DNA from: Ascidiella aspersa
Lineage: Eukaryota
Reading direction: 5' to 3'
Length of the DNA stretch: 64,000 nucleotides
Assembly: GCA_963924565.1 (NCBI GenBank)
Contig: OZ004607.1
Span: 27,962,001-28,026,000 of the forward strand
This document shows, one piece after another, positions 1-64,000 of the stretch. Within the stretch, counting starts at the first letter, position 1. Every line of letters begins with the position of its first letter. Both the position numbers and the translations under genes were made by a program. Under the pieces are notes generated by a model. That model searched no databases and was not told the origin of the DNA. It saw nothing but the letters and a program-made list of their open reading frames with translations.

Positions 1-481
1 TTATTTTTAATTGGAAGGAGACGAGAAGACTTACAATCCAGTAACATTAATATATCAGAGATAGTTCAACACTTAAAAGTCTTGACTTGATGCCATATAG
101 AATTTCACTGATAAAACTTATTTCCAAGTTATATTAAAAAATTTAGCTTTGAAGTTGTAAACCTTGTAAAGACTTAAAATATTTATTTCAAATCAACCTA
201 AACAAAGGGGTTTAATTTATATTGGCTTCCTCTAAAGAAATCTTTTTTTAGCGTTTTAATCTGTATATCTATCATGATAATTTTAGTGCCTATGTAAGAC
301 TCCGGTCAAAACAAATGTACGAAAGTTAGGCCTACCTTGTATTTTACGTATGAATACCTAATGATAGATTACAATTGATCAAGGAAACCCACATGTGGTA
401 TATAGGTAAGACATTTTTTACGGTGGGCCAGTACACTATACCCATTTCATAAAAAAACACCAATTTGCACAGCGCTAAACT

Positions 482-487
482 TTTATT
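482..487 (-). promoter_or_regulatory. Candidate polyadenylation signal (3' UTR about 0.9 kb)
   Basis: AATAAA on the minus strand followed by a GT/T-rich stretch; not confirmed. Confidence 0.4.
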
Positions 488-1374
488 GTACATTCCAGCC
501 CAATCACGACACTTGAAAAGGATTTGGTCTTAGATTGACCATAGCCGCACTTAACGCAACGAGATGGAAACTTATTGCACTTTAAACAACAAAACGCAAG
601 CTATAATAACGCACGGAAAGCGGGTTGTGCGACTACATATCAATTTAACCAAGCGTATTTACACTTCACTTACTGCATTTAATAACTTTAATGGAACTCC
701 GTTCGGCCTAGCGCTGCGCGTTTTTTTGAAATGCATGATTATGTGATATAAGATTTCTATTTGTACAGGAACGGTTCCGCTCCGCTGCACGGGGTGAGCG
801 ATGCGGAACGTGGGTCGTAGTCAGTTTTCGGTCATGGTCGTTGCCGGGTCAAGCAGGGGGGCACAAATAACGAATAAAACATAGACGAAAACATACTTTG
901 TGGGTAATGCACATGTCATAAAACAACAACGCGTATAAGCTACTCTTCTCTGGACTCTGCTACAGTGAACCACACGCACAAGGCACAACACAGGACACAA
1001 GAATATCGCTAAACGTGCAAATTACGTCTTTGGCTATTCGGATGGAACAGGGCGTTTAAATAAGCTACTCGCTACTGAAAGGTATAAAAAGTTGTGCGTC
1101 GCACTGTCAGCAAGTAAAAGTATTTCCAGTAATTCATCAAAAATGCAATTCAACTTCTATTAGGAGTTTTAAGTATAATTTTATTATTTTCTGGTAAGTC
1201 AGACGTTGCAACTCGGATAAAAAGACGAAGTTCAGTTTTGTTCGCAGGCCAAATCTTTTCCGAGGTTGCTGACAGTGGAAGACGCGGGCATTTACTCATG
1301 GTCGGGATTCGGGTTTCAATCGGTCGCCATTAGGTGAGTTAGGTAGATGAGGGTGATAAAAAACTAGGGGCTGC

Positions 1375-1560
1375 CTAACTCTCAATCACGCTCTCAGGGG
1401 CGTACTGGTTCTTGTATGCCGCAAGTGGGTCGTACTCGCAGTACGCGCATGCGCACGAGACAATGTAAGGCATGACGTGTGTTGACCTTGAGCCGTCCGG
1501 ACAGGTCAAGGTCACGTTGCGGGTTTCGACGTCGTCCGGCTTGCAGCAGTGACAGTTGGT
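1375..1560 (-). CDS. Last coding exon: C-terminal half of CTCK plus stop
   Basis: TNCHCCKPDDVETRNVTLTCPDGS...SCACAYC...ES*; AG acceptor, phase 0. Confidence 0.92.
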   Translation of the reverse strand, partial: TNCHCCKPDDVETRNVTLTCPDGSRSTHVMPYIVSCACAYCEYDPLAAYKNQYAPESVIES

Positions 1561-4500
1561 CTGTTAACAATTATCTGGCTTTTTAGTCAAAGTCAACCTG
1601 TTTTGAAAATTAAGAATTTTTAAGCAATAAGAAAAAAATGTATCTCATAATAAATCAAGTTGAGTAAGCTATGCACAAATCGCAAATGTGAGCTCGAATG
1701 AGTATACCAAAGCCAAATAGGTCTATCAAATCTACATCATCTTAATGAAGAAGTCGCGATACTTATAGTACTATACTGTACTTGTATCACTATACAACTG
1801 TTCCGACTGTTGAAGTATGTATTGAAACGTTTTCGTAAAAATGATGTCGATTCTCACCACGTATTTGACTTTTGGTATTCGTATTCAAGCTCATATTAGA
1901 GACAAGTGCACAGTGAACTTGATTTATTAAATTATGAGATTTTTTCTTTATTACTTAACAATTCCCAATAACTACATTTCACAAACCACCTTAGTTTATA
2001 CATATCAGCAGTTTATTCAACTTAACCACAATGTTACAAACCTGAACAAAGGGCGGTTCGGACATCAAGGTCACGTTGGACTTGCATTGACCTTGACAAG
2101 CCGTGAGGGGTACCTCTCCGTCGCTCACGCATTCCCCGACCTGGACCACGCTGTTCAAAACGACAGGTGAGCAGTTCGATTCCGGGCGTTTCACTGTGAA
2201 CATTGAGAATACGATAAACATTTACAAATAAATAATTTCAAGGCGGTAAAGTGTAACCGCTAAGCGGGCGAAAACAGGGTTGTGTAATTTTTTGTTGAAA
2301 GTTGGACACATTAGGGTTTTAATGACATTTTTAATGAAACTGGTTATTTAAACCCTAATATGTGCACAGAACTATTTTTTGTTCTTTCATGATCAGTTAC
2401 TTTCATTAAAAAACGACTTCCAAGTCACTGCTATTAACAGCTAAAATGTTGTTCGGTCAAAATGACCTGATAACCTGACTTCAAACTAAGTTTGATTGTT
2501 GAACGACAAATGTATATTTTTCATTGAATTGTCTTAGGATTTGCAAATGAAAAAGCATTACGAATATACCATCAACTTATTTTGTCCATTTCAAATGGGT
2601 AAAAACGAAAAAAAATATTTTAAGCCTAATAACTTAATTGGACATGAGCTTGGGTCAATCGATAAACGTACACTTGCAAATGTATTTTTGTATATTGCTC
2701 AAGCCATTAATTTGATAATAAAGTAGAGTTGAAAAAAGAGAGTGGAGCTTTCCTCGAGTATTCCCAAAAAAATATGTCAAACGAGAGGAAATGCAACAAT
2801 TTTTTTTTAAACTCACCGCAAGTAGGACAGCATTCTCCCTCGGCGTACTCAAGCACGTGTGTCGCGCTGTCGCATGTCGCCGCTTCGCATGTCGTTTTCG
2901 CGCAGCTTACGCCGACTGTCGCATTGACGCAGGTGCAGGTCACGCAGCTGTCCACCGACCACGTCTGGCCATATTCCTTGAACTCTCCCTCGTACTCGCA
3001 CACTAGAAGATATGAAATAATTTTCTTTTTTTAATCAAATCTTTCGAGTAAGCGTATTTGATTTACTTAACAGGAATGCATAAGTGCTGTACATTTAAGG
3101 TAGTGATTCTCAACCGGGTGCCATTTCTAATGCCCAAGGGTGCCGAGAGATATTTGAGAATCTTTAAAAATCTGATTTTTGATCAACTCTTACAACTTTT
3201 TGTGTAAGATTACAGTGCAATAAATTCAATTAAAACTTCCTACGTTTTGCAGAGTTGGTGTGTGTTGTTCCAGTTCTGTTTATTGTGACATTCTAATGAA
3301 TTACCTACAGAAAAATCTTGTATTGATGCCGCCATCTATTTATTATTTCTGAGGGGTGTCGCAAGCCACAAAAGGTTGAGAACCACTGATTTAAGAAAAA
3401 GAAAAAGCAGGCTCTCTTTACACAGATAACAGCTCGTCTTGTTTCGCTAATTTGTTTTACCTATATATCTATTTAAAACTTTCAATACATTTATTCACCT
3501 TCACGCTCAAATACCAGTGCGAGTTACAGCCTATATTTTTTATATATAAAAGTTAGGTGCAAATGTTGAACATAAACACGTACTACAATATTGACAAACT
3601 TTCATACAACCGCATTTTATCAAAATTAAACCTTAACATATGTCATTTAACAGTGCCACCTGATTTCGAGAATTAAACGAATATCAACAAAGACCTATTT
3701 TATATGAATAGTCTGACTAAAGCGCGTGCCATGTAGCCTTCATACTTTTAAAGAGCAAATGTACAACGCATTTTTCCGACCTGTATCAAAGCAAGACAAG
3801 CCTTTAATCTCGCCCAGCCTAATAAATAGTTTTCTAAACGACATTTTAGGTTTAAGACAACGCCAGGTACAGATATTAACAACGGCTTTCGCGTTTACCT
3901 TGCGGGACGCACTTGCAGCACTCGTCCGACTCAGGGTCGTCCATCAGCACTTCGCCTTCCGAGCACGAGTCCTGGGTGAGTCGGCAAACCTTCGAGCAGT
4001 CCTGGCTGTTGTCCTCGCATCGGCAAACCTCACACTCGCTCTCCCATATGTTGTCGGGCTAAAGATAAAACAAAACAACGGGTTAGACCCAAATGTTGCC
4101 GCCATCTAGGCCGAGGCCTTTTACGCATGCAACTTTTTATTCTGTGCCAAAAAGCAAGGTTAAAAAAATTGCCTAAGGTGAGGAATGGTGGCCTTTAGAT
4201 AAAGCAAAACGACAGGTTATAGACCGTTGTCATCATATAGTCCCAATGTTGCCGTCATATAGTCCTAGACCTTTTACTTTTATTCTGCTTTTATTCTGTG
4301 CCAAACAGCAAGGTTAGAAAAAGCTGGTCTACGGTGAGGAGTGAACATATATTAAGCCTTTCCGTCTTTCTATTTACCATATTAGTTGATAGCTGTTGCA
4401 GCATTGCAATTGTCAATAAAGCTTTGGTACCTAAGTTTTTATAGTGAACTATATACATTCCTGTTTGTATCTTTATGGTTTATTGACATTTTAATAAACT

Positions 4501-7500
4501 GATGAGACCCCTTCCCCGGGTGAATGATTTTTCTTCAATGTTGAAGTTTTCCAAGCATTATTACCGTAATTTTATTCAATGGTTGTATTCTATTCAATCA
4601 TGTGTTAATCTGAAAACTATGTTCTAAATTACACCAACAGTTATCCAAGCAAAATGTTACCCTACCGCTGGTCGATTGTAATCGACGCCATCAATGACGC
4701 AGTTCGACTCGACAGGAACGGTCGTGGTCGCGACACCAGATGGCGTTGTCGAGCCAGACTTGGTGGTCGTTTCGCCGCCAGATAGCGTAGTTGAGCTCAC
4801 CACCGATTTAGTAGTGGTTCGCGCCACACCGCCGCTAGTGGTTGACTGGTAGCTAGATTTGGTTGTTACGTGGCCTGAAGAGGTTGTGGTTTGGTCAACT
4901 GGTCCAGTGGTGGTTGGTGCGGTAGTTGTAGTGGTGATGGTCACGTTGTACGGTGCGCAGTAACAGCATGTGCCTGGAATGGTGTTAGAAATTTTTGATA
5001 ATTTGTCTTGACGTCTACTCCAATGCGTCGCGTGAATACAGCAACAAAAAATCAGCAGTTGTTTTTCCTGTATTATTTTGCATCGGTGATGTATAAGGTT
5101 TAAATTTCTCAACGATAAGTATAGTTCAACGCTATTCAACAGTGTGGAAGTAAGATCTATGCGAAAATAACTGTGAGACTTAATTTAACTACAAATTTAA
5201 TATAGACGCATTTTTCGTTACTGACTTAGGTTAGACTAATTGTGTTTAATTTTCAGTTGATCTGCACTTCCTTTGACTCAAGCAAGCGAATAAAACACAT
5301 CAATGCAGTCAGGTGTAATGCAGTGGGCATCAACATTTTGATTTAAGCCAGACAAATATAAAGACTACGGTGTTCCGCAGAAATTCCAATTCTGTATCGA
5401 AATTTGTAAATCGAAGGTTTTAGGGTTGGCTTTGGTGACCGTTAAAAAATTATAAGCCATACTTCATGATAGTATTCTCGTACCTGGTACTTCGATGAAA
5501 CGCTGACCGAGCTCGTCACAGGCCTCTTGTGTGAGTCGGCATCTGTCGCTCTCGCAGTGTTCCTGTCCATCGAGGCACTGGCAGTACATGCAGTCGCCCT
5601 TCCAGTAGTACTCGCCCTCCTACAAACAAATGTCGGTGACAATGTAAAGAAATGAACCAGCCATGGGACTCGAACTCATGGCCTGGACTTGATCGCAGTC
5701 TTTTAAAAAGGCACCTTTAAAAAAGATTTATCGCAAACGAAACTTTTTACGATGTCAGAAGTTTGCAACGTGGAATGCATTGTTTCTAAACAATCCTTCT
5801 GATTGAACTTGATATTTACAGCGACAAAAAGCGTGGTTATACAAATAGGTTAGAATACTGGGAAGCAATTTAACCATATGCACTCCTGGTCCCTTAATAT
5901 TAAAATTTTTCGAAAGGCTGGTCGGCTAGACTTCAAACTTTTGGACATTTTGTAAAGCGCACCACCAACGAAACATGAAAAAGAAAAAATGATAGATTTA
6001 GGAAATGTTAATCGTTTTTAGTCTCTTTCAGAATGTGTTTACATGTGGTATGCAAAGTTTTGATTTGTGTTTTAGTCAAAATTATTTCGCAGAGTGATCA
6101 ATTTGATTACACATTTCACCGAAAAAACGGTGAAATTGGTAGTAGCCTACACATAATCACATATGGTCCCACGGGAAGAGCTATCGAATCGAACACGAGA
6201 AAGGGACTGGTTAATTTCCAAGCTGCAACTCTGCCGTCACACTGGCAGCCCTTTTATCCTAACAATTTATAAGCTCTACCAGGCCAATGACAAAGTTAAG
6301 TTACCGTGAACGTCCTTCCGTCGTAGACACAGCTTCGGTCGCAGTCCTTCTCGTACTGAATGCACTTGCGAGTGGAGGCGTCCTTGATAGATCCAGACTC
6401 GCACCCACACAAGTCGCATTCATTCGCTGGCTCAGTACCGCAGCGCGAAGGAAGCTGCCCTGTAGCACAACAAATGCAACCCGTTTTAATAAAACCGCCA
6501 TCGTTTTAGTCATCAGGTATTTATTGGGTGATGTGGTATCTTTCCCGAAAAATCGCAGAGCGTAAATAGCCGTTTACACTATAGCTGCGCTGAGCTGGGC
6601 GTGAAATTATTTACACTACAGCTGAGCTGAGCTGGGCGTGAAATTGCGTTTGGACCATGGCTGCGTAATTAAAAAAGCAAATTTAGTTTCACGTTACGAT
6701 GTCAGTCGAGCAAAGCGTGAAAATCGCTCCAAGGCGTAACTTTTTGCCAGCTGCACGGAGCTTGAGTTTAGCAAAGCGTGAAACGCTCGCCACAATAGAA
6801 ATCAAACGCAAATCTCGGTTTGCTAAGCTCAGCGCAGCTGTATTGTAAACGGATCTAAGGCGATTCATATTTAGAATTCGACCGTGCAGAAAACCAATGA
6901 AGATTTTTTCTGTTAAATATCGTGCGAGCTAACATTAATTTTATGCAAATCAGAATACTGAATTCATTTATGCTGTTGCTTGCTAGACGGGTTTAAAAGA
7001 TTGGCGTACGACCTCGGATCTCGTAGCTCAGCTCCATGTTGCAATCATTACAGAAAATCTCACCAAAATGACGCTAAAGTGCTATACGATTGGTTTGTTG
7101 CAAGGATTTAAAGAAATTCTGAAACATAGGTAAGGCTAAACCAGGTCTCGTACTGTTTATAATAAATAGAGAGCATGTTTTATAGGAAATCATTTGTATG
7201 TTAATACTTGCCTTTACCGAGAATCTTCTGATTCTCGCATGTGACGAAACACTTGCAATCCCAGGAACAAGTTTTGTTAACCTCCTCGGTGGTCATTGAA
7301 ACGGTGGTGGTCACTTGGAGCTGCAAGTTTGGTTAAAAGTTTTGTTTACATTTTACCACCGAGAGTAATATGGGTTAAGGTAATATACACAATACATACC
7401 GTTGTGGTTTCGGCAATACTTGATGACGTTGTCACCACTTCTGAACGTGTGGTTCCGGTGGTGGTTGTTTCGCCGGCCTTTGAAGAGGTCGTTTCACCAA

Positions 7501-10500
7501 CCTTTCCAGTGGTGGTTGTTTCACCAGACTTTAGAGTGGTTGTTTCACCAGCCATTCCTGTAGTAGTTGTTTCACCAACAATTCCTGTAGTAGTTGTTTC
7601 ACCAACCATTCCAGTAGTGGTTGTTTCACCAGACTTTAGAGTGGTTGTTTCGCCAGCTATTCCGGTGGTGGTTGTTACACCAGCCTTAATAGTGGTAGTT
7701 TCGCCAGCCATTCCTGTAGTAGTTGTTTCACCAGCCATTCCAGTAGTGGTTGTTTCGCCAGCCTTTAGGGTGGTTGTTTCGCCATCCTTAAGGGTTGTTG
7801 TTTCGCCAGCCTTAAGGGTGGTTGTTTCGCCAGCCTTTGAAGTGGTCGTTTCACCAACCTTTCCAGTAGTGGTTGTTTCACCACCTTTGAGAGTGGTTGT
7901 TTCACCAGCCATTCCTGTAGTAGTTGTTTCACCAGCCATTCCAGTAGTGGTTGTTTCACCAGCCTTAAGGGTTGTTGTTTCGCCCGCCATTCCGGTTGTG
8001 GTTGTTTCGCCGGACTTCGAAGTGGTTGTTTCGCCGACCATTCCGGTGGTGGTTGTTTCACCAGCCATTCCAGTAGTGGTGGTTACACCAACGTTTCCTG
8101 TAGTGGTGGTTACACCAGCCTTAATAGTGGTGGTTTCGCCAGCCATTCCTGTAGTGGTTGTTTCGCCAGCCATTCCAGTAGTTGTGGTTACACCAATTAT
8201 TCCAGTAGTGGTTGTTTCACTAGATTTTGCAGTTGTTGTTTCACCAGTAGGTGTAGTTGTCTGAACCTCAGAGCGACAATAGCAACAGGTTTCTGGTAAA
8301 CGAACCAAAACCATTCCCTAAAATAGTACAAAAATTAATGTTAATGTAGTACTAATGGAGTGGTGGAAATCATTTCACAAACATAAGATATACCTTATCG
8401 CAAGTCAAAGTGCATTGCGTTTTGCATTCATAGGAGTTGTTGATACATGTACACACTTGGCAAGAGCTATGTTGTGTAATTTCAGTTCCTTCCTAAAATC
8501 AAGAAAGGTAAAGCTTTAGTTACCTTAAATTATTTGAAGGTATTTTTGAACCAGGAACTGAGTTGTTGCATATGTAGAAAAACAGGCGAAAGATGTGCGT
8601 TGGTTGGCAACAATTTATATTTTCGTTGAACACCGTAACTATAAAGCTAAAACATAATATGTACGGAGACTCACGATACAAATCGGCGTGGTTGTTTCGG
8701 GGCCTAATGTTGTGGTCATTCCAGAAGTAGAGCTACTCAGCATGCCGCCGCTCGTTGTGGTACCCATGGCCAAGGTTGTGGTGGTAACTTGTGGTCCGGT
8801 GGTGGTGGTAACTGCTGCACAACTTTCGGTTGTTGGAGCAAGGGCGCATCGTCCGTTGACATGAATGGCAGAGCTAATCACAAAACATAGTAAATATTTT
8901 TTCTATGTTTTAGAGGTATACTGTTTGCCGTATTAATGCGCACTAATTTTGGCTATTTTGCATTTATACCACGATAATTTACGAAAGCGATACTTGTGAT
9001 TACAGATAATGCTGACATTCTAGTTGTAAATCGCAAGTAGTTACCTATCTGCACATTGACAGTAGACGTTGCATCCTTCCATATGCTGACAATCGTTTTG
9101 TTCGCCTTTGCAGCCTAACAGACAAGAACATTCCTCCGGGCAAACGTAGTTAGTAGTAGTGGTTTGAATAGCAGGGGTAGTTGTAGTGTCGGCCATGCCA
9201 GAGGTGGTGGTGACCCCAGCCATTCCGGTGGAAGTTGTTTCACCAGCCTTTGAAGTCGTTGTTTGAACGGCTTTGGGAGTGGTTGTTTCACCAACCATTC
9301 CGGTGGTTGTTGTTTCACCAGCCTTAAGAGTGGTCGTTTCACCAGCCATTCCGGTAGTGGTTGTTTCACCAGCCATTCCGGTAGTGGTTGTTTCACCAGC
9401 CATTCCAGTAGTAGTCGTTTCACCGGCCATTCCGGTAGTGGTTGTTTCACCAGCTATTCTAGTAGTGGTTGTTTCACCAGCCATTCCGGTAGTGGTTGTT
9501 TCACCAGCCATTCCAGTAGTGGTCGTTTCACCAGCCCTAATAGTGGTTGTTTCACCAGCCTTAATAGTGGTCGTTTCACCAGCCTTTAGAGTGGTTGTTT
9601 CACCAGCCATTCCAGTAGTGGTCGTTTTACCAGCCTTGGTTGTTTCACCAGCCATTCCAGTAGTGGTCGTTTCACCAGACTTAATAGTAGTCGTTTTGCC
9701 AGCCTTAATAGTGGTTGTTTCACCAGCCATTCCAGTAGTGGTCGTTTCACCAGCCTTAAGAGTGGTTGTTTCACCAGCCATTCCAGTAGTGGTCGTTTCA
9801 CCAGCCTTTAGAGTGGTTGTTTCACCAGCCATTCCAGTAGTGGTCGTTTCACCCGCCTTAAGAGTGGTTGTTTCACCAGCCATTCCAGTAGTGGTCGTTT
9901 CACCAGCCTTTATAGTGGTTGTTTCTCCAGCCATTTCAGTAGTGGTCGTTTCACCAGCCCTAACAGTGGTTGTTTCACCAGCCATTCCAGTAGTTGTTGT
10001 TTCACCAGCAATACCAGATGTGGTGGTTTCGACCGACACAACGGTGGTTGTCGCAACGGGTCCCTTGGTGGTTTGAACGATGGTTGTGGTAGTCGTGACG
10101 ACATTTTCAGATATGCACCTAGATTAAATAATGACGTTTTATTTTTAACAATTTATTTAAAGTTTGGAATCACAAAAATCTACGATTTAATATCGGTAGG
10201 CCGATTGGGCTTTTTACCAACACAAAGTAGTACGGCTACGTATTGCCAGTAAAAAAGGTTTCCTCACTTGCAACAAACGTCGTCTGTGTTGAGCAGAATC
10301 TTGTTTTCGGCTCGACAAATCTCCTCAGTCAATGCGCAGAAAGGAACGCAAATTTCCCGGTAGAGACCTTCCTCGTAGTAGCAGACGCACGCCTCGCAGT
10401 CGCCGCGAATGTAAGTCTCGTTCACCTGCAAGTCCATAGAGATTGAAAAGATTGAACGGACTAAAAATTAGGCGATTTTATTATCTGCCAAAAAACTTCT

Positions 10501-13500
10501 TTTGGGAGCCCCCTTTTGTTTACCAAACCACAATTTTGGATATTTTAAGTCAGTGCTTTTCAACAGAGTGTACCAAAATTCTTAGGGTGTACCACATTAA
10601 CGAGGTGAAGTGGGGTGTACAAGATTTCACATTACAATAAGCCTATGAGCGGGTATCATAATAAGTAAATAGGTTTATTACCAGTCTGACTGGAGTGTAC
10701 AACACATGGCACAACATGTAGTTAGGCGTGGGTAGCTTATAAAATACTATATTCTATCTGTAACATCATAACCAAACATTTCCCTTGAATCGTTATTGTA
10801 CTAGCTAGTTCTTCATAATAGTTAATAGATTTCAGTACAGCAGGGTGTATGTTTCTTTAAGTTTACTGCATTGCGTGTACTGGAGTGTATAATTTCTTCA
10901 GTAAACATAAAAGTGAGTACTGTTTTACAAAATGTTGACAACCACTGTTTTAAATACCTATATTTTGAAGTTTTACATTTATATGATTGCTATTTTTTAT
11001 ATGCTGTCAAAAAGTAAAACTGTGGCAAGATAACACAGTATTTGGTTTCAAATAGTAGCGGATTCTCGTGAGCCGCAAGCTATTTTTGTACTTTGAAGGA
11101 AGAAAAAATACGAAATCCAATTCCGTTGCCCAAACGTTCAGAAGATGAAAAAACGCAAAAAATCCTGAAACTGGACGAGAGTTGTGATTAAGGTATATTT
11201 TCCATGTGTATTAGTACGGAGTGACCACCATTTGCCAATGGAGCGCATAATCTCACCGGGTATATCTCGTCTCCCACTCGACACGGCTCGGCACAAGGAG
11301 TCTCGAAGTGCAAACACATACTGGTGTTCCACATAACCGTGTCCTTGATGCTGCCCGATGGACACGCGCAATCTCCACATGTTTCGTCCTTTTGGAAAGG
11401 AGGCGATGATCCTGGTACGTATTCGTTCTGTGATGTTGGAAGAGGAATGTGGGTTACTAATAGACATATAGGGTTTATTCGAAACCAGTATGAGATCTTC
11501 TAGATTCTAGACCAGTGTTCTCCTATGCTGTAAAACCGACAAAGTTATCCGGTATTACTCAGATTGCATTCCCTTGGCTTATTGAATTATTGCATTATTG
11601 CAGTGAAATGGTCTTCAACTAAAAAGGTTAAAAAAAATATTTTTTGTGGTTTGAAACGACGACGGATTTTTTACACTTTAAACAACTGACCAAATTTGTT
11701 TAACGATATGTTGTTATCAAAATGGAAAACGGTCAAGTATAGCATTTCGATGTCCATAAATGGCTAAAAAACATTTTTAAATAGTGCGCCAAAATACATT
11801 AGGTTATATGTTTAAAAAAATAATAATATTGCAAAGTGTAAAATTAGTTTACAATCGATCAAATTATTTTAAAACTATCTTAATCACGATATCATAATTA
11901 TAAAAAGAGAGACGCAAACGACACTACTTCAACTAGTTTAACTTAGAATTCACTTTGTGTTTTTCAAACATTTGTTGGCTAAGTAAATCAGTTAGGCCCT
12001 TGAGTCGATTACGTCTGACTCAAAAAGTTTAACAATTTATCCAAAATTATGAATTTACATCTAAACATTTACCTGCTGGACACATGTGACGTATTCTGTG
12101 CACTTGTCGGGGCAGAGTGGTCCAGATGGGGTGGTGGTTGCAACCATTCTGGTGGTGCTTGGTGGTTGCGTGGAAGTTGTAGTTGGCGCCGCTTCGCAAT
12201 GGCAGCAAACGTCATCGCCAGATACGAAAATCATGCCCTTCTGTAATTCGAATGAAAGAAATTTTAATGTTTTTCTGGAATTTCTTTCAATTAAAAAAAT
12301 CGTGTCAGGTAATATTTTAAATGCTTACAAAAATGTATAAGTTAATTTTGGAAAACAGTGACTATTGTCAACCCTGACCATGATTGTATAATACAGGATT
12401 TTCTCGGCTTACAGGTTGCGATAAACAGGACATGTGGACACACCCATTGTAAGAACATATTACTGCATTGCTTGTGATTATACATATTACAAAACATTAA
12501 AAAACGAAGAATATAATTGTAATGCTGTTGTTTCAAAGACAAAAAGAAACCAGGCAAGGAAGGTAGGAAAAGTGGTTCTCGCAAACCGACAAGGAAATCT
12601 GTCAAGAAAAATATTTTTTAAATAAGTCCCCGAATCAACAAGCACGGGTTCGAATCCCACTCACGGAGGTGCAGTCGTACGACATCAGGTTGCACTTCTC
12701 GTAGCAGCGAGTGGTCGGCGATCCGTCTACCATCTCGCACGCGCACTCTTCGCACGTGCCCTGGGGGAACTTGCTGCCAACTGGGAAGGTCTCCCCGTTC
12801 ACCACACAATCGTCGCACGATTCGGGATAGTGCAAGCACATTCCAGTTTCCCATGCCTCGTCTGCCATACAAAGCATTGGTGTTATACGATATTTGTAAA
12901 TCGTCATTTGTAGGGCAACCGTCAGAAGTCAAAATCGGGTGTTTCAACAAATGGCGAATCTTATAACACTTACAGACTCGTCGCAAAATGGAAAAGTTAT
13001 TTCTCAGGTTTAAAACTAACTTCTCATCTACTCAAGCCAGGTCCATTTGAAGTCATTGCCACGATAGGACAAGTCCAAGTCAAGTCATTTCGCTAAGAAA
13101 AATTCTCGATTTAAACCAAAAGAAAGTTAACTCTTAGTTCATATAAGTTCATTTTGACAGGGAAACATGTGCACATTGAGTCATTTGCAATGTAGGTTGA
13201 GGCCCATGTTAATTTGTTTTTAACCAATAGCTAGTCAATTTCCATTCCACGTTGTCTGACTCAGCAAGCTAAAATTAAGCCATGGCAATCACCGTGTAAG
13301 TGGTGGACTAGTGATTCGTTAACTTACAACACTAAAGACTGTAATAATGATACAGTTTTACCTTCCAATTGGAATAAACATAATAGCCCGTTCTACGATT
13401 CATTAAAATAGACAAAAGTAGTACCTCTTGTGGATCGGGCGGGGCAGGGACAGTCCATGCACAAGAAAGGATCGCTGCCGATAGCGAACGATGGAATCTC

Positions 13501-16500
13501 CATTGGGTCGAAGTTGCGCAACTCTTCACAAGTGAGGTTGTGCACACAGCTTTGTTCGCAAGCTGAAATCATAATTAAACGCTAATACAAATCATCCGCT
13601 CGCGTTGAATTGAGTATTTGATATTGCTGGAGATTAAATAATTTGCAGTGGAATATACATTGGGCTTTAAAATGGAAAGCAAAGACAACAAACATATATA
13701 TTTATGTGCACAGAATATGTCACATATTAAAAAGACTTCCCAGTAACAGATTTTCTCATGGACATACGTTCCGATTAAAGCACAAATTTATCACCTGAAT
13801 GGCACATACAGTATTTTTCATTCCTACTTCATAACATGTTGATCTAAATACAAAGAAGGGTGACAACACACATGGCATTGGACTATAATATTTATAATAA
13901 CAAAATCAGTTTCAAGCTTACCAAATCTGCAGGCGATAAAGCTTCCCAATCTTTAAAAGCGAGATAACGAGCGGCCCCAATCAACAATATCGAACTTACG
14001 CGTCAAAGTGGTGGTCGGCGGAACAGTAGTGGCCTCGGTGGTGGTAGTTGGTGCTTCGGTGGTCACGACGCTCTTCCGTGTGGTGGTTGTGACTCCAGGA
14101 CAGAGGAAGGCGGGAGGGGAAAGGATGCAACGCCAGTTGGCGCGGTCGTACACGTTCTGCGCGCTGTTGGGGCAACGGCAACTGGAACGAAAAAATTGCG
14201 TTTTGACTGGTTAAGCAAGGTGGAGGGGCATGCGACCTGAAAGTTGGATGGTCTGCCAATGGTTACATTTTCACAAATAGATTTGGAATCGTTAAAATAG
14301 GTTGAAAAAAGTGATGGTACGATCCTAATTTGTAAAAAAGGACATTGCTGTTTGTCGCGAAATGTTAGTTTCGCAACAGAAAACACGGGGCGAAATTAAT
14401 ATGAAAAAATGAATTTGGACCGGTAAAAGACAAAATTTGCTGCTAATTCATTTGAAATATTGTCATAGGAATAAGCTGCATAGGATTATTTGGTTTTACG
14501 AATGCGATAGCAACTATAACTCCGACCAAAACAAGACGAACTTACGCCAAAGTACATTCTGGCAAAGCTGAACAAGCGTCGGTTGAGCCATCACAGTTTG
14601 AAATACAGAGACATGACTGCGAGCAGGTTGGTGGTGTGGCGGTGGTGGTTGCCTGACCAGGAGTGGTGGTTGTATGACCAATAGTTGTACCAGAAGATGT
14701 GGTTGCCTGGCCAGCAGATGTAGTAGCCTGACCAGCAGATGTAGTAGCCTGACTAGCAGATGTAGTAGCCTGACCAGCAGTTGTAGTAGCCTGACCAGCA
14801 GATGTGGTAGCCTGACCAGCAGTTGTAGTAGCCTGACCAGCAGATGTAGTAGCTTGGCTAGCAGATGTAGTAACCTGACCAGCAGACGTGGTAGCTTGGC
14901 CAGCACTGGTTGTCACTTGACCAGAGGAGGTATTGGTTTGACCACCTTGTTTTGTGGTAGTTGCAACCGGAGTAGTGCTGCTTACTACAGATCCCGATGT
15001 GGTGGTTGAAACTGGTTCTGAGAGAAAAAGTGCGTAATGTTGTAAAAATAATTTCAACTTTTTATAAATGTATATAGAAAAAGGGTAATGGCAAACACAA
15101 TAAAATAGACTCGACTCTGGTTTCCAAATTTGACTCCGGTTTTCCCAATTGGTTCCATTAGGGGGCATTTCTTCAGAATTATTTTAAGGAGGTGATTTGT
15201 GATTTATATGTTTAGGGTTGGTCTGGGACATTTGAAACGTGCTCGTTGCTTAGATAACTTGCAACGGGGACTAGGCTAAATTGATAGATAAATTTATGTT
15301 TTAAGATATAACTTTCCACTTTTCAGAGAGAATGTACCTTTGCTTGTGGCAGTGTACGTAGCAGTGGTCGTCGCTTGGGTCGCAACGCAGGCGCAGCATT
15401 GGTCTGTAAAAAAATACGCGTTTGAAAATTGTAATACAAAGATACGAAAAAATACACTGTCAAGGTATAACTGCCGCTTTAGCGTATTTACCATCATTCC
15501 CTCTTCTGAGCACCTTTCCTTCCTGTTGGCAAATCTCGGGTGTGAGGTTGCACGTCACAGAGCACACTTGCTCGCCGCTCGGAGTGCAATTGCAAGAGTA
15601 GCAGTCGCCCTCTGGCCATGTTGTGGGCTCTAAAAATTGAATTACAGGTTTTCAGGCATTTATATAAAGTACAATATAATTTACAAATGCCCTTGTACAT
15701 AACACGCAACTAATGTCAAACAAAATACCACCCTTTTTTAATTTGCGGTAAATTAGGCCATTGCTGCCAAATTAGGGGTCGCGCAAGTTTTATGTGTCGC
15801 GATAAATTCACACAAATTGTGTTTGAAAAGCTCTACTATACACCAGTTTGAAAGCTCTACTATATACCAATTCAAATCTATTATAGCTGCAACATAAAAA
15901 TGCAAAGTGTAGCTGACCGTCGATGAGGAACGAGATCTCGCTGATCTCCGGCTTCCTCCTCTGGACGGGCGATCCGTCCTTGGGGATCTGCGTCCCGTAC
16001 ACGTGAAGACGGAAAATGCGCGCCGAGCTCTGGAAGGGCTCCGACACCTCGGTGACAAACTCGCTTCCCGCCTTGCATCCGATGGTCGCTACTTCCACCC
16101 ACTTAAAGGCGCCGTAGCGCTGCTCTTCAAGCGCCTGAAATCGGACACGAATGGAGATCGATGAGCATCGTGTTTGGCAATACCACATGTTAAGTTAACT
16201 TTCCTATCTCTCATGCGCTTTAATTTATGTGTTGGGCTCATGTGACTTTAATCTTAGTTTTTCCATCACTTTGTGTTTGTGCTTCAAGCAGTAAGGAGCT
16301 TCAGCCTTTATATTATAGCTTGTTGGTCTTTCGGTTATCTCTCGTACGAAATATGTGCGACCGAGTGATTTCTGGCATCGGCACACATTACAGCGGAGCA
16401 AAAATGGATAAGTGAATAACCCAAAGGTAAAGTCATAATTGAGTGACGGAGAATACATTTCATTGAATACGGTAAGATTAAAATGTGCAAGGATGCAGTC

Positions 16501-19500
16501 ATTTCAACTTTCCAACATATTTCTGTCATAAATTTGCTGGATGGTACTGATGTGTTGCAGATGTACAACAACCTATCAAATAAACTAAACTCATGTCATA
16601 CCAACCGGCAGCGAAGTTTTTTAAGATGACTCTATAGCAGTGGTTCTCAACCGCCGGTCCGCGGACCGGTGCCGGTCCGCGTCAACTTTCCTGCCGGTCC
16701 GCCAAATATATTACAATCTTAAATCTCAACTACAAAATGCAAGATGCTGATTGCTTGTCCACCAAATTTAGAACTTCGCCAGCTTAATTTGCAACATTGT
16801 GACGTAACATAGAGTTAATGGTCTACTTTGGACTTTATCGTACGTCACAATGGTGCAAGTGTTGTACCCAACTGTTTAAAATTAGGCTACTGATAGTTCA
16901 AGTCGTAAACTTTAGGACCAGTTGTATATGAAAAACTTTAATAGAACCACGTATAACACGTATGATATAAAAAAACAGCAGCAAATTGCTCAATGAATTT
17001 AAGTTTCCGCTCTTTGCTTTTAAGTTGCATACTTTTGTCATATTTGCATTTTTCGTTGATTTTGATTTTTGAAGGTCCACCGGTCCGCAAAATTTGTTTT
17101 GAAATTTTACCGGTCCGTAAGGTAAAAAAGGTTGAGAACCACTGCTCTATAGTGTTATTCACTTTACTCTATAGTTTTACCAAACATATGGTGTATGTTT
17201 TTATAAATGGCCAATACGCTTCGACGCTTCGTTGTACTTACAATCATGGTGGCCGCCACTTCAATGTCTTCCATCGTATCACTGAGGCGGCAGTCGACGC
17301 GCAGACGTATCACGTGGTACAAGTATCCAAGGTCGAATTCCATGTCGCGATTGAACACATCGCCTGGTGATAAAAATAAGTCAAATACCGTGTTAGATTG
17401 ATATGTTTTTTACACAAAACCTATGTATTCTACTATGCTATATAGCCGACGAAATCGTATTTTTTTCTTATACTTGCTGTATACATTTATGCTGGCTGTA
17501 AAATTTGTATGCTATTACGTTGTGGCTGTCTTTATTTTATTCATTTTTATTGCAACCACCATTGGGTAAGTTTGTTTGTCAAGTTAGAAAATAACGACTT
17601 TGAAATATAACACAAGGAAGCTTCTATCAGTAACCTGTTATATATATTATACAGTGCGTTAAAATATTGCAATTGAATAAAAAAGCTTAAATTTCTACCA
17701 ATCAGTACAATGTGAAACATATTTTTTTATCACAACAGGTGTCTCAACCAAATACCAACTTCTAATCAACACAAAGTGATTTACAGATTTAGAAGGCCGT
17801 CAAACCAGCTGAGTAGGAAATGCGGCGGCCCGAGTTCACCAACCTGACGGGTTGACATCCCAGTAGGTTTGAGAGTTCTCGTCGACCGCCAAACTGCCGT
17901 CGATGCTCGCCGTCTCGCCTTGCTCGTTGCTGTACTCGGGAAGCTTGTCGTCCACTCCGTTGGTCCACACCTCGCCCGGCATGTACATGGTTTGTGTCAT
18001 CCAGTTAGGCACCATCGACCAGCCTAGCATGGCGAAGAGGAGGCAAGTTAGATCTTACAAGGGCGAAGGTTTGTAAACCGAAGTTGAGAGAGAACACGCT
18101 GTCGAAGGTTTCACATACGGGCGTTTGGTCAATATAAATTTAGTTGTTTGTCACCATTTAACCTGCAAAGTTGCGTTTAGACCGAACAAGAAACGTGTCA
18201 CAGAGAAATGAAGTTCGATTTGTTTGTTTTATGAAAACGATCAACTTGAGAATTAAACGAAAACTGAGAGAATTGGTTACTGAAAGATTTCTACAAACCC
18301 CGAAAACCAGAGATCGACCAATATAACTGTTTTTTGAGCGATATACCGACAATAAGACTTTTTTGTATTTACCAACCAATAACGATAGACGTTTTTATTT
18401 ACTTGACATACACTTAATAACTTTAATCAAATGAGCATATAATTCAAATTACATTCAGTTGAACGCAATAAACCAAACAATCTTTAGTCGTTCTGCTATA
18501 AAGTGAAAGCAAACTACAAATAAGAAATCTCAATAATTATAGGTAACTTGTTAAAGGAAACGTTGTGGAATAATTTCATAGTAAAATATCGCCAAAGTAT
18601 TGGCCCAAGTTTACCGATGTCGATATGTCGGTGGGTGTGAAATGTCGGTCAATATTATCGGTAAACGTTTTCTAAATACTGGTATATCTCCATTGTGGAC
18701 ACAAAATTATATACAGTTTTTTTTCAAAAACGCAAGATCGTAATAACAGCAGTTCAAGCACAACTAACTTGATCCCATCTTCTTTCCGTCCATCTCGCAA
18801 GGGCAGAAGTCAGCGATGGTCTTCACGCACAGCAGAAGCCCTGTGTTCCATACGGTTCCGGCCGGGCAAGAGCACTGGCGCTCCTCGGCACACTTGGCCA
18901 CGTTGTCGCACTCGGCCTTAGGCTGGCCGTCGCAGTCACTGTCGCACACGCAGGCGCACTCTATAGAATAGGACACGGGGTCATCAATTGTTCTTTTCAT
19001 AAAGGACCGGATAACTGTAAGATTGGCGTTCAAGGGCCGGATAGAAATTTTGTGTCGAACTTTATTAAGTTGATGTATTGTTAAACGAAGAAAGCATTAT
19101 TAACTTGGCAGCAAAAGCTGTTGTGGCTTTTATAAATTGTCGTTTTGTTTATGTAATCAAAATTTAATTTGAAATTGCATTCGATAACAACTGTACTTTG
19201 TACTGATTAAGGAAAAAAGCCGCGGGGCAGTACAATTTACTCTGTGGGCCGGATCTGGACGTAGTTTAATGACCCCAGGAATAGGGTGACAATACAATGA
19301 TTGCAAATATTTAGAAGCGTTTGTTGCACATTCGACCGCATCGAAATCGAACATTTTAGATATTGGATTTTTAGAACAAGACTTCTCAACCCTAAGGGGC
19401 CATGGTATCCTATTGAAAGGGATTACAGGATTTTAAGATAAAGTAGTACATTTATTGTTGAATAGCGATAAAATGCATGACGTTTATGTACAGTAACTAT

Positions 19501-22500
19501 CCTTTTCTTTATAGGTCAACAAAGTAAGTAGCAAAGACACGTTTGCTTATCTATTTTAAGTGTAGCTCTGAAAACATGCCTTATTTTGATGTGTATCTGA
19601 ATTGAATGTTCTTAAAAGAGTCGAGAAGTTCTACTATTGAATTATTTTGCATAATATATAGTTTCAATTGTTAAATTGTTCTTCCGGCAAAGCAACAGTG
19701 TACTTATAGGTTGTTCGCATTGTTAAGCCTAGTTAGTTGTCAACACTTACGTTATATCATAATGTATATTTTAAAATTGATTTAGCAATTTTTGTAACAC
19801 CACTGTCTCCAGTTTTATATAAAACAGTGTTTTTCTCACCTCATTATTTTATATATGATGACATAAGAAACCATTTGCAACGTATAGTGCCTATTTTCAC
19901 ATTGCAGCGCAACTCCCAGATTTGTTTATAGGATATACACTTGAGACGTAATTATTACAGAAAGTGGTATCCTGTGAAAATGTCATAAAACAAAAACAAT
20001 CCTAATCGCAAAACATAATATAATTTCCACAACAAATACAAAAAGTGAACATGAACTGCTTAAGCCCTCACCAGGGACGCATTGAGATTCGTCTCGTCCG
20101 TTGCTGCAATGGACCTTGCCATCACAAACCATACTGGAATCGGGTAAACACTCCCCGTTGCCACAGTAGAAAGCACATGCTGGGGTCGTGGTCATCTCTG
20201 GGGTCTAATAAACAAAAATAGATTTATAGCGGTTTGATTTTCGAAAACAATCAACTTGAGCATTAAATGAAAGCCATGAGAGGTGGTTACTGAAATAATT
20301 ATGGAAACTCCGAAAACACCGTCTTTGTGTAGACGTTTCATTAGTAAAGTATGCAGACGTTTCATTAGTAAAGTATATCGAAAAAGGAAAAGGTATTTTA
20401 CCGTCGTGGTTTCTCCACAGTTGAAGTCATCGCCAGCTATCACTTGTCCGCTGTGGTCACAATAAAGGATGTAACAGTGGCCGAGCGACTGTCCGCTTTC
20501 AATAACGGCCCCTGAAACGAAATTACAATGGTGACATACTTTGTGTACAGCTCTCTACTTAATAGTGGTATGTACGATATTAATGCTATAACATTATATT
20601 GTACTCCATAATGATTAATACGCAGTATTTAAGCTATTGCAAGCAATCACCTAATTCGTAGATCTTTCCGTTGTATACGCATCCTTGCATAGGAGTGCTT
20701 GTCATTGGTGGAGTGGTCGTAGTCTCTGGGCAGTCGTACTCATCTGTGCCATCTTGACAATCTTTTTTGCCATCGCATCTAAAGTTAAATTTACACTTGA
20801 TAATAGCTACATCAATTCGGTATGGTATTGTACTCAGTTTTGAACGTGATGTTTTCAAACAATTTAGGTATGAATCACTTTCAAAAAGAACAACCTAGAC
20901 TTAGTATGTTTACTAAGTTAAAGACAAAGGGGAGATATAAAGATTCACGAAACACTTTTTATTTGTGCATGTAGATTACAAAGAAGTTCAGAGTTATTTT
21001 GTATAACTATAAACATTATCGCATTTTATTTTATTTCAGTAGCATTTTGTTTGAAGCATTTATCTTTATAAATACAATTTCCAAGGTGTTTAAACAGGCC
21101 GAAAAACGCAGGAAACTTACTGCCATTTAATGGGAATGCATCTGGTCCCGTCACATCTGACCATATTGGTTCCGCATGGTTCCATTGTGGTAGTTGGTGC
21201 ACTGGTTGTGACTCCTGCGTCGATATAATAACGGTTGACAAAAAATTGCCAATACTTCTACTGCTACTAAATATACGATATAAAAACAAAAAAGAACATA
21301 AAAACGAAAGAAACAATGTGACCTTATTGCATGAAAAGTAAAGCATTTTTTTTATTAAAATCGCTTTTATTAAAATCGAAAATCGCAGTTTTTTAAGTGT
21401 AACAACAGGCAATGTTGCAAACTATCTCCTTGTAAACTGCAAGTTACCTGCTCCTGAGCTAGTAGTGGTCACACCAGATGGAACGGTGGTTGTGACCACA
21501 CCGCTGGTGCCGGTCACCAGACCAGTTGTGGTGGCCGGGACGGTGGTCGGGCTAAGTATCTCCTCGCAATCGGGACAGCATCGGCCGTCTACACTGACCG
21601 CCATGGTGCCGCTGGGACATTGAGCGCACACCATGACCGTACAAGCCAGGTTGCCCGCTTGTGTACACGTGCAGCTGGAACAGACGCCAGTCGACCAGGT
21701 AACTCCGACCTGTGTTTTGAGGCAAGTGTTTCAAGCAAAAACAAGTATCTCAAAAAAATATAAGCTTTACGTTTCAGACCTTTTAATTTAAAGTACAGTC
21801 CAAAACGTTTTAATTTGAAGTACAGCCAAAACGGAAAACACTAATCGTGTGGTTTAATCACGAAATTCTGTAAACCAATTGTTACAATATATATTGTTAG
21901 CCAAATAAAATAAAGCCGAATTAACTACGAAGAAAACAAAATGCGTGTCGAGAAACATTTTTGTGGAACTGAGTGATGTTGCATAGGAAGTAACCTATTA
22001 CCAGCAATAGTTTAACAGGTAAAAAGAATATAATGTCCCCGAAAGGGAAATCAGTTGTGAGTTTGATCAAAAAGAGATAAGTTTTGGTTTTCTGCGTAAT
22101 TATACAAACCCAGTTCATGGCAGTATGAACAGTCAAATATATGCTTTGGTCTCATGGGGGCCTTAGGAAACAAATGTTAAATGACTCTCGAAGGAACACA
22201 CATGGTGTTCGATAACAGTGGCAAAACGTGAAAAGAAAATAATAATAATAATAATAATAATGCCGAAATCTTAAAGAAAACACTTTTCTTTCACGTCTGG
22301 ACTGTCATCGTAGCATCGCTAACCCGTATCATCGCTAACCCGATCCCCAGTGGTGGCCCTAGTTGCAAATATGAAGCTGTTTCAAACTTTTAACATACCG
22401 CATGGTATACGCCGGCCGGTTGTTCGCACACGCCAGTAGTTGTAGGTCTGCAGCTGCAGCACACTCCATCGTCGGCGACGTGGTTGACCAGCTCAAATCC

Positions 22501-25500
22501 CGTCTCGCATTGCAGACTGCAGTGTTCGCCACAGCTCGCCTCGCCGTCTGGGTTACATTTGCACATCGTGCATTCGCCAGTAGTCCACACCGCGTCCATC
22601 TACACACACGAGTTACTTGTATAAGGCTCGGTTGGGCAAGTTAAGCTGAAGCGGTTGCGGATATTTGCGATGCCGTTTACTGTGGATCAGGGGCCGATCC
22701 TCGAATTTTGTTTTTGGGGCATGAAAAATGTATAGTTATGACGTCACAAGGTGTGTCATACTGTGAAGTCACAATCAAAACAATCTTATGAGATTAAAAT
22801 GTATGTAAACGTCAAAACCGAACACGGTACGTTTTGATTGAGAGGTTACCATTAACATGGGCAACATGTTATATAAAATCGTAAAATCAAAAACAAAATT
22901 GCTTTAGATAGTTAAATTTAGTAAAAAATATAGTTTTTGGGGTGCATGGTCTCGTGCCCCCCACCACTTGAATCCGCCCCTGCTGTGAATGATTTTTGTT
23001 ACCACGACCAACTAACCAAGGCGGTTCAATGACTCGTCGATTACACGGTAAATGGTTGTGATGAAACATTTCAAACTTAGCAATTTACATTTTTTTCATA
23101 AACTACTCAGTGATCGAAGAAAAAATATTAATACTTTGGTCGATCGAAAGGAAATGTCGTCGCCTTTTTTCGAAACCAAAAAGTTTTCTATTTTTATAGG
23201 TAACAGCAAACAGGTCGACTGATTAAATCTTGATGGGCGTAACAACTTAAATGGTAAAATTTCCACACTCACCTCGTAGCGAGTTCCGTTGTGTACGCAT
23301 TGCCTCTCGGCGCAATAACAGCACTGTCCAGGTTCATTCACAAGTTCTTGGCTGTCTGTGCACTGCAAATTACACGACCTGGCGCACACGAAGCCCTCGT
23401 CGGTACACATACAAGTGGTGCATGTGCCCTCTTCGACCTTGTCGCCAAACTGTGGACAGTGTTTTATGACAATTATTAGCTGATATGGAATGGACACACC
23501 AGAACTAATGCAGAGTCTTGAAAACATCAGAAACTTATGACCAAAGTCTTGAAACACCAGAACTGATGCACATTAAACGGCAAAATAATCTAAACACTGC
23601 GTAACACTTTTGACAAACATCGACACTGCAAGACTTTGACGCAAACTCATTCTCGCGTACTCTTCCAAAAATGAGATACATATTGTAAATATTTTTTAGA
23701 AATATAAAAGTCATAGCCATTTTTTCTTAATACTATACAAGTTGCTTTAGGTAATCTTGTTTTAAATAATAACCCCTAAGAGTTCGTCTAGTATTTGCTG
23801 CTATCAGAACGTCGTTTTATAACTTTGTTTACACGATAAGAGCGACTTTAATCTAACATTTGGTAATCCTATGTGGTTATACAAGACGAAAATTTTAATA
23901 ATTAATACATCAAGTTATTTTAATTGCTATTACAAAACGAGAAAAATAAATTAAATATATTTACCTGATAAAACTTGCCGTCTTCTTCTCTATAGCACGG
24001 GCACTCTTCGGGCATGATGCAGGTGCCATTGTTCATTACCTGGCCTTCGGGGCAGACGCAAGCTTTCTCGCAATCATCAACGCACTCTGAAGGGTTCTGG
24101 CACGTTTTCGAACATCCGCATGCAGTCGGGACAAACGGCTCGGTACATACCACTGAAGTAAAGTAACGTTAACCACAAATAAAGTCTAAGTACAAAGTAT
24201 TTTTATTTGTTTTACACTTACGCTCTGTTGTAGTTTCTACACCGGTAGGCGTGGTGATTTCTGTCGTTTTTATGGTTGTAACGCCGGAAACCGTTGTCGT
24301 CAAGGAGGCACTGGAACTGCTTGTAACTTCTACATAAATACACGAACGTTAATGAAAATTAATGATGAAGGGTAGAACATCCTCATATACGTTACCGATT
24401 TAACTTAGGCAAGCCAACCTACAGAAAAGTTATAAAGTATTTTCGGAAGTAACGCAAAAATACAAATTTTGTGAGTTATATGTAAAACTTACAAATTCGT
24501 TGATTTTGTTTGTAACGCACCTAACACGGATTTAAACTATTTTAATGCAAAAAAATAGATAAAAACTATTTTAAGCACAAAAAAATAAAATAAAATAAAA
24601 AAATCCAAAATTTGAGCTTAGGGGATTTTGTATAGACAATGTCGTTTTCAGAACCCCAGGCGGGTTTAGGTATGTCTGTTGAATTACCTGGTACGGATGT
24701 AGTAGTTGTTCCAACAGTAGTCTTCGGATTGTATTTCGCGGTCGTTGTTCTAGTTATGGTAATCTTTGTTGTTGTTGTATCGTGCCCGGCCATGCTGGTT
24801 GTTGAAACTGGTCCACCAACAGTGGTTGTTGTTTCATGTCCTGGCATGCTGGTTGTTGAAACTGGTCCGCCAACAGTGGTTGTTGTTTCGTGTCCCGGCA
24901 TGCTAGTTGTTGAAACTGGTTCACCAATAGTGGTTGTTGTTTCATGTCCTGGCATGCTGGTCGTTGAAACTGGTCCGCCAACAGTGGTTGTTGTTTCATG
25001 CCCGGCCATGCTGGTTGTTGAAACTGGTCCGCCAACAGTGGTTGTTGTTTCATGTCCTGGCATGCTGGTTGAAGAAACTGGTCCGCCAACAGTGGTTGTT
25101 GTTTCATGTCCTGGCATGCTGGTTGTTGAAACTGGTCCGCCAACAGTGGTTGTTGTTTCATGTCCCGGCATGCTGGTTGTTGAAGAAACTGGTCCGCCAA
25201 CAGTGGTTGTTGTTTCATGTCCTGGCACGCTGGTTGTTGAAACTGGTCCGCCAACAGTGGTGGTTGTTTCATGTCCTGGAATGCTGGTTGTTGAAACTGG
25301 TCCGCCAACAGTGGTGGTTGTATCATGTCCTGGCATGCTTGTTGTTGAAACTGGTCCGCCGACAGTGGTGGTTGTTTCATGTCCTGGCATGCTGGTTGTT
25401 GAAACTGGTCCGCCAACAGTGGTGGTAGTTTCATGTCCTGGCATGCTGGTTGTTGAAACTGGTCCGCCAACAGTGGTGGTTGTATCATGTCCTGGCATGC

Positions 25501-28500
25501 TTGTTGTTGAAACTGGTCCGCCGACAGTGGTGGTTGTTTCATGTCCTGGCATGCTGGTTGTTGAAACTGGTCCGCCAACAGTGGTGGTAGTTTCATGTCC
25601 TGGCATGCTGGTTGTTGAAACTGGTCCGCCAACAGTGGTTGTAGATTCGTGTCCTGGCATGCTGGTTGTTGAAACTGGTCCGCCAACAGTGGTAGTAGTT
25701 TCATGTCCTGGCATACTGGTTGTTGAAACAGGTCCGCCAACAGTGGTTGTTGTTTCGTGTCCTGGCATGCTGGTTGTTCTTCCAATGGTGGTGGTTGTCT
25801 CGTGAGCTCTGGTTGTTGTAGTGGATACTTTGCCTGTGGCAATACGTTGTATTAAAAAGCTATATAGTAAGGATTAAGGAATGCATAATGTCGATCGTAA
25901 TTACCTGTTGGTGTTGTAGTTGAAACCGTTGTCGTTGGAACTTCCTGTTTATAAAATAAAAGAAAAATATAAAAAAAGTAATAACTGACATGCTTGCAAT
26001 CAGAAAATTGACTAACCTTACAAACTGCCAATATCGCGCATCGAGGCTTGTTGTTGAAGCAAATGCACTCGGTGCATTCGTCGGGGCTCCATCGTTCGTC
26101 AGTCATGTGGATACCACCTGCGACGCGGATTGTAAACAAACGATTTATGCTATTTTATGAAATCGTCAAGGATATTTTATAAAATCGTCAAAAGATTCGA
26201 CTTTGATTTAAACCCTAATCTGTTAACCAAAGAAACTCATTTGCCGCTAACTTTAAACCACGTATTTTCTTACCGTTGTTGTCCAGACACGAACACTCGG
26301 AGGCTTCCACGCAAGTTGCTCCATCGAAGAAGGTGTTCTCGCCGCATTCGCAGCACACCTGTTCGCTCGTCACTTCGTTCGAGTAGCATCCAGCACCCAA
26401 CGAGTGGCACACTCGAGTGCGACAAGAGGTGCAGTTGGTTTGGATCATAGGCGGAGTGCACGCTGCAAAGACGGAAATGTTTGGTAAGAAGGGCGAACAT
26501 TTTAATATTGGAGTTCTATTAGCTTTTGTCCGTTTACGGCGGTAATAGTGTGGGACTCGAATCGATAGTTATTTAGTGTAATCATGACATAGAATAAATC
26601 GCATCACAAAGCAGTCAATTAATTTCGGCAGACCCGGTTTATTCGGAAATATGTCATATAAATGTCGTTACAAGTGTTTCAAGTCGCAAGGTTGGGTTAC
26701 AAATTGCCACTGCATTCTTCTTGGCTTTGGTGTTAGACTGCATAGACTATACTAAAATTAAATACAGAAGTTCAATATCGTCACGTTCATAACGAAATTG
26801 CCCAAGTCATATTTTATTGATTTTCAAAGTTTTTGATTCAGTCACTCCTTGTTACCATCACCATCAACAGAAAAAGTGCTTGGGTCATTTTTAGGTCATT
26901 TCCCACTCCTTTGTGCAAAAAAATGGCTTAGGCACTTTTTCTATGGATGGGAAAGCAACAAGGATTGACTGAGGCAAAAACTCTGAAAATCATAAAAAAT
27001 GACTTAGGCAATTTGGTTATGAGCGTGACGATATATTAAAACGGTATTTCGCCTATTGGGGGAGAAGTCTAACGTGGTATCCTTTATCGTTTAACTTGAC
27101 TTAAATTCGAAAAAGTTAATCAAAGCAGCTTTATGAAAATGAAATTAATATTTTTGTAAGCGCACGACTTTTTTTCCAACTGCTAACCTGGAGGTGGCGT
27201 TGTGACTGGGGGAAGTGTGGTCGTGGTTTCGACGCCGCCAATGCTGGTGGTCGTAGTCACCAATCCTGGCGTTGTAGACACCATTCCTGAAGTTGTAGAC
27301 ACCATTCCTGAAGTTGTAGACACCATTCCTAGCGTTGTAGACACCATTCCTGAAGTTGTAGACACCATTCCTGGAGTTGTAGACACCATTCCTGGCGTGG
27401 TGGTCGACACAGTGACTGGTCCGCTGGTTGTGGTAGTAGTCTCCGGGCAGTCGTACTCGTCGCGTCCGTTTACGCAGTCAATGTTTCCATCGCAAAGCCA
27501 TTTAAGCGGAATGCAAGAGGTCTCGTTGCACTGGAACTCGCCGGGACAGTGTTTGTCTGCAGTAGATTTAAATTGAAGTTTGACTGTTTTACCATTGGTT
27601 TTGTTGTTGAATTTAAACTGTAAATCTTTGCTATGGTCGCTGTCATCACAAAATTCAATTGCTTACGATTTTCGCTTTGATTTCGATTTTGAACTTTACT
27701 ACAGTTTTTTGAAGTATTGTTTTCCGAAAATACACGAACATCGCAAAAATCAGTTCAAATAATAGCGCGATATCTTTTGTAACTAAAATTACAATGGATT
27801 TAGTTAAATCGCCACAATGCTGTGTTCGACAAACTTTTTTAAAATGACGATTCATAACCCAAAAATACACCTTTGTTGTTGCCGAGATAAGAAACTGGGC
27901 CCTTTGCAACACCCTGGCTCACTGCCACTACTTACCACATACTGGACAGCATTTTCCCTCCTCGTAGACAAGGTGGAATCCGTCTTCGCAAGCCTCAGCT
28001 GCGCACTGTTGTTGCACGCAATCCACGCTTCCCAGTTCGTTCTTGCAAGTGCAAGTCTCGCATGGGCTCGGTTCCCAAACGGCTCCGATTTCCATGCACC
28101 TGTAACCATGGAAATGCGACCGTATTGTAATCTATACACACAATACATAGGCAGTGTTGTTATGACTTAAGTCACTGTTTTCAAATGACTTGACTTGACT
28201 TAAGTTTTTATTGCTGCATATTGCGTTTGTGCTATTTTTTAAATTAAATTGTGACTCATAATCGGGCGAGTTAACCAATTTTAATAGTTTAAAAGTTTAC
28301 TTTTAAGTCAATGACATGACATAATTATATGAAGTTTTCATACTTTCGCACTTTATTTTATTTTGATTTAAAATTCTACAAATAGCGTTTGAAACAAAAA
28401 CATGCTTTACTAATCAAAATCCGTGATTAGGTTTTACGAATTTATGTTACATAAAAACAAACACTTAATCACATTCCGAACGCTTCGCATCCCATGCAAG

Positions 28501-31500
28501 GAGCATTAGTGGTCGTTGTTTCGTCATTAGGTCCCTTGGTAGTGACTGGAGCCGACGATGTGGCGACAGCGCCGCTGGTGGTGGACTCCGTTGACGTGGT
28601 GGTTGTGGCCTCACCTGGTATACATCTTTATTTGTTTAAAATCATTATTCAAATCCTATATAACTGTATTAGTATGTTATAATGTATAACGGTATATATA
28701 TAAGATTGAGTCAACTTTTAGCAATTAGAAATGTTACATAAATTATGTATCTCATGTTGACTACGCAATATAAACTAGAAACAATGCTTTATTGATTTAT
28801 AAGCCCGTATGCTTGGAACTGATGCACCCGCTTAACCTTTAACTGACCTTGTCTGCAGTAGCAGCAGCCTCCGTCACGTGGTTTGAAGACGAGCGTATCC
28901 CCCACGGCGCAGGTGACCTTGCATTCTTCCTCGCATTGAGCACTGCCATCGACGCACTTACACGTGGTACAGTTGTTGGGGCTCCACACACCTCCGCTCG
29001 GGTATCTATGTTGTACAAAGATTGTCTCACAACCACTAATTAACTAAAGTGACTGTTAATGCAGTACTTGTTCATGGAAAATGACCGGAATATTAAAACA
29101 TAGATAAATATTTTATGTCACTGATTATATTAAGTGATTTTTGGGAAATTTCACAAAATTTTGTGCAAAAAAATTCATAATTCGCAAACTTCTAGAACTG
29201 TTCTGCAAAGAACTTCTTGAAATCGAACAATACTGGGACTTGACAAGGATAACTAAAGACTTAGTCTAATAATCCAGTGCTTGTCAACCGTTTTTCAAAC
29301 AAGACACTTTTACGTTTACTGAAGAATTTCCCTGTCCACGCAATGCCCTGAACTTATAAAAACATACACCCTGTTGTGCTGCAACAAAAACTATTTATCA
29401 ACCGTTATGAAGAACTAGTTGGTACCTCACAATAACGATTGCAAGAGAAATATTTGGTTATTATGTCAAAAATAGAATATAGTATCTTACAAGCTACGTA
29501 CGCTTAAATACATATTGATACCTGTTTTTGATTATGATACCTGATCATATGATTATTGTTATGCGGTATCTTGTACACCCCAGCCCCAGCACACCCGATC
29601 AATGTGACACACACTTTAACAATTCTGGTGCACCCTGGGGACGGGGTGCACAACACCCGGTTGAAAAGCACTGTGATAATTAATCAACTATAAGTATCTG
29701 GATAAGAATAAAATTACAAAGATATAATTGATTTTTGTCTATTACAACGTGTCATGTAATACACGAGTAAGAATAAAACCAATCAAAATAGCGAAAAGTT
29801 GTTATATTAAATGGCTATTTTTTTAAGTGTTACCTTATTCCTTCCGCCACACACGGACAAGTGGCCTTGGTGATACACTTCTGTCCGTCTTGGAAAGTTC
29901 CCTCTGGACAATAACAACCTGGCATGCACTGCTCGTTGCACATCTCGCTCGATGAGCCGCACGTGATGTTGCATCCACAGTAATTGGCCTCCAGAGGAGC
30001 GACGCAAACTGAAAATTACGATGAAAGGGGCTATTAGTGAGAGTTGAACAGGGAAGAATAGGCGGATACTGGCAGTAGAATTATATACTTGCCACAATAG
30101 GCGTTTCAAGAGCAGCAAATTTTGATGCTTACGTGTTTTATTTCACCGAGTTAGTTTGACTTTATACATTTTCTAACACTCGTTTTGGTGTAGGCCATCA
30201 CTCCATGGGAGTGTCAATGTGTTAACCAGATGAAACTTTCTAACGTTTTCAACAAACCCACAACCTTCTTCGTCTCGTTTAGTTTTACCGTCTTACTTAC
30301 CAATTGGGGTTGTGGTTGTTGCAAGGCGCGTGGTTGAAACGACAGGTTTTGTGGTTACACCCGAGCCCTGAAACAAAGAATTGTTAAAATAACCATTCCA
30401 TGTACGTACAAAACATTCAAGTAGTTACAATATATGTGCATGTAGCTTCGGGTTTTCCTAATGTTTTATTCATGTATGTTTTTACGGCAATAAATGTTAT
30501 TAAAAATTAAAATAATTAAGCTAATTATAATACTCAGTGCTGTAAAAAACGTTGAGGAGGACCAAAACATTTAGCATCATATTACAGACTGTAACACCAT
30601 AACGGAACCATAACGGTTGGTAACTCACCATTGTGGTTGTGGTGACACCAGGTGCAGATGATGACGTCACTGCAGCAGATGACGATGTGACTGAGGATGA
30701 CGTGGTTGTTCCTGACGACGGCTGAGTGGTAGTAACTTCATCATACGAAAATATGTGAATACATACAGCCTGGTCATAACCCGACCGCAAAAAATGTCAC
30801 ATCATTTACTAATACATTAGCCATTTTTATGAAAACTGTTTGAACTGGAATAGTATTGTTTAAGTTTAATTTGTATCCATAACATATGAAAGCATATCGA
30901 AGCTAGCGCAACGAAAACACGTATTTTATACCCCTTATTTTATTATTTTACTAAACTTTTTTTTGTTTTTTTGATTGCTGAGATATAAAAGTATATAAGA
31001 TGTACTATATAAGTTTTATACTGAAAAGAAGTGTTTCCGGTACTTATTTCTTGCGAATAACTACCGAAAAAACTTCTTTTTAAAAATGATTATGCCTGAG
31101 AGCAACAGCATACTGACAATATAGGCTTTGTTTTTATTTTTTTTAAATATTTTGTGGTCAGAATGTGAGACTATCCTGCGATGAGATTCGAACTCACGAC
31201 CGCGGCCAACCCGGGATCGTCGATCAACTGAGCAAGGCAGTCTTAGAGTGTTTACAATAATTAGTCAAACCTTCCGATGCGCTGGTAGTGGTGATTCCGG
31301 GTGTTTGGCTGATGCAGTGACAGCAGCCGGAAATGTCCATGCTGAAGGTGCCACCGGCCGCTTCACAAGCGCTCTGCGAGACGCCGCACTGCTTGGCGCA
31401 AGTCACACCCTCGTCGGTACAGTAGCACTCCTCACACGTCACGTCACTGTAGTCGGCAATCTTGGCGGCAAACTAAAAAATCACGAGTGTTTTAAACAAG

Positions 31501-34500
31501 GAAGCAACCAGATTTAGTTTGAACATAATAGACGAATTGTTGAATAGGTAGTCGAGTGATATGGTCCTTACTGTGCTTCTATATAATTAATTAATCTGTG
31601 TTAAATGCGACGCTGCTGTATAAGCGAGATGTTATTCTTGAAACATTTTGGGGTAAATTTCCTTACTTGTATAGCTTCGTATTTGATTAGTACCTTGTTT
31701 CCTTGATAAACGATCGAATTAATAAAACTAATCGTTCTCTGTTGTTTAGCTACAATATTGTGTTCCATAAAGTGTTTTTTCAATAAATTTGGTCTGTCTT
31801 AAAAGGCAAGATGCAAACTTATCAAGCTTGTCGCTAGACAACTAACAGCATCTGGTCGTCGACAAATATCAAGCAAATAAGCTATAAACCGTGCCAAGTT
31901 TGTGTTTGGTCAGGTCATAAAACGGATGTCTTACGTTGTAGTACTTTCCATTGTAGTAGCAGGGGCAGCTTGTTGGCGGAATGCACTCGCCGTTGTGTTC
32001 GATGGTGCCTTCGGGACACTCGCACGCAGGGGTGCAGTCGGGGCCCTCTGGCTCGGGACAGGTAACGTCATTGGCCATGTCGGTACAGGTCAGGGAGCAA
32101 GGACAAGGGTGGAAAACCTTTGAGCCGGTACAGACTGCAAAAAAAAACAAGAAATAAATGAATGCTGTGGCTTACTACAAGGACACGAAATTTCACTTTT
32201 TGAAGTAGCACCATTCAATTGCCTTAAGTCTCACGACCCAAACGTTCAGAAAGCTTGTTTTTTGAAAACTCTGTGTTGAATTTAATATCAGTTTTAAACT
32301 AGCTGTGCACATTACGGTTTGGAAACATTTCACCAAAAAATAATTCAACAGATACTTTCTTGTATAATTAAACAACGTAAGTGTGTCCCAAAAATATTGG
32401 AAACGTAAATATAATTTGTAGACGAAGTATTTGTAATGTTTGTAGTAAACATTTGTGATTTGTATTAGTGAGTAAGGTATATAAGAAAATCTGTCCGATC
32501 TATGGAATTTATTGTTCCCGCCGATGCATATTCAGATGTTTGCAAACCTTGGCTAACCGCTGTTTACGCTTTACAGCATCAACCACTGTCTCACATATTG
32601 TACAAAGGATGCCTTCAGAAAGAATTACCGAAATCACTCGGCCTGGACAGGATTATAGTGCAAGCAATACCAGGCTAGCAAAACAAATAGCATGTGGTGG
32701 GGTTCGAGCTCACAACCTCGGTCAAACCAACAACAAACCTTGAGGTGCTGTTGTTGTGGAAACAGATGCAATCGAGGTCGTCTTCGGTTGGGAAGCACTG
32801 GTCGTCACAACTGGTTCGCTCGACATTCCTGTGGTGGATTGCGAAGCAGGTGCAGTGGTGGTTTGTGCCTCGCAATCAGGGTAAACTCCGCATCTGCCGT
32901 TGGCCCTGTCCATGCCTGGGTCGGGACATGAACATTCCTGCAATATAGAAATGTAAAAGAATGGGGGGGAAATTTCGCGTTTGCGACTAAATGTCCACGC
33001 TACTGTACACCGCTAAAAACGCGCGTAAAATATAACATGTTGTTGCGGCGCGAATCGGCTAAAAGCCAAACGATAATCCCAGGGTTGTCGGCGGACAGCC
33101 TGTGTGAAAATAAACGTTTTTGCGCCAAGAAGTTATCAGTCACTACAGTTTGGCGCAAATGTGATGCGATAATTAAATTTGTGACAACCAATCGAAATTT
33201 AAGAAGTTTTGTGTGCACATTACTTAGTGGTGTCAGTTGGTGCTCAACAAACTATTTCCTATCGTTTGCAGGTTTATGAGATTTCAGTGCCAACTAACAA
33301 GCCACTGAACAGCGTTTGTTTCGATAAAACTAATCGTAATTAGTCGGCACCCAACAATTAGATTACAATCAACACATTTACTACTGGAAAAGGCGATAGC
33401 TTGTGTTGTCGGTTTTTAACGGCTAAGCGGGAGGTTATACTGAAAAGGTTAACAAAGTCTTGTAGTTTATCACTGTCCGAGTTGCAGATGTTATAACTTA
33501 CATCGACGCTACAGCCCCACATTGGAAGACAGTCACCGGCGTCCTGGCAGCCCATGGTACAGTTGCACTCATCGGCGCACGGCGTTGGCGGGATGGTGAT
33601 GGTCACCATAGCTGTGGTGGTTACTGGTCCGTTTGTCGGTGTTGTCGCTGTTCCGTTGGTCACAGCTGTGATAAAAGATCAAGTTGGTCAACATTTATCA
33701 AACGGATAACGATTAGTTATAGTTATCAATGTGTATAGTTATAGTTATTAATGTATATTGGGAAAAAATTGAACATATTTTCGCCGATTTGTTTTGACAA
33801 TTTCGAATAAGTAATTGTTTTAACAGTGATCGTTGTTATAAAAAGCAGTCAAAAGAAAACGCATATTCCTTTCAAAGCAAACTCCTAATAAAGCGTAGGC
33901 CTAGGTAAGGTATTACTATGACAGACTGAATTGATATACTATATACATACATATATATATATATGATTGGTTTACACCACTTTCCGAAATAGGCCCGTGT
34001 GAAACGGTAAAACAGCGCATACTTCGTTTAACGCAGTTCGTCACATTCTTGGTTTTACTCGTTGCAATGCGTTTATGTAACGTTTAAAATCCCACTAGTA
34101 CCGGTAGTTTCTTCCGTATATCCGACAGTGGTCCAGTCGGGCAGGCATTGCTTGGACTCGACGAGGAAGGCGCACCGTCCCATGACCTTGTGCGTGCCCT
34201 TGTTGCACGAGCACTTGTACGGACAGTCGGACAAGATCGGACACCTCGACTCGTCGCGGTCGCAACCGTACATGCAGTAGCAGGTCAGGTTGCAAGCTGC
34301 GTAATAAACAGGGTTCAATACGGTTTGCTGTCTAGACGTAAAATAATGGAGAGTTGTAAAATGCTAAAAATGTGACCTAAGGCGGAATTTTCTTGTTGAC
34401 AAAGCAAACAGGTTTAGAGGCACGTAATTTCCCCAACCATCCTCTGGTAAATGTGTTACCAGTTGTGTACCCCGAACCCCAACATTATGCGCTTTTAAAA

Positions 34501-37500
34501 TGGTCTTCTGTTGATTAAGTTTATAGTGAATAACCACAAGCAGTCTAAGTTTTTTGTATATCATTTTTGTTATCATTGGTCTGCGACAAAATAAAGGTAT
34601 AAACGTGGGACAAATGGCGATTGACCGGTGACCACTAGCAATTAATAGGCGCAAACTTGTGTTATTAAGCGAATTTTGAATGGACTGTAAGGCAATATAC
34701 ATGTCGATTTCTTGAAACTTGACATTTTTACGTTTCTTTTTTCTTTTTATTGTTTATGTAACTATACCTTGAGTTGGTTCTTCGGTTGTGGCCATTTCGG
34801 TTGTCATCTCTGGAGTTGTTGTAGGGGGCTCGGTGGTTGACGCTGGTACGCAAGACGGGCAACATTCACCCTCCAACTGCAGCATACAAATATAATAAAC
34901 CTCCCAGTTTGGCTTCCCGATGTTTTATGCAACACTGTCTTATCACCATAGACTTAAAACACAGTTATAATCATCTTTAAACCGGATTTTTTCTATTTTC
35001 TTTGTGTTTGAAGTTTTTCAGCTTAACTACAATATTCTGTGTTTTAATAAGTTGTTTAGGTGTTTTTTAAACTTTGTAGTTCTTTTGGATCGTGAACCGG
35101 AACTATAACGGCTTTTACTCAAAAATCGCGCATCTGCTCAAATCTTAAATACTGATTTGTGGTAGAATTAAGTTCTACGTGTGTTTTTAAACTCGCATAA
35201 TGTATATAAGCATTGGTGTGAAACAAAAACACAACAATGATCCTTTCAAACATATATATACATTATATATATATATCATCTTACCGTTTTCATGACCTCT
35301 CCCACGTTGCATGTTGGCAGGGCACAATCCGGGGTGTGGCACATGATTTTGCCGGTCAAACAGAAGCACATCATACAGGGATCGTTCGGATTGGTAATGT
35401 CGGCATTCGGCTGATACGAAGTGTAATGCGTATTAGAAACAAAACATCTGAAGGCCCATAAAACGAAACAATCGGGTCATATATTCACAATGCGAAAACA
35501 ATTAGACGTAACTAATCCATGAGACAAATAGTGATCTTTCAAGCTTATACAATTATAGCGCTACTTGTACAACAACTGTGATCTATACCTAATGAAGTCA
35601 TTTTTGATTAACTGCACTTACTTCCGTATCATAACACACCAGACGAGCCAGACGCCCTCGACAGACTAACCGAAGGCTAGAAAACCAACTAGCCTATCTT
35701 GCTTGCACAATTGATTCGACTAATTTGGGTATATTAAATATGACAACTCCACAGTTTTTAACTATTATTATTTTCCTTGTTACGCAATTATTGTCATAAC
35801 TACCTCATACATGACGTCATCGACAACACATGGGCAGTTGCTGGGAGGCACGCACGACATGCCGTCGAACACGGTGTTGGGGGGACAGGCGCATCCGGGG
35901 GTGCATTCAGACCCGGCCTTGCAGTCGCTCTGCATGTGTGGGCACTGTCGGTCGCATCCGGGCATGCATTCGTAGAAGATGAACGGCTCTTCACACACTC
36001 TGTGAATGCAAAGGCGATCAATAACGTAGGTACTTAAACAAGGAAGGATAATTTAGTGTGTTTATTGCAATTTACGACATTTACACTTTAGTGTAAAAAT
36101 GTTACTGTTTGTATACAAGGTGACTACGAAAAGACTATTACAGAAATCCGTTGACCTTTTTAGGATTGAACGTAAGTGCAAGCGAGACGAGGCTGAAAAA
36201 ATTTAGTCTGTGGTAGGTAATTTAGAAGACATGCAAGTCAACATATTCTCATGAGATTGCAATTTTAACCCGATTAAATATATTATTTATGTTATAGAAC
36301 TTCTTAAAGTTAATGGTAAAAGGCGCAAGGTTAAATTAAAGATTCGTGGCAATTGCTTCAATAATTCATGTTGCAATCCAACAGTAAAGTTAAAACTTAC
36401 GACCTCAGCCAAACCGACAATACACTTGTTGTTAATAAAACGTTGTTGCAGCATCTGGTTGATTTTTCGTTAAGTCCGTCAGTATTGTTTAAGTTAACAA
36501 GCATTTGAAATTCATAATTCTATTTTTTTTTCTTTCACTCATGACATCATCGATGCATAATAAATCACGCGTTAGTCCTGAAACGTTTAAAAACTGAAAA
36601 ATTTGTATCTTTTATATATTTATTGAAGTTGCTACAAAAACTCGTGTATTGTGTTCCATACGCTAAAACAAATGTAATATTTTATTGCGATATGTAGCAT
36701 ATAGTTGGATTTTAATGCAACCAAAAAAGCGTCGCTTGATTAGCTTCTGTTAAGAGAGGGTCTTACTTGACTGTGGTGACCACAGATGTGGTGGTCGTTT
36801 TCATGGTGGTCAAAGCTGGTTTGCACGTGCAGCAATCGTCGGAGCTTTCGCGAACCATCACCAGATCGTCGGCACATATGCTATCGCAAGGAGTCTGCAT
36901 GCGAAGAGTTACAAAACACAATTTAAATACGTTGTCACTTACAACAACTATCGTGTCTTGTAGGACAGAAATTGTAAGAAATGTCCCATATCTATTGTTC
37001 TGGAAATACCAGAAAATGATTAGTTATAAAACAAGCTTATTCGTTTGTTTCCATGTAATTAAATGTATGCTTTTTGTTTTAGTTTTGTATCCAGATGAGT
37101 TTGTAGATTCCTAAATTACCTCGCAAGTGGCCACTGTAGTTTCAACACCTTTCGGCTTCGTTGTCGTGACGACAGGTGACGTCACCCCAGACGATGACGT
37201 AGTCGAAATGACCACGGCCTCTGTTGTGGTTTTGACGGGGAACACGGTCGTGGTCACAACGCTAGTGCTCTTTGGGGTGGAAGAACCGGTCTGGCCGCCA
37301 GTTGTGCTGCTCGATACGCCCTCGCCATTGGTCGTCGTGAAAGTGGGCGCGGTCGTGCTTCCGCCAATAGGCGTGGACGTGGTGGACGCGCTTGAATGCA
37401 CAAAGCCAGTAGTGGTGGTCTTGCCTTCAGTGACAAGGCTGGTAGTGGTTGTAACTTGACTGCTGCTCGAACTGATTGGAGCAGAGGCGGTCGTTGTGGT

Positions 37501-40500
37501 TGCCTGGCCACTGGGTGTCGTGGTTTGGCCTCCTGTGACGACGCTGCTTGTCGTTGTGCTAACCTCACCCTGACTGGTGCTGCTCGACATTACGGTGGTG
37601 GTCGGGAAGACGCGGGTCGTTGTAGTCATAACAGCTGGACCTGCGATTCATTCGGAAAATTGGAAAACAAAATGCCGCAAATAATAAGCAAGAAGTTGAT
37701 GTCGCTAGTAGGACTTTAACGACACAAAACAAAAAGCATAGATGAGTTACTTCAAAAAACTGGCTACCCGAAAGCAAGTTTGTTTTTGGATTGTACATCA
37801 AAATTGTAATCAAGGTTAAAAAGAGATAAGTTGTAATACAGCCGATTTAAATCGTTTTCAAAATTACTCTCACCTATACATTACAATGCTTCAAGTACAG
37901 CAAGAAACACTAAGAAGAAAAATACAAACAAGACATTTTACTCACCAGACGTCGTAGTTTCCTCAACAGGCGAAGTCGTTGAACTGGACACCGGAGTTTT
38001 TACTGTGGTGGTTACGGAGGACTTCTCAGTGGTCGTCTCTACAGCCGTGGTGGTTTCCGGGCTCGAGTAACATCCGGTCAACTCCAGGCGGATGGCGGGA
38101 CTCACCGTCCAAGTCTTAGGAACGAGTCGAATCGCCTGGAATTGTTTTGTAAATAAGCTTACTTTTTAACTACTATACGGGCGAGTTATCATGACTCTGA
38201 TAGAATGCGAAAATAGGGAAGCATAATAGGGGCAACGAGTTTGGGCTACATCAGTGCAATGAAACTAGTGTAGCCAAATAATGACAGATAAGCGCAAAGT
38301 TGTACTGTGCTTTACGCAATTATTTTACATGTTTGGTATTCACTTAGTCCCGGTGATTAAAATATAGGGTTATGAGGCTGGATTCGCTCCTGATGTGGTG
38401 AAAGCTTACAGTATAAACAGCGGAAATTTTTAAAAACAGTCCCGTTTATCACAGCATTTATTTCACACAGCTGTGGGTATAAACTCAAAAATTGATGTAT
38501 CAATTTCTTATTCCATGGGATCATTTTCACTGTGGGGTCGCAAAGAGATAAAACAGGATTATATTTTTAAACGACGTCATGCACATTTCTCCAATGCTGT
38601 TACAAGCAAATTGATCTCAACGACTTCGTTAAATTATATCTACAAACCTTAGCGACGACGGATTCACTGAAAACCACATCGACCACGTACTCGGCGTCCG
38701 TATTGCCATCGAAGCTCTCCAATGCGCTCCACTCGCGCGTATCGCTGACGTCATCGGTTGTGTACTGGACCGCGAAACTGGTGACGTAGGCCTCGAAGCC
38801 CTCGGGCGTCAAACCGCCGCCAAGCAACACCCCGGTAACGGTGACTGGCACTTCAAAGTCGACTTGCACGAACGGAGCCTGGTCCTCTTCCGAAGGCATC
38901 CAGGACACTTGGTTTGGCGAGGCTGGGTCGAGTCTCGCGTTTTCGCTTGTGTCCTTGTTGCTGGAGACTGAGAGCTGCGGCTGACCGATCTGGTTTTCGG
39001 CGGCGACCTGCACTCCCATCTCCTTGTCGCACGCGGCTGAATAGATGAGAGTATTGATAAAATTCAATGCGTTGAATGTTACTCCTGTAGGCCTCAGGAA
39101 AATAATTTTTGACGAGCATGCACATATGGTATAAAGAGAACAACATGTTGTTTTCCTTCGGCCTTGTGTGCTTTGTTTATCTCTGGAATTTCCTTAAAGT
39201 GCCTGCACGTTAAGGGCTACATGTTGCTGGGAATAGACTGAATTACTGCAAAATTCGAAAAAGAAGGAATAAAAATATGCCGAATTACTTTTGTCAAGAC
39301 CAAGATACAGCCACTATAGCCTTTTCCTTACTTTACCCATACTTTTCTTCCAAAAAAGTGCAACAAAAAACTTCGACCTCAGGAACTTGTTTTACCTTGT
39401 GTTGTTTGTTTTTTTTGTTATTTGTTATTTGTTATTTTTTATTTATTTTTTTATTTTTTATTTATTAGGCAAGGATTTACCTTGTGTTGTTGTGGAAACC
39501 GCGACTGTCTTTGTGGTGGTCACCACGGAGGACTCGGTGGTAGATCCAGGAGTGAGAGGAGTTGTCTTCTTCACTTCAGTCGTCGTCGTCTCAACGACCG
39601 ATCCAGTGGTCGTCACCTCGCCACGCGGTGTCGTGGTCGCTCCGGCCTCTGACGTAGTGGTTCCTTCCGATGACGTCACGGGCGTTGTGGAGACCACCTT
39701 TTCGGTTGTGGTTTCGACCAGGAAAGGAGTGGTGGTGGATGACTCCTCCAGTCCACACCCACGGAATTCGACGCGGAGACTGATCGGACTCGATGTGGCG
39801 TCGCGAAGTGGGAAGACGCGGATCACCTTGACGGTTATTGGCTCCAGGAGGACGTTTTCGTTGATGGCAATATCGTCATAATTTCCTGGGAAGACTACGT
39901 CGACATCTTCCTCGGAGACTACTCCCGGCTCCTTCTCCAGTTCCACGCGCTTGGTGAGGAACTGGGTTGGCTCCGTGTCATCCGGCGAGAACTGGACTTT
40001 GTAGTTCTTCACGTATTCCTCGTTGCCTCCTCCTTGCGTCAGAAGCGACGTGATTTTAACCGGATGCGTGAATTTCACTTCCAAGTACGGACTCTGGTCG
40101 TCGTCAAGGGGCGACCACGATTCGGGTGCAAACTCGTTGTTCCCGGAAATCCGTGCGTTGATGGCGAGTTGATCGGACTTTTCCGATGATGCGCTGATGG
40201 CGTCATCCGGGATAAGATAGCTCTCCATTCCCATAGCTTCATCGCACAGCACTACAAAATCCCAACGCGCATTAATAGAATGTTTATTTCATCTCGGACG
40301 AAAACACACATTTTAAGATTTGAGAAATTAATCGCCAAGTCTGTAAAAAAATATTATTTTGATTTTCTTACCTGATGGTGTTGTGGTAATTTCAGCAGAT
40401 TTGCTGGTCGTTACCACGGTCGTGGTTTCTACTGGCGAACCAGTCGACGTACTCGAAGAAACAACCGATGTCGAAGTGGCTGTTTGTGGCTGGGAAGTCG

Positions 40501-43500
40501 ATGACGCAACACCAGGAGTCGATGACGTCAAAGCCGACGTGGACGAAACAGCTGACGTCATAGGCTGAGACGAAGTGTGAACCACGCCGCTCGTGGTGGT
40601 ACTGGCACCAGACGAAGGTAGGGAAGTGGTTGCTGCTGGCGTACTCTGACCAGCTGAAGTGGTTTCGCCGGCCTGTGATGAAGTGGTTTCAACTGGTACT
40701 TTGGTGGTTACCACTGTTGTGCTGGCCGGTGGTGTGGGTGTGGTCGTTACGGCAACGGACTTCTGAGTGGTCGAGCTGGATCCGCTGCTGGTGCTGGTTG
40801 TTGCAACACCACCGATCGTGGTGGTAACGGTTTCCACTTTGGTCGTGGTGGGGGCGGATTCCTTCGTGGTTGTCACGGTCACGACTGGGCCATTCGTGGA
40901 AGAAACCTAAAGGTAAATGTATTTCATATTAGTTGCAACAACAAATAAACGCTATGTCCGATTTAGTAACCGAAATGTGATTTTTTTGAAATTATGCTAT
41001 TTGTTAAAAATACTGATTAGACCTTTTAAAATTTGGTAAACAAAAAACAAAGCTAAATTTGAATTCAATTTCAATTAGGCGAAAAACAAAAAAATTTAGG
41101 AACGATTAATGACGTCATGAGATAATGCTATTCATTTGACATCTTTCATGGCATATTGTAAGGACTGCCGTAGAACGGCAAATTCATCTAAAACAGTAAT
41201 GCTTTATTTTATGCTTTATACAATTTACAATGACCACTGTGCATTCGTTGTGGTCGGTCGGTCTCGCTTACCACGGTTGTGGGGGCAACGGTCGTGGTCA
41301 CTACTCCACCGCTGGTCGTGGTCGTCACAGTTTTCACCGTGGTCGTGCTGGAAGCCTGGCCGAAGCAACCGATGACGTCAGCGCGCAGCGACGGGGTCTC
41401 GCCGTCCCAGGTACGGGGAAGCACCCTCAGAGCTGTGACGTCAGGAATCGGTTCGGGCAGAGTCGAAACGACGACGGAAGTGTCATCGACGTTGGCCTCG
41501 AAAACCTAAACAGTAAGTTATACGTCATAACTGAGTACATAATAAAATGATCTATTTTGATATCTAGTAGTTTGGATAGCAATAGATATTTTTTTTAGTT
41601 TTCTGTAATCAAGGTCGAGTTCCCTTAAACTTGCCAGTTAAGCAACGATTCATTTTTTTTTTAATTTCATTCTGTTAAACAATAATTCAAACAAAACATT
41701 AAAACCTGTGGGCAAGCCTATTACCTATTTTTGTTATACGCTAAATAAAGATATTATTTACAAAAATACAGATTAAAACACACTTTAGGGCTGTGTAATT
41801 GCAAAAAACACATGGGATCGTTGTTGTAAATCATTGATTAAGGGGTCAACAAATCGTTAATACATTAAAAAAATACAATCAAAAATACCTTAGGCGAAGA
41901 TGTGTACTCGTCCAGGACAAACGACCAAGCACGTTGGGCACCCACTGGTTCGAGTGTGTACATGACGAAGTAGGAAGACGTCCATTTGTTATCTCCAATA
42001 CTACCCTGGGTCAGAACCTCCATAGCGGTAACCGGGGTGTCAAAGTCAATCTGCAAACAAGACACTTCAACATTAAAACCGGTTATCAACATAATAGAAT
42101 CTAACACGATAATATTATTCGAGAATCTCCAATCACTGTCCACAATAATCTCTAGCAAATTAAAACATTATCATCGGAAAACCAATCTTTACCCAGTTGA
42201 AATACACATGTAGGTGCTTTTCGGATAAGTAACATGTCCTAATAGCTAAGTGAAAAAAACTCTTAACCTGCAACCATGATGGATTATCGTCAGGAGTCGG
42301 GTTCCAAGCGTTCAGCGACGGCGTTATAAAGTCAGTTCCCTTCGTGGCAGCTGAAATGTCGATCTTGGCGTTGTGAGCCAATTCAGGGTTGCTGGAAGCA
42401 ACGTAGGCCGAACCAGGAACTGGGACGCCTGTTAGTTAGACGAGTTTAGATACCAATAGTACCAGAGGTAACAACTATATCACGGCTTCTATTTATCCTA
42501 AAGTTTATATTAGTAGTCATTCTGTTGCTAGAGCATATGTTTGGTTTGCAATATTTGGGCAAAATTTTGATCAGATGTGCCACAGATGGACTACACAGCT
42601 TGATGACTACTGGATTGTAATCATCTTTAACCGAATCTTCTATTAAATGCGAATCATTTGTACGATAAACTAGTGAGTGTAATGTACGGAACAATCGGAA
42701 CATATTGCTGTATGCTTACCCTTGTACTGGGTCAGGATCGATACGTCCACGCACTCATCCGCAGGAGTGGTCGTTCCTTCAGTGCTGACAACTCTCACCG
42801 TGGTTGTTTCGCTCACTTTCTCGGTGGTTGTGACAGTGGTGTGTTCGCCTGTACCAGATGTGGTCGACACTGGTGCGCCACTCGAAGTGGTGCTCTGGCC
42901 GATGATTGGTGTTGTGGTGGAGATCTTAACCGTTGTCACTTCAACTCCGCTGGTTGTCGTGGTGGCTTCAGCTGGCCCAGTGCTGGTTGTTACTGGTTGC
43001 GATTCCGTAACTGGTGCACTTGTTTTGGTCACCTTTTCAGTCGTGGTTTCGACCACCGCCGGTCCACTGGTGGTGACATGAGATTGGCTGGTAGTCGATA
43101 CTGGTCCAGTGCTGCTAGACGTTGGTTGGCTGGTGCTAACAACTCCTGGTGCCGTGGTGGTAGTTACAGAAGCAGGACAACCGTGAAGTTCAACCCTGAG
43201 GCTGATTGCTGGTGTTTCTGGACTTAGGGGTTTGGTCGGGTAAATTCTAATCACTGTCAAGGTGACCTGCTTGCCAAGGAAGTTTTCGACTATGTTGGTG
43301 TCGTCAATGTTGGCAGGGAAAACCTAAAAAATGTCAAAAATTGTTTATTAGACATTTATTAAATTATTTCCATACTTTATCGACATGTACTTTAGCACTT
43401 TAAAAAGGCGAGTAAGATTACGTGGAATAGGATTAATTAAACGTTCTATGGGTAACGCTGTGTAGAGATTTCCCGATCAGCTGCAAAACATATACATCAC

Positions 43501-46500
43501 ATATCCAACCTTGGTCACTTCAACTCCGTCGACGACTTCGGTAAGGTCCTGTGGCGCTTCACCGGAGCTCGAAGTTTTAATTGTAAACTCGGGCACGAAC
43601 TCTCCGTTCTCACCGCCCTGGGTTAGGATCGATGTGATCACAACTGGGGCCTGGAATCGAATTTCGAGGAACGGCTCTTCGTCAACATCTAGCGGCGACC
43701 ACGACTCGGGCTGATCGTCCACTAGGGTCGACAATCTCGCCTTGAAAGACTCACGGCCCGGCTTCTGACTTGAAGCGTTGATGTCCGAGTCGGGAATTTC
43801 GCGATTCTGCATTCCCATTTTCTCGTCGCAAATTTCTGAAAAGCAATAACAATATTGCGCCATTTATATTACAAAAAGCAAACCGTTAGACATCCGAGAT
43901 TTTTTTCTCTAATTAACCAAAAGAAAGTAAAGAAGTAAATTGTAAATGTATAGTGGCTCATTCTTCCCATTGGCGAAAAGAAGGCTGGGAATGCCTGAAG
44001 TGTCAGTAATGTTCAGACCCAGTCTCAGGACAACCATTCTCCTAAAAGGAGACGGTACCTCCACTTGGAGGTAGGGCCAGAGTTGAAATGCGCATCGGCA
44101 GAAGGTCAACATTTTCGCCTTTTTGGTTTTGGTGTAGATAATGTAAGTGTCAGTGATTAATAGTTTAGTATTTATACTGCCAAAAAAACAGTGCTACCCA
44201 GGAAAAAAATGGCAGGACACCACTCCACAGTTATCCGGTTAAAGACCACCGTCCGTTAGACATCCGAGCCCATTTTCAGGGTAGATGGCAGTTACTACCC
44301 GATTTTGACCCATTTATTTCTCTTACCTGGCAAAACAACTTCGGTTGTTGTGACTATGCTGGTGGTCGTGGTGACCAGGGTTGGTTTGGACGTAGATGTT
44401 TCTTGTACCTCTTCGGTGGTACTGGACACACTGCTGGTTGTCACGACACCGCTGCCGGTGGTGCTGGTAGCAGATGGACCAGATGTGGTGACCACTGGTT
44501 CAGAGCTGGTTGCCACTGGCCCAGATGTTGTTTCGCTCGTCGTGACTCCCTCGGGTTTCGTTGTAGTCAAATGACCAGCCGAAGTGGTGCTAACACTCGC
44601 TGGTGATGACGTGGTTGGTCTGACACCAGCAGTAGTTGTTGTTTCGGACGGGATACTCACAGTGGAAATTACCGACGAACTGGTCGACGTTGCCACACCA
44701 GAAGTGCTGGTTACACTCTTGCTGGTAGTCTCGCCGCCAGGAGACGAAGTGGTAACCACCGCAACGGTAGTGGTTGGCTCGGTGCTTCGGGTGGTTGTAA
44801 CTTCGACGGGAACTGATGACGACGGTGTGCTGGTTGTTTCGGAAGGTTGTCCAGTGGTGGTGGACACTCCTGGAGCACTGGTTGTAATGCTCGAAGTGCT
44901 GGTTGCAACACCACCAGCAGATGTTGTCGTCACTCCTGCAGAAGCCGAAGTCGTCTGTTCCGGACCTTCTGTGCTCACGATTGGTTTCTTTGTCGTGGTC
45001 ACCACCTCTGTGGTCGTTTCAGTCGCCACTGTTGTAGTGGTAGCTTCAATCTCCTTGAAGCAGCCACGGAGCTCGAATCTCAAAGCCGGTTTGTTGTTCT
45101 TGTTCCAACGTGTGGGGATCAATCGAATGGAAGTTAGCAGGGTAGGTTTGGACAAACGGCTAACCGCCACCGAAGTGTCGTCGTCGTTTCCTGCAAACAC
45201 AGCCTGTCCGTCCGAACTCTTAGCAGTTGACCATTCGTCGGACGAGTCGAGCTTGTACTCGACTGTGTAGTCAGTAACAAACTCGGACGTGCTCTCACCG
45301 GCACCTTGAGTGACAACCGAGAAGACGTACAAGGGCTTCACGAAGTCGACTTCGATCCACGCACCGTCCTCGTCGCTAACATCTTCCGCGGTTGGAATCC
45401 AGGATTCGGGAGCGTTTAGTCCTCCAGCTCCATTTTGTGGCGTATTGCTTGAAGCAGTGATGGTCGGCTCGTCAATCACCTTAACGGCTCCCCATTCCAA
45501 TCCCATGTTTTCGTCGCAAATCTTCGTGGGTGGCTCGGTGGAGGACGTTGTGGTCGCTTCGCCTTCCAAAGTGGTGGTCTCCGTTGCTTTTGTAGTTGTC
45601 ACGACCACTGAAGAGGTCGCGGGCGCAGAACTGGACGCTACAACTGGAGTGGTTTTCTCTGTGACGACAGTGGTGGTTTCTTTGGTGGATACGACTGACG
45701 GGCTTGTGGTGGACGAGCCAACAGTTGTGGTCTCACCGGCAGGAAGTGTGGTCTTTACCGTGGTTTCAACTGTTGTTTCAACCACCACGGGGGTTGTGGA
45801 CGGCTCTACGCAACCGATTAATTCCACTCGCAAGCTCAGGGGTGTGTCTGGTGTTGGGCGAACGACGTAGATGCGGATCACGGTGACGTCGATTGGCTCG
45901 ACCGTGTTCTCAGTCACGCTGCTGTCGTCCACGTTGCCTCGGAAAACTTTAGGCACGTGCTCGTACACGTTTCCGTAGGGAGTCTCCATCTCAACGATCT
46001 CGGTGATGTCAGTCAACTCCGACTCGTCGTTCGGCGAGTACTTGATCTTGTACTCGGGCACGAATTCTCCGTTCTCACCACCCGTTGTGCGAATTCCGGT
46101 TATCTTTACTAAGGTGGGGAAGCGAATCTCCAAATAGGGCTCCTCATCGCTGTCTTCGGGCGACCAAGAGGACGTGGTGTCATCTTGTGGATTCGGAATA
46201 AGTCTGCCCTTTTCTGCCTCACTTCCTGGTTTCTCGGAACTCGCGGTGATAGCATCGTCGGGAATTTCTCGGCTCTTCATTCCCATTTCCTCGTCGCACA
46301 ATGCTGAAAACAAAACCCAAATGAATATTAGCAAAATATAACACAGTTAAAATACACTACAGCACTTCAAATTTATCACGGAAACATTTCGGAACTTACC
46401 ACAAAAAATAATATTATGAGCTATATACCTTTCGTTGTCTGCTCAACAGTGACCACTTTACTGGTACTTGTTGAAACGAAGGCCGTTGTTGACGAGCTTG

Positions 46501-49500
46501 ATGCACTGGTTGTCACAGCTGGTCCTTTTGTGGTGGTTTCAGCACCAGTAGTTGTGGTTTCGCCAATGGCCATCGTGGTCGTAAACGAACTGGAGGTGGT
46601 GCTTTGACCAGATGGCGATGTTTCAACACCAGTTCCAAGTGTAGTTGTAGTTAGAGCAGCACCAGGGGTGGTTGTTTGGCCGGATGGTGTAGTCTCCACA
46701 CCAGTTTCTTGTGTAGTTGTAGTTATACCAATACCTGGGGTGGTTGTTTGGCCAGATGGTGTAGTCTCCACACCAGTTCCTTGTGTAGTTGTAGTTATAC
46801 CAACACCTGGGGTGGTTGTTTGGCCAGATGGTGTAGTCTCAACACCAGTTCCTTGTGTAGTTGTAGTCATACCAACACCAGGGGTGGTTGTTTTTCCAGA
46901 TGGTGTAGTTTCAACACCAGTTTCAGTGGTAGTGGTGGTCTGAACTCCACCAGGTGTTGTTTGCTGGCCGGCTGATGTAGTTTCATAAGCAGGAGTAGTT
47001 GTTTCCGCTCCGGTTGGTGGAGGAGTTGGTGGCGGTGGTGGCGGTGTGGTTGTATGGGATCCTTTTGTGGTAGTTTCGGAACCAGTTGGCGTGGTTGTTT
47101 CAAGAGAGTTAAGGGATGTAGTCGATACAAATACTTCCGAAGTGGTCGGAATCACTTTAACGGTGGTGGTGGAAACAACTGGTGGCACTGAAGAAGTCAC
47201 GCCAGAAGAGAAGGTGGTTGTCGTTCCACCTGTTTGTTTGGTTGTCTCACCTGACGGGTGGCTAGTGGTTCCTTCAGAACCGGTAATGGTAGTTTCAACC
47301 GATTTGCTAGTTGTCACACCTGATAGAGTTGTGGTATCGACGGGTTTTTCAGTGCTGGAGACAGCGGATTTAGTAGTTGTTTCCGATCCAGGAGCGCTAG
47401 TGTTAACACCTGATGACACGGTGGTTTCATGTGAAGGATTAGTGGTTTCAAATCCAGGGGTTGTCGTAGTGTCATGTGCTGCACGAGTAGTCGTAGCTGG
47501 TACTTCGGTAGTAGTAACTATTTCCGTGCTGGTGCTCTTGACAGTAGTGGAAGTGAGGATCTTAAAGCAACCACGAACTTCTATGCGCAACGCAGGCTTC
47601 ACGCTCCACACTACGGGGAGGATTTTAAGCGCGGTAACACGTTCGATTGGCTGGGAAAATTCAACCTGCACAACACTTGTGTCATCTTCGTTGGCATCAA
47701 ACACAGTAGGCGTTGCACCGTCGTCAGTTATCGGACTCCAAGTATTGCCACCATCCGTTGAATACTGTACATCGATTGCCTGCACGTATTCATTAGATTT
47801 GCCAGCTCCTTGCGTCATTATAGACGTTACAATAATTGGGTGTTCAAAGGTAACATAAAGCGATGGGTTTGTGTCATCTTCTGTTGGCTTCCATGCAACT
47901 GGCTCGCCGTTTTCGTTCACATTATTAAGGCGTGCTTGTTCAGCCAATTCGCCATTACTGGAAGCAGAAATGGTTGGATTCAAAATGGTGTTTTCTAATC
48001 CGTACTCGAGACCCATTGCGTCGTCGCATATCTTGTGCGCCTCGGCAGTTGTGGTTGTAACGGATGGTGGAATCGTCTCGGTGATTAGTGTTGGGCCAGT
48101 GGTGGTCGTCACCGCTTCTGAGCTGGACACTATCACTGGTGTCGTGGTTTCGCTCTCCGTGATTGTGGTTGTGGTTACGACCTTTTTACCAGTGGTGGTC
48201 TCGGGAAACTCACTGGTCGTTGGGGTCACGATCTTTGTGACTGTCGTTGTTGTCTGCTTCACTGTGGTGACAGGTTCGCTCGATGATTGGTGAGGCACAG
48301 TAGTTGTTGTCGTTCCAATGACCGAACCAGATGTGGTTGTTTGACTTGCGGGAGCACTTGTTGTGGTTTGGCTACCTTGTCCAGAGGTGGTCACTTCACC
48401 AGAAGGACCGGTTGTTGGAGTTTGGCTATCTGGACCAGAGGTGGTAATTTCGCCAGATGGACCAGTTGTGGTAGTTTGACTAGCTGGACCAGTTGTGGTA
48501 ATTTCACCAGATCGACCAGTTGTGGTAGTTTGACTAGCTGGACCAGAGGTGGTAATTTCACCAGATGGACCAGTTGTGGTAGTTTCACCAGACGGAACAG
48601 TTGTGGTAACTTCACCAGATGGACCAGTTGTGGTAGTTTGGCTAGCTGGGCCAGAGGTGGTAACTTCACCAGACGGACCAGTTGTGGTAGTTTGGCTAGC
48701 TGGACCGGAGGTGGTAGTTTGGCCAGCAGAGCTTGAAGTAGTGCTGGAGCTCACAGGCACTGTTACGGTTACAACAGTCTGTGTTGTGGTTTCGACCACT
48801 GCCGGAACTGTTGTGGTCACTCCTTCCTTCAAGCAGCCTCTCACTTCAACCTGAAGACTCAAGGGAGTCTCAGGTTCTGGACGTTTCGGATAGATGCGGA
48901 CAATGCGAGCCACAACTGGTTCGTCGAGAGGGTGACGCACCACCGTGGTGTCATCATAGTTACCAGTGAATACACGCGGCAAGACTTCCTCTCCATCGCG
49001 AGTCGTTTCCGTTACCGATATCTCAACAAGATCACTCTCGTCGGCGGGAGAAGTCTTGACTGTAAATTCGGGAACAAACTCCCCGTTTTCTCCTCCTTTT
49101 GTAACAAGGGAAGTTATCTTGACAACTCCCGGGAAGCGAATCTCTATGTACGGCTCCATGTCGCCATCTAGCGGCGACCATGATGTCGGTTTCTCGCCGG
49201 CAGGTGTTTCCTTGAGCACGACGTTATGCGCTTCACTTTCAGGCTTGGACGATGAAGCCACGATGCTTTCGGTTCCGGAAACGGTATCTTCAACCGGCAT
49301 TGGTTCGTCACAAATTTCTTGATGAAAAAAACGTCACTATTTTTTTAAGTTTTTTCTTACAGTTTTTATACTTCTGTTTAAATTAAATTGTATTTTATAC
49401 CGAGCGTCCTTTTTAAATTATAAAATCGAACTATTTTGTTTTAACTGTTATAAAACTAACAACAACCCTTACAAAGAGTTGTTATGTTATAGTTCCTTAT

Positions 49501-52500
49501 AAAACAAAAGGTTTGTTAGTCGACGACTAAATTTACTTTGCAAAAATGCATAAATACCAAAGGATTTAAAATAGGCAAACAAAGGTGTTAATAAGGCGTC
49601 CAATTACCGACGGTGGTGAGTTCGGTTGTCTTGGCAACAGAAACGGTCGTTGTGACGTGCTCTTGTGATGACGTCGTTTCGGTTTGAGTGACTGGCGTCG
49701 TCGTGTGCGCAACGCCACCACCTGTGCAATGAACACACATGTTCAGGACAATAATAAAATAATGTAACCTGCGTTTGTTAATTAACATTGAGGTTATGTT
49801 TAAACCCGATGGTTATTCTTTTTCATAAGGTTATTCATGTTACCATATTTATTTACAACCATAAATTCAACTCACAATTATTTACGGTTCCTATTAAAAC
49901 GTGTTTTTTTGTTTTACACCCAAAACAACAAAATGTCAAATAAACTTTTAAATTAAAAATAACTAACTTGTTGTTGTTGTCATAGAAGCTGGTGTTGTGG
50001 TCTCTACTGCTTCACTAGCAGTTGTTGTCGGGACCATCTTTATGGTCGTGGTGGAAACAACTGGTGCGGAGCTGGTTGTTTGACCAGTAGCGCTTGTAGT
50101 GCTGACAACTGCCTTAGAAGTGGTAGACTCACCGGCGGGACCAGTGCTGGTAACAACCACACTGCTGGTTGGCGATGTTTCGATGGTCGTGGTGGTTTCA
50201 ACCGTGGTGAAACCTTCCGGTGTGGTAGTTTCCTCCTGAAAAAAAAAGAAATTTGCATTAAGTAGTGGACTATAACTTTTAACCGCCCCTCGCTACAACA
50301 ATAATTTTTATGAATATATAGTTCAAATACGTCCATTATTATGGAATCCGAAATCAACAGTGTTTAACTTGTCGATTACTCTTCACTGAAGCAAATACTT
50401 TATAAAAAGTGAAACTAGTTTGAAAAACGAGTAATATGCACGATCGAAGACAAACGTCTGATCTGGTGTCCTGGAGTTGCCAATTTAAATAAATTGATAC
50501 TCAACAATATACAGCGATGGAGTTAAACCTTGGCGGCACTTAGTGTTGGCTGCTATCGCAATGCAGCAGTGGAGTAAGTCTCAAGACATTCAGCAAATTA
50601 GGAAAATTCCTGACGGCTAATCTAATAGTTTGGTAGATGACACGTATTACGTTCCTGTTTATGTAAAAAGACGATCAATTTAACACACATACTTTAACTA
50701 CACCCCTATAGTCAGGGTTAACACCTACTAACCCCCAAAAAATAAGCATGCTGCAATGAAGTAGTGAGTTTACCACAAATAATTATTTCCAGGATTTTTG
50801 TTCGAGGGGCATGAAAATTTCCTGAAATAACGTTATGTCATAACGTTACGGAATATAACATTTAATTTTGAAACGCCTGCTGTTCTCGTGCTAAATTATG
50901 CATCTGAAAACAAGAAAAAAATCGTTGATTTAGCCATAGAACACGGTAAGATATACTAATTTCTAATTAATGTTGAAAACAAGTTGAATTTTTCACCCTC
51001 TAGCCAAAATTGATGACAAACATTCTTGGAAACTAAAATAACGCGAACTAAGCAAACAACTCAAAAATAAGCACGTTTCGTACCCTGCCTAGTCAAAAAC
51101 TCTAAATATTTCAATGGTTTCTCACCACAGGCGTCTCTGTGGTGGTGACAACTCCCTTGCTGGTGGTCGTTTCCACGGTTGTCACGGCAATCTCCTTGTA
51201 GCATCCGAGAAGATCGACGCGGAGCAAGATGTTCTTGTGCCAGGCCATTGGAACGATTCGGACGGAAACAGCCTCCAACGGGAATGGAAGTTCAACCTGA
51301 TCAGTGTACAAATATGGTTTATTGAATATTTTTCTGTAAAAACAAAATTTCTGAACTTGATTTGTGGTCCAACGCATCATTGGTATAAAACGTGTTTTTC
51401 AGTAAAAAAACGTTTTGTATTTTTTAAAATAAAATATCATGCTGATAACCAATGATGGACTTACAAGCTGAGAAAATGTCGGACTCGGGAAAAGAGACTC
51501 AAGTAAGACTACGTAAAACTATCTGACGTGCGCATGCGCATTCCTAAATTTCGAAATTGATAAGGCGGCTGTAAATTGTAAAGGCAGAATATCATATGGA
51601 TATTCTTTAAACATGTATTGTGGGTGGATCAATTTGTCACCCCTATGAGTGGATTGCTTAACATCCACGTTACTTTAATGACGTAAATAATTGAAATTTA
51701 GGCTGTAGAGTCAGAAGGACACGGGACTCGATAAAATCGCACATTTAGCCGGAGTCGGACTCGGATTAAATTTTTAACTCGTATTCGGACTCAGGGTATT
51801 TTAAACCGACTCCGCGGCCCTGGTACTACCGTTTTTTGCAAAAACCTTCCTCAGCTTCAAAGATCAACCCCAATCAAAACGACAAGGCCGCAAACGCAAA
51901 AAAATAAAAAATAAAGTATCCAGCACCTTCTTCACGGAAGCGCCGTCAGAGCTGCCGCCGAACACGAGGGGGTTTCCCTCCGTGGTGAGCCCGTTCTCGT
52001 CCACTCTCCTGAAATCCTGGCCGTCCTTGCTGGCCTCGACCGCGAACTTGGTGACCCAGCCCTGGTCGCCACCGCCCTGGATAAGCACGTCACTGATGAC
52101 CACTGGCTGGACGAAGGTGATCTGATAATATAACAGTTGGGTTAGCAAAGGCGGTACAATAGCTTTATTAATTGGGTGCTCTATTTGGAAAATAAAACGG
52201 AGGTACAGGGTAGGCATCGGTGTTGTAATGACTTAAGTCAGTGACTTAAGTTATTTTATTGACTTGACACTGTTTTTAAATGGCTTGACTTAAGTCATTT
52301 AAGTAAAATGACATAAAATGAGGTGTTCCCATTGAGCAATATTTAAACAAAATGAGTCATTTATCATAAATTGTTCCACACCAATTTACTTGCAATATGT
52401 TGTGTTTTTGCTATTTTTTTGTTGAATTATTGCTCTATCGTCAGACGACTTTACCAATTTGAATAGTTTTAATTTTATCACAAGACTTGACTTGGAGTTG

Positions 52501-55500
52501 ACTTGCTCTAAATATGAATTGACGGGGACTTGACTTGCGCAACTGATGAGATGGATTGGGACTTAGGAAGCTTTTTTAGGAAAAAAAACAAGAAATCCGC
52601 TATGTGACATAAAACGTTTATTGAATAAAATTGGTCACCTACCCTGGGAAAAAATATGTGTCTGTGCTGACAAACCAAATATCAGAAGGCAGCCATTCCT
52701 TATGTCCAATTCCAGTTAGTTAATCCAGCAAGCTAAAGTTATTCGAACATTTGAATATAACGGTAACCTGACATTTCTTATAATCTTCCAAAGGGCTTAT
52801 ATTTAAGGACTGTTCTTAGGGTGTGTGATTAAGTAATTAAGTTTTATTTGCCAAGCAAAAAGATAAGCACAAATGAACAAACTGTCGACGGCAAAGCAAA
52901 ACTGCATCATCAAAATGGTTGGCACAGCGAGGGACCTAATAAGACCTTCAAGTCAGCTATGCCGTTTAGATTTTAGGTATTTATGGCAGAAAAGAAATAT
53001 GAAAATACCCAATTTAGTATAGTATTCAAACAGTTTCAATATAGTTTTGTAACGGATAACAAGTTTCAACGAGTAACAATGTTTTAAATATGAATAAGAG
53101 CCAGAATTTTCTTCCGAGTACGGACGATGCCTGAGTTACAACTAAGAATAACCTTCTTAGATGTTTATATGCGCATGAGGAGTAAACTTAGACAGTTAAA
53201 ACGGAATGTTACCTCCAAGTATTGCGACGCCATGTTGACGGAAGGTGCCCAAGCCAACGGTGAGTTGTCCTCGTCCTTGCTGTTTAGCCGTCCGTAGTCG
53301 GGGGAAATACCAGCCTTGACACTCGAAGCGCTCAGCTCCGCAGCGCCGATGGTGTTCGAAGCGTCGACGTCCAAACCCATCTCATGACGACACACTTCGG
53401 GCGTCGTCTCGGCGACAGTGGTAGTGGTTATTTCCACAACTAAAACGCATTCAAACAAATTAAATTTCTGTTTTGCTACGCAATGGTAATATAAGAAGCA
53501 AGGACTTAATTTGCGGAAGAGGCTACCCCTTTTATTTTCCAAGTTGAACCGCCGCACAGGCATGTTTATCAAGGATCAACCTTACCAAAAAGTTAATGGA
53601 AAATATGTTGATCCAAATTACCCCATAAATAACTTGGGAAAGGTTCGCCTTGAAGATTAACTGTCTCACAAAAATGTCACGTTTAATTAAGTATATAACT
53701 ACGAATACAATGCATATAATATGGCCAAAATGCGTATTTTGTCAATATACCTTGTTTGCTGCATTCGTGGTTATCAGCAACAATGTTTGTTTACAGACCG
53801 TAATGGTAAAGCCGATTTGGTATTTAACAAATACTGGTATTTGTGTTAACTCAGGCATTTTACACGTGTATCAGAATTTGATGTGACATAGATATTAAAT
53901 TCTAACCTTTAGTAGTTGTTTCGACAGTGGTCACTGGCGATTTCGTGGTGGTCACTTCGCCTTCCGCGGCGGTTGTGGTAATTTCACCGGACGGAGTGGT
54001 TGTGGTAATTTCACCGGCTGGAGTTGTTGTGGTAATTTCACCGGCTGGAGTGGTTGTACTGGAAAGGGGCGTGGACTTGACAACCTCCTTTGTGGTGGTT
54101 TCGACGCTTCGCGATGTTGTAGTTCCTAAATAGTCGAAAAAATCGTATATGGTGTCTGGTTTGGGTGTGACAAGCCGTTGTTTTCCTGTAGGCTACTCAC
54201 TACCATATATCAACTTGACTTATGAAAGCAAAGAAAAAATATTTCTTGAAAGTTTAACGGTTTGAAAAAAACAAACAATGGACATATATTTACAACACAG
54301 TGCTGAATTTATGTCAAACCACATCCATGAACTCACCAGCAGCCGATGTAGTTATTGTTGGCTCGGTTGTCTTCACCACTGTTTCAGTGGTGGTTGTAAC
54401 CAAATGAGGTTTGGTCGTGGTTTCGGCAACCTCCCCGGTGGTAGTTTGTGGTTGAGTTGCGGCAGTTGTGGTTGTTTCTTCGGCTTTACCGCAACCGTGG
54501 ACCTCGATGCGGAGGCTGATCTTTTGATCCTGAGGAACAACGGGGAAGACGCGAATCCTCTTCACAAGGATTGGAGAAGGTAAGCGGTGCTTGACAATCG
54601 TGTGGTCGTCATTGTTGCCTGTACAAAAAATGCATTTAGCATTAAGTTTGACAACATGAATTTGGCAATCAAAAGCTACTTTACAAATACATGGTGCGAC
54701 TAAAAATTTCCTATATGTTTTTCTTTGTATTTATTAATTTTAAATAGAATTCGGAAACAAATTTAATTGTTAATTTAACTAAAGGAGTTACCAGGTCGTT
54801 TGCACAAACCGTTGAATCGCAAGTAAATAAGTAAGTAATGTTTATTTTTCTGTTGGCGCTGATATCAAAATACACAAGTAGGCTATGACAAGAAACAAAT
54901 TCATGCGCGATACGGACGGAGCAGCGATGGGTCTAATGGACCTTCCAATCAGCTACACGGTAAAGGTAAAATGAATCTAACTTGAAATAAGGCAAAACTT
55001 TTTAACAAATAAGTAAATAGACCACATAAAAAAGTGAATACACATAGGTTAAACGATGTGAAAAAAACAATGAACGTTGTGAATAAGCGTCTGTTTAAAA
55101 GGCACAACATTAGGCAAATCTTATAAGACCAGGTTATTCGTGACAGTCTTTTTAATCCTAATATTTTACCTTCAAAGATGACAGGTTCAACAGCAACAGC
55201 TCCATCCACTTCACGCGATTCCTCCACCATCTTGATTCCATCCTTGTCGGCGAATTCCAACTTGAAGCTGCCAACGAAACCTCCGTCCTCGCCTCCCTGG
55301 GTGGACACAGCAGTAATCTCGGTCATCTCCAAGAAAGACACTTCCAAATAAGGAGCGTCGTCTCCCTCATTGGGCGACCACGACAGCGGTGTGACGTCAT
55401 CGGCAGTGGGTTGGGAACGTACTCGGCCGTACTCAGGACTTCTCTCAGGCAAGTATGACGAAGCCCAGATTAAGGTGTCTTCGATTTTTCCCGATTCCAT

Positions 55501-58500
55501 GCCAAGGGCATCATCGCAGTATTCTACAATGTTATTTACAGTTTAAAGGTAAATTGCTTACATGGTTAAATTTGAAAAGATGCAGCTGTATGTGATTCAA
55601 CTACTACCTGTCTTAGCACAATTCCAAGTACAGCACACTTAAATTGTTTAACCATGTAAACAAGGTTCGGATTTATGTCTGTCTATTTCAGCCTTTCTTA
55701 ACCTGGGGTAAATTTTTCCTCACGAGGTAAATATCCTCGTTTTAGGGGCTAAATGAGCCATCATTCAAAATATCCACATCGGCTGACGGGAATCATTTTC
55801 GTTGTGCATTATCTACTACTCTACCAGACATTGAACAACTCATTGCCAAAAATCAAGGGCAGCCGTCACATTGCATATAACTGATGGAATCTGTTTTTTA
55901 ATACTTTAACACCATTTTATATTTTGGGGGTAAATTTGATATTAATCTTTGTTAAAAGAGAAAAACATGCAAAAAAGGTTAAGAACCACTGGACTATTTA
56001 GATACAAACATTTACAAGAAAATGTTGATATATAACCCAATGTAAAATGATATACTGCGCAGCCAAAAAAATGGTTGCTTACTTGCGGTTGTGCTGCTTT
56101 GCGGCGCCTTGGTCGTGGTTTCAGCAACCTCGCCGGTTGTAGTTTGTGGTTCAGTCGCGACGGTTGTGGTAGTTTGTGGTTGAGTTGCGGCAGTTGTGGT
56201 TGTTTCTTCGGTTTTGCCGCAACCGTGGACCTCGATGCGGAGGCTGATCTTTTGATCCTGAGGAACAACGGGGAAGACGCGAATCCTCTTCACAAGGATT
56301 GGAGCGGGTAAGCGGTGCTTGACAATCGTGTGGTCGTCACTGTTGCCTGTATGAGTTTTGTATGTATTAAAACGTTTAAAGTTTCAGGTTTTTGCCTTAA
56401 AAATTATTGTGACTTTACGAATAAACCAGGTGCGACAGAAAAATTTTGAAAAAGAGTACTCTATTTTTGTAATATTGGGATAATTTTTTCAAGACAACAA
56501 TTGTTTGTTAATAACGTTATTTGTAAAACAATTACCAGGCTTGTTCTTCTGGCGAGAAGCCTTTAAATACTAGATCCGGTGTTTTGAAAGTTCACAACTC
56601 GTTTTATAGTTCACATGAAAAGTTTCAAGTGATGATTTACCTTCAAATATGACAGGTTCAACAACAACAGCTCCATCCACTTCACGCGATTCCTCCACCA
56701 TCTTGACTCCATCCTTGTCGGCGAATTCCAACTTGAAGCTGCCAACGAAACCTCCGTCCTCGCCTCCCTGGGTGGACACAGCAGTAATCTCGGTCATCTC
56801 CAAGAAAGACACTTCCAAATAAGGAGCGTCGTCTCCCTCCTTGGGCGACCACGATAGCGGTGTGACGTCATCGGCAGTGGGTTGAGAACGTACTCGGCCG
56901 TACTCAGAATTCCTCTCAGGTGAGGAAGACGAAGCCCAGATTAATTTGTCTTCGATAGCTCCGGATTCCATACCGAGAGCATTGACACAGAGACCTGATG
57001 TAAAACAATTTTGTTCAGATCCTATCATAAATTTTCTAAAAACACAAAACTAAAGAATATATAGTTGCCAACTTAACAAAAAACAAAAACGACTACTTCT
57101 TACCTTGAGTGGTAACCTCAGTAGAAGACGAAACTGTTGTCGTAACAAAAACTGTCTTTTCGGTGGTCGAAACCTCTACTATGCCACTAGTGGTGGTTTC
57201 TGCAACAGCGCCGCTGGTGGTAGTTTGGATATCTGCGCCACTGGTGGTCGTTTCAGAAACTGGAAGCGTTGTGGTAGCCACTGCCTTTTCACAAGAGCAA
57301 CATCTAAGGAAACAAAATGCAATTTGTATAAGTAATGTATGGCTCCGGTAACGGCTAATAAAATATCGTACATATGAATTGTTCAAACATTTTTTTAGAG
57401 AACCGTCTGAAATGAGCTAAACAAAACACCCGAATTATTTGGGAAAATATCTTTAGTGCAATTCAACGATAAACACCCATTTGTTAGACAATTGTTGCAA
57501 AATAAAATTGTTATTCGTTGAGTTAAAATTTATCGTTATCAGAACAAATAATGGATCCTATATTTTTCAAGGTATAGTGTACATTTCCCATTGGGATGAC
57601 ATCAACTTGCAAAATATACATTTTTAAAGAAAAATATAATGTGCTGTCTCTTATTTTATGGATTTTGATTATGGCATTTCACTGTTACAGACAAAGGTTT
57701 AATGTGCTGCCTATCAGTTCGAATTACATTGTTTTCGTAATGCATTGTTATTATTGGTAAACATTTACTATGAATGCACCTAAAATTGACGAATTAATAA
57801 CGTGAAGAAAGTTAACAAACCTCAAAAGCCGTAATTCGAAATTATTTCGATTTAAAATGGAGAACTTTTTTAAGGGAGCGTATACCTATCATCATCGTAG
57901 TTCTGCAGATAGTAACCAGCTTGACATCGGATGGTACAAGCCTTCACGCACTCGGAACGTCCGTTCTCGCAGGTGCACCTCTCGCATTCGCTCACTGCCC
58001 AACTGTCTTCGTTCTTCAAAAGTAGCCAAAGGATGTGTTAAGAGTGTCACAAAAGTGCCTCGTTCGGATGCATTTTTGAGATTTGTTAATTTAAAATAAA
58101 ATCCCAATATGCGAGATGGATAATGTGGTCATTATCTAAGTCAAATTGATTCTGCAGAAGGAAACCTAGGGCCATTAGTAGGGATGTGAGATAATATCGG
58201 TTTGAAGCCGATACCAAGAGGTAGTATCAGTGCTCGCCCGACATCAAATTAATATTAGAATTAGGCATGATTTGCGACCGAACGCAGCGATACGGTAAAT
58301 CTAATCACCCGAAAAATATTACTTATAAACCTTTAAATTTTGTCTGTTTTGCTTGTTTAAGCATTGTAATGACGTCATTTGGTTTGGATCGGATCGCGAA
58401 ACTTTTGTTCAAGATATCGTGTATCGGTATTGCAATTAAATGTTAGGTATCGGACATTCCTATATTATTAGCAGTATACTCCGTGCCTAAAACTTATGGC

Positions 58501-61500
58501 ACAATTTATAAGTTAACAGTACTGTTCACAGAACGCAAACATCGACATGAACGAAGGACGCAAAAAAAGTAAAAAAACATCCGGCAGGTGTATGATGGCT
58601 TACCGGCACAATCTCTCCGTTATACAAGCACGGGCAGTTCTGTTCGTCGCTGCCGTCTGAGCAATGCTTTACACCGTCGCATAAGGTATCGTTCCTCACG
58701 CACTGATCGCACTGGTCGCATGCGAAGTAGCCGTCCTGGCACGCGCAAGACACCGGGGTGGTGCTTTCACTTACCGGGGCACTCTACAAAACAGAAAGCA
58801 GGTAGATTGCGGTTAAATCTTGTGACGTATAGGTAAGGCTGAGTGTTCCTAGTTGTTGCTTAGCGTGAGAATGAGTATGTGTCTTTCGTCTTTCATAACT
58901 GCATGCAGATGTCAACTTTTTCTTTTTGCTTTTTTGCTTTTTTGCTTTTTTTTACTTTTTTAGCAGTGTACTATCAAAATGGAAACATATACTTTTTCAG
59001 ATTGCTTATCGTAAGTGTAATATTAAGTGACATTAGGCTGTTATATCGAAAACGAAAAATTTCAGTATAAAACCCTATGCTCGCCCATAAAAAAGCAAAT
59101 ATATATGTTAGATATCTTATAAAAGTATGTTGGATATCTTAGACAATAGTATTTTGCTGTGTGTTGCTGTGAATCCCGTTATATTGTGCCGAGATTGCGA
59201 AACCTTTATTTGAGACCTGAAGTTCATCGTGTTTCGGTAACCTACAGCTTTAAATTTAGCTTCATGTGTTTTAAACTCCTTACAAAGGAACGTTTTTAAT
59301 AAACTTATTGGTATCCTATTTTACCGTGGTTGTTTGGGCGGCAGATGCAGTTGTAGTCGTCGATTCTGGTGTCGTGGTAACTGGAACAGTGGTGGTTACT
59401 TCTACAATATAAACACTTCGACTAAAATCCTAATTCTAGCAGTTCATAAACTAAAAACTGCCTGTCGTGTAGCACCATATAAACAAGAACATTAAGTTAA
59501 AAGCAAATATAATTTCTAATGGATCTAAAGGACCAGATTAAAACATGTCTAAAACAAAAAAAATACAGAATACTAGACAGAAATAAACTCAATGCTGTAG
59601 TAAGTGTAGCGAATGAAAGAAACAACTATCATGAATGTAAGCTATTTCTGAAGCAAGTACACCGCTCAGGAATAAAAACACCGCACATAAAGTAGGTCAC
59701 TACTTTACTGTAGAGGAGAAATAAAATAAAAATTGTATGGCGTCCGACATTCAAGAACAAAACCGAAAATGATTTTATTGGACATTTTTTTAAAAACAAT
59801 AAAACAGCTCCAAAGCAGTGCAGTAATCGGCGTATTTTTCACAAAAAATGAAATAGTTGTTTACTCTCAATGCAGTTATCAGCGGTTTCGAGGAAAATTA
59901 TGAACAGTACTCACGTTGTCTGCAGACGCAGCAGCCCTCCTCGTCGCTGGACATTGTCATGCCCTTGTCGCAAGCGGCGATGGTGCAGTAAGGAGCGCAC
60001 ATCAGCTGGGAATTGATGCACTCGCATCGAAGGCAAGTTCCCACCTCGATCATCTCACCAGCGGGCACAGCAACGCCTTGGTGTAAAATTAAGATATAAT
60101 GTATTTGTATTTGCCTTTTGTTTAAGTGAAGAAATCCTAATAGAGCTCTCGTTACGCAAGGTACATTTAAATTTATGGTAAGATTTCCGAAAGTTTACAT
60201 CGCGAAAGCTCTGAGTTACGTTTTATTTTCTAAAAGCAAATTTCTAACTCAATTAAAAAAAGGAAACATAGAACAATAAGAAAATACATTTTTACATTTT
60301 GTTTTTTAATCTAGCAAATTCAGCTTTTTACAGGTTAACCTAATGGAAATAATTAAGTAGGTATCCTATATGCACGGATCTGTAATGTAGCTTAAAATGA
60401 ATTGCTAATTCAAAAGGTCGAGTAATGTGTTAACTGAAGATGATACAAGTTCGTATCCAAATGTCCTAATTAAGATGATGTCGATCCTCTCGACCTTTTT
60501 TTCAATTTAAAAGTGTAATCATTTCCACAGTACGCAGTGTTCTCAAAAGCATGATGCAAAAACAGCTACTTATCCTAATGGTAAAGCCGTATGTAACTTT
60601 GCGCCAAAATAACAATTCACACCAACCGTTTTCCGTCACGCACGGACAAGATTCCACAGGGATGCACTTGTTAGTAACGTCATCGCGAGCCTCGCCCTCC
60701 TTGCAAGAACAACATTTGCCGCTTTCGTCATGAGCCGGCGACGTCTGGCACGTCATGTTGCGTCGGAGGTCGTCGCAAGTGGGCGTGCAAGTGCAGATGC
60801 CGTACTCTTCAGCTGAGAGAGTAACATATTAGATAACGTGTAACAAGGATCCATTGATGAAAGTCAATAGTTACTGAAAGGAGTTAAAATTCCCTCGTTC
60901 AAAAAAACATAGCTTATAGATGTTTTAGCAGCAAGCTAGCGACCGATTTATATATCAAAAGGCATACGTTATTTTAAGTTATTTAAAATATTTAATTGAT
61001 ATTAATCAAATCGTTTTTTTTTTTACTTTTTGCATTAATTATTATTCATACGAGCATTTTCGAACTGTTTCAACTTTCAACACTGTAATATTGTAGCTTA
61101 TGTGTTGGGGATCAATAGATTGTTCCGCATAATCTCATAGTAGTTTAAAAATGGCAATTTATTGGTTAGAGAAAATACAAACCTTTGAGAATTAAAGGTA
61201 GTAATACCTTTCCTATTCAATAAACCGTAATATATTTTACTAAACACTAATATTGTCAAAGGGCCGCCATCAACTTGCACCCCCAAACCAGGGCATTGTT
61301 TTTTTATTTTTAGGTACACAGAGAAAAACTCGGTTATGCATGCGTGGTGTTCTTCCATGAATCCATCAAATTCACACAAATGAAAACAATTGATACATGA
61401 TCTGTAAGTTATCCTGAATACAAACAAAAAAATCCTCTATGACAAAAACCTTAAAAACGAACAAGACCTACTCTCGTCGCAGAGCGGCGCAGTGCTGCTG

Positions 61501-64000
61501 GGCACAGTGGTTTCGACGCCAGCAATGGTGGTAGTTGTGGCGGGCTCAGTGACCGGGAAGGTGGTGGTAGGAATGCAAACTGGACAGCAGACCCCGGCCA
61601 CGCTAACGAGGCGCATGCCGGCCTCCTCGTCGCACTCGACCTGGGCGCACATGGCTGTGGCGCAGCGGATCTCGTTGTTGAAGCACGTGCATCGATCGCA
61701 CTCGCCCCGCTTCCAAGAGGTTCCGGGCTGAAAGGCGGTTTTAAGCGCGTGAGACAAACAAAACAAGGCAAAATGCTCGGATTCGAGCTGATATTTGGCT
61801 TGTACTGGTATAGAGCTGTCTTTTCGAGCGACAGTTGCAAAACCGTAGTTGTAGACGTCATCATTTAGAGCGATAAAACGTGACGTCATAAATCAGGTTT
61901 GTAATCCAAAAGCTTAACGTCGCAAACTATGCTTATGGGCGATTACTTTCGCAAGTGTAAAATGTGCCGTCAAAGTTGTATTTAAAATCCGGCTTGTGAC
62001 GTAACGGTGAAGCGTTACGTCATAAATAAACTTGGTTCCCATCTGTGGCACTTCTAATTCAAAAAGTGGCTGTACAAAGAAACAGATGTTTTTCAAAGAC
62101 AACCAGAACAAAAAACACGTTTAAAACGCAAACAACCTTTGTCAAAGGCAGAAACTTTCCATGCATTAATCCCATACCTCGTGAATTTCGCCGCTCTCGT
62201 CTTTGCAAGCGCAATCCATCGCTTCAACGCATTTCCCGTCTTCTCCCATGACCTTGGTGCCCGGGCATCCACATCCGGGAGTGCAGATCCTGGTCGTGAT
62301 GCAGAGCTCGCCGTCGTCCAGGAAGTTGCACTTGCGCGGGCACGGGTTGTAGCAGTGAACCGGTTCCTGGCCGTCGGGGCAAGCTGCAGAGAGTTGACAC
62401 ATATTATAAATTGCGCTCTGGAAAGGTAAATGGTTTTAGACACACTGTCTTTAGGGCGTGGGGCATAATAAGACTGTAGTATTTCAAGCAAATATGGCAG
62501 CGCTCTACCCTAACAGTATAGCAATCCGGAACTTTTTCCATTCAATTCAAATAATACGGTAGTATTTTTAAGTATTCTAGCTTGGAAATACTGTTGCCCT
62601 TGGCATGATTCTGTAAGACCATATGTAAAACCACTGCCTTGATCGGGATGAGTGTAACAGAGAGCAATAGACTTTATTTCGATGAAAACCTCTTGAGTTC
62701 TTCTCGAAAAGTTCTACCCCTTGGTAAAGCGACGGTACCTGTCCGGTATGGCCGGAGGTCGTGAGTTTGAACCTCACTGCATGCTAGTTGTTTTCCAGCT
62801 ATTTTTGCTTGCATCTTGATCGACTTATTCGGTTAATCTATCGAAGGCTATCGGTGTACAATGATAAAGAAGCCATTATCATTGATCGAAAATTTACTTA
62901 GGCGGGCTAGTTCACAGTTGTTGTACACGTATTTGAATATGTATCTTTCATTGATTATTTAGGTTTGTCATAATTTTGAAGTTCCCGCAACAAAGGATTT
63001 GCTGGTAAACATAAAGAGTGTGCAGTGTTGAAGCACTTACCCATTGTAGTGGTCGGTTCTGGCGTTGCCACGGTGGTGGTAACAGGCTTTGTTTCCTGAA
63101 AAGCAAAATTAATGTTTTCGAATATCAAAAAATCTTACAAACATGGTCAAGACTTGATGGCAAAATTGCTCATTCAATTATGTCAAAATTTTAACACTTT
63201 TATAGTTCCAAGTGGAAACATACACCTTTATTACCTCAGTCAATTGTCACTAAGCAGTTTTACTTGCATAAATCTATCGGGTTAGGCCACCAAATTTCAT
63301 TGGGTAAAGCGTTACCATGGTAGTGGTCGGTTCGGTTGCAGCTGGACTGGTCGTGGTCACCACAACTCCAGGCGTGGTCGTAGTCTCTTCCGGTTGGCAA
63401 GGATCCCCGGTGCATTTTAGCTGGCTTGCAACGCAGGTGCTGTCAAACGAACAAAGAAGTTGTTAAGAGAGCGTCATTTGCTTCTATTCAGCATACAGCC
63501 AATTTATGCCAATCTAATATTAACTTAATTTAACCGACTTTGTCAAATTTGAAAGGCGTAAGGCAGTTTGCTTCCGTGATATGTTTAGTCTTAATGATTT
63601 GCTTTTATAAACGTTGCTTGGAATTACATTTCAAACAAATCCATTGGTTCATTAATTGCTTTTAATGCAAATCAATTAACTTGCTATAGGGATAACCCGG
63701 ATTAGACAACGATGAATTTAACTAGGATCTGACTATTTACAAAAAATATTGTCGACAAAAGTTCGGCGAAATACCATATTGGAATAAAAGCATTTCAAAG
63801 TGACTGGCTTACAAAACTGGTTGTCTTAGCTAAAATTGTCCAATTTCCAGAAAATAAACCTTAATTAACAGTAAATTGTGAAGTATTTCGAATGCGTCCC
63901 CGACCAACACGCTTACTCACCACTGCATGCAGTTGTACGGGATCACGGCATCCGTTGGTATCACGAGGTCGCCGACCTTGCAAGGGCACTGCTGCCGCTC
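1375..64000 (-). CDS. Giant multi-exon secreted mucin-like protein (TIL/VWC/LDLa/11x F5/8C/PTS repeats/CTCK; hemolectin/SCO-spondin/gel-forming mucin-like), 5'-partial, 87 exons, ~8,170 aa in window
   Basis: Phase-compatible chain of GT-AG exons traced by hand; the spliced frame is open from 64000 to TAG at 1375-1377; domain motifs recognised from Cys spacing. Confidence 0.9.
2042..2193 (-). CDS. Exon: N-terminal half of CTCK
   Basis: NCSPVV...ECVSDGEVPLTACQGQCKS; phases 1/0. Confidence 0.9.
2817..3002 (-). CDS. Exon: VWC
   Basis: CEYEG..YGQTWSVDSCVTCTC...CCPTC; phases 1/1. Confidence 0.92.
3101..3388. mobile_element. hAT (Charlie-like) MITE
   Basis: Ends TAGTGATTCTCAACC / GGTTGAGAACCACTG; flanks ATTTAAGG/ATTTAAGA (7/8 TSD match). 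Confidence 0.75.
3899..4058 (-). CDS. Exon: VWC-like
   Basis: PDNIWESECEVCRC...DECCKC; phases 0/1. Confidence 0.9.
4088..4340. repeat. Degenerate intronic direct duplication (about 155-bp period)
   Basis: CCCA(A)ATGTTGCCG...TTTTATTCTGTGCCAAA.AGCAAGGTTA...GGTGAGGA occurs twice. Confidence 0.7.
4666..4973 (-). CDS. Exon: end of VWC, Thr/Ser-rich linker
   Basis: TCCYCAPYNVTITTTT...NCVIDGVDYNRPA; phases 1/0. Confidence 0.88.
5484..5619 (-). CDS. Exon: VWC-like
   Basis: EGEYYWKGDCMYCQCLDG; phases 0/1. Confidence 0.9.
6305..6459 (-). CDS. Exon: TIL-like
   Basis: CDLCGCESGSIKD..RKCIQYEKDCDRSCVYDG; phases 1/0. Confidence 0.88.
6568..6854. mobile_element. Palindromic MITE (PIF/Harbinger-like ends)
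   Basis: TIR of about 27 bp, CCGTTTACACTATAGCTGCGCTGAGCT vs AGCTCAGCGCAGCTGTATTGTAAACGG; internal repeats of GCTGAGCTGGGCGTGAAATT. Confidence 0.75.
7218..7320 (-). CDS. Exon: linker and start of TIL-like module
   Basis: LQVTTT...TCSWDCKCFVTCENQKIL; phases 0/1. Confidence 0.85.
7400..8317 (-). CDS. Exon: Thr-rich tandem repeats (GETTTTGMA / GETTTLKA)
   Basis: 306 codons; 27- and 24-bp units; phases 0/0. Confidence 0.9.
8394..8492 (-). CDS. Exon: VWC-like
   Basis: EGTEITQHSSCQVCTCINNSYECKTQCTLTCDK; phases 0/0. Confidence 0.87.
8675..8873 (-). CDS. Exon: end of 10-Cys module, Thr-rich linker
   Basis: SAIHVNGRCALAPTTESC...PICI; phases 2/0. Confidence 0.85.
9045..10118 (-). CDS. Exon: Thr-rich tandem repeats plus start of 10-Cys module
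   Basis: AGETTTTGM/AGETTTLK units then CPEECSCLLGC; phases 2/2. Confidence 0.9.
10268..10425 (-). CDS. Exon: VWC-like
   Basis: VNETYIRGDCEACVC...DVCC; phases 0/2. Confidence 0.9.
10551..10947. mobile_element. hAT MITE (same family as 29275-29673)
   Basis: Ends CAGTGCTTTTCAAC / GTTGACAACCACTG; flanks TTTTAAGT/TTTTAAAT; repeated GGTGTAC motifs. Confidence 0.72.
11257..11427 (-). CDS. Exon: TIL-like
   Basis: TCGDCACPSGSIKD..WNTSMCLHFETPCAEPC; phases 0/0. Confidence 0.88.
12073..12240 (-). CDS. Exon: end of VWC, linker, start of TIL-like module
   Basis: DVCCHCEAAPTT...LCPDKCTEYVTC; phases 0/0. Confidence 0.88.
12665..12861 (-). CDS. Exon: end of TIL-like module, VWC
   Basis: WETGMCLHYPESCDDCVVNGETFPVG...CEECAC; phases 1/0. 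Confidence 0.9.
13425..13562 (-). CDS. Exon: TIL-like
   Basis: CEQSCVHNLTCEELRN...LCMDCPCP; phases 1/1. Confidence 0.87.
14000..14181 (-). CDS. Exon: end of 10-Cys module, Thr-rich linker
   Basis: CRCPNSAQNVYDRANWRC..LCPGVTTT; phases 2/1. Confidence 0.87.
14546..15017 (-). CDS. Exon: 21-bp TTSAGQA repeats plus start of 10-Cys module
   Basis: Repeat array then CSQSCLCISNC; phases 1/2. Confidence 0.88.
15338..15403 (-). CDS. Exon: end of VWC
   Basis: DQCCACVATQATT; phases 1/1. Confidence 0.83.
15492..15629 (-). CDS. Exon: VWC core
   Basis: PTTWPEGDCYSCNCTPSGEQVC; phases 1/1. Confidence 0.88.
15918..16134 (-). CDS. Exon: C-terminal part of CBM32/galactose-binding-like domain
   Basis: WVEVAT...ARIFRLHVYGT...PEISEISF; phases 0/1. 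Confidence 0.85.
16638..17144. mobile_element. Intact hAT (Charlie-like) MITE, 507 bp
   Basis: TIR CAGTGGTTCTCAACC / GGTTGAGAACCACTG, perfect 8-bp TSD CTCTATAG, subterminal CCGGTCCG repeats. Confidence 0.92.
17242..17363 (-). CDS. Exon: middle of CBM32-like domain
   Basis: DMEFDLGYLYHVIRLRVDC; phases 1/0. Confidence 0.85.
17844..18023 (-). CDS. Exon: N-terminal part of CBM32-like domain
   Basis: SLAVDENSQTYWD; phases 1/1. Confidence 0.85.
18769..18960 (-). CDS. Exon: TIL-like module plus start of VWC
   Basis: CACVCDSDC...CSCPAGTVW...CPCEMDGKK; phases 1/1. Confidence 0.88.
18974..19278. mobile_element. hAT MITE abutting a splice acceptor
   Basis: Ends CACGGGGTCATCAA / TTAATGACCCCAG; flanks GAATAGGA/GAATAGGG; GGCCGGAT subterminal motifs. 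Confidence 0.65.
20072..20204 (-). CDS. Exon: LDL-receptor class A repeat
   Basis: [33 protein letters not shown]; phases 0/1. Confidence 0.9.
20402..20511 (-). CDS. Exon: short Cys module
   Basis: AVIESGQSLGHCYILYCDHSGQV...NC; phases 1/0. Confidence 0.85.
20651..20778 (-). CDS. Exon: end of LDLa
   Basis: CDGKKDCQDGTDEYDC...GCVYNGKIYEL; phases 2/1. Confidence 0.9.
21121..21214 (-). CDS. Exon: start of LDLa
   Basis: PCGTNMVRCDGTRCIPIKW; phases 1/2. Confidence 0.88.
21448..21709 (-). CDS. Exon: VWC plus linker
   Basis: VGVTWSTGVCSSCTC...CCPDC; phases 0/1. Confidence 0.9.
22238..22261. repeat. (AAT)n microsatellite
   Basis: About 8 AAT units. Confidence 0.85.
22399..22599 (-). CDS. Exon: VWC
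   Basis: MDAVWTTGECTMCKC...VCCSC; phases 0/0. Confidence 0.9.
22688..22982. mobile_element. MITE with 8-bp TSD (hAT-like)
   Basis: Ends CAGGGGCCGATCC / GAATCCGCCCCTG; flanks CTGTGGAT/CTGTGAAT. Confidence 0.75.
23273..23449 (-). CDS. Exon: VWC
   Basis: FGDKVEEGTCTTCMC...QCCYC; phases 0/0. Confidence 0.9.
23965..24152 (-). CDS. Exon: TIL
   Basis: CTEPFVPTACGCSKTCQNP...CVCPEG...CIMPEECPC; phases 1/0. Confidence 0.92.
24222..24329 (-). CDS. Exon: Thr/Ser-rich linker
   Basis: VTSSSSASLTTT...; phases 1/1. Confidence 0.8.
24688..25833 (-). CDS. Exon: 54-bp tandem repeats (SMPGHETTTTVGGPVSTT)
   Basis: About 18 near-perfect 18-aa units; phases 1/1. Confidence 0.9.
25905..25944 (-). CDS. 40-nt micro-exon
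   Basis: EVPTTTVSTTTPT; phases 0/1, needed to keep the frame. Confidence 0.8.
26017..26117 (-). CDS. Exon: truncated VWC
   Basis: ERWSPDECTECICFNNKPRC; phases 1/0. Confidence 0.87.
26274..26462 (-). CDS. Exon: TIL
   Basis: CTPPMIQTNCTSC...CCECGENTFFDGATCVEASECSC; phases 1/1. Confidence 0.9.
26775..27034. mobile_element. Fold-back MITE (near full-length imperfect palindrome)
   Basis: ATATCGTCACGTTCATAAC...AAGTCAT... mirrored by ...ATGACTT...GTTATGAGCGTGACGATAT over more than 100 bp. Confidence 0.8.
27188..27556 (-). CDS. Exon: LDLa plus 21-bp GMVSTT(S/P) repeats
   Basis: [34 protein letters not shown]; phases 1/1. Confidence 0.92.
27936..28099 (-). CDS. Exon: VWC
   Basis: GAVWEPSPCETCTC...CCPVC; phases 2/1. 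Confidence 0.9.
28152..28330. repeat. GACTT-rich dispersed repeat fragment
   Basis: CAGTGTTGTTATGACTTAAGTCA...GACTTGACTT; similar to 52218-52565. Confidence 0.6.
28473..28614 (-). CDS. Exon: linker and start of VWC
   Basis: EATTTTS...PCMGCEAFG; phases 1/2. Confidence 0.85.
28848..29005 (-). CDS. Exon: VWC
   Basis: YPSGGVWSPNNCTTCKC...GCCYC; phases 2/1. Confidence 0.9.
29275..29673. mobile_element. hAT MITE (inverted relative to 10551-10947)
   Basis: Ends CAGTGCTTGTCAACCG / CGGTTGAAAAGCACTG; 6/8 TSD match. Confidence 0.72.
29834..30008 (-). CDS. Exon: TIL
   Basis: CGCNITC...CMPGCYCPEGTFQDGQKCITKATCPC; phases 1/2. Confidence 0.92.
30301..30367 (-). CDS. Exon: Thr-rich linker
   Basis: GSGVTTKPVVSTTRLATTTTPI; phases 0/1. 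Confidence 0.8.
30629..30735 (-). CDS. Exon: Ser/Thr-rich linker
   Basis: TTTQPSSGTTT...; acceptor position (AAG) inferred from phase. Confidence 0.7.
31271..31472 (-). CDS. Exon: VWC
   Basis: TCEECYCTDEGVTC...GCCHC; phases 0/1. Confidence 0.88.
31935..32134 (-). CDS. Exon: TIL
   Basis: CTGSKVFHPCPCSLTC...CECPEG...CPCYYNG; phases 1/0. Confidence 0.92.
32739..32937 (-). CDS. Exon: end of 10-Cys module, linker
   Basis: ECSCPDPGMDRANGRCGVYPDC; phases 0/1. Confidence 0.87.
33502..33665 (-). CDS. Exon: linker and start of 10-Cys module
   Basis: CADECNCTMGCQDAGDC; phases 1/0. Confidence 0.87.
34102..34296 (-). CDS. Exon: complete 10-Cys module
   Basis: CNLTCYCMYGC...CSC...GRC...QC; phases 1/1. 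Confidence 0.88.
34768..34876 (-). CDS. Exon: end of VWC, linker
   Basis: LEGECCPSCVPASTT; phases 0/1. Confidence 0.87.
35285..35410 (-). CDS. Exon: VWC core
   Basis: NDPCMMCFCLTGKIMC; phases 0/0. Confidence 0.88.
35804..35999 (-). CDS. Exon: TIL
   Basis: CEEPFIFYECMPGCDRQC...CTPGCACP...CPC; phases 2/0. Confidence 0.92.
36767..36894 (-). CDS. Exon: C-terminal half of VWC-like module, linker
   Basis: TPCDSIC...DDCCTC; phases 0/2. Confidence 0.87.
36943..36999 (-). CDS. Candidate optional 57-nt exon
   Basis: TTTCCAG acceptor, GTAAGT donor, phases 0/0, open frame NNRYGTFLTISVLQDTIVV; would leave a 48-nt intron. Confidence 0.45.
37120..37640 (-). CDS. Exon: PTS region
   Basis: Thr/Ser-rich, ends ATCE; phases 1/0. 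Confidence 0.88.
37946..38135 (-). CDS. Exon: end of F5/8C #11
   Basis: AIRLVPKTWTVSPAIRLELTGC; phases 0/1. Confidence 0.9.
38648..39036 (-). CDS. Exon: F5/8C #11 (type B)
   Basis: CDKEMG...SWMP...FVQVDF...FDGNTD; phases 1/0. Confidence 0.92.
39481..40251 (-). CDS. Exon: complete F5/8C #10 (type A) plus PTS
   Basis: CDEAMGMES..IPDDAISASS...SWSP...TQG...LRVEFRGC; phases 1/1. Confidence 0.93.
40372..40906 (-). CDS. Exon: PTS region
   Basis: Thr/Ser-rich; phases 0/1. Confidence 0.88.
41272..41505 (-). CDS. Exon: end of F5/8C #9
   Basis: VFEANVDD...PRTWDGETPSLRADVIGC; phases 0/0. Confidence 0.9.
41889..42050 (-). CDS. Exon: middle of F5/8C #9
   Basis: IDFDTPVTAMEVLTQG...WTSSY; phases 0/0. 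Confidence 0.9.
42268..42428 (-). CDS. Exon: start of F5/8C #9
   Basis: ASSNPELAHNAKI...AWNP..DDNPSWLQ; phases 1/0. Confidence 0.9.
42720..43323 (-). CDS. Exon: end of F5/8C #8 plus PTS
   Basis: VFPANIDD...ISLRVELHGC; phases 0/1. Confidence 0.9.
43510..43835 (-). CDS. Exon: F5/8C #8 (type A)
   Basis: CDEKMGMQNREIPDSDINASS...SWSP...TQGGENGEFV; phases 1/0. Confidence 0.92.
43883..44268 (-). mobile_element. Insertion flanked by a 16-bp direct repeat (possible retroposon)
   Basis: CCGTTAGACATCCGAG at 43883 and 44253; short T run next to the left copy. Confidence 0.45.
44327..46303 (-). CDS. 1,977-nt exon: F5/8C #6 (A), #7 (B) and PTS
   Basis: Two complete discoidin motifs in the 679-aa ORF; phases 1/1. 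Confidence 0.94.
46429..49317 (-). CDS. 2,889-nt exon: F5/8C #4 (A), #5 (B), PTS with 27-bp and 72-bp repeats
   Basis: 959-aa ORF; phases 1/1. Confidence 0.94.
49608..49721 (-). CDS. Exon: PTS linker
   Basis: GGVAHTTTPVTQTETT; phases 1/1. Confidence 0.82.
49968..50235 (-). CDS. Exon: PTS linker
   Basis: EETTTPEGFTT...; phases 0/1. Confidence 0.85.
51126..51296 (-). CDS. Exon: end of F5/8C #3
   Basis: VRIVPMAWHKNILLRVDLLGC; phases 0/0. Confidence 0.9.
51700..51822. mobile_element. DNA-transposon end fragment (GGAGTCGGA-type)
   Basis: GGAGTCGGACTCGG repeats ending CCGACTCCGCGGCCCTG; left end unclear. Confidence 0.45.
51927..52121 (-). CDS. Exon: middle of F5/8C #3
   Basis: ITFVQPVVISDVLIQGGGDQGWVTKFAVEASKDG; phases 0/0. 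Confidence 0.9.
52218..52565. repeat. GACTT-rich dispersed repeat (MITE-like)
   Basis: CGGTGTTGTAATGACTTAAGTCA...GACTTGACTTG; alignable with 28152-28330. Confidence 0.6.
53213..53439 (-). CDS. Exon: start of F5/8C #3 (type B)
   Basis: CRHEMGL...SASS...GRLN...AWAP...QYLE; phases 1/0. Confidence 0.9.
53907..54125 (-). CDS. Exon: PTS with 27-bp TTTPAGEIT repeats
   Basis: Thr-rich; phases 1/1. Confidence 0.85.
54337..54618 (-). CDS. Exon: end of F5/8C #2
   Basis: RIRVFP...ISLRIEVHGC; phases 1/1. Confidence 0.9.
55170..55523 (-). CDS. Exon: F5/8C #2 (type A)
   Basis: CDDALGMESGKIED...SWSP...TQGGEDGGFV; phases 1/1. Confidence 0.92.
55689..55991. mobile_element. hAT MITE
   Basis: Ends CAGCCTTTCTTAACC / GGTTAAGAACCACTG; flanks GTCTATTT/GACTATTT. 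Confidence 0.72.
56083..56346 (-). CDS. Exon: end of F5/8C #1
   Basis: Near-identical to 54337-54618; phases 1/1. Confidence 0.9.
56641..56994 (-). CDS. Exon: F5/8C #1 (type A)
   Basis: Near-identical to 55170-55523; phases 1/1. Confidence 0.92.
57104..57303 (-). CDS. Exon: end of VWC, PTS
   Basis: CCSCEKAVATTT; phases 2/1. Confidence 0.87.
57886..58013 (-). CDS. Exon: VWC core
   Basis: NEDSWAVSECERCTCENG; phases 0/2. Confidence 0.88.
58604..58783 (-). CDS. Exon: LDLa
   Basis: CQDGYFAC...LCDGVKHCSDGSDEQNC; phases 0/0. Confidence 0.9.
59325..59401 (-). CDS. Exon: Thr-rich linker
   Basis: VTTTVPVTTTPESTTTT; phases 1/0. Confidence 0.82.
59915..60076 (-). CDS. Exon: VWC
   Basis: GTCLRCECINSQLMC...GCCVC; phases 1/1. 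Confidence 0.88.
60627..60812 (-). CDS. Exon: TIL
   Basis: YGICTCTPTCDDL...CCSCKEG...CIPVESCPC; phases 1/1. Confidence 0.88.
61472..61727 (-). CDS. Exon: VWC plus linker
   Basis: PGTSWKRGECDRCTC...CCPVC; phases 0/1. Confidence 0.9.
62178..62383 (-). CDS. Exon: TIL
   Basis: CPDGQEPVHCYNPCPRKC...CTPGCGCP...CVEAMDCAC; phases 1/0. Confidence 0.92.
62717..62802 (+). mobile_element. tRNA-derived SINE fragment
   Basis: A-box-like TGGTAAAGCGACGG and B-box-like GTTTGAACC; inverted homologue at about 32670-32722. Confidence 0.55.
63041..63095 (-). CDS. 55-nt exon: Thr-rich linker
   Basis: ETKPVTTTVATPEPTTTM; phases 0/1. Confidence 0.8.
63316..63439 (-). CDS. Exon: end of VWC-like (E) module, linker
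   Basis: TCVASQLKCTGDPCQPEETT; phases 2/0. Confidence 0.87.
63921..64000 (-). CDS. Exon truncated by window edge: end of TIL, start of VWC-like module
   Basis: ERQQCPCKVGD...YNCMQ; GTGAGT donor, phase 2. Confidence 0.87.

What the first reader, a model, noticed from the sequence alone, without database searches (positions are those of the whole stretch)
1375..64000. Giant (>8,100 aa) lectin-armed mucin with an architecture I cannot match to a named family
Seen: one open spliced frame combining TIL, VWC, 4 LDLa, 11 F5/8C, at least 7 distinct PTS repeat arrays and a CTCK, with no VWD and no TSP1 (WxxWxxCS) motif in about 8,170 aa. Known: SCO-spondin has many TSP1 repeats and one F5/8C; insect hemolectin has about two F5/8C; MUC2/5AC/5B have a D4 VWD before VWC-CTCK and no discoidins. 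Inference: a lineage-specific polymer-forming mucin with many embedded binding domains, e.g. for a mucus filter net, adhesive or clot.
Basis: partly seen in the sequence, partly recalled or inferred. Interest (0 to 1): 0.8.

Follow-up and report, generated by a model that had tools for sequence, protein, structure and literature searches.

The report
Giant sea-squirt hemocytin-like discoidin mucin
The window holds most of one very large sea-squirt gene for a secreted, sugar-coated, chain-forming protein studded with 11 discoidin binding domains. It is a much-enlarged member of an old animal family (hemocytin-like, SCO-spondin-related mucin-like proteins), not an unclassifiable new design.

Summary
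All lie on the minus strand, ending in a cystine knot (CTCK), a stop at 1375-1377 and an AATAAA at 1185. I confirmed 11 F5/8C (discoidin) domains, 4 LDLa, about 8-9 TIL, 17 VWC, 8 tandem PTS arrays (about 4,100 PTS residues) and no TSP1.

"No VWD" is a window-edge artefact. The gene continues about 18 kb past base 64000 with four EGF-like modules, three VWD-C8-TIL units and CGLCG motifs in D1 and D3. That is the polymerising head of mucins, VWF, hemocytin and SCO-spondin.

The architecture can be matched:
- Two partial Ciona intestinalis models ("hemocytin-like", "mucin-5AC-like") are colinear with window 62.4-27.4 kb.
- A Saccoglossus protein shares the module order.
- A complete 3,267-aa Actinia protein has the same module set from D1-D3 to CTCK.
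- 7-8 kaa mollusc "mucins" carry 3 VWD, F5/8C arrays, PTS and CTCK.

A separate, true SCO-spondin orthologue lies on another chromosome.

New here are the scale (about 9-10 kaa), 11 discoidins of two alternating types, TIL-VWC-PTS cassettes where relatives have CysD, and no D4/D5.

I obtained no RNA evidence and did not join exons. Tissue, ligand and function are untested. Other notes of this scan describe different giant VWD genes in this genome.

The parts
1375..1377 (-). stop codon (TAG) ending the gene; AATAAA 190 nt further 3' at 1185
1378..1563 (-). CTCK, C-terminal exon (CHCC...SCAC)
   Evidence: Pfam Cys_knot 6.5e-6; 46% identical to the Actinia P0286 CTCK
1994..2221 (-). CTCK, N-terminal exon (ORF piece holding CQGQC)
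   Evidence: read from the sequence
2803..2982 (-). VWC
   Evidence: Pfam VWC 9.5e-11; local HMM
3897..4055 (-). VWC
   Evidence: local HMM 9e-14
5482..5616 (-). VWC
   Evidence: Pfam 0.0015; local HMM 1e-11
7453..8247 (-). PTS tandem array (27/51/78-nt units)
8382..8486 (-). VWC
   Evidence: local HMM 2e-11
9216..10030 (-). PTS tandem array (27/51-nt units)
10267..10446 (-). VWC-like
   Evidence: local HMM 2e-5
14689..14905 (-). PTS tandem array (21-nt unit)
15508..15624 (-). VWC-like
   Evidence: local HMM 4e-6
15811..18054 (-). three open frames that another reader took for a galactose-binding-like domain; whether they are coding, and what fold they have, is unsupported
   Evidence: no Pfam hit; no significant PDB sequence hit
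18785..18964 (-). TIL-like (weak)
   Evidence: local HMM 4e-4
20079..20174 (-). LDLa #4
   Evidence: Pfam 2.2e-6
20739..21257 (-). LDLa #3, split over two exons
   Evidence: Pfam 0.0045 and 2.4e-4 on the two halves; DCQDGTDE core
21557..21718 (-). VWC
   Evidence: Pfam 3.5e-5
22435..22599 (-). VWC
   Evidence: local HMM 1e-14
23297..23479 (-). VWC
   Evidence: Pfam 0.0058; local HMM 6e-19
23983..24165 (-). TIL
   Evidence: Pfam 1.8e-5
24771..25778 (-). largest PTS tandem array (54-nt unit, 18.6 copies)
25984..26112 (-). VWC
   Evidence: Pfam 3e-4
26275..26478 (-). TIL
   Evidence: local HMM 3e-19
27238..27398 (-). PTS tandem array (21/63-nt units), same exon as LDLa #2
27447..27548 (-). LDLa #2
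   Evidence: motif; 63% identical to Ciona P0151 and 50% to Saccoglossus P0124
27934..28098 (-). VWC
   Evidence: Pfam 2.4e-10
28840..29031 (-). VWC
   Evidence: Pfam 1e-5
29839..30015 (-). TIL
   Evidence: Pfam 7.5e-6
31305..31448 (-). VWC-like
   Evidence: local HMM 2.5e-7; Ciona colinear
31947..32147 (-). TIL
   Evidence: local HMM 2e-21
32881..33621 (-). two small unassigned Cys-rich modules, conserved with Ciona (60-71% identity)
   Evidence: no Pfam hit
34103..34330 (-). unassigned 10-Cys module; the best-conserved stretch of the protein
   Evidence: 78% identical to Ciona; 39% to Saccoglossus; no Pfam hit; weak IMPI/TIL-like PDB hit, E 0.27
35288..35425 (-). VWC
   Evidence: Pfam 2.3e-4
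35816..36013 (-). TIL
   Evidence: local HMM 6.5e-24
37114..37647 (-). non-repetitive PTS stretch after the discoidin array
38070..39031 (-). F5/8C #11 (type B), two exons
   Evidence: Pfam 1e-11
39755..40246 (-). F5/8C #10 (type A)
   Evidence: Pfam 3e-16
41365..42411 (-). F5/8C #9 (type B), three exons
43177..43830 (-). F5/8C #8 (type A), two exons
   Evidence: Pfam 1.1e-6
45060..45518 (-). F5/8C #7 (type B)
   Evidence: Pfam; PDB factor V C domain 3e-24
45810..46298 (-). F5/8C #6 (type A)
   Evidence: Pfam 2.6e-34 for the exon; PDB hits
46595..46985 (-). PTS tandem array (72-nt unit)
47567..48028 (-). F5/8C #5 (type B)
48351..48720 (-). PTS tandem array (27/54-nt units)
48833..49312 (-). 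F5/8C #4 (type A)
51114..53392 (-). F5/8C #3 (type B), three exons
   Evidence: Pfam 1.8e-6 on the middle exon
53971..54057 (-). PTS tandem array (27-nt unit)
54491..55518 (-). F5/8C #2 (type A), two exons
   Evidence: Pfam 2.1e-6
56219..56989 (-). F5/8C #1 (type A), two exons; recent duplicate of #2
   Evidence: Pfam 3.3e-7 and 0.0015; 90% aa identity to #2
57891..58022 (-). VWC
   Evidence: Pfam 1.2e-5
58628..58747 (-). LDLa #1
   Evidence: Pfam 4.4e-5
59907..60101 (-). VWC
   Evidence: Pfam 1.2e-4
60628..60807 (-). TIL-like
   Evidence: local HMM 1e-6; 65% identical to Ciona P0037
61560..61766 (-). VWC
   Evidence: Pfam 1.1e-8
62193..62402 (-). TIL
   Evidence: Pfam 3.6e-8
63277..63462 (-). 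first PTS exon after the D3 unit
63968..64000 (-). 3' end of TIL-3 of the D3 unit, which runs on past the window edge. The rest of the gene (EGF x4, VWD-C8-TIL x3, candidate start) lies at G000:C1:28026001-28044434
   Evidence: Pfam TIL 6.5e-11 on L001:2420-2794

Best explanation
The window holds the 3' four-fifths of one minus-strand gene of about 81 kb, at about G000:C1:27,963,375-28,044,400. It encodes a secreted protein of roughly 9,000-10,000 residues.

Domain order:
1. A possible EMI domain and four EGF-like modules.
2. D1-D2-D'-D3, that is three VWD-C8-TIL units, with CGLCG in D1 and D3.
3. PTS, then TIL-VWC-TIL-VWC-LDLa-VWC.
4. Eleven discoidin (F5/8C) domains of two alternating types, each followed by a PTS linker.
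5. A long tail of TIL-VWC-PTS cassettes with three more LDLa and some unassigned Cys-rich modules.
6. VWC modules and a CTCK.

Family. It is the ascidian member, much enlarged, of an old metazoan family of VWD/F5-8C/LDLa/TIL-VWC/CTCK mucin-like proteins. That family includes insect hemocytin/hemolectin and the large mollusc F5/8C 'mucins', and is the sister group of SCO-spondin.

How it most likely works (inferred from what is established for VWF and gel-forming mucins). Tail-to-tail disulfide dimers form through the CTCK. Head-to-head multimers form through the D1-D3 assembly. This gives long covalent chains or nets. About 4,100 PTS residues carry dense O-glycans that stiffen and hydrate the chain. 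The 11 discoidin and 4 LDLa domains are then displayed at intervals as a multivalent binding surface that catches or cross-links ligands such as glycans, membranes, collagen-like fibres or microbes.

Use. My guess is an epithelial mucus or gel (pharyngeal/endostyle or gut), about 45%. Second is a blood-cell or tunic clot or adhesive in the manner of hemocytin, about 35%. Neither was tested.
For: Shown here:
- Domains and strand.
- Upstream D1-D3, EGFs and CGLCG motifs.
- A single CTCK with stop and polyA signal at the 3' end.
- No TSP1, no CysD and no further VWD in the window.
- No coding gap longer than about 3 kb, and all modules on one strand.

Orthologue evidence:
- Ciona XP_018672814.2 'hemocytin-like' is colinear with 62366->51921, with abutting query coordinates. 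This links the TIL-VWC-LDLa modules to the discoidin array.
- Ciona XP_026696163.1 'mucin-5AC-like' is colinear with 49312->27447 at 29-78% identity. This links the array to the TIL/VWC/LDLa tail.
- Saccoglossus P0124 has the same order and continues past LDLa #2 with TIL-PTS-VWC.
- The complete Actinia P0286 (3 VWD, 3 C8, 6 TIL, 7 LDLa, 1 F5/8C, 4 VWC, PTS, CTCK) matches both ends of the gene: D3 at 48-57% identity and CTCK at 46%.
- Hemocytins and 6.3-7.9 kaa mollusc proteins share EGF-D1-D3, then F5/8C, then CTCK.

Literature: Lang et al. 2016 describe the F5/8C-bearing invertebrate mucin-like group and its closeness to SCO-spondin.

Discoidin type: both types are closest to factor V/VIII C domains and neuropilin b1.
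Against:
- Exons were never joined, so continuity of the frame is inferred.
- The C-terminal third (about 26 kb to 1.4 kb) has only architectural support, not orthologue-model support.
- The 5' end is unsettled. The only good ATG with a signal peptide (bases 82434-82363 if window numbering is continued, donor AAG|GTAAGT) is out of phase with the obvious acceptor of the next exon.
- The EMI assignment rests on a motif and small-database BLAST hits only. Pfam is silent on it.
- Per-exon trees leave the gene in an unresolved polytomy on a long branch.
- Ligands of the discoidin domains, the tissue of expression and polymer formation are all inferred.
Confidence: 0.75

Rival explanations
1. The window holds several adjacent genes on the same strand, which the reader stitched together. 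For example: a VWD-headed gene, a discoidin-PTS gene and a TIL/VWC/CTCK gene.
For: No RNA evidence was obtained. NCBI's Ciona annotation splits the orthologous region into at least two models. The region from 26 kb to 1.4 kb has no orthologue model covering it. With many GT/AG sites, an open spliced frame can nearly always be drawn.
Against: - The two Ciona models are plainly truncated. One starts inside a PTS/TIL module, and the other starts with an artificial Met in a PTS stretch and ends right after an LDLa.
- Together those two models bridge both borders of the discoidin array.
- Only one CTCK and one stop/polyA are seen, at the 3' end.
- No signal-peptide exon was noticed inside the window, though I did not search it systematically.
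- Single annotated proteins in Actinia, Saccoglossus, molluscs and arthropods carry the same modules in the same order.
Confidence: 0.1
2. It is the ascidian SCO-spondin, the Reissner-fibre protein, with its thrombospondin repeats replaced by PTS.
For: It has an EMI-like N-terminus whose second exon hits only SCO-spondin N-termini among 279 stored proteins. It has three VWD units, LDLa, F5/8C, many TIL/VWC modules and a CTCK. The summed similarity of the D1-D3 exons is as high to SCO-spondins as to any group.
Against: A different gene at G000:C4:10,279,106-10,320,904 is colinear with lamprey SCO-spondin from residue 22 to 6126. Its D3 is 58-64% identical, and it has a TSP1 exon and a CTCK. The present gene has no TSP1. 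It falls outside the well-supported vertebrate SCO-spondin clade in the C8-3 tree. Its D3 is only about 45-49% identical to SCO-spondins.
Confidence: 0.03
3. Functional rival: it works like insect hemocytin/hemolectin. That is, it is released by blood cells or the epidermis/tunic to form a clot or adhesive that entraps microbes or seals wounds, and is not an epithelial mucus.
For: The closest named relatives are hemocytins, and NCBI names the Ciona fragment hemocytin-like. The discoidin domains resemble those of the clotting factors V/VIII. Related proteins occur in limpet adhesive mucus (PMC7333891).
Against: About half the protein is PTS. The hemocytins examined have little or none. The two extra VWD units of hemocytin are missing. 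There are no expression data either way.
Confidence: 0.35

Closest known systems
Ciona intestinalis XP_018672814.2 'hemocytin-like' (757 aa) and XP_026696163.1 'mucin-5AC-like' (2,281 aa); automatic models, uncharacterised
   Same: Colinear, exon by exon, with window 62366->51921 and 49312->27447 (29-78% identity). Same module order, including alternating type A and type B discoidins, the unassigned Cys modules and LDLa #1 and #2.
   Different: They are fragments, with no VWD head or CTCK in either model. They show at least 7 discoidins against 11 here. They come from a different genus, to judge by the identity level.
Insect and arthropod hemocytin/hemolectin (for example Priapulus XP_014665852.1 and Strigamia T1JAC2; family as described by Lang et al. 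2016)
   Same: N-terminal EGF modules, three VWD-C8-TIL units, F5/8C domains after D3, an LDLa, VWC modules and a CTCK. D1-D3 is colinear.
   Different: Hemocytin has two further VWD-C8-TIL units (a 3+2 layout), CysD modules in most non-insect forms, CCP modules at the N-terminus, little or no PTS, and 2-6 discoidins. Here the layout is 3+0, with no CysD, about 4,100 PTS residues and 11 discoidins.
Mollusc giant F5/8C 'mucin-5AC-like' proteins (for example Haliotis rufescens XP_048245088.1, 7,888 aa; Dreissena, Pinctada, Mactra 7.1-7.6 kaa)
   Same: EGF plus three VWD units only (3+0), arrays of F5/8C separated by PTS, LDLa, VWC and CTCK, and a similar overall size.
   Different: They carry 12-16 CysD (WxxW) modules between the PTS stretches. 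This gene has none and uses TIL-VWC cassettes instead. They show no EMI-like start.
Actinia tenebrosa 'mucin-2-like' (P0286, 3,267 aa) and Saccoglossus kowalevskii LOC100375992 (P0124, partial)
   Same: Same module set with no CysD and no TSP1: 3 VWD-C8-TIL, PTS, LDLa, TIL-VWC, F5/8C, TIL-VWC-PTS cassettes and CTCK. Saccoglossus shares the run TIL-VWC-TIL-VWC-LDLa-VWC-F5/8C and the unassigned Cys module.
   Different: The Actinia protein is a third of the size, with one discoidin and seven LDLa. Neither protein has been characterised.
SCO-spondin
   Same: EMI-like start (inconclusive), three VWD units, LDLa, F5/8C, many TIL/VWC modules and a CTCK. Lang et al. 2016 find invertebrate mucin-like proteins closest to SCO-spondin.
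   Different: SCO-spondin has 16-20+ TSP1 repeats, a block of about 10 LDLa and no PTS. This gene has none of the first and only 4 scattered LDLa. The genome has its own SCO-spondin orthologue elsewhere.
Vertebrate gel-forming mucins (MUC2/5AC/5B) and VWF
   Same: D1-D2-D'-D3 head with CGLCG motifs, central PTS, and a VWC and CTCK tail. Presumably the same polymerisation logic.
   Different: It has no CysD and no D4 VWD. No furin site was seen between D2 and D'. It has discoidin, LDLa and EGF modules that those proteins lack.

Membership tests
VWF / gel-forming-mucin type polymer proteins | N-terminal D1-D2-D'-D3 (three VWD-C8-TIL units) | tested here: met
   Three VWD, three C8 and the TILs lie on the minus strand just upstream of the window. 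They are colinear with hemocytin, mollusc and Actinia D1-D3.
VWF / gel-forming-mucin type polymer proteins | C-terminal cystine knot (CTCK) for dimerisation | tested here: met
   Pfam Cys_knot 6.5e-6 on the last exon, followed by a stop.
VWF / gel-forming-mucin type polymer proteins | CGLCG-type motifs in the D assemblies | tested here: met
   CGLCG is present in D1 and D3; D2 has CGLYN.
Gel-forming mucins in the strict sense (MUC2/5/6/19 type) | long central PTS domains | tested here: met
   8 tandem arrays and about 4,130 PTS residues.
Gel-forming mucins in the strict sense (MUC2/5/6/19 type) | CysD (Mucin2_WxxW) modules within the PTS region | tested here: not met
   Best E-value 0.39 with a CysD HMM that finds 13 and 21 copies in the control proteins.
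Gel-forming mucins in the strict sense (MUC2/5/6/19 type) | D4 VWD before the VWC-CTCK tail (MUC2/5AC/5B, VWF) | tested here: not met
   There are no VWD hits in the window by Pfam genome scan or by BLAST with hemocytin D4/D5.
Hemocytin / hemolectin (Lang et al. 2016: 3+2 VWD with F5/8C) | F5/8C domains following the third VWD-C8-TIL unit | tested here: met
   11 F5/8C domains downstream of D3.
Hemocytin / hemolectin (Lang et al. 2016: 3+2 VWD with F5/8C) | two further VWD-C8-TIL units after the F5/8C region | tested here: not met
Hemocytin / hemolectin (Lang et al. 2016: 3+2 VWD with F5/8C) | N-terminal EGF (with CCP) modules before VWD1 | tested here: inconclusive
   There are four EGF-like exons. 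Three have Pfam support (E 3e-7 to 3e-4) and one is weak (0.048). Their best matches are hemocytin and mollusc N-terminal EGFs. No CCP was seen by eye, and I did not test for it with a model.
Hemocytin / hemolectin (Lang et al. 2016: 3+2 VWD with F5/8C) | blood-cell expression, lectin or clotting activity | not testable with these tools
SCO-spondin | many thrombospondin type 1 repeats | tested here: not met
   No motif. No Pfam TSP_1 hit in the gene (partial scoring). The same regex finds 16-20 in SCO-spondins.
SCO-spondin | N-terminal EMI domain | tested here: inconclusive
   There is a CC-x-G-Y-x-G-x-x-C motif, and BLAST hits go only to SCO-spondin residues 87-199 (E about 4e-5 in a 279-protein database). 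Pfam finds nothing on either half-exon.
SCO-spondin | being the genome's orthologue of vertebrate SCO-spondin | tested here: not met
   Another gene, on C4 at 10.279-10.321 Mb, is colinear with lamprey SCO-spondin over residues 22-6126 and is more similar.
Animal discoidin (F5/8C) domains | Pfam F5_F8_type_C over the curated cut-off, with flanking Cys pair | tested here: met
   Seven exon pieces, covering nine of the 11 domains, score over the 28.2-bit cut-off. The five single-exon copies begin with CD..M and end in G-C, and the copies split over exons show the same start or end where aligned. The closest PDB sequences are factor V/VIII C domains and neuropilin b1.

The most novel reading that the evidence does not exclude
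Ascidians took an ancient, modest VWD/F5-8C/LDLa mucin-like protein and built it into a polymer subunit of about 10,000 residues. In it, A/B pairs of discoidin domains are spaced along a glycosylated rod, and TIL-VWC cassettes replace CysD modules as cross-linking nodes. This would be a purpose-built multivalent capture net, for example the feeding mucus of the pharynx. It would also hold a short 10-Cys module, conserved from hemichordates to ascidians, that belongs to no described domain family.
Probability: 0.2. Interest if true: 0.6.

Novelty: new variant of a known kind. Interest (0 to 1): 0.4.

Why it matters
[quoted passage not shown] How the vertebrate set of VWD polymers (mucins, VWF, SCO-spondin, otogelin) arose from invertebrate ones is still unclear.

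This gene shows that an ascidian keeps a true SCO-spondin alongside a greatly enlarged hemocytin-like, F5/8C-bearing mucin. That mucin shares modules with both lineages.

It gives a concrete candidate for the material of ascidian mucus, tunic or clots. It is also a natural example of many binding domains strung along a mucin rod.

It is not a new kind of protein, and its function is unknown.

Tried and rejected

Steps left out on instruction:
There was therefore no whole-protein Pfam scan, no structure prediction and no full-length tree. Sizes are given as brackets.

Analyses that led nowhere:
- Per-exon maximum-likelihood trees (C8-3 and VWD3 start) separate the gene from FCGBP/zonadhesin (100/100 and 95/88). 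They leave it unresolved among SCO-spondin, hemocytin and mucins.
- Summed BLAST scores of the D1-D3 exons do not discriminate between those groups either.
- The EMI domain got no Pfam support.
I could not test it as a whole.
- The unassigned 10-Cys module gives only a non-significant IMPI/TIL hit.
- Lang et al. 2007 (PNAS) is not held in the paper library.
- The endostyle transcriptome and atlas papers do not mention this protein.

Hypothesis rejected:
- 'It is SCO-spondin' was rejected after I found the chromosome-4 orthologue.
Full report
**What is in the window**

The window is G000:C1:27,962,001-28,026,000 of a 308-Mb assembly. The coding signal is on the minus strand.

- F5_F8_type_C, E down to 2.6e-34.
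- VWC, LDLa and TIL.
- A cystine knot in the last exon, 1378-1563, E 6.5e-6. It is followed by TAG at 1375-1377 and AATAAA at 1185.

HMMs built locally from the Pfam-confirmed copies place the following:
- 11 complete discoidin domains between 56989 and 38070.
- 8 TIL modules, plus the tail of one more at the window edge.
- 17 VWC modules.

There are no plus-strand hits at the same thresholds.

There are four LDLa domains. Tandem Repeats Finder gives eight PTS arrays. A composition scan gives 37 PTS segments, about 4,130 residues.

There is no TSP1 motif and no Pfam TSP_1 hit inside the gene in a genome-wide scan (only 150 of 970 candidates were scored). There is no CysD: best E 0.39, while the same model finds 13 and 21 copies in control proteins.

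The supported coding span in the window is 7,089 aa. The upper bound from whole open frames is 9,078 aa.

No whole-protein search, fold or exact length is therefore given.

The gene runs off the window. In the next 18 kb on the same strand (loci L004, L005) lie, in 5'-to-3' order:
- four EGF-like exons;
- VWD1-C8-TIL;
- VWD2-C8-TIL;
- a TIL';
- VWD3-C8-TIL.

Pfam gives VWD at 9e-16 and C8 at 1e-22. CGLCG is present in D1 and D3. The TIL of the third unit straddles base 64000. "No VWD" is therefore an edge artefact. The protein has the D1-D2-D'-D3 head that defines the VWF/mucin/hemocytin/SCO-spondin group.

Before the EGFs there are two exons with an EMI-like pattern. The second, ending ...ACCDGYTGDTC, hits only SCO-spondin N-termini among 279 stored proteins. 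Pfam does not confirm it.

A good ATG with a signal peptide and a consensus donor lies about 18.4 kb beyond the window's end (base 82434 if window numbering is continued). Its phase does not fit the obvious acceptor of the next exon. The 5' end is therefore unsettled.

**One gene or several**

I kept those bases out of every later call.

Indirect evidence favours one gene:

1. Ciona intestinalis XP_018672814.2, named hemocytin-like by NCBI, is colinear with 62366->51921. The order is TIL, VWC, TIL, VWC, LDLa #1, VWC, PTS, discoidin A, PTS, discoidin B. Query coordinates abut from exon to exon.
2. Ciona XP_026696163.1 (mucin-5AC-like) is colinear with 49312->27447. It runs from discoidins through TIL/VWC, three unassigned Cys modules, more TIL/VWC and LDLa #2, at 29-78% identity.
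3. A partial Saccoglossus protein has the same run TIL-VWC-TIL-VWC-LDLa-VWC-F5/8C. It matches TIL (32.1 kb), TIL (30.0 kb) and LDLa #2 (27.5 kb) in order, then continues with TIL-PTS-VWC as the window does.
4. A complete Actinia protein (3,267 aa) has 3 VWD, 3 C8, 6 TIL, 7 LDLa, 1 F5/8C, 4 VWC, PTS and CTCK. It matches both the D1-D3 head (D3 48-57% identical) and the CTCK exon (46%) of this gene.

There is one CTCK and one stop/polyA. No gap between recognisable modules exceeds about 3 kb. I put one gene at about 0.85-0.9.

**Which family**

A search of 1.84 billion representative proteins with discoidins #6-#7 gave these as best hits:
- a coral protein with 12 discoidin domains;
- the Ciona cluster;
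- hemocytin-like proteins (Priapulus, Strigamia);
- an amphioxus protein;
- mollusc "mucin-5AC-like" proteins of 4.7-7.9 kaa.

The mollusc giants have EGF, exactly three VWD units, at least seven F5/8C domains, PTS and CTCK, but also 12-16 CysD modules. Two of them carry LDLa among their precomputed Pfam domains.

Lang et al. 2016 (PMC4948705) make four relevant points:
- they describe insect hemolectin as 3 VWD-C8-TIL + F5/8C + 2 VWD-C8-TIL;
- they call F5/8C characteristic of lophotrochozoan mucin-like proteins;
- they count 17 multi-VWD proteins in Ciona;
- they find invertebrate mucin-like proteins closest to SCO-spondin.

The D1-D3 exons here are about equally similar to SCO-spondins, hemocytins and F5/8C mucins. 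They are slightly less similar to MUC5AC/MUC2 and much less similar to FCGBP/zonadhesin. Per-exon trees agree but do not resolve further.

The gene is not the SCO-spondin orthologue. A different gene at C4:10,279,106-10,320,904 is colinear with lamprey SCO-spondin from residue 22 to 6126, with D3 58-64% identical.

The best description is the ascidian member of the hemocytin-like, F5/8C-bearing mucin-like family. It departs from that family as follows:
- no D4/D5 units;
- no CysD;
- a possible EMI start;
- four dispersed LDLa;
- TIL-VWC-PTS cassettes;
- 11 discoidins.

**The discoidin array**

The domains fall into two types. Type A comprises #1, 2, 4, 6, 8 and 10. Type B comprises #3, 5, 7, 9 and 11. 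From #2 onward they alternate strictly.

The Ciona models also alternate A-B, so the A-B pair is the ancestral unit.

#1 and #2 are a recent duplicate. They are 90% identical in protein. Their first exons are 92% identical in DNA, while the introns differ in length, 276 against 545 nt.

Both types are animal-type discoidins, closest to factor V/VIII C domains and neuropilin b1. Known relatives bind membranes, peptides, collagen or sugars. "Lectin" is therefore a guess.

**How it probably works**

This section is inferred from what is established for VWF and gel-forming mucins.
- CTCK-mediated tail-to-tail dimers and D1-D3-mediated head-to-head disulfide multimers would give long chains or nets.
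- No furin site was seen between D2 and D'. In that respect it resembles mucins rather than VWF.
- The PTS half of the protein would be densely O-glycosylated and extended.
- The discoidin and LDLa domains would be displayed along it as multivalent binding sites.
- The TIL-VWC cassettes would act as disulfide-rich spacers or nodes.

Whether the product is feeding or gut mucus, a tunic component or a blood-cell clot is unknown. The endostyle papers I could search do not mention it.

**Left open**
- The first exon.
- The EMI assignment.
- Whether the three frames at 15.8-18.1 kb are exons of an extra β-sandwich domain. They have no Pfam or PDB support.
- The nature of the best-conserved stretch of the protein, a 10-Cys module at 34330-34103. 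It is 78% identical to Ciona and 39% to Saccoglossus. It has no Pfam family and only a non-significant TIL-like hit.

**Verdict**

The "no VWD" and "no family" parts are not. This is a new, much-enlarged variant of a known kind, already present as unnamed fragments in public Ciona annotation. It is of moderate interest for the evolution of chordate extracellular polymers.

Noticed in passing
G000:C4:10279106-10320904 (loci L010-L015), minus strand: A gene colinear with lamprey SCO-spondin from residue 22 (EMI) to 6126 (CTCK), with D3 58-64% identical. It is apparently the true SCO-spondin orthologue of this genome, in only about 42 kb.
   Followed up: partly
window 34103-34330 (-), also 33502-33621 and 32881-32943: Short Cys-rich modules with no Pfam family. 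The first (10 Cys) is the most conserved stretch of the whole protein: 78% identical to Ciona and 39% to Saccoglossus. It is possibly a degenerate TIL or an undescribed module.
   Followed up: partly
window 54326-56989 (-): The exon pairs of discoidins #1 and #2 are near-identical: the first exon of each pair is 92% identical in DNA and the second, with its PTS, 80%. The introns between the exons differ in length, 276 against 545 nt. This fits either a recent duplication with fast intron turnover or gene conversion limited to exons.
   Followed up: partly
window 15811-18054 (-): A 3.2-kb interval between a TIL-like and a VWC module holds three open frames (72, 81 and 128 aa) with β-sandwich-like motifs. 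None has Pfam or PDB sequence support, so they may be an unrecognised domain or just a long intron.
   Followed up: partly
window 1-1000 (+) and G000:C1:27902633-27909732, 27940616-27941662: The DNA just 3' of the gene is repeated downstream. One copy is 89% identical, 21 kb away. Three copies at 79% identity are spaced exactly 3,034 bp apart, which indicates a tandem 3-kb unit.
   Followed up: no
G000:C1:32587088-32587786 (+): A 665-aa open frame with two F5/8C domains, 4.6 Mb from this gene. It may be a paralogue with the same discoidin-PTS-discoidin exon design. Many more F5/8C exons cluster on C4 at 8.4-10.1 Mb.
   Followed up: no
G000:C2:13884173-14004188: More than 40 TSP1 exons within 120 kb, nearly all on the plus strand, with no VWD hit nearby. 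This looks like a very large thrombospondin-repeat gene or gene cluster.
   Followed up: no
L005:8363-8434 (-), about 18.4 kb beyond the window's end: An ATG with a textbook signal peptide (MEKMIYVAFAIGALLSLARA|Q) and an AAG|GTAAGT donor. It is out of phase with the strong acceptor of the following EMI-like exon, so a small exon or a different start may be missing.
   Followed up: partly
   Followed up: no

Follow-up and report, generated by a model that had tools for sequence, protein, structure and literature searches.

A conserved three-exon insert, likely a jelly roll, that splits a VWC module in a giant mucin-like protein

VWC modules are compact units of about 60 residues held together by five disulfides. 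In the window (the whole 64,000-nucleotide stretch of Ascidiella aspersa DNA that was analysed), three exons coding for far more residues than this seem to lie inside one such module. This raises the questions of whether the flanking segments really are two halves of one VWC, what the intervening exons encode, and how they came to be there. The explanation we favour, and regard as fairly likely, is that three conserved exons form a 173-residue insert that splits a VWC of a giant mucin-like protein, probably as a jelly roll carried on a VWC loop.

The gene that hosts this arrangement is very large.

1380..64000, minus strand: host gene, running about 18 kb beyond the right end of the window and encoding about 9,350 residues in the gene model

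The modeled protein, which is 19% Thr, combines EGF repeats, three VWD assemblies, TIL/VWC and LDLa modules, Thr-rich tracts, a C-terminal cystine knot, and 11 F5/8 discoidins, the same count of coagulation-type discoidins that had been given in the initial annotation. Pfam searches on single exons matched VWD, C8, TIL, and Cys_knot, with two of the VWDs scanned and the third read by eye. By its VWD-C8-TIL units, Thr/Ser-rich tracts, and cystine knot, the predicted product can be classed as a gel-forming-mucin-like protein.

The interrupted module and its insert are encoded by six exons, and one of the introns carries a small transposon-like element.

18960-18769, minus strand: exon A, 192 nt, phase 1/1; a ten-cysteine TIL-like domain, then cysteine 1 and the N-terminal hairpin of the split VWC, the end reading CPCEMDGKKMGS
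18023-17844, minus strand: exon B, 180 nt, phase 1/1; first part of the insert, with a predicted first strand, a long conserved loop (PGE.W), and then AVD..T.W
17363-17242, minus strand: exon C, 122 nt, phase 1/0; middle of the insert, with an FDLG motif and a conserved DCR
16629..17153, no strand assigned: transposon-like small noncoding element in the C-D intron, with 24-nt inverted ends, outside the protein
16134-15918, minus strand: exon D, 217 nt, phase 0/1; end of the insert, with W.E....GC, FR, GT, RK, and I.E/D motifs
15629-15492, minus strand: exon E, 138 nt, starting PTTWPEGDC; cysteines 2-7, the rest of VWC subdomain 1 and the start of subdomain 2
15403-15338, minus strand: exon F, VWC cysteines 8-10 followed by a Thr-rich linker

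All junctions from exon A to exon F are AG/GT, and G+C content is 52-61% in exons vs. 32-38% in introns. Exons B, C, and D were placed in the gene by a splice-and-codon model trained partly on these same exons, and this placement is not independent of them. Together they span 519 nt, or 173 codons, with outer phases 1/1. The same chain occurs in a second species, and the original description of three exons encoding about 173 residues stands, as does every motif quoted for the insert.

Sequence comparisons support the view that exons B-D lie between two halves of one VWC module. All ten VWC cysteines are retained, in VWC order and spacing, in two species, and the break falls in a loop, ten codons past the first cysteine. 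When joined, the halves align to 56/56 positions of a profile built from 14 sibling modules and score 36.8 bits, although the N-terminal half contributes just 2.8 bits beyond the C-terminal half alone. Without the insert, cysteines 1 and 2 of this module are 19 residues apart; in 19/20 other VWC-like modules the spacing is 17-21 residues, and the one row with a spacing of 12 looks mis-called. An insertion inside a single VWC, as had been proposed, is therefore borne out by sequence, and at the protein level C.C.xxG..Y does directly precede W....C..C.C elsewhere in the gene. An intron falls between the first and second cysteines in 14 of the 20 other VWC-like modules.

Pfam entry PF00093 was matched by two of three sibling VWC exons scanned. 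Exon E alone matched no Pfam family, and exon A gave TIL at E 0.27, below the cut-off. For a sibling VWC that carries no insert, AlphaFold gave a model (pLDDT 80) whose top Foldseek match is the collagen IIA VWC (probability 1.00, E 0.035), and the position equivalent to the insert lies in loop 8-12 of this model, between the hairpin and the sheet.

Conservation of the unit can be followed in a small number of other sequences. Exons A-B-C-D-E occur in the same order and phases, with sizes of 192/180/122/217/138 nt, in contigs L015-L017, which are 99.7-99.9% alike among themselves and represent one other species. The spliced insert is identical to that of this second species at 103/172 residues (60%) with no gaps, and a pN of 0.22-0.35 vs. 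a pS of 0.69-0.86 (synonymous sites saturated) gives a purifying pattern; insert exons are conserved to the same degree as flanking exons. Identity to L016 is 54%-60% for exon A (two copies), 53% for exon B (each of two copies), 62%-63% for exon C, and 64% for exon E, and the exon F motif CC.C is also present there, at 7267. A second copy of the unit begins in L016, where the sequence covers it up to its exon B, and no remnant of a second copy was found within the 64-kb window. The G-K.MG hairpin and cysteine 1 of the VWC do not vary in 3/3 copies, nor does cysteine 4 in 2/2.

Exon D homologs were found in seven further records, each a single-exon fragment with 55%-67% local identity to the window copy. 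RK and the last-strand acid are both present in 8/8 exon-D sequences, and in the tree of these sequences only the split P0006+P0007 is well supported. A search among proteins of up to 2000 residues gave 0 matches to a spliced or full-length homolog, with one extra single-exon ORF found. Because 339 pattern matches to exon B in prokaryotic genome contigs yielded 0 confirmed relatives and none was found in plasmids, there is no support for a recent bacterial transfer. No own-genome paralogs of exons B, C, or D were among the matches listed, which include at least one self match for each.

A clue to the origin of the cassette comes from an uninterrupted relative upstream.

20402..20778, minus strand: upstream sibling VWC-like module, exons 20778-20651 and 20511-20402, with no insert

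Its phase-1 intron falls in the same codon as the 5' intron of the insert, both at the first cysteine +10.33 codons, and the equivalent sibling intron is found in L016 after 9282. Among the 15 modules compared, this intron-sharing sibling shows the lowest similarity, and in the closest siblings the intron is in phase 0 and lies one or two codons off. The proposal of exon shuffling remains plausible in view of domain ends that coincide with exon ends and a same-codon sibling intron in both species, although phase 1 is the commonest phase (53/110 introns in the gene model) and no donor was found. On balance, we slightly favor arrival as a phase 1-1 cassette into a phase-1 intron that was already there. 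In a literature search that covers few subscription papers, titles and abstract openings yielded no discoidin or lectin domain inside a VWC.

The insert itself appears to be a galactose-binding-like jelly roll that resembles bacterial F5/8-NedA domains more closely than it does the discoidins of the same gene, a conclusion for which the sequence support is moderate. Against a profile of 72 bacterial F5/8-NedA-like domains, picked by sequence and not by known sugar binding, the insert scores 19.0 bits (E 5e-8 for one comparison), colinear at positions 32-125, and the second-species insert scores 13.2 bits. None of 500 shuffles exceeds 4.9 bits, reversed sequences give 1.8 and 0.5, and none of three VWD controls exceeds -1.3. 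Scores of ten discoidins from the same gene range from -1.2 to 16.5 bits, and of 153 other 172-residue segments of the host protein, none rises above 1.7. Because the insert is the top single domain when the whole protein is scanned with this profile, and scores 19 bits where no shuffle passes 4.9, such a jelly roll is likely.

Other comparisons are weaker or null, and support for the fold claimed at the outset is moderate overall. An hhalign comparison with the 72-member set gives a probability of 38% and a score of 28.7, with column shuffles reaching 22.8, and a profile-profile comparison with a first 16-member set gave P 0.004, equal to the VWD negative control. A two-domain BTBD9-like pair gave a null hhalign result, exons B, C, and D scanned one by one matched no Pfam family, and PDB sequence searches returned no relevant match. 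AlphaFold on the exon D peptide alone was unusable (pLDDT 51), and the first and last strands of the insert were assigned by eye rather than by profile. A difference from the 11 coagulation-type discoidins was correctly noted: a profile of ten of them calls no domain over residues 7424-7596, and hhalign against them gives a probability of 0.3%.

The features expected of a sugar-binding site are only partly present. Galactose binders of the CBM32 type (sialidase, galactose oxidase) use a His-Arg pair (PMC5712786, consulted in part). In the insert, the residue after T.W is D, D, and E in three copies, so the sugar-binding His is absent from 3/3 if positions are equivalent as we infer. The F-type fucose motif HX24RXDX4(R/K) is also absent from both spliced inserts; the label "lectin" is thus unproven, and CBM32 or F-type membership is unsupported. 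The F-type calcium motif h2DGx is matched exactly by AVDGN, and AVDGV and AVDEN are one residue off. Arg85, in DCR, is kept in 2/2 species and lies 15 residues past the DLG Asp, where it may be equivalent to the Arg of the sugar-binding pair. We take Asp64 of eel agglutinin to be the Asp of its DL motif. The spacing in the insert is then that of Asp64-Arg79 in the agglutinin (PMC5712786, in the part consulted).

From these observations a structural picture can be proposed. The insert would very probably fold as a galactose-binding-like (F5/8-CBM32-type) jelly roll hanging from the VWC loop, with both VWC halves predicted to close round its base. Adjacent N and C termini of the jelly roll would, in all likelihood, allow VWC disulfide 1-4 to form across the insert, and the domain is probably spliced in as a rule. 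With somewhat less assurance, the insert's sole two cysteines may be expected to pair with each other, while AVD..T and the last-strand acid would hold a calcium ion. More tentatively, the domain could be a binding head on a secreted polymer, using its long first loop, Arg85, and an invariant Arg-Lys in place of the His-Arg site; the likeliest ligand would be acidic, for example a mucus, tunic, or microbial glycan that is sulfated or carboxylated.

Alternative accounts of the host module and its splicing seem unlikely. The segments might not form one nested VWC at all, but a TIL ending in a vestigial stub, followed by the new domain and then by a truncated VWC of nine cysteines that folds alone, with PGE.W of exon B perhaps a leftover VWC strand. 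The alignment of exon B to such a strand is weak (P 0.01, probability 4%), but a Crossveinless-2 (CV2) mutant lacking disulfide 1-4, which the CV2 VWC1 normally has, still refolds (PMC6270503, consulted in part), and given also the 2.8 bits of the N-terminal half, the two halves need not close. Against this account stand the invariant first cysteine, hairpin, and cysteine 4, since a secreted protein would otherwise be left with both cysteines unpaired. Similarly improbable is a regulated cassette, in which exons B-D are skipped in some tissues to give an intact VWC and included in others to give a sticky mucin. A clean skip, as had been suggested at the outset, is permitted by phase and length, and its product would be a full-length VWC with the 19-residue spacing. 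This symmetry is weak evidence, however, because phase 1 is so common; moreover, skipping demands the joint loss of three exons, and the skipped junction lacks the turn glycine of most siblings and is unlike between the two species. One RNA run from the same species, about 6% sampled, is uninformative on skipping: it gave 151 mapped reads, mostly in the intronic element, no junctions anywhere, and no depth over exons A, B, C, E, and F.

The nature of the insert leaves one stronger competitor. That it has the right fold but serves as a spacer, or binds protein or lipid like coagulation-factor C2 domains, is a real possibility, if short of an even chance. The missing His and fucose motif favor it, the insert is net acidic (29 D+E vs. 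14 K+R), and same-fold domains lacking a basic triad bind phospholipid (PMC5712786, in part); yet the suitably spaced Arg is kept in both species, and invariant surface-type residues (PGE.W, RK) lie in predicted binding-face loops. A different beta fold, with CBM32-like motifs arising by chance, is quite improbable. The lack of any library match and the modest hhalign value are compatible with it, and an Atlas feature search with the exon-D homolog P0008 returned helicase 1B beta-barrels at 0.92 and no galactose-binding family; models for P0008 were poor. However, four motifs occur in the right order and spacing across about 108 residues, well above shuffled, reversed, and real-sequence controls. 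Most doubtful of all is the boldest extension of the jelly-roll reading, in which tunicates gained a new subfamily of calcium-dependent lectins that recognize acidic glycans through an Arg/Arg-Lys site, nested it as a three-exon cassette in a VWC, duplicated the whole unit, and toggle it by skipping between plain and sticky mucus.

A conserved 173-residue domain in a VWC loop would mean that a VWC can act as a mounting socket. It would also mean that a module moved by exon shuffling can end up within another module, not just between modules. Such domains are missed because a split VWC and a divergent insert both escape exon-by-exon Pfam searches. Should the insert bind glycans, it would be a small, expressible candidate for an element that gives tunicate mucus its specificity, in a feeding net, gut barrier, or adhesive; if it binds none, it is an architectural curiosity of a large mucin-like gene.

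Among known domains, the best profile match of the insert is to the bacterial F5/8 type C/NedA-like group (PF00754, PF22633; CBM32 of sialidase and galactose oxidase), with which it shares A(V)D..T.W, DLG, W, and R.fRl motifs in the same order. It differs from this group in its length, long first loop, two extra conserved cysteines, and three exons, and its score is under the level for curated family assignment; unlike CBM32-type binders, it has Asp/Glu in place of the His. It shares a predicted fold with F-type lectins such as Anguilla agglutinin, with h2DGx exact in 1/3 copies (PMC5712786, in part), but lacks their fucose motif in both species. Coagulation-type discoidins (FA58C) share its host protein and, presumably, its superfamily, but the insert lacks their terminal cysteine pair and is nested in a module rather than set between Thr-rich linkers.

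The split module resembles CV2 VWC1 in its ten-cysteine pattern and in an insertion in the beta1-beta2 loop region, where the consulted part of PMC6270503 reports insertions of 2-10 residues in many VWCs, vs. 173 here. The host resembles invertebrate gel-forming mucins, hemolectin, and SCO-spondin-like proteins in its three VWD-C8-TIL assemblies, F5/8 domains, Thr-rich tracts, VWC, and cystine knot (PMC4948705), and Ciona Ci-GFM1 in the addition of a binding module to the scaffold, there a chitin-binding domain (PMC6109156). It differs from gel-forming mucins in its size, its 11 discoidins, and a model with no second VWD block, and the consulted parts of these two reports describe no nesting of an added module within a VWC.

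Three exons between exon A (18960-18769) and exons E (15629-15492) and F (15403-15338) encode the insert:

18023-17844, minus strand, exon B, AG/GT ends
17363-17242, minus strand, exon C, AG/GT ends
16134-15918, minus strand, exon D, AG/GT ends

These exons sum to 519 nt and are read in a single frame from exon A through to exon E. The outer introns of the cassette are phase 1 on both sides. The strongest check on this exon chain is comparison with a second species, represented by three near-identical metagenome contigs (L015-L017), in which exons A through E have exactly the sizes and phases found in the window. The three-exon insert between two VWC halves described in the initial annotation was borne out. 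Once spliced, the two inserts share 103 of 172 residues and align without a single gap. Synonymous sites are saturated between the species (pS 0.69-0.86, pN 0.22-0.35), with equal values for insert and flanks. Exon D alone also occurs as a single-exon fragment in six more records.

One of the second species' contigs, L016, carries a further copy of exons A and B (70% and 42% identical to its first). It therefore holds two units of TIL, split VWC, and insert (L016:14626-15934 and L016:4749-6922), the second of which is visible up to its exon B. The window holds one unit, which by its neighbors is apparently L016's second copy, and no remnant of the first was found between 21448 and 21214. The conserved chain and the additional copy indicate an old unit that has been present as two copies.

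Cysteine counts place the insert within a VWC module. Exon A encodes ten TIL-type cysteines plus one extra, which together with the nine of exons E and F makes the ten of the VWC pattern. Within the insert there are just two cysteines, and both are conserved. When the insert is removed in silico, the joined VWC aligns to 56 of 56 positions of a profile built from 14 sibling modules of the same gene (36.8 bits, versus 34.0 when only the C-half is used). The spacing from its first to its second cysteine becomes 19, compared with 17-21 in 19 of the 20 other modules. AlphaFold models one of the intact siblings (pLDDT 80) as a hairpin (2-7) and a loop (8-12) followed by a three-stranded sheet that starts at 13; the top Foldseek match of this model is the collagen IIA VWC (probability 1.00, E 0.035). 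The break, ten codons past the first cysteine, falls in the predicted 8-12 loop.

According to excerpts of PMC6270503, the beta1-beta2 loop of many VWCs carries 2-10 additional residues, and Crossveinless-2 VWC1 has a bond between cysteines 1 and 4. The putative VWC likely closes across the insert, but closure is not forced, because in the same excerpts a Crossveinless-2 mutant without the 1-4 bond retains refolding. A Y/L.PGE.W motif in exon B (17967-17985), invariant in three copies, resembles a VWC strand motif, and this region gives a weak hhalign match to VWCs. The likeness is either coincidental or a trace left by a duplicated VWC segment.

Single insert exons had no matches in Pfam or PDB sequences, nor did a profile built from ten discoidins of this gene detect the insert. 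Against a profile of bacterial F5/8-type and NedA-like domains (72 left of 134 after filtering at 60% identity), the window insert scores 19.0 bits, colinear over profile positions 32-125 (E 5e-8 when compared singly, about 1e-3 for a library the size of Pfam), and the second species' insert scores 13.2 bits over a shorter stretch. Controls gave at most 4.9 bits for 500 shuffles, 1.8 and 0.5 for reversed sequences, and at most -1.3 for VWDs. The ten own discoidins score -1.2 to 16.5 bits, and two Pfam-positive F5/8 domains of another gene score 42 and 45. None of 153 other windows of the host protein exceeds 1.7 bits, and a scan of the whole protein ranks the insert first among its domains.

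Several results count against a jelly roll. An earlier 16-member profile gave the inserts 7.7 and 6.3 bits, with shuffles reaching 6.2. Probabilities from hhalign were 38% at most, with smaller trials no better than a VWD control, exon D alone yielded no folded model, and an Atlas feature search favored helicase 1B barrels. Despite these results, the insert is very probably a galactose-binding-like jelly roll. By eye, a few residues of exon B precede the first predicted strand, and the last strand finishes where exon D does; the domain ends thus coincide with the cassette ends. Jelly rolls of this type have adjacent termini, as loop insertion requires. An open frame of 665 codons encoding two F5/8-like domains, which we take to be BTBD9-like, served as a control (L021/L026, G000:C1:32587085-32587753). 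At least 17 closely related discoidin exons are clustered on contig C4 of the same genome (L018-L037, about 7.7-10.1 Mb and 26.9 Mb) and form an expanded family unrelated to the insert.

The domain had been proposed to be a divergent CBM32/galactose-binding-like lectin. The bacterial profile supports the fold, but the insert departs from the lectin families in their defining residues. The fucose motif is absent in both inserts, and the residue following T.W is Asp, Asp, and Glu in three copies. By these residues the insert would belong to neither lectin family, although it may work in a lectin-like manner. A conserved Arg lies 15 residues after the Asp of the FDLG motif, the same spacing as between Asp64 and Arg79 of the eel lectin, to which it is putatively equivalent. 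The calcium motif is exact in one of three copies, and the last strand retains an acid in eight of eight. Loops predicted to lie on the binding side hold the invariant PGE.W, the two cysteines, and Arg85, as well as an RK kept in eight of eight, which suggests a reshaped putative binding site. An acidic glycan is our best, if tentative, guess for its ligand; a protein, a lipid, or no ligand would be equally likely.

The intron 5' of the insert lies 10.33 codons after the first cysteine. No intron occupies this place in 20 other modules (ten phase 0, two phase 1 elsewhere, two phase 2, six without). The sibling just upstream has an intron at the same +10.33 place in both species, without the insert, which would fit a 1-1 cassette having entered a phase-1 intron that was already there. 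Among 15 modules compared, however, this sibling shows the lowest similarity, the closest siblings have phase-0 introns nearby, phase 1 accounts for 53 of 110 modeled introns, and no donor copy of the insert exons was found in the same genome or in prokaryotes. Exon shuffling is therefore plausible but not shown. An element of about 500 bp (16629-17153) resembles a hAT-type MITE in its inverted ends of 24 nt and in what looks like an 8-bp duplication on its flanks; RNA reads from its other copies accumulate there.

Skipping of exons B-D would keep the frame and leave a VWC that exceeds the commonest form by one residue. The junction would be without the usual turn glycine, and its residues differ between the two species. 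Regulated skipping appears unlikely.

The minus strand of the window, in an assembly of 308.6 Mb in 75 contigs, is occupied by one very large gene. Our splice-and-codon model, built over the window and neighboring stretches, predicts 111 exons and 9,350 residues with no stops; in at least three discoidins its local errors are plain to see. The predicted protein contains EGF repeats, three VWD assemblies, TIL/VWC and LDLa modules, 11 coagulation-type discoidins, a cystine knot, and Thr-rich tracts. Near-perfect Thr-rich tandem repeats, typical of mucins and likely variable in length, fill long single exons:

24688-25833, Thr-rich repeats
14546-15017, Thr-rich repeats
9045-10118, Thr-rich repeats
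7400-8317, Thr-rich repeats

Within the gene, a recent tandem duplication at 54337-56994 has left two discoidin-plus-linker blocks whose protein sequences are almost the same. Upstream and in the same orientation lie exons that by eye resemble a protein tyrosine phosphatase gene (L005-L006, outside the window at about 100,700-109,300 of its numbering). A glycoside hydrolase family 6 domain, known among animals from tunicates, has a single match over the Pfam cut-off (L112, G000:C5:19613851-19614090), as would be expected of a tunicate.

The nesting is real and conserved: a VWC module of a giant mucin-like protein houses what is probably a galactose-binding-like domain. No published description of such nesting was found in the literature searched, including excerpts of PMC12817120. 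The host protein has the same layout as the invertebrate gel-forming-mucin and hemolectin-like proteins described in excerpts of PMC4948705 and PMC6109156. The former's architecture catalog lists 17 multi-VWD proteins of Ciona and may already include an ortholog of the host gene. The nested insert combines known parts by a known process.

What the first reader, a model, noticed from the sequence alone, without database searches (positions are those of the whole stretch)
37946..56994. Array of 11 discoidin domains in a strict A/B alternation
Seen: N-to-C order A,A,B,A,B,A,B,A,B,A,B. Type A has SWSP..D..P(Y/F)(L/I)E, an acidic insert before (V/I)F.(G/A)N.DD, and ends (L/I)SL(R/Q)(V/I)E..GC without Trp; type B has P-x-x-W before the final strand (PMAW, PVVW, PTRW, PRTW, PKTW). 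All are strongly acidic and separated by O-glycosylatable spacers. Inference: an ancestral A-PTS-B-PTS cassette was amplified five times, giving regularly spaced paired binding or cross-linking nodes; the acidity argues against factor V/VIII-type phospholipid binding.
Basis: partly seen in the sequence, partly recalled or inferred. Interest (0 to 1): 0.75.

Follow-up and report, generated by a model that had tools for sequence, protein, structure and literature searches.

The report
Alternating discoidin domains in sea-squirt mucin
A giant mucus-type gene of a sea squirt carries eleven sugar- or matrix-binding "discoidin" modules of two kinds that alternate along a heavily glycosylated thread, an old and conserved layout whose purpose has not been tested.

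Summary
On the minus strand, 37946-56994 is 21 GT-AG exons (10,686 nt, phase 1 to phase 1) encoding exactly 11 F5/8 type C domains in the order A,A,B,A,B,A,B,A,B,A,B. They are separated by Cys-free Thr-rich linkers. Per-exon identities, profiles trained only on other species' proteins, and a 64-domain ML tree all separate a derived type A from a more canonical type B. Type A has no Trp before the last strand, a long acidic beta-hairpin and a 3-residue deletion. All 11 domains are acidic (net -8 to -20).

The whole window is one giant secreted gene with TIL, VWC, LDLa, PTS and a cystine knot; VWD matches lie just upstream. Its collinear orthologue is Ciona intestinalis "mucin-5AC-like", which shows A,B,A,B,A. 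The array therefore predates that split.

An A-PTS-B-PTS duplication unit is supported by two single phase-1/phase-1 cassette exons. The A and B trees are only weakly congruent. "Regular spacing" fails: linkers run 47-381 aa.

PTS-separated acidic discoidin arrays also occur in amphioxus, acorn worm and lamprey proteins. This is a new variant of a known kind. Function and expression are untested. Apart from notes on this same window, the scan notes I saw do not describe this array.

The parts
56219..56989 (-). Discoidin domain A1, in 2 exons. The intron (56640-56347) is phase 1 and lies inside the Gly codon of F-E-G|N.
   Evidence: HMM hits, splice sites, type A
54491..55518 (-). Discoidin domain A2, in 2 exons with the same intron position and phase as A1. 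Its exons are 92.6% and 93.1% nt identical to those of A1, while the introns do not align.
51201..53392 (-). Discoidin domain B1, in 3 exons. Junctions are 53213|52121 and 51927|51296, both phase 0. It is the weakest B assignment.
48833..49312 (-). Discoidin domain A3, intact within exon 49317-46429
47567..48028 (-). Discoidin domain B2, in the same exon as A3
46429..49317 (-). Single 2,889-nt exon, phase 1 to phase 1, holding A3-PTS-B2-PTS
45810..46298 (-). Discoidin domain A4, intact. The AF2 model has pLDDT 88.9, and the acidic insert forms an ordered beta-hairpin at residues 99-116.
45060..45518 (-). Discoidin domain B3, intact. The AF2 model has pLDDT 89.9.
44327..46303 (-). Single 1,977-nt exon, phase 1 to phase 1, holding A4-PTS-B3-PTS
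43177..43830 (-). Discoidin domain A5, in 2 exons. The junction 43510|43323 is phase 0 and lies just before VF.AN.
41365..42753 (-). Discoidin domain B4, in 4 exons. Junctions are 42720|42428 (phase 1), 42268|42050 (phase 0, same place as in B1) and 41889|41505 (phase 0, same place as in A5).
39755..40246 (-). Discoidin domain A6, intact within exon 40251-39481
38070..39031 (-). Discoidin domain B5, in 2 exons. The junction 38648|38135 is phase 0.
37946..56994 (-). The whole array: 21 exons, all GT-AG, 10,686 coding nt. Ten Thr-rich, Cys-free linkers of 47-381 aa separate the domains.
57873..62435 (-). Upstream context in the same gene: VWC (57873-58037), LDLa (58529-58783), VWC (59901-60194, below Pfam's cut-off; 61440-61892) and TIL (62169-62435)
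1378..36052 (-). [quoted passage not shown]

Best explanation
The stretch is the central part of one very large secreted mucin-like gene of an ascidian. The gene has VWD modules upstream, then TIL/VWC/LDLa modules. Next come eleven discoidin domains strung on Thr-rich linkers that would be O-glycosylated. [quoted passage not shown]

Two discoidin subtypes alternate. Type B keeps the ordinary family hallmarks: the Trp before the last strand and the Trp in the middle strand. Type A is a derived, tunicate-restricted subtype. It has lost both of those Trp, has a 3-residue deletion near the N-terminus, and has a lengthened acidic beta-hairpin.

Shown here: the domains, their order, the two types, the exon structure, the acidity and the collinear Ciona orthologue.

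Inferred: the pattern arose by tandem duplication of an A-PTS-B-PTS exon with symmetrical phase 1 before the split from Ciona. Some copies then gained or lost introns. The first A copy underwent a separate duplication or conversion.

Inferred function (about 0.4 by itself): like other VWD/cystine-knot mucins, the protein forms disulfide-linked polymers. The glycosylated linkers act as stiff spacers. The A and B heads are two different non-membrane binding modules, for glycans, matrix or particles, that give the gel its adhesive or cohesive contacts.
For: Domains and order.

Exon map: all junctions are GT-AG and the frame closes exactly at 3,562 codons.

Two cassette exons are phase 1 to phase 1.

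Context modules over Pfam's cut-off: TIL, VWC, LDLa, Cys_knot.

VWD matches lie on the same strand 1.5-14 kb upstream, at G000:C1:28027559-28040011.

Ciona XP_026696163.1 (P0151) shows A,B,A,B,A by type-HMM scores of 126/40, 30/112, 86/53, 24/59 and 78/46. It is collinear beyond the array, with 59/76 identity in a Cys-rich module.

ML tree of 64 domains: the A clade has support 84/89, B2+B3 has 97/70, win_A4-Ciona_d1 has 94/84, win_B3-Ciona_d2 has 100/97 and win_A6-Ciona_d5 has 83/84.

Holding all B rows together gives a tree 12.96 lnL better than the free search, with p-AU 0.80.

Type B is closer to solved discoidin domains: best E 3e-24 against 2.4e-12 for A, and TMq 0.76-0.82 against 0.64-0.72.

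Type A has no match elsewhere in the genome: 10 matches of 13 candidates, all in this array.

F5_F8 domains in invertebrate VWD mucin-like proteins are in print: Lang et al. 2016, PMC4948705, passages read.
Against: Expression is not shown. The one RNA run laid gave 23 reads, all partly on intronic repeats and none on exons, with about 6% of the run read.

Six of the 11 domains are split by introns and could be compared only exon by exon. They are therefore absent from the ML tree.

B monophyly was not found by the free search, and Ciona d4 sits on a long branch of 2.2.

A-tree and B-tree congruence is weak.

The Ciona model lacks a B5 equivalent and is N-terminally truncated, so the age of the full 11-domain array is not known.

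That the upstream VWD exons belong to the same transcript is an inference from strand and distance.

No ligand, glycosylation or polymerisation was tested.
Confidence: 0.72

Rival explanations
1. The duplicated unit was not A-PTS-B. It was B-PTS-A, a larger ABAB block, or single domains that were later sorted, so the alternation is not the trace of five A-B cassette copies.
For: The A tree has (A3,A4,A5) at 88%. The matching B grouping (B2,B3,B4) has only 26% bootstrap. In the ML tree Ciona d3 groups with A3 while B2 groups with B3, which is not a mirror image. The A3-B2 linker (268 aa) is longer than the B1-A3 linker (154 aa).
Against: Two cassettes are single phase-1/phase-1 exons starting at A and ending after the post-B linker. 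Every A domain starts at a phase-1 acceptor. Five unnamed ORFs begin at A and contain A-PTS-B. The alternative pairing predicts B4 with B5, at 19% bootstrap, against B1 with B5, at 46%.
Confidence: 0.2
2. The gene is the tunicate SCO-spondin (Reissner-fibre protein), and the discoidin array is an expansion of SCO-spondin's discoidin module.
For: LDLa, TIL, VWC, discoidin, upstream VWD and a cystine knot are all SCO-spondin parts. Lang et al. 2016 report that some invertebrate mucin-like proteins group with SCO-spondins.
Against: None of the 150 best-scored TSP_1 matches (of 970 candidates) lies in or next to the window. There are 0 WSxW-type motifs on the window's minus strand. A dense TSP_1 cluster elsewhere, at C2:13.88-14.00 Mb, is a likelier SCO-spondin-type gene. 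The Thr-rich linkers are mucin-like.
Confidence: 0.05
3. A and B are partners rather than two independent heads. A binds B, or binds the glycans next to B, on a neighbouring chain. On this reading the alternation is a self-assembly code, for example for the regular mucus net of the endostyle.
For: Both types and their order are conserved between two ascidians. Type A occurs only in this gene. Loop residues of type A are invariant across 15 sequences: K23, W45, D51 and P54, with N76 and E78 nearly so. Which of these residues lie in binding loops is my placement by alignment to known domains, which is inference.
Against: There is no expression site, no interaction data, and no structure of a pair. 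Both heads are strongly acidic, which does not favour direct A-B contact without cations. Linker lengths are irregular.
Confidence: 0.1
4. The locus is a decaying or unexpressed gene, and the pattern has no present function.
For: No exon cover in the RNA run laid.
Against: The 10,686 nt of predicted exons have no stop, and all 21 exons have GT-AG borders with closing phases. Domain-by-domain orthology with Ciona holds at about 50% identity. A neighbouring module is 78% identical to Ciona.
Confidence: 0.04

Closest known systems
Ciona intestinalis 'mucin-5AC-like' XP_026696163.1 (predicted, uncharacterised)
   Same: It is the collinear orthologue. Its A,B,A,B,A discoidin domains sit on Thr-rich linkers and are followed by the same Cys-rich, TIL, VWC and LDLa modules.
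   Different: The model is N-terminally truncated and shows five domains, not eleven. It has no equivalent of B5. Domain identity is only about 48-53%.
Invertebrate VWD mucin-like proteins with F5_F8_type_C domains (hemolectin/hemocytin type; Lang et al. 2016, PMC4948705, passages read)
   Same: They are secreted proteins with VWD, TIL, VWC and a cystine knot, carrying discoidin domains in the middle and sometimes a PTS stretch beside them. Priapulus 'hemocytin-like' and Haliotis 'mucin-5AC-like' are among the hits.
   Different: Hemolectin has few discoidin domains and two more VWD units after them. Here none of the 91 VWD matches lies inside the window, that is, downstream of the array. There are 11 domains of two alternating types and long PTS linkers.
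PTS-separated discoidin arrays of other deuterostomes: Branchiostoma floridae 'mucin-17-like' (P0180), B. belcheri KAI8516201.1 (P0017), Saccoglossus XP_006824113.1 (P0173), Petromyzon LOC116943709 (P0186)
   Same: They have several acidic discoidin domains separated by Thr/Ser/Pro-rich linkers. B. belcheri also repeats a multi-domain cassette.
   Different: Their domains do not fall in the tunicate A or B clades, except that three Saccoglossus domains sit beside them. None shows the A/B pair. In amphioxus the repeats are nearly identical, which points to recent duplication.
Sea-urchin Nectin and sea-star footprint proteins (PMC10057474, passages read)
   Same: These are arrays of tandem discoidin domains in secreted adhesive or cohesive glycoproteins. 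The paper notes that VWD with discoidin recurs in temporary adhesives.
   Different: Nectin has six directly adjoining domains of one kind, no PTS linkers and no VWD or cystine knot.
Solved discoidin domains: factor V/VIII C1/C2, neuropilin b1, DDR1/2, CASPR2, lactadherin C2
   Same: They share the fold and the flanking disulfide. B3 reaches E 3e-24 and TMq up to 0.82; A4 reaches E 2.4e-12 and TMq about 0.70.
   Different: The window's domains are strongly acidic. The loop aligned to the third membrane spike is shorter and polar (alignments). Type A lacks the conserved Trp and has a longer hairpin.

Membership tests
F5/8 type C (discoidin) domain, Pfam PF00754 | Match to the family profile above the curated cut-off | tested here: met
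   8 of 10 exon translations score over 28.2 bits (118.5 down to 28.3). The first exon of B1 and the third exon of B4 gave no hit alone. My own HMM places them.
F5/8 type C (discoidin) domain, Pfam PF00754 | One Cys at each end of the domain (the flanking disulfide) | tested here: met
   There are exactly 2 Cys in each of the 11 domains, at the first and last position. The bond itself is inferred.
F5/8 type C (discoidin) domain, Pfam PF00754 | Beta-barrel fold like solved members | tested here: met
   2 of 11 domains were modelled (A4 pLDDT 88.9, B3 pLDDT 89.9). Foldseek top hits are DDR2, neuropilin b1, CASPR2 and FVIII C2, at prob 1.00.
F5/8 type C (discoidin) domain, Pfam PF00754 | Conserved Trp before the last strand (my recollection of the family consensus; also seen in the PDB alignments) | tested here: inconclusive
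   Present in 5 of 5 B domains and absent in 6 of 6 A domains. Type A is a divergent member.
Gel-forming / VWD mucin-like proteins | PTS (Pro/Thr/Ser-rich) stretches | tested here: met
   The ten linkers have 52-60% T+S+P. Further Thr-rich repeat exons run across the window.
Gel-forming / VWD mucin-like proteins | VWD modules at the N-terminal side | tested here: inconclusive
   Four VWD matches over the cut-off lie on the same strand 1.5-14 kb upstream of the window. That they are in the same transcript is inferred, not shown.
Gel-forming / VWD mucin-like proteins | C-terminal cystine knot | tested here: met
   PF00007 scores 26.8 bits against a cut-off of 24 at 1378-1563.
Hemolectin/hemocytin type (3 + 2 VWD with discoidin domains between; as described by Lang et al. 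2016) | Two further VWD units after the discoidin domains | tested here: not met
   None of the 91 VWD matches in the genome lies within the window, that is, downstream of the array. Only the best candidates are scored, so weak copies could be missed.
SCO-spondin | Many thrombospondin type 1 repeats | tested here: not met
   None of the 150 best TSP_1 matches is in or beside the window. There are 0 WSxW-type motifs on the minus strand. The far N-terminal part was not read.
SCO-spondin | LDL receptor class A modules | tested here: met
   27186-27662 scores over the cut-off (42.4 bits). 58529-58783 (24.0 bits) and 20637-20894 (21.7 bits) fall just under the 24.1 cut-off.

The most novel reading that the evidence does not exclude
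The conserved alternation of a tunicate-only discoidin subtype (A) with an ordinary one (B) along a polymerising mucin is a self-assembly code. A and B heads make specific, cation-bridged contacts with each other, or with the glycans of neighbouring chains. This would set the geometry of a structured secretion such as the rectangular filter-feeding mucus net of the endostyle, whose protein basis I could not find described in searches.
Probability: 0.1. Interest if true: 0.7.

Novelty: new variant of a known kind. Interest (0 to 1): 0.35.

Why it matters
Giant mucin-like proteins with discoidin domains are common in invertebrate genomes, but almost all are annotated only as "mucin-like" or "uncharacterised". 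This locus shows that in ascidians the discoidin part is an ordered, long-conserved series of two distinct head types. One of them is found nowhere else in the genome.

That gives a concrete, testable handle on how such secretions bind their targets or hold together. The two recombinant heads can be tested for two ligand profiles, and the gene has one clear expression question. The locus is also a clean example of exon-cassette duplication, followed by intron gain or loss inside individual copies.

It does not change what is known about the fold or about mucin polymerisation.

Tried and rejected
SCO-spondin identity was rejected for lack of thrombospondin repeats.

Hemolectin-type 3+2 VWD layout is not met downstream of the array.

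Ci-GFM1 of Nakashima et al. 2018 (PMC6109156, passages read) is a different, chitin-binding gene.

The Styela endostyle transcriptome paper (PMC9953650, passages read) mentions only "mucin 5AC" and cannot be tied to this gene.

Five literature searches found nothing on alternating discoidin subtypes or on this gene. Supplements were not opened and may list it.

RNA support was sought and not found.

hmmalign and mafft --addfragments on whole-domain references misplaced short exon pieces. I replaced them with three per-segment alignments.

The long-protein search with the Ciona orthologue found no further long tunicate orthologues: 11 proteins at E <= 1e-10 among 8,000 scored candidates.

A spliced (joined) model was not built, printed or searched. 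As a result the six split domains are missing from the ML tree and from the structure predictions. B4's 11-aa first piece was left out of the identity counts.

Rows dropped before the tree: domain hits not spanning HMM positions 8-152; all but the first 2-3 domains of P0001, P0003, P0004, P0005 and P0009; and P0019, which duplicates P0175.

Full report
WHAT IS THERE. The window has no N and about 40% G+C. Its minus strand carries open exon-like pieces along all 64 kb. They encode Thr-rich stretches and Cys-rich modules.

Pfam assigns TIL, VWC and LDL-receptor class A modules, and a cystine knot at 1378-1563. VWD matches over the cut-off lie on the same strand 1.5-14 kb beyond the window's upper end, at G000:C1:28027559-28040011. 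The window is G000:C1:27962001-28026000 in a 308.6-Mb, 75-contig assembly.

The finding therefore sits in the middle of one giant secreted, mucin-like gene. That the VWD exons belong to it is an inference from strand and distance.

THE ELEVEN DOMAINS. Pfam PF00754 (F5/8 type C) is over its cut-off in 8 of 10 exon translations. The first exon of B1 and the third exon of B4 gave nothing alone.

An HMM built from the five copies that lie whole in one exon (A3, B2, A4, B3, A6) was run over 2,601 six-frame pieces. It gave 19 hits at i-E <= 0.11. All are on the minus strand between 38070 and 56989, and they assemble into exactly 11 domains. The other 11 rows had E >= 1.8.

I mapped every junction. 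The array is 21 exons, all with GT-AG borders. Together they make 10,686 nt, or 3,562 codons, running from phase 1 to phase 1. The finding's coordinates are the acceptor of the first A exon (56994) and the donor after B5 (37946).

TWO TYPES. I therefore compared the six split domains exon by exon. Three segment alignments were made, and identities were summed over them.

- Mean identity is 45.7% within A, 33.8% within B and 31.1% between A and B.
- The A|B split has 88% neighbour-joining bootstrap.
- A1 and A2 are 92% identical.
- (A3,A4,A5) has 88% bootstrap. Inside B nothing exceeds 46%.

As a test that owes nothing to the window, I trained type profiles only on other tunicate sequences: five Ciona domains and nine domains of unnamed database ORFs. 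These were labelled by position in their cassette. All 20 window pieces took the expected sign. The differences were +18 to +108 bits for A and -3 to -75 bits for B. B4's 11-aa piece was uninformative at -0.2, and B1 was weakest at about -23 bits in all.

The A motif is SWSP-x3-D-x2-P-(Y/F)-(L/I)-E. The motif (V/I)F.(G/A)N.DD is also present in B2, B3 and B4.

Further type marks seen in the alignments: a 3-residue gap in A after the first strand; a Trp in the middle of B (Phe in B1) that A lacks; and an aromatic residue right after the final Cys in all five B domains.

Every domain has two Cys and a net charge of -8 to -20.

WHICH TYPE IS DERIVED. B3 matches solved discoidin domains far better than A4. 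Best E is 3e-24 against 2.4e-12, and Foldseek TMq is 0.76-0.82 against 0.64-0.72.

AlphaFold models are confident: A4 has pLDDT 88.9 and B3 has 89.9. In A4 the acidic insert is not disordered. It is a long beta-hairpin at residues 99-116, with block pLDDT 93-95.

In the HMMER alignments, both types have a shorter and polar loop where factor V and pseutarin carry the third membrane 'spike'. Which loop is which spike is my recollection of the factor V/VIII literature, so this is inference.

A search of the whole genome with A4 found 10 matches of 13 candidates, all inside this array. Type A therefore belongs to this gene alone.

RELATIVES AND AGE. A search of 1.84 billion representative proteins with the A4-linker-B3 stretch (one exon) gave 1,178 proteins at E <= 1e-3, 323 at <= 1e-10 and 43 at <= 1e-30.

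Named hits include Ciona intestinalis 'mucin-5AC-like', Pocillopora and Acropora tandem arrays, Priapulus 'hemocytin-like', Haliotis 'mucin-5AC-like', and Saccoglossus, Patiria, Acanthaster and Branchiostoma proteins.

The Ciona protein (P0151, 2,281 aa, N-terminally truncated model) is collinear with the window. It reads A, B, A, B, A by type-profile scores, followed by the same Cys-rich, TIL, VWC and LDLa modules. One unassigned Cys-rich module is 59/76 identical.

Summed local scores pair A4 with Ciona d1, B3 with d2, B4 with d4 and A6 with d5. A5 is ambiguous between d3 and d5.

An IQ-TREE analysis used 64 Cys-to-Cys domains. From the window it used only single-exon copies; the dropped rows are listed under Tried and rejected. 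Its results:

- All tunicate domains, with three Saccoglossus domains, lie on one side of a branch (83/94).
- There is an A clade of 11 rows (84/89) and a B2+B3 clade (97/70).
- Orthologous pairs are win_A4-Ciona_d1 (94/84), win_B3-Ciona_d2 (100/97) and win_A6-Ciona_d5 (83/84).
- Ciona d4 is a long branch (2.2) left unresolved.

Holding all eight B rows together gave a tree 12.96 log-likelihood units better than the free search, with p-AU 0.80. B monophyly is thus at least as good as any alternative found.

The window's genome is therefore a tunicate. Earlier scan notes also call it a sea squirt. The A/B series predates its split from Ciona.

HOW THE PATTERN AROSE. A3-PTS-B2-PTS (49317-46429) and A4-PTS-B3-PTS (46303-44327) are each a single exon with phase 1 on both sides. 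Every A domain begins one or two codons after a phase-1 acceptor.

Five unnamed database ORFs begin at an A domain and contain A-PTS-B. This fits the same exon being present in other species.

This is what tandem duplication of a symmetrical A-PTS-B-PTS exon would leave. Other copies hold introns in different places:

- B1 and B4 share one at YLE|I.F (phase 0).
- A5 and B4 share one just before VF.AN (phase 0).
- A1 and A2 have one four codons further on (phase 1).

The introns were therefore gained or lost after the copies formed.

Tree congruence between A and B copies is only weakly in favour. {A3,A4,A5} has 88% bootstrap, while {B2,B3,B4} has 26% and {B1,B5} has 46%.

The leading A,A is a separate matter. 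The two exon pairs are 92.6% and 93.1% identical, but their introns do not align at all. This points to an old duplication kept alike by conversion or selection. Both copies are present at ordinary depth in contigs of two DNA runs.

WHAT DOES NOT HOLD. The spacing is not regular. Linkers are 47, 140, 154, 268, 381, 97, 246, 141, 211 and 93 aa. In one run a linker exon differs by a 27-nt in-frame deletion.

The array type is not unique either. Branchiostoma floridae 'mucin-17-like' has 10 domains. B. belcheri repeats a three-domain cassette almost identically. A Saccoglossus 7,459-aa protein and a lamprey VWD protein also carry acidic discoidin domains separated by T/S/P-rich linkers.

Lang et al. 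2016 describe F5_F8 domains as typical of invertebrate VWD mucin-like proteins (passages read). Tandem discoidin arrays are known in echinoderm adhesives (passages read).

FAMILY PLACEMENT. The gene is not SCO-spondin. None of the 150 best TSP_1 matches of 970 candidates is near it, and the strand has no WSxW-type motif. It is not the hemolectin 3+2 layout either, because no VWD match lies downstream of the array. It is best filed as a tunicate VWD/PTS/cystine-knot mucin-like protein with an expanded, two-type discoidin array.

FUNCTION. Nothing functional was shown here. The one RNA run gave no exon cover: 23 reads, all on intronic repeats, with about 6% of the run read. This says little either way.

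From the established behaviour of VWD and cystine-knot modules (polymerisation) and of PTS stretches (dense O-glycosylation), which I recall from the mucin literature and Lang et al., I infer a polymeric gel protein. Its stiff glycosylated rods would carry two kinds of polar, acidic binding heads.

Three observations argue that the two heads do different jobs. Each position has been conserved since the split from Ciona. Several loop residues of type A are invariant across 15 sequences: K23, W45, D51 and P54, with N76 and E78 nearly so. And type A is restricted to this one gene. Whether those jobs are ligand capture, adhesion or chain-to-chain assembly is open.

VERDICT. The cassette-duplication reading is partly supported, but the event is ancient. 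Regular spacing is refuted. Cross-linking is untested. This is a new variant of a known kind, of moderate interest.

Noticed in passing
window 54337-56994: The A1 and A2 exon pairs are 92.6% and 93.1% nt identical (10 synonymous and 12 non-synonymous codon differences in the first exon). The introns inside and after them do not align at all. Both copies are present at ordinary depth in two DNA runs.
   Followed up: partly
window 53999 (Thr-rich exon 53907-54125): Contigs of run X2 lack 27 nt in frame here, while X1 matches the window. This is a length polymorphism of a mucin-type repeat.
   Followed up: no
window 34076-34363 and 33361-33678, minus strand: These Cys-rich modules have no Pfam family at E <= 0.1. 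The first is 59/76 (78%) identical to Ciona P0151 residues 1452-1525, far better conserved than the discoidin domains.
   Followed up: partly
window 15811-18054, minus strand: Exons that look like a very divergent galactose-binding or discoidin-like domain get no Pfam hit and are not found by my discoidin HMM. Another first-reader note covers them.
   Followed up: partly
window 51701-51900, 52101-52700, 54701-54900, 55501-55900: These are intronic high-copy repeats, with word depth in the hundreds to tens of thousands in both DNA runs. The bulk of the 23 RNA reads of X3 lie on the one at about 52.3-52.7 kb and run on into unlike sequence.
   Followed up: no
G000:C2:13.88-14.00 Mb, plus strand: There is a dense series of thrombospondin type 1 repeat matches over about 120 kb. 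This is a likelier SCO-spondin-type gene than the one in the window.
   Followed up: no
P0017 (Branchiostoma belcheri KAI8516201.1): A three-domain discoidin cassette is repeated almost identically. Domains 2/5 and 4/7 differ by branch lengths of 0.02 or less. One member of each trio lacks the Trp before the last strand.
   Followed up: partly
window 7349-10123, 24569-25873, 46429-48830, minus strand: Long, nearly perfect Thr-rich tandem repeats of different units lie in different exons of the same gene.
   Followed up: no
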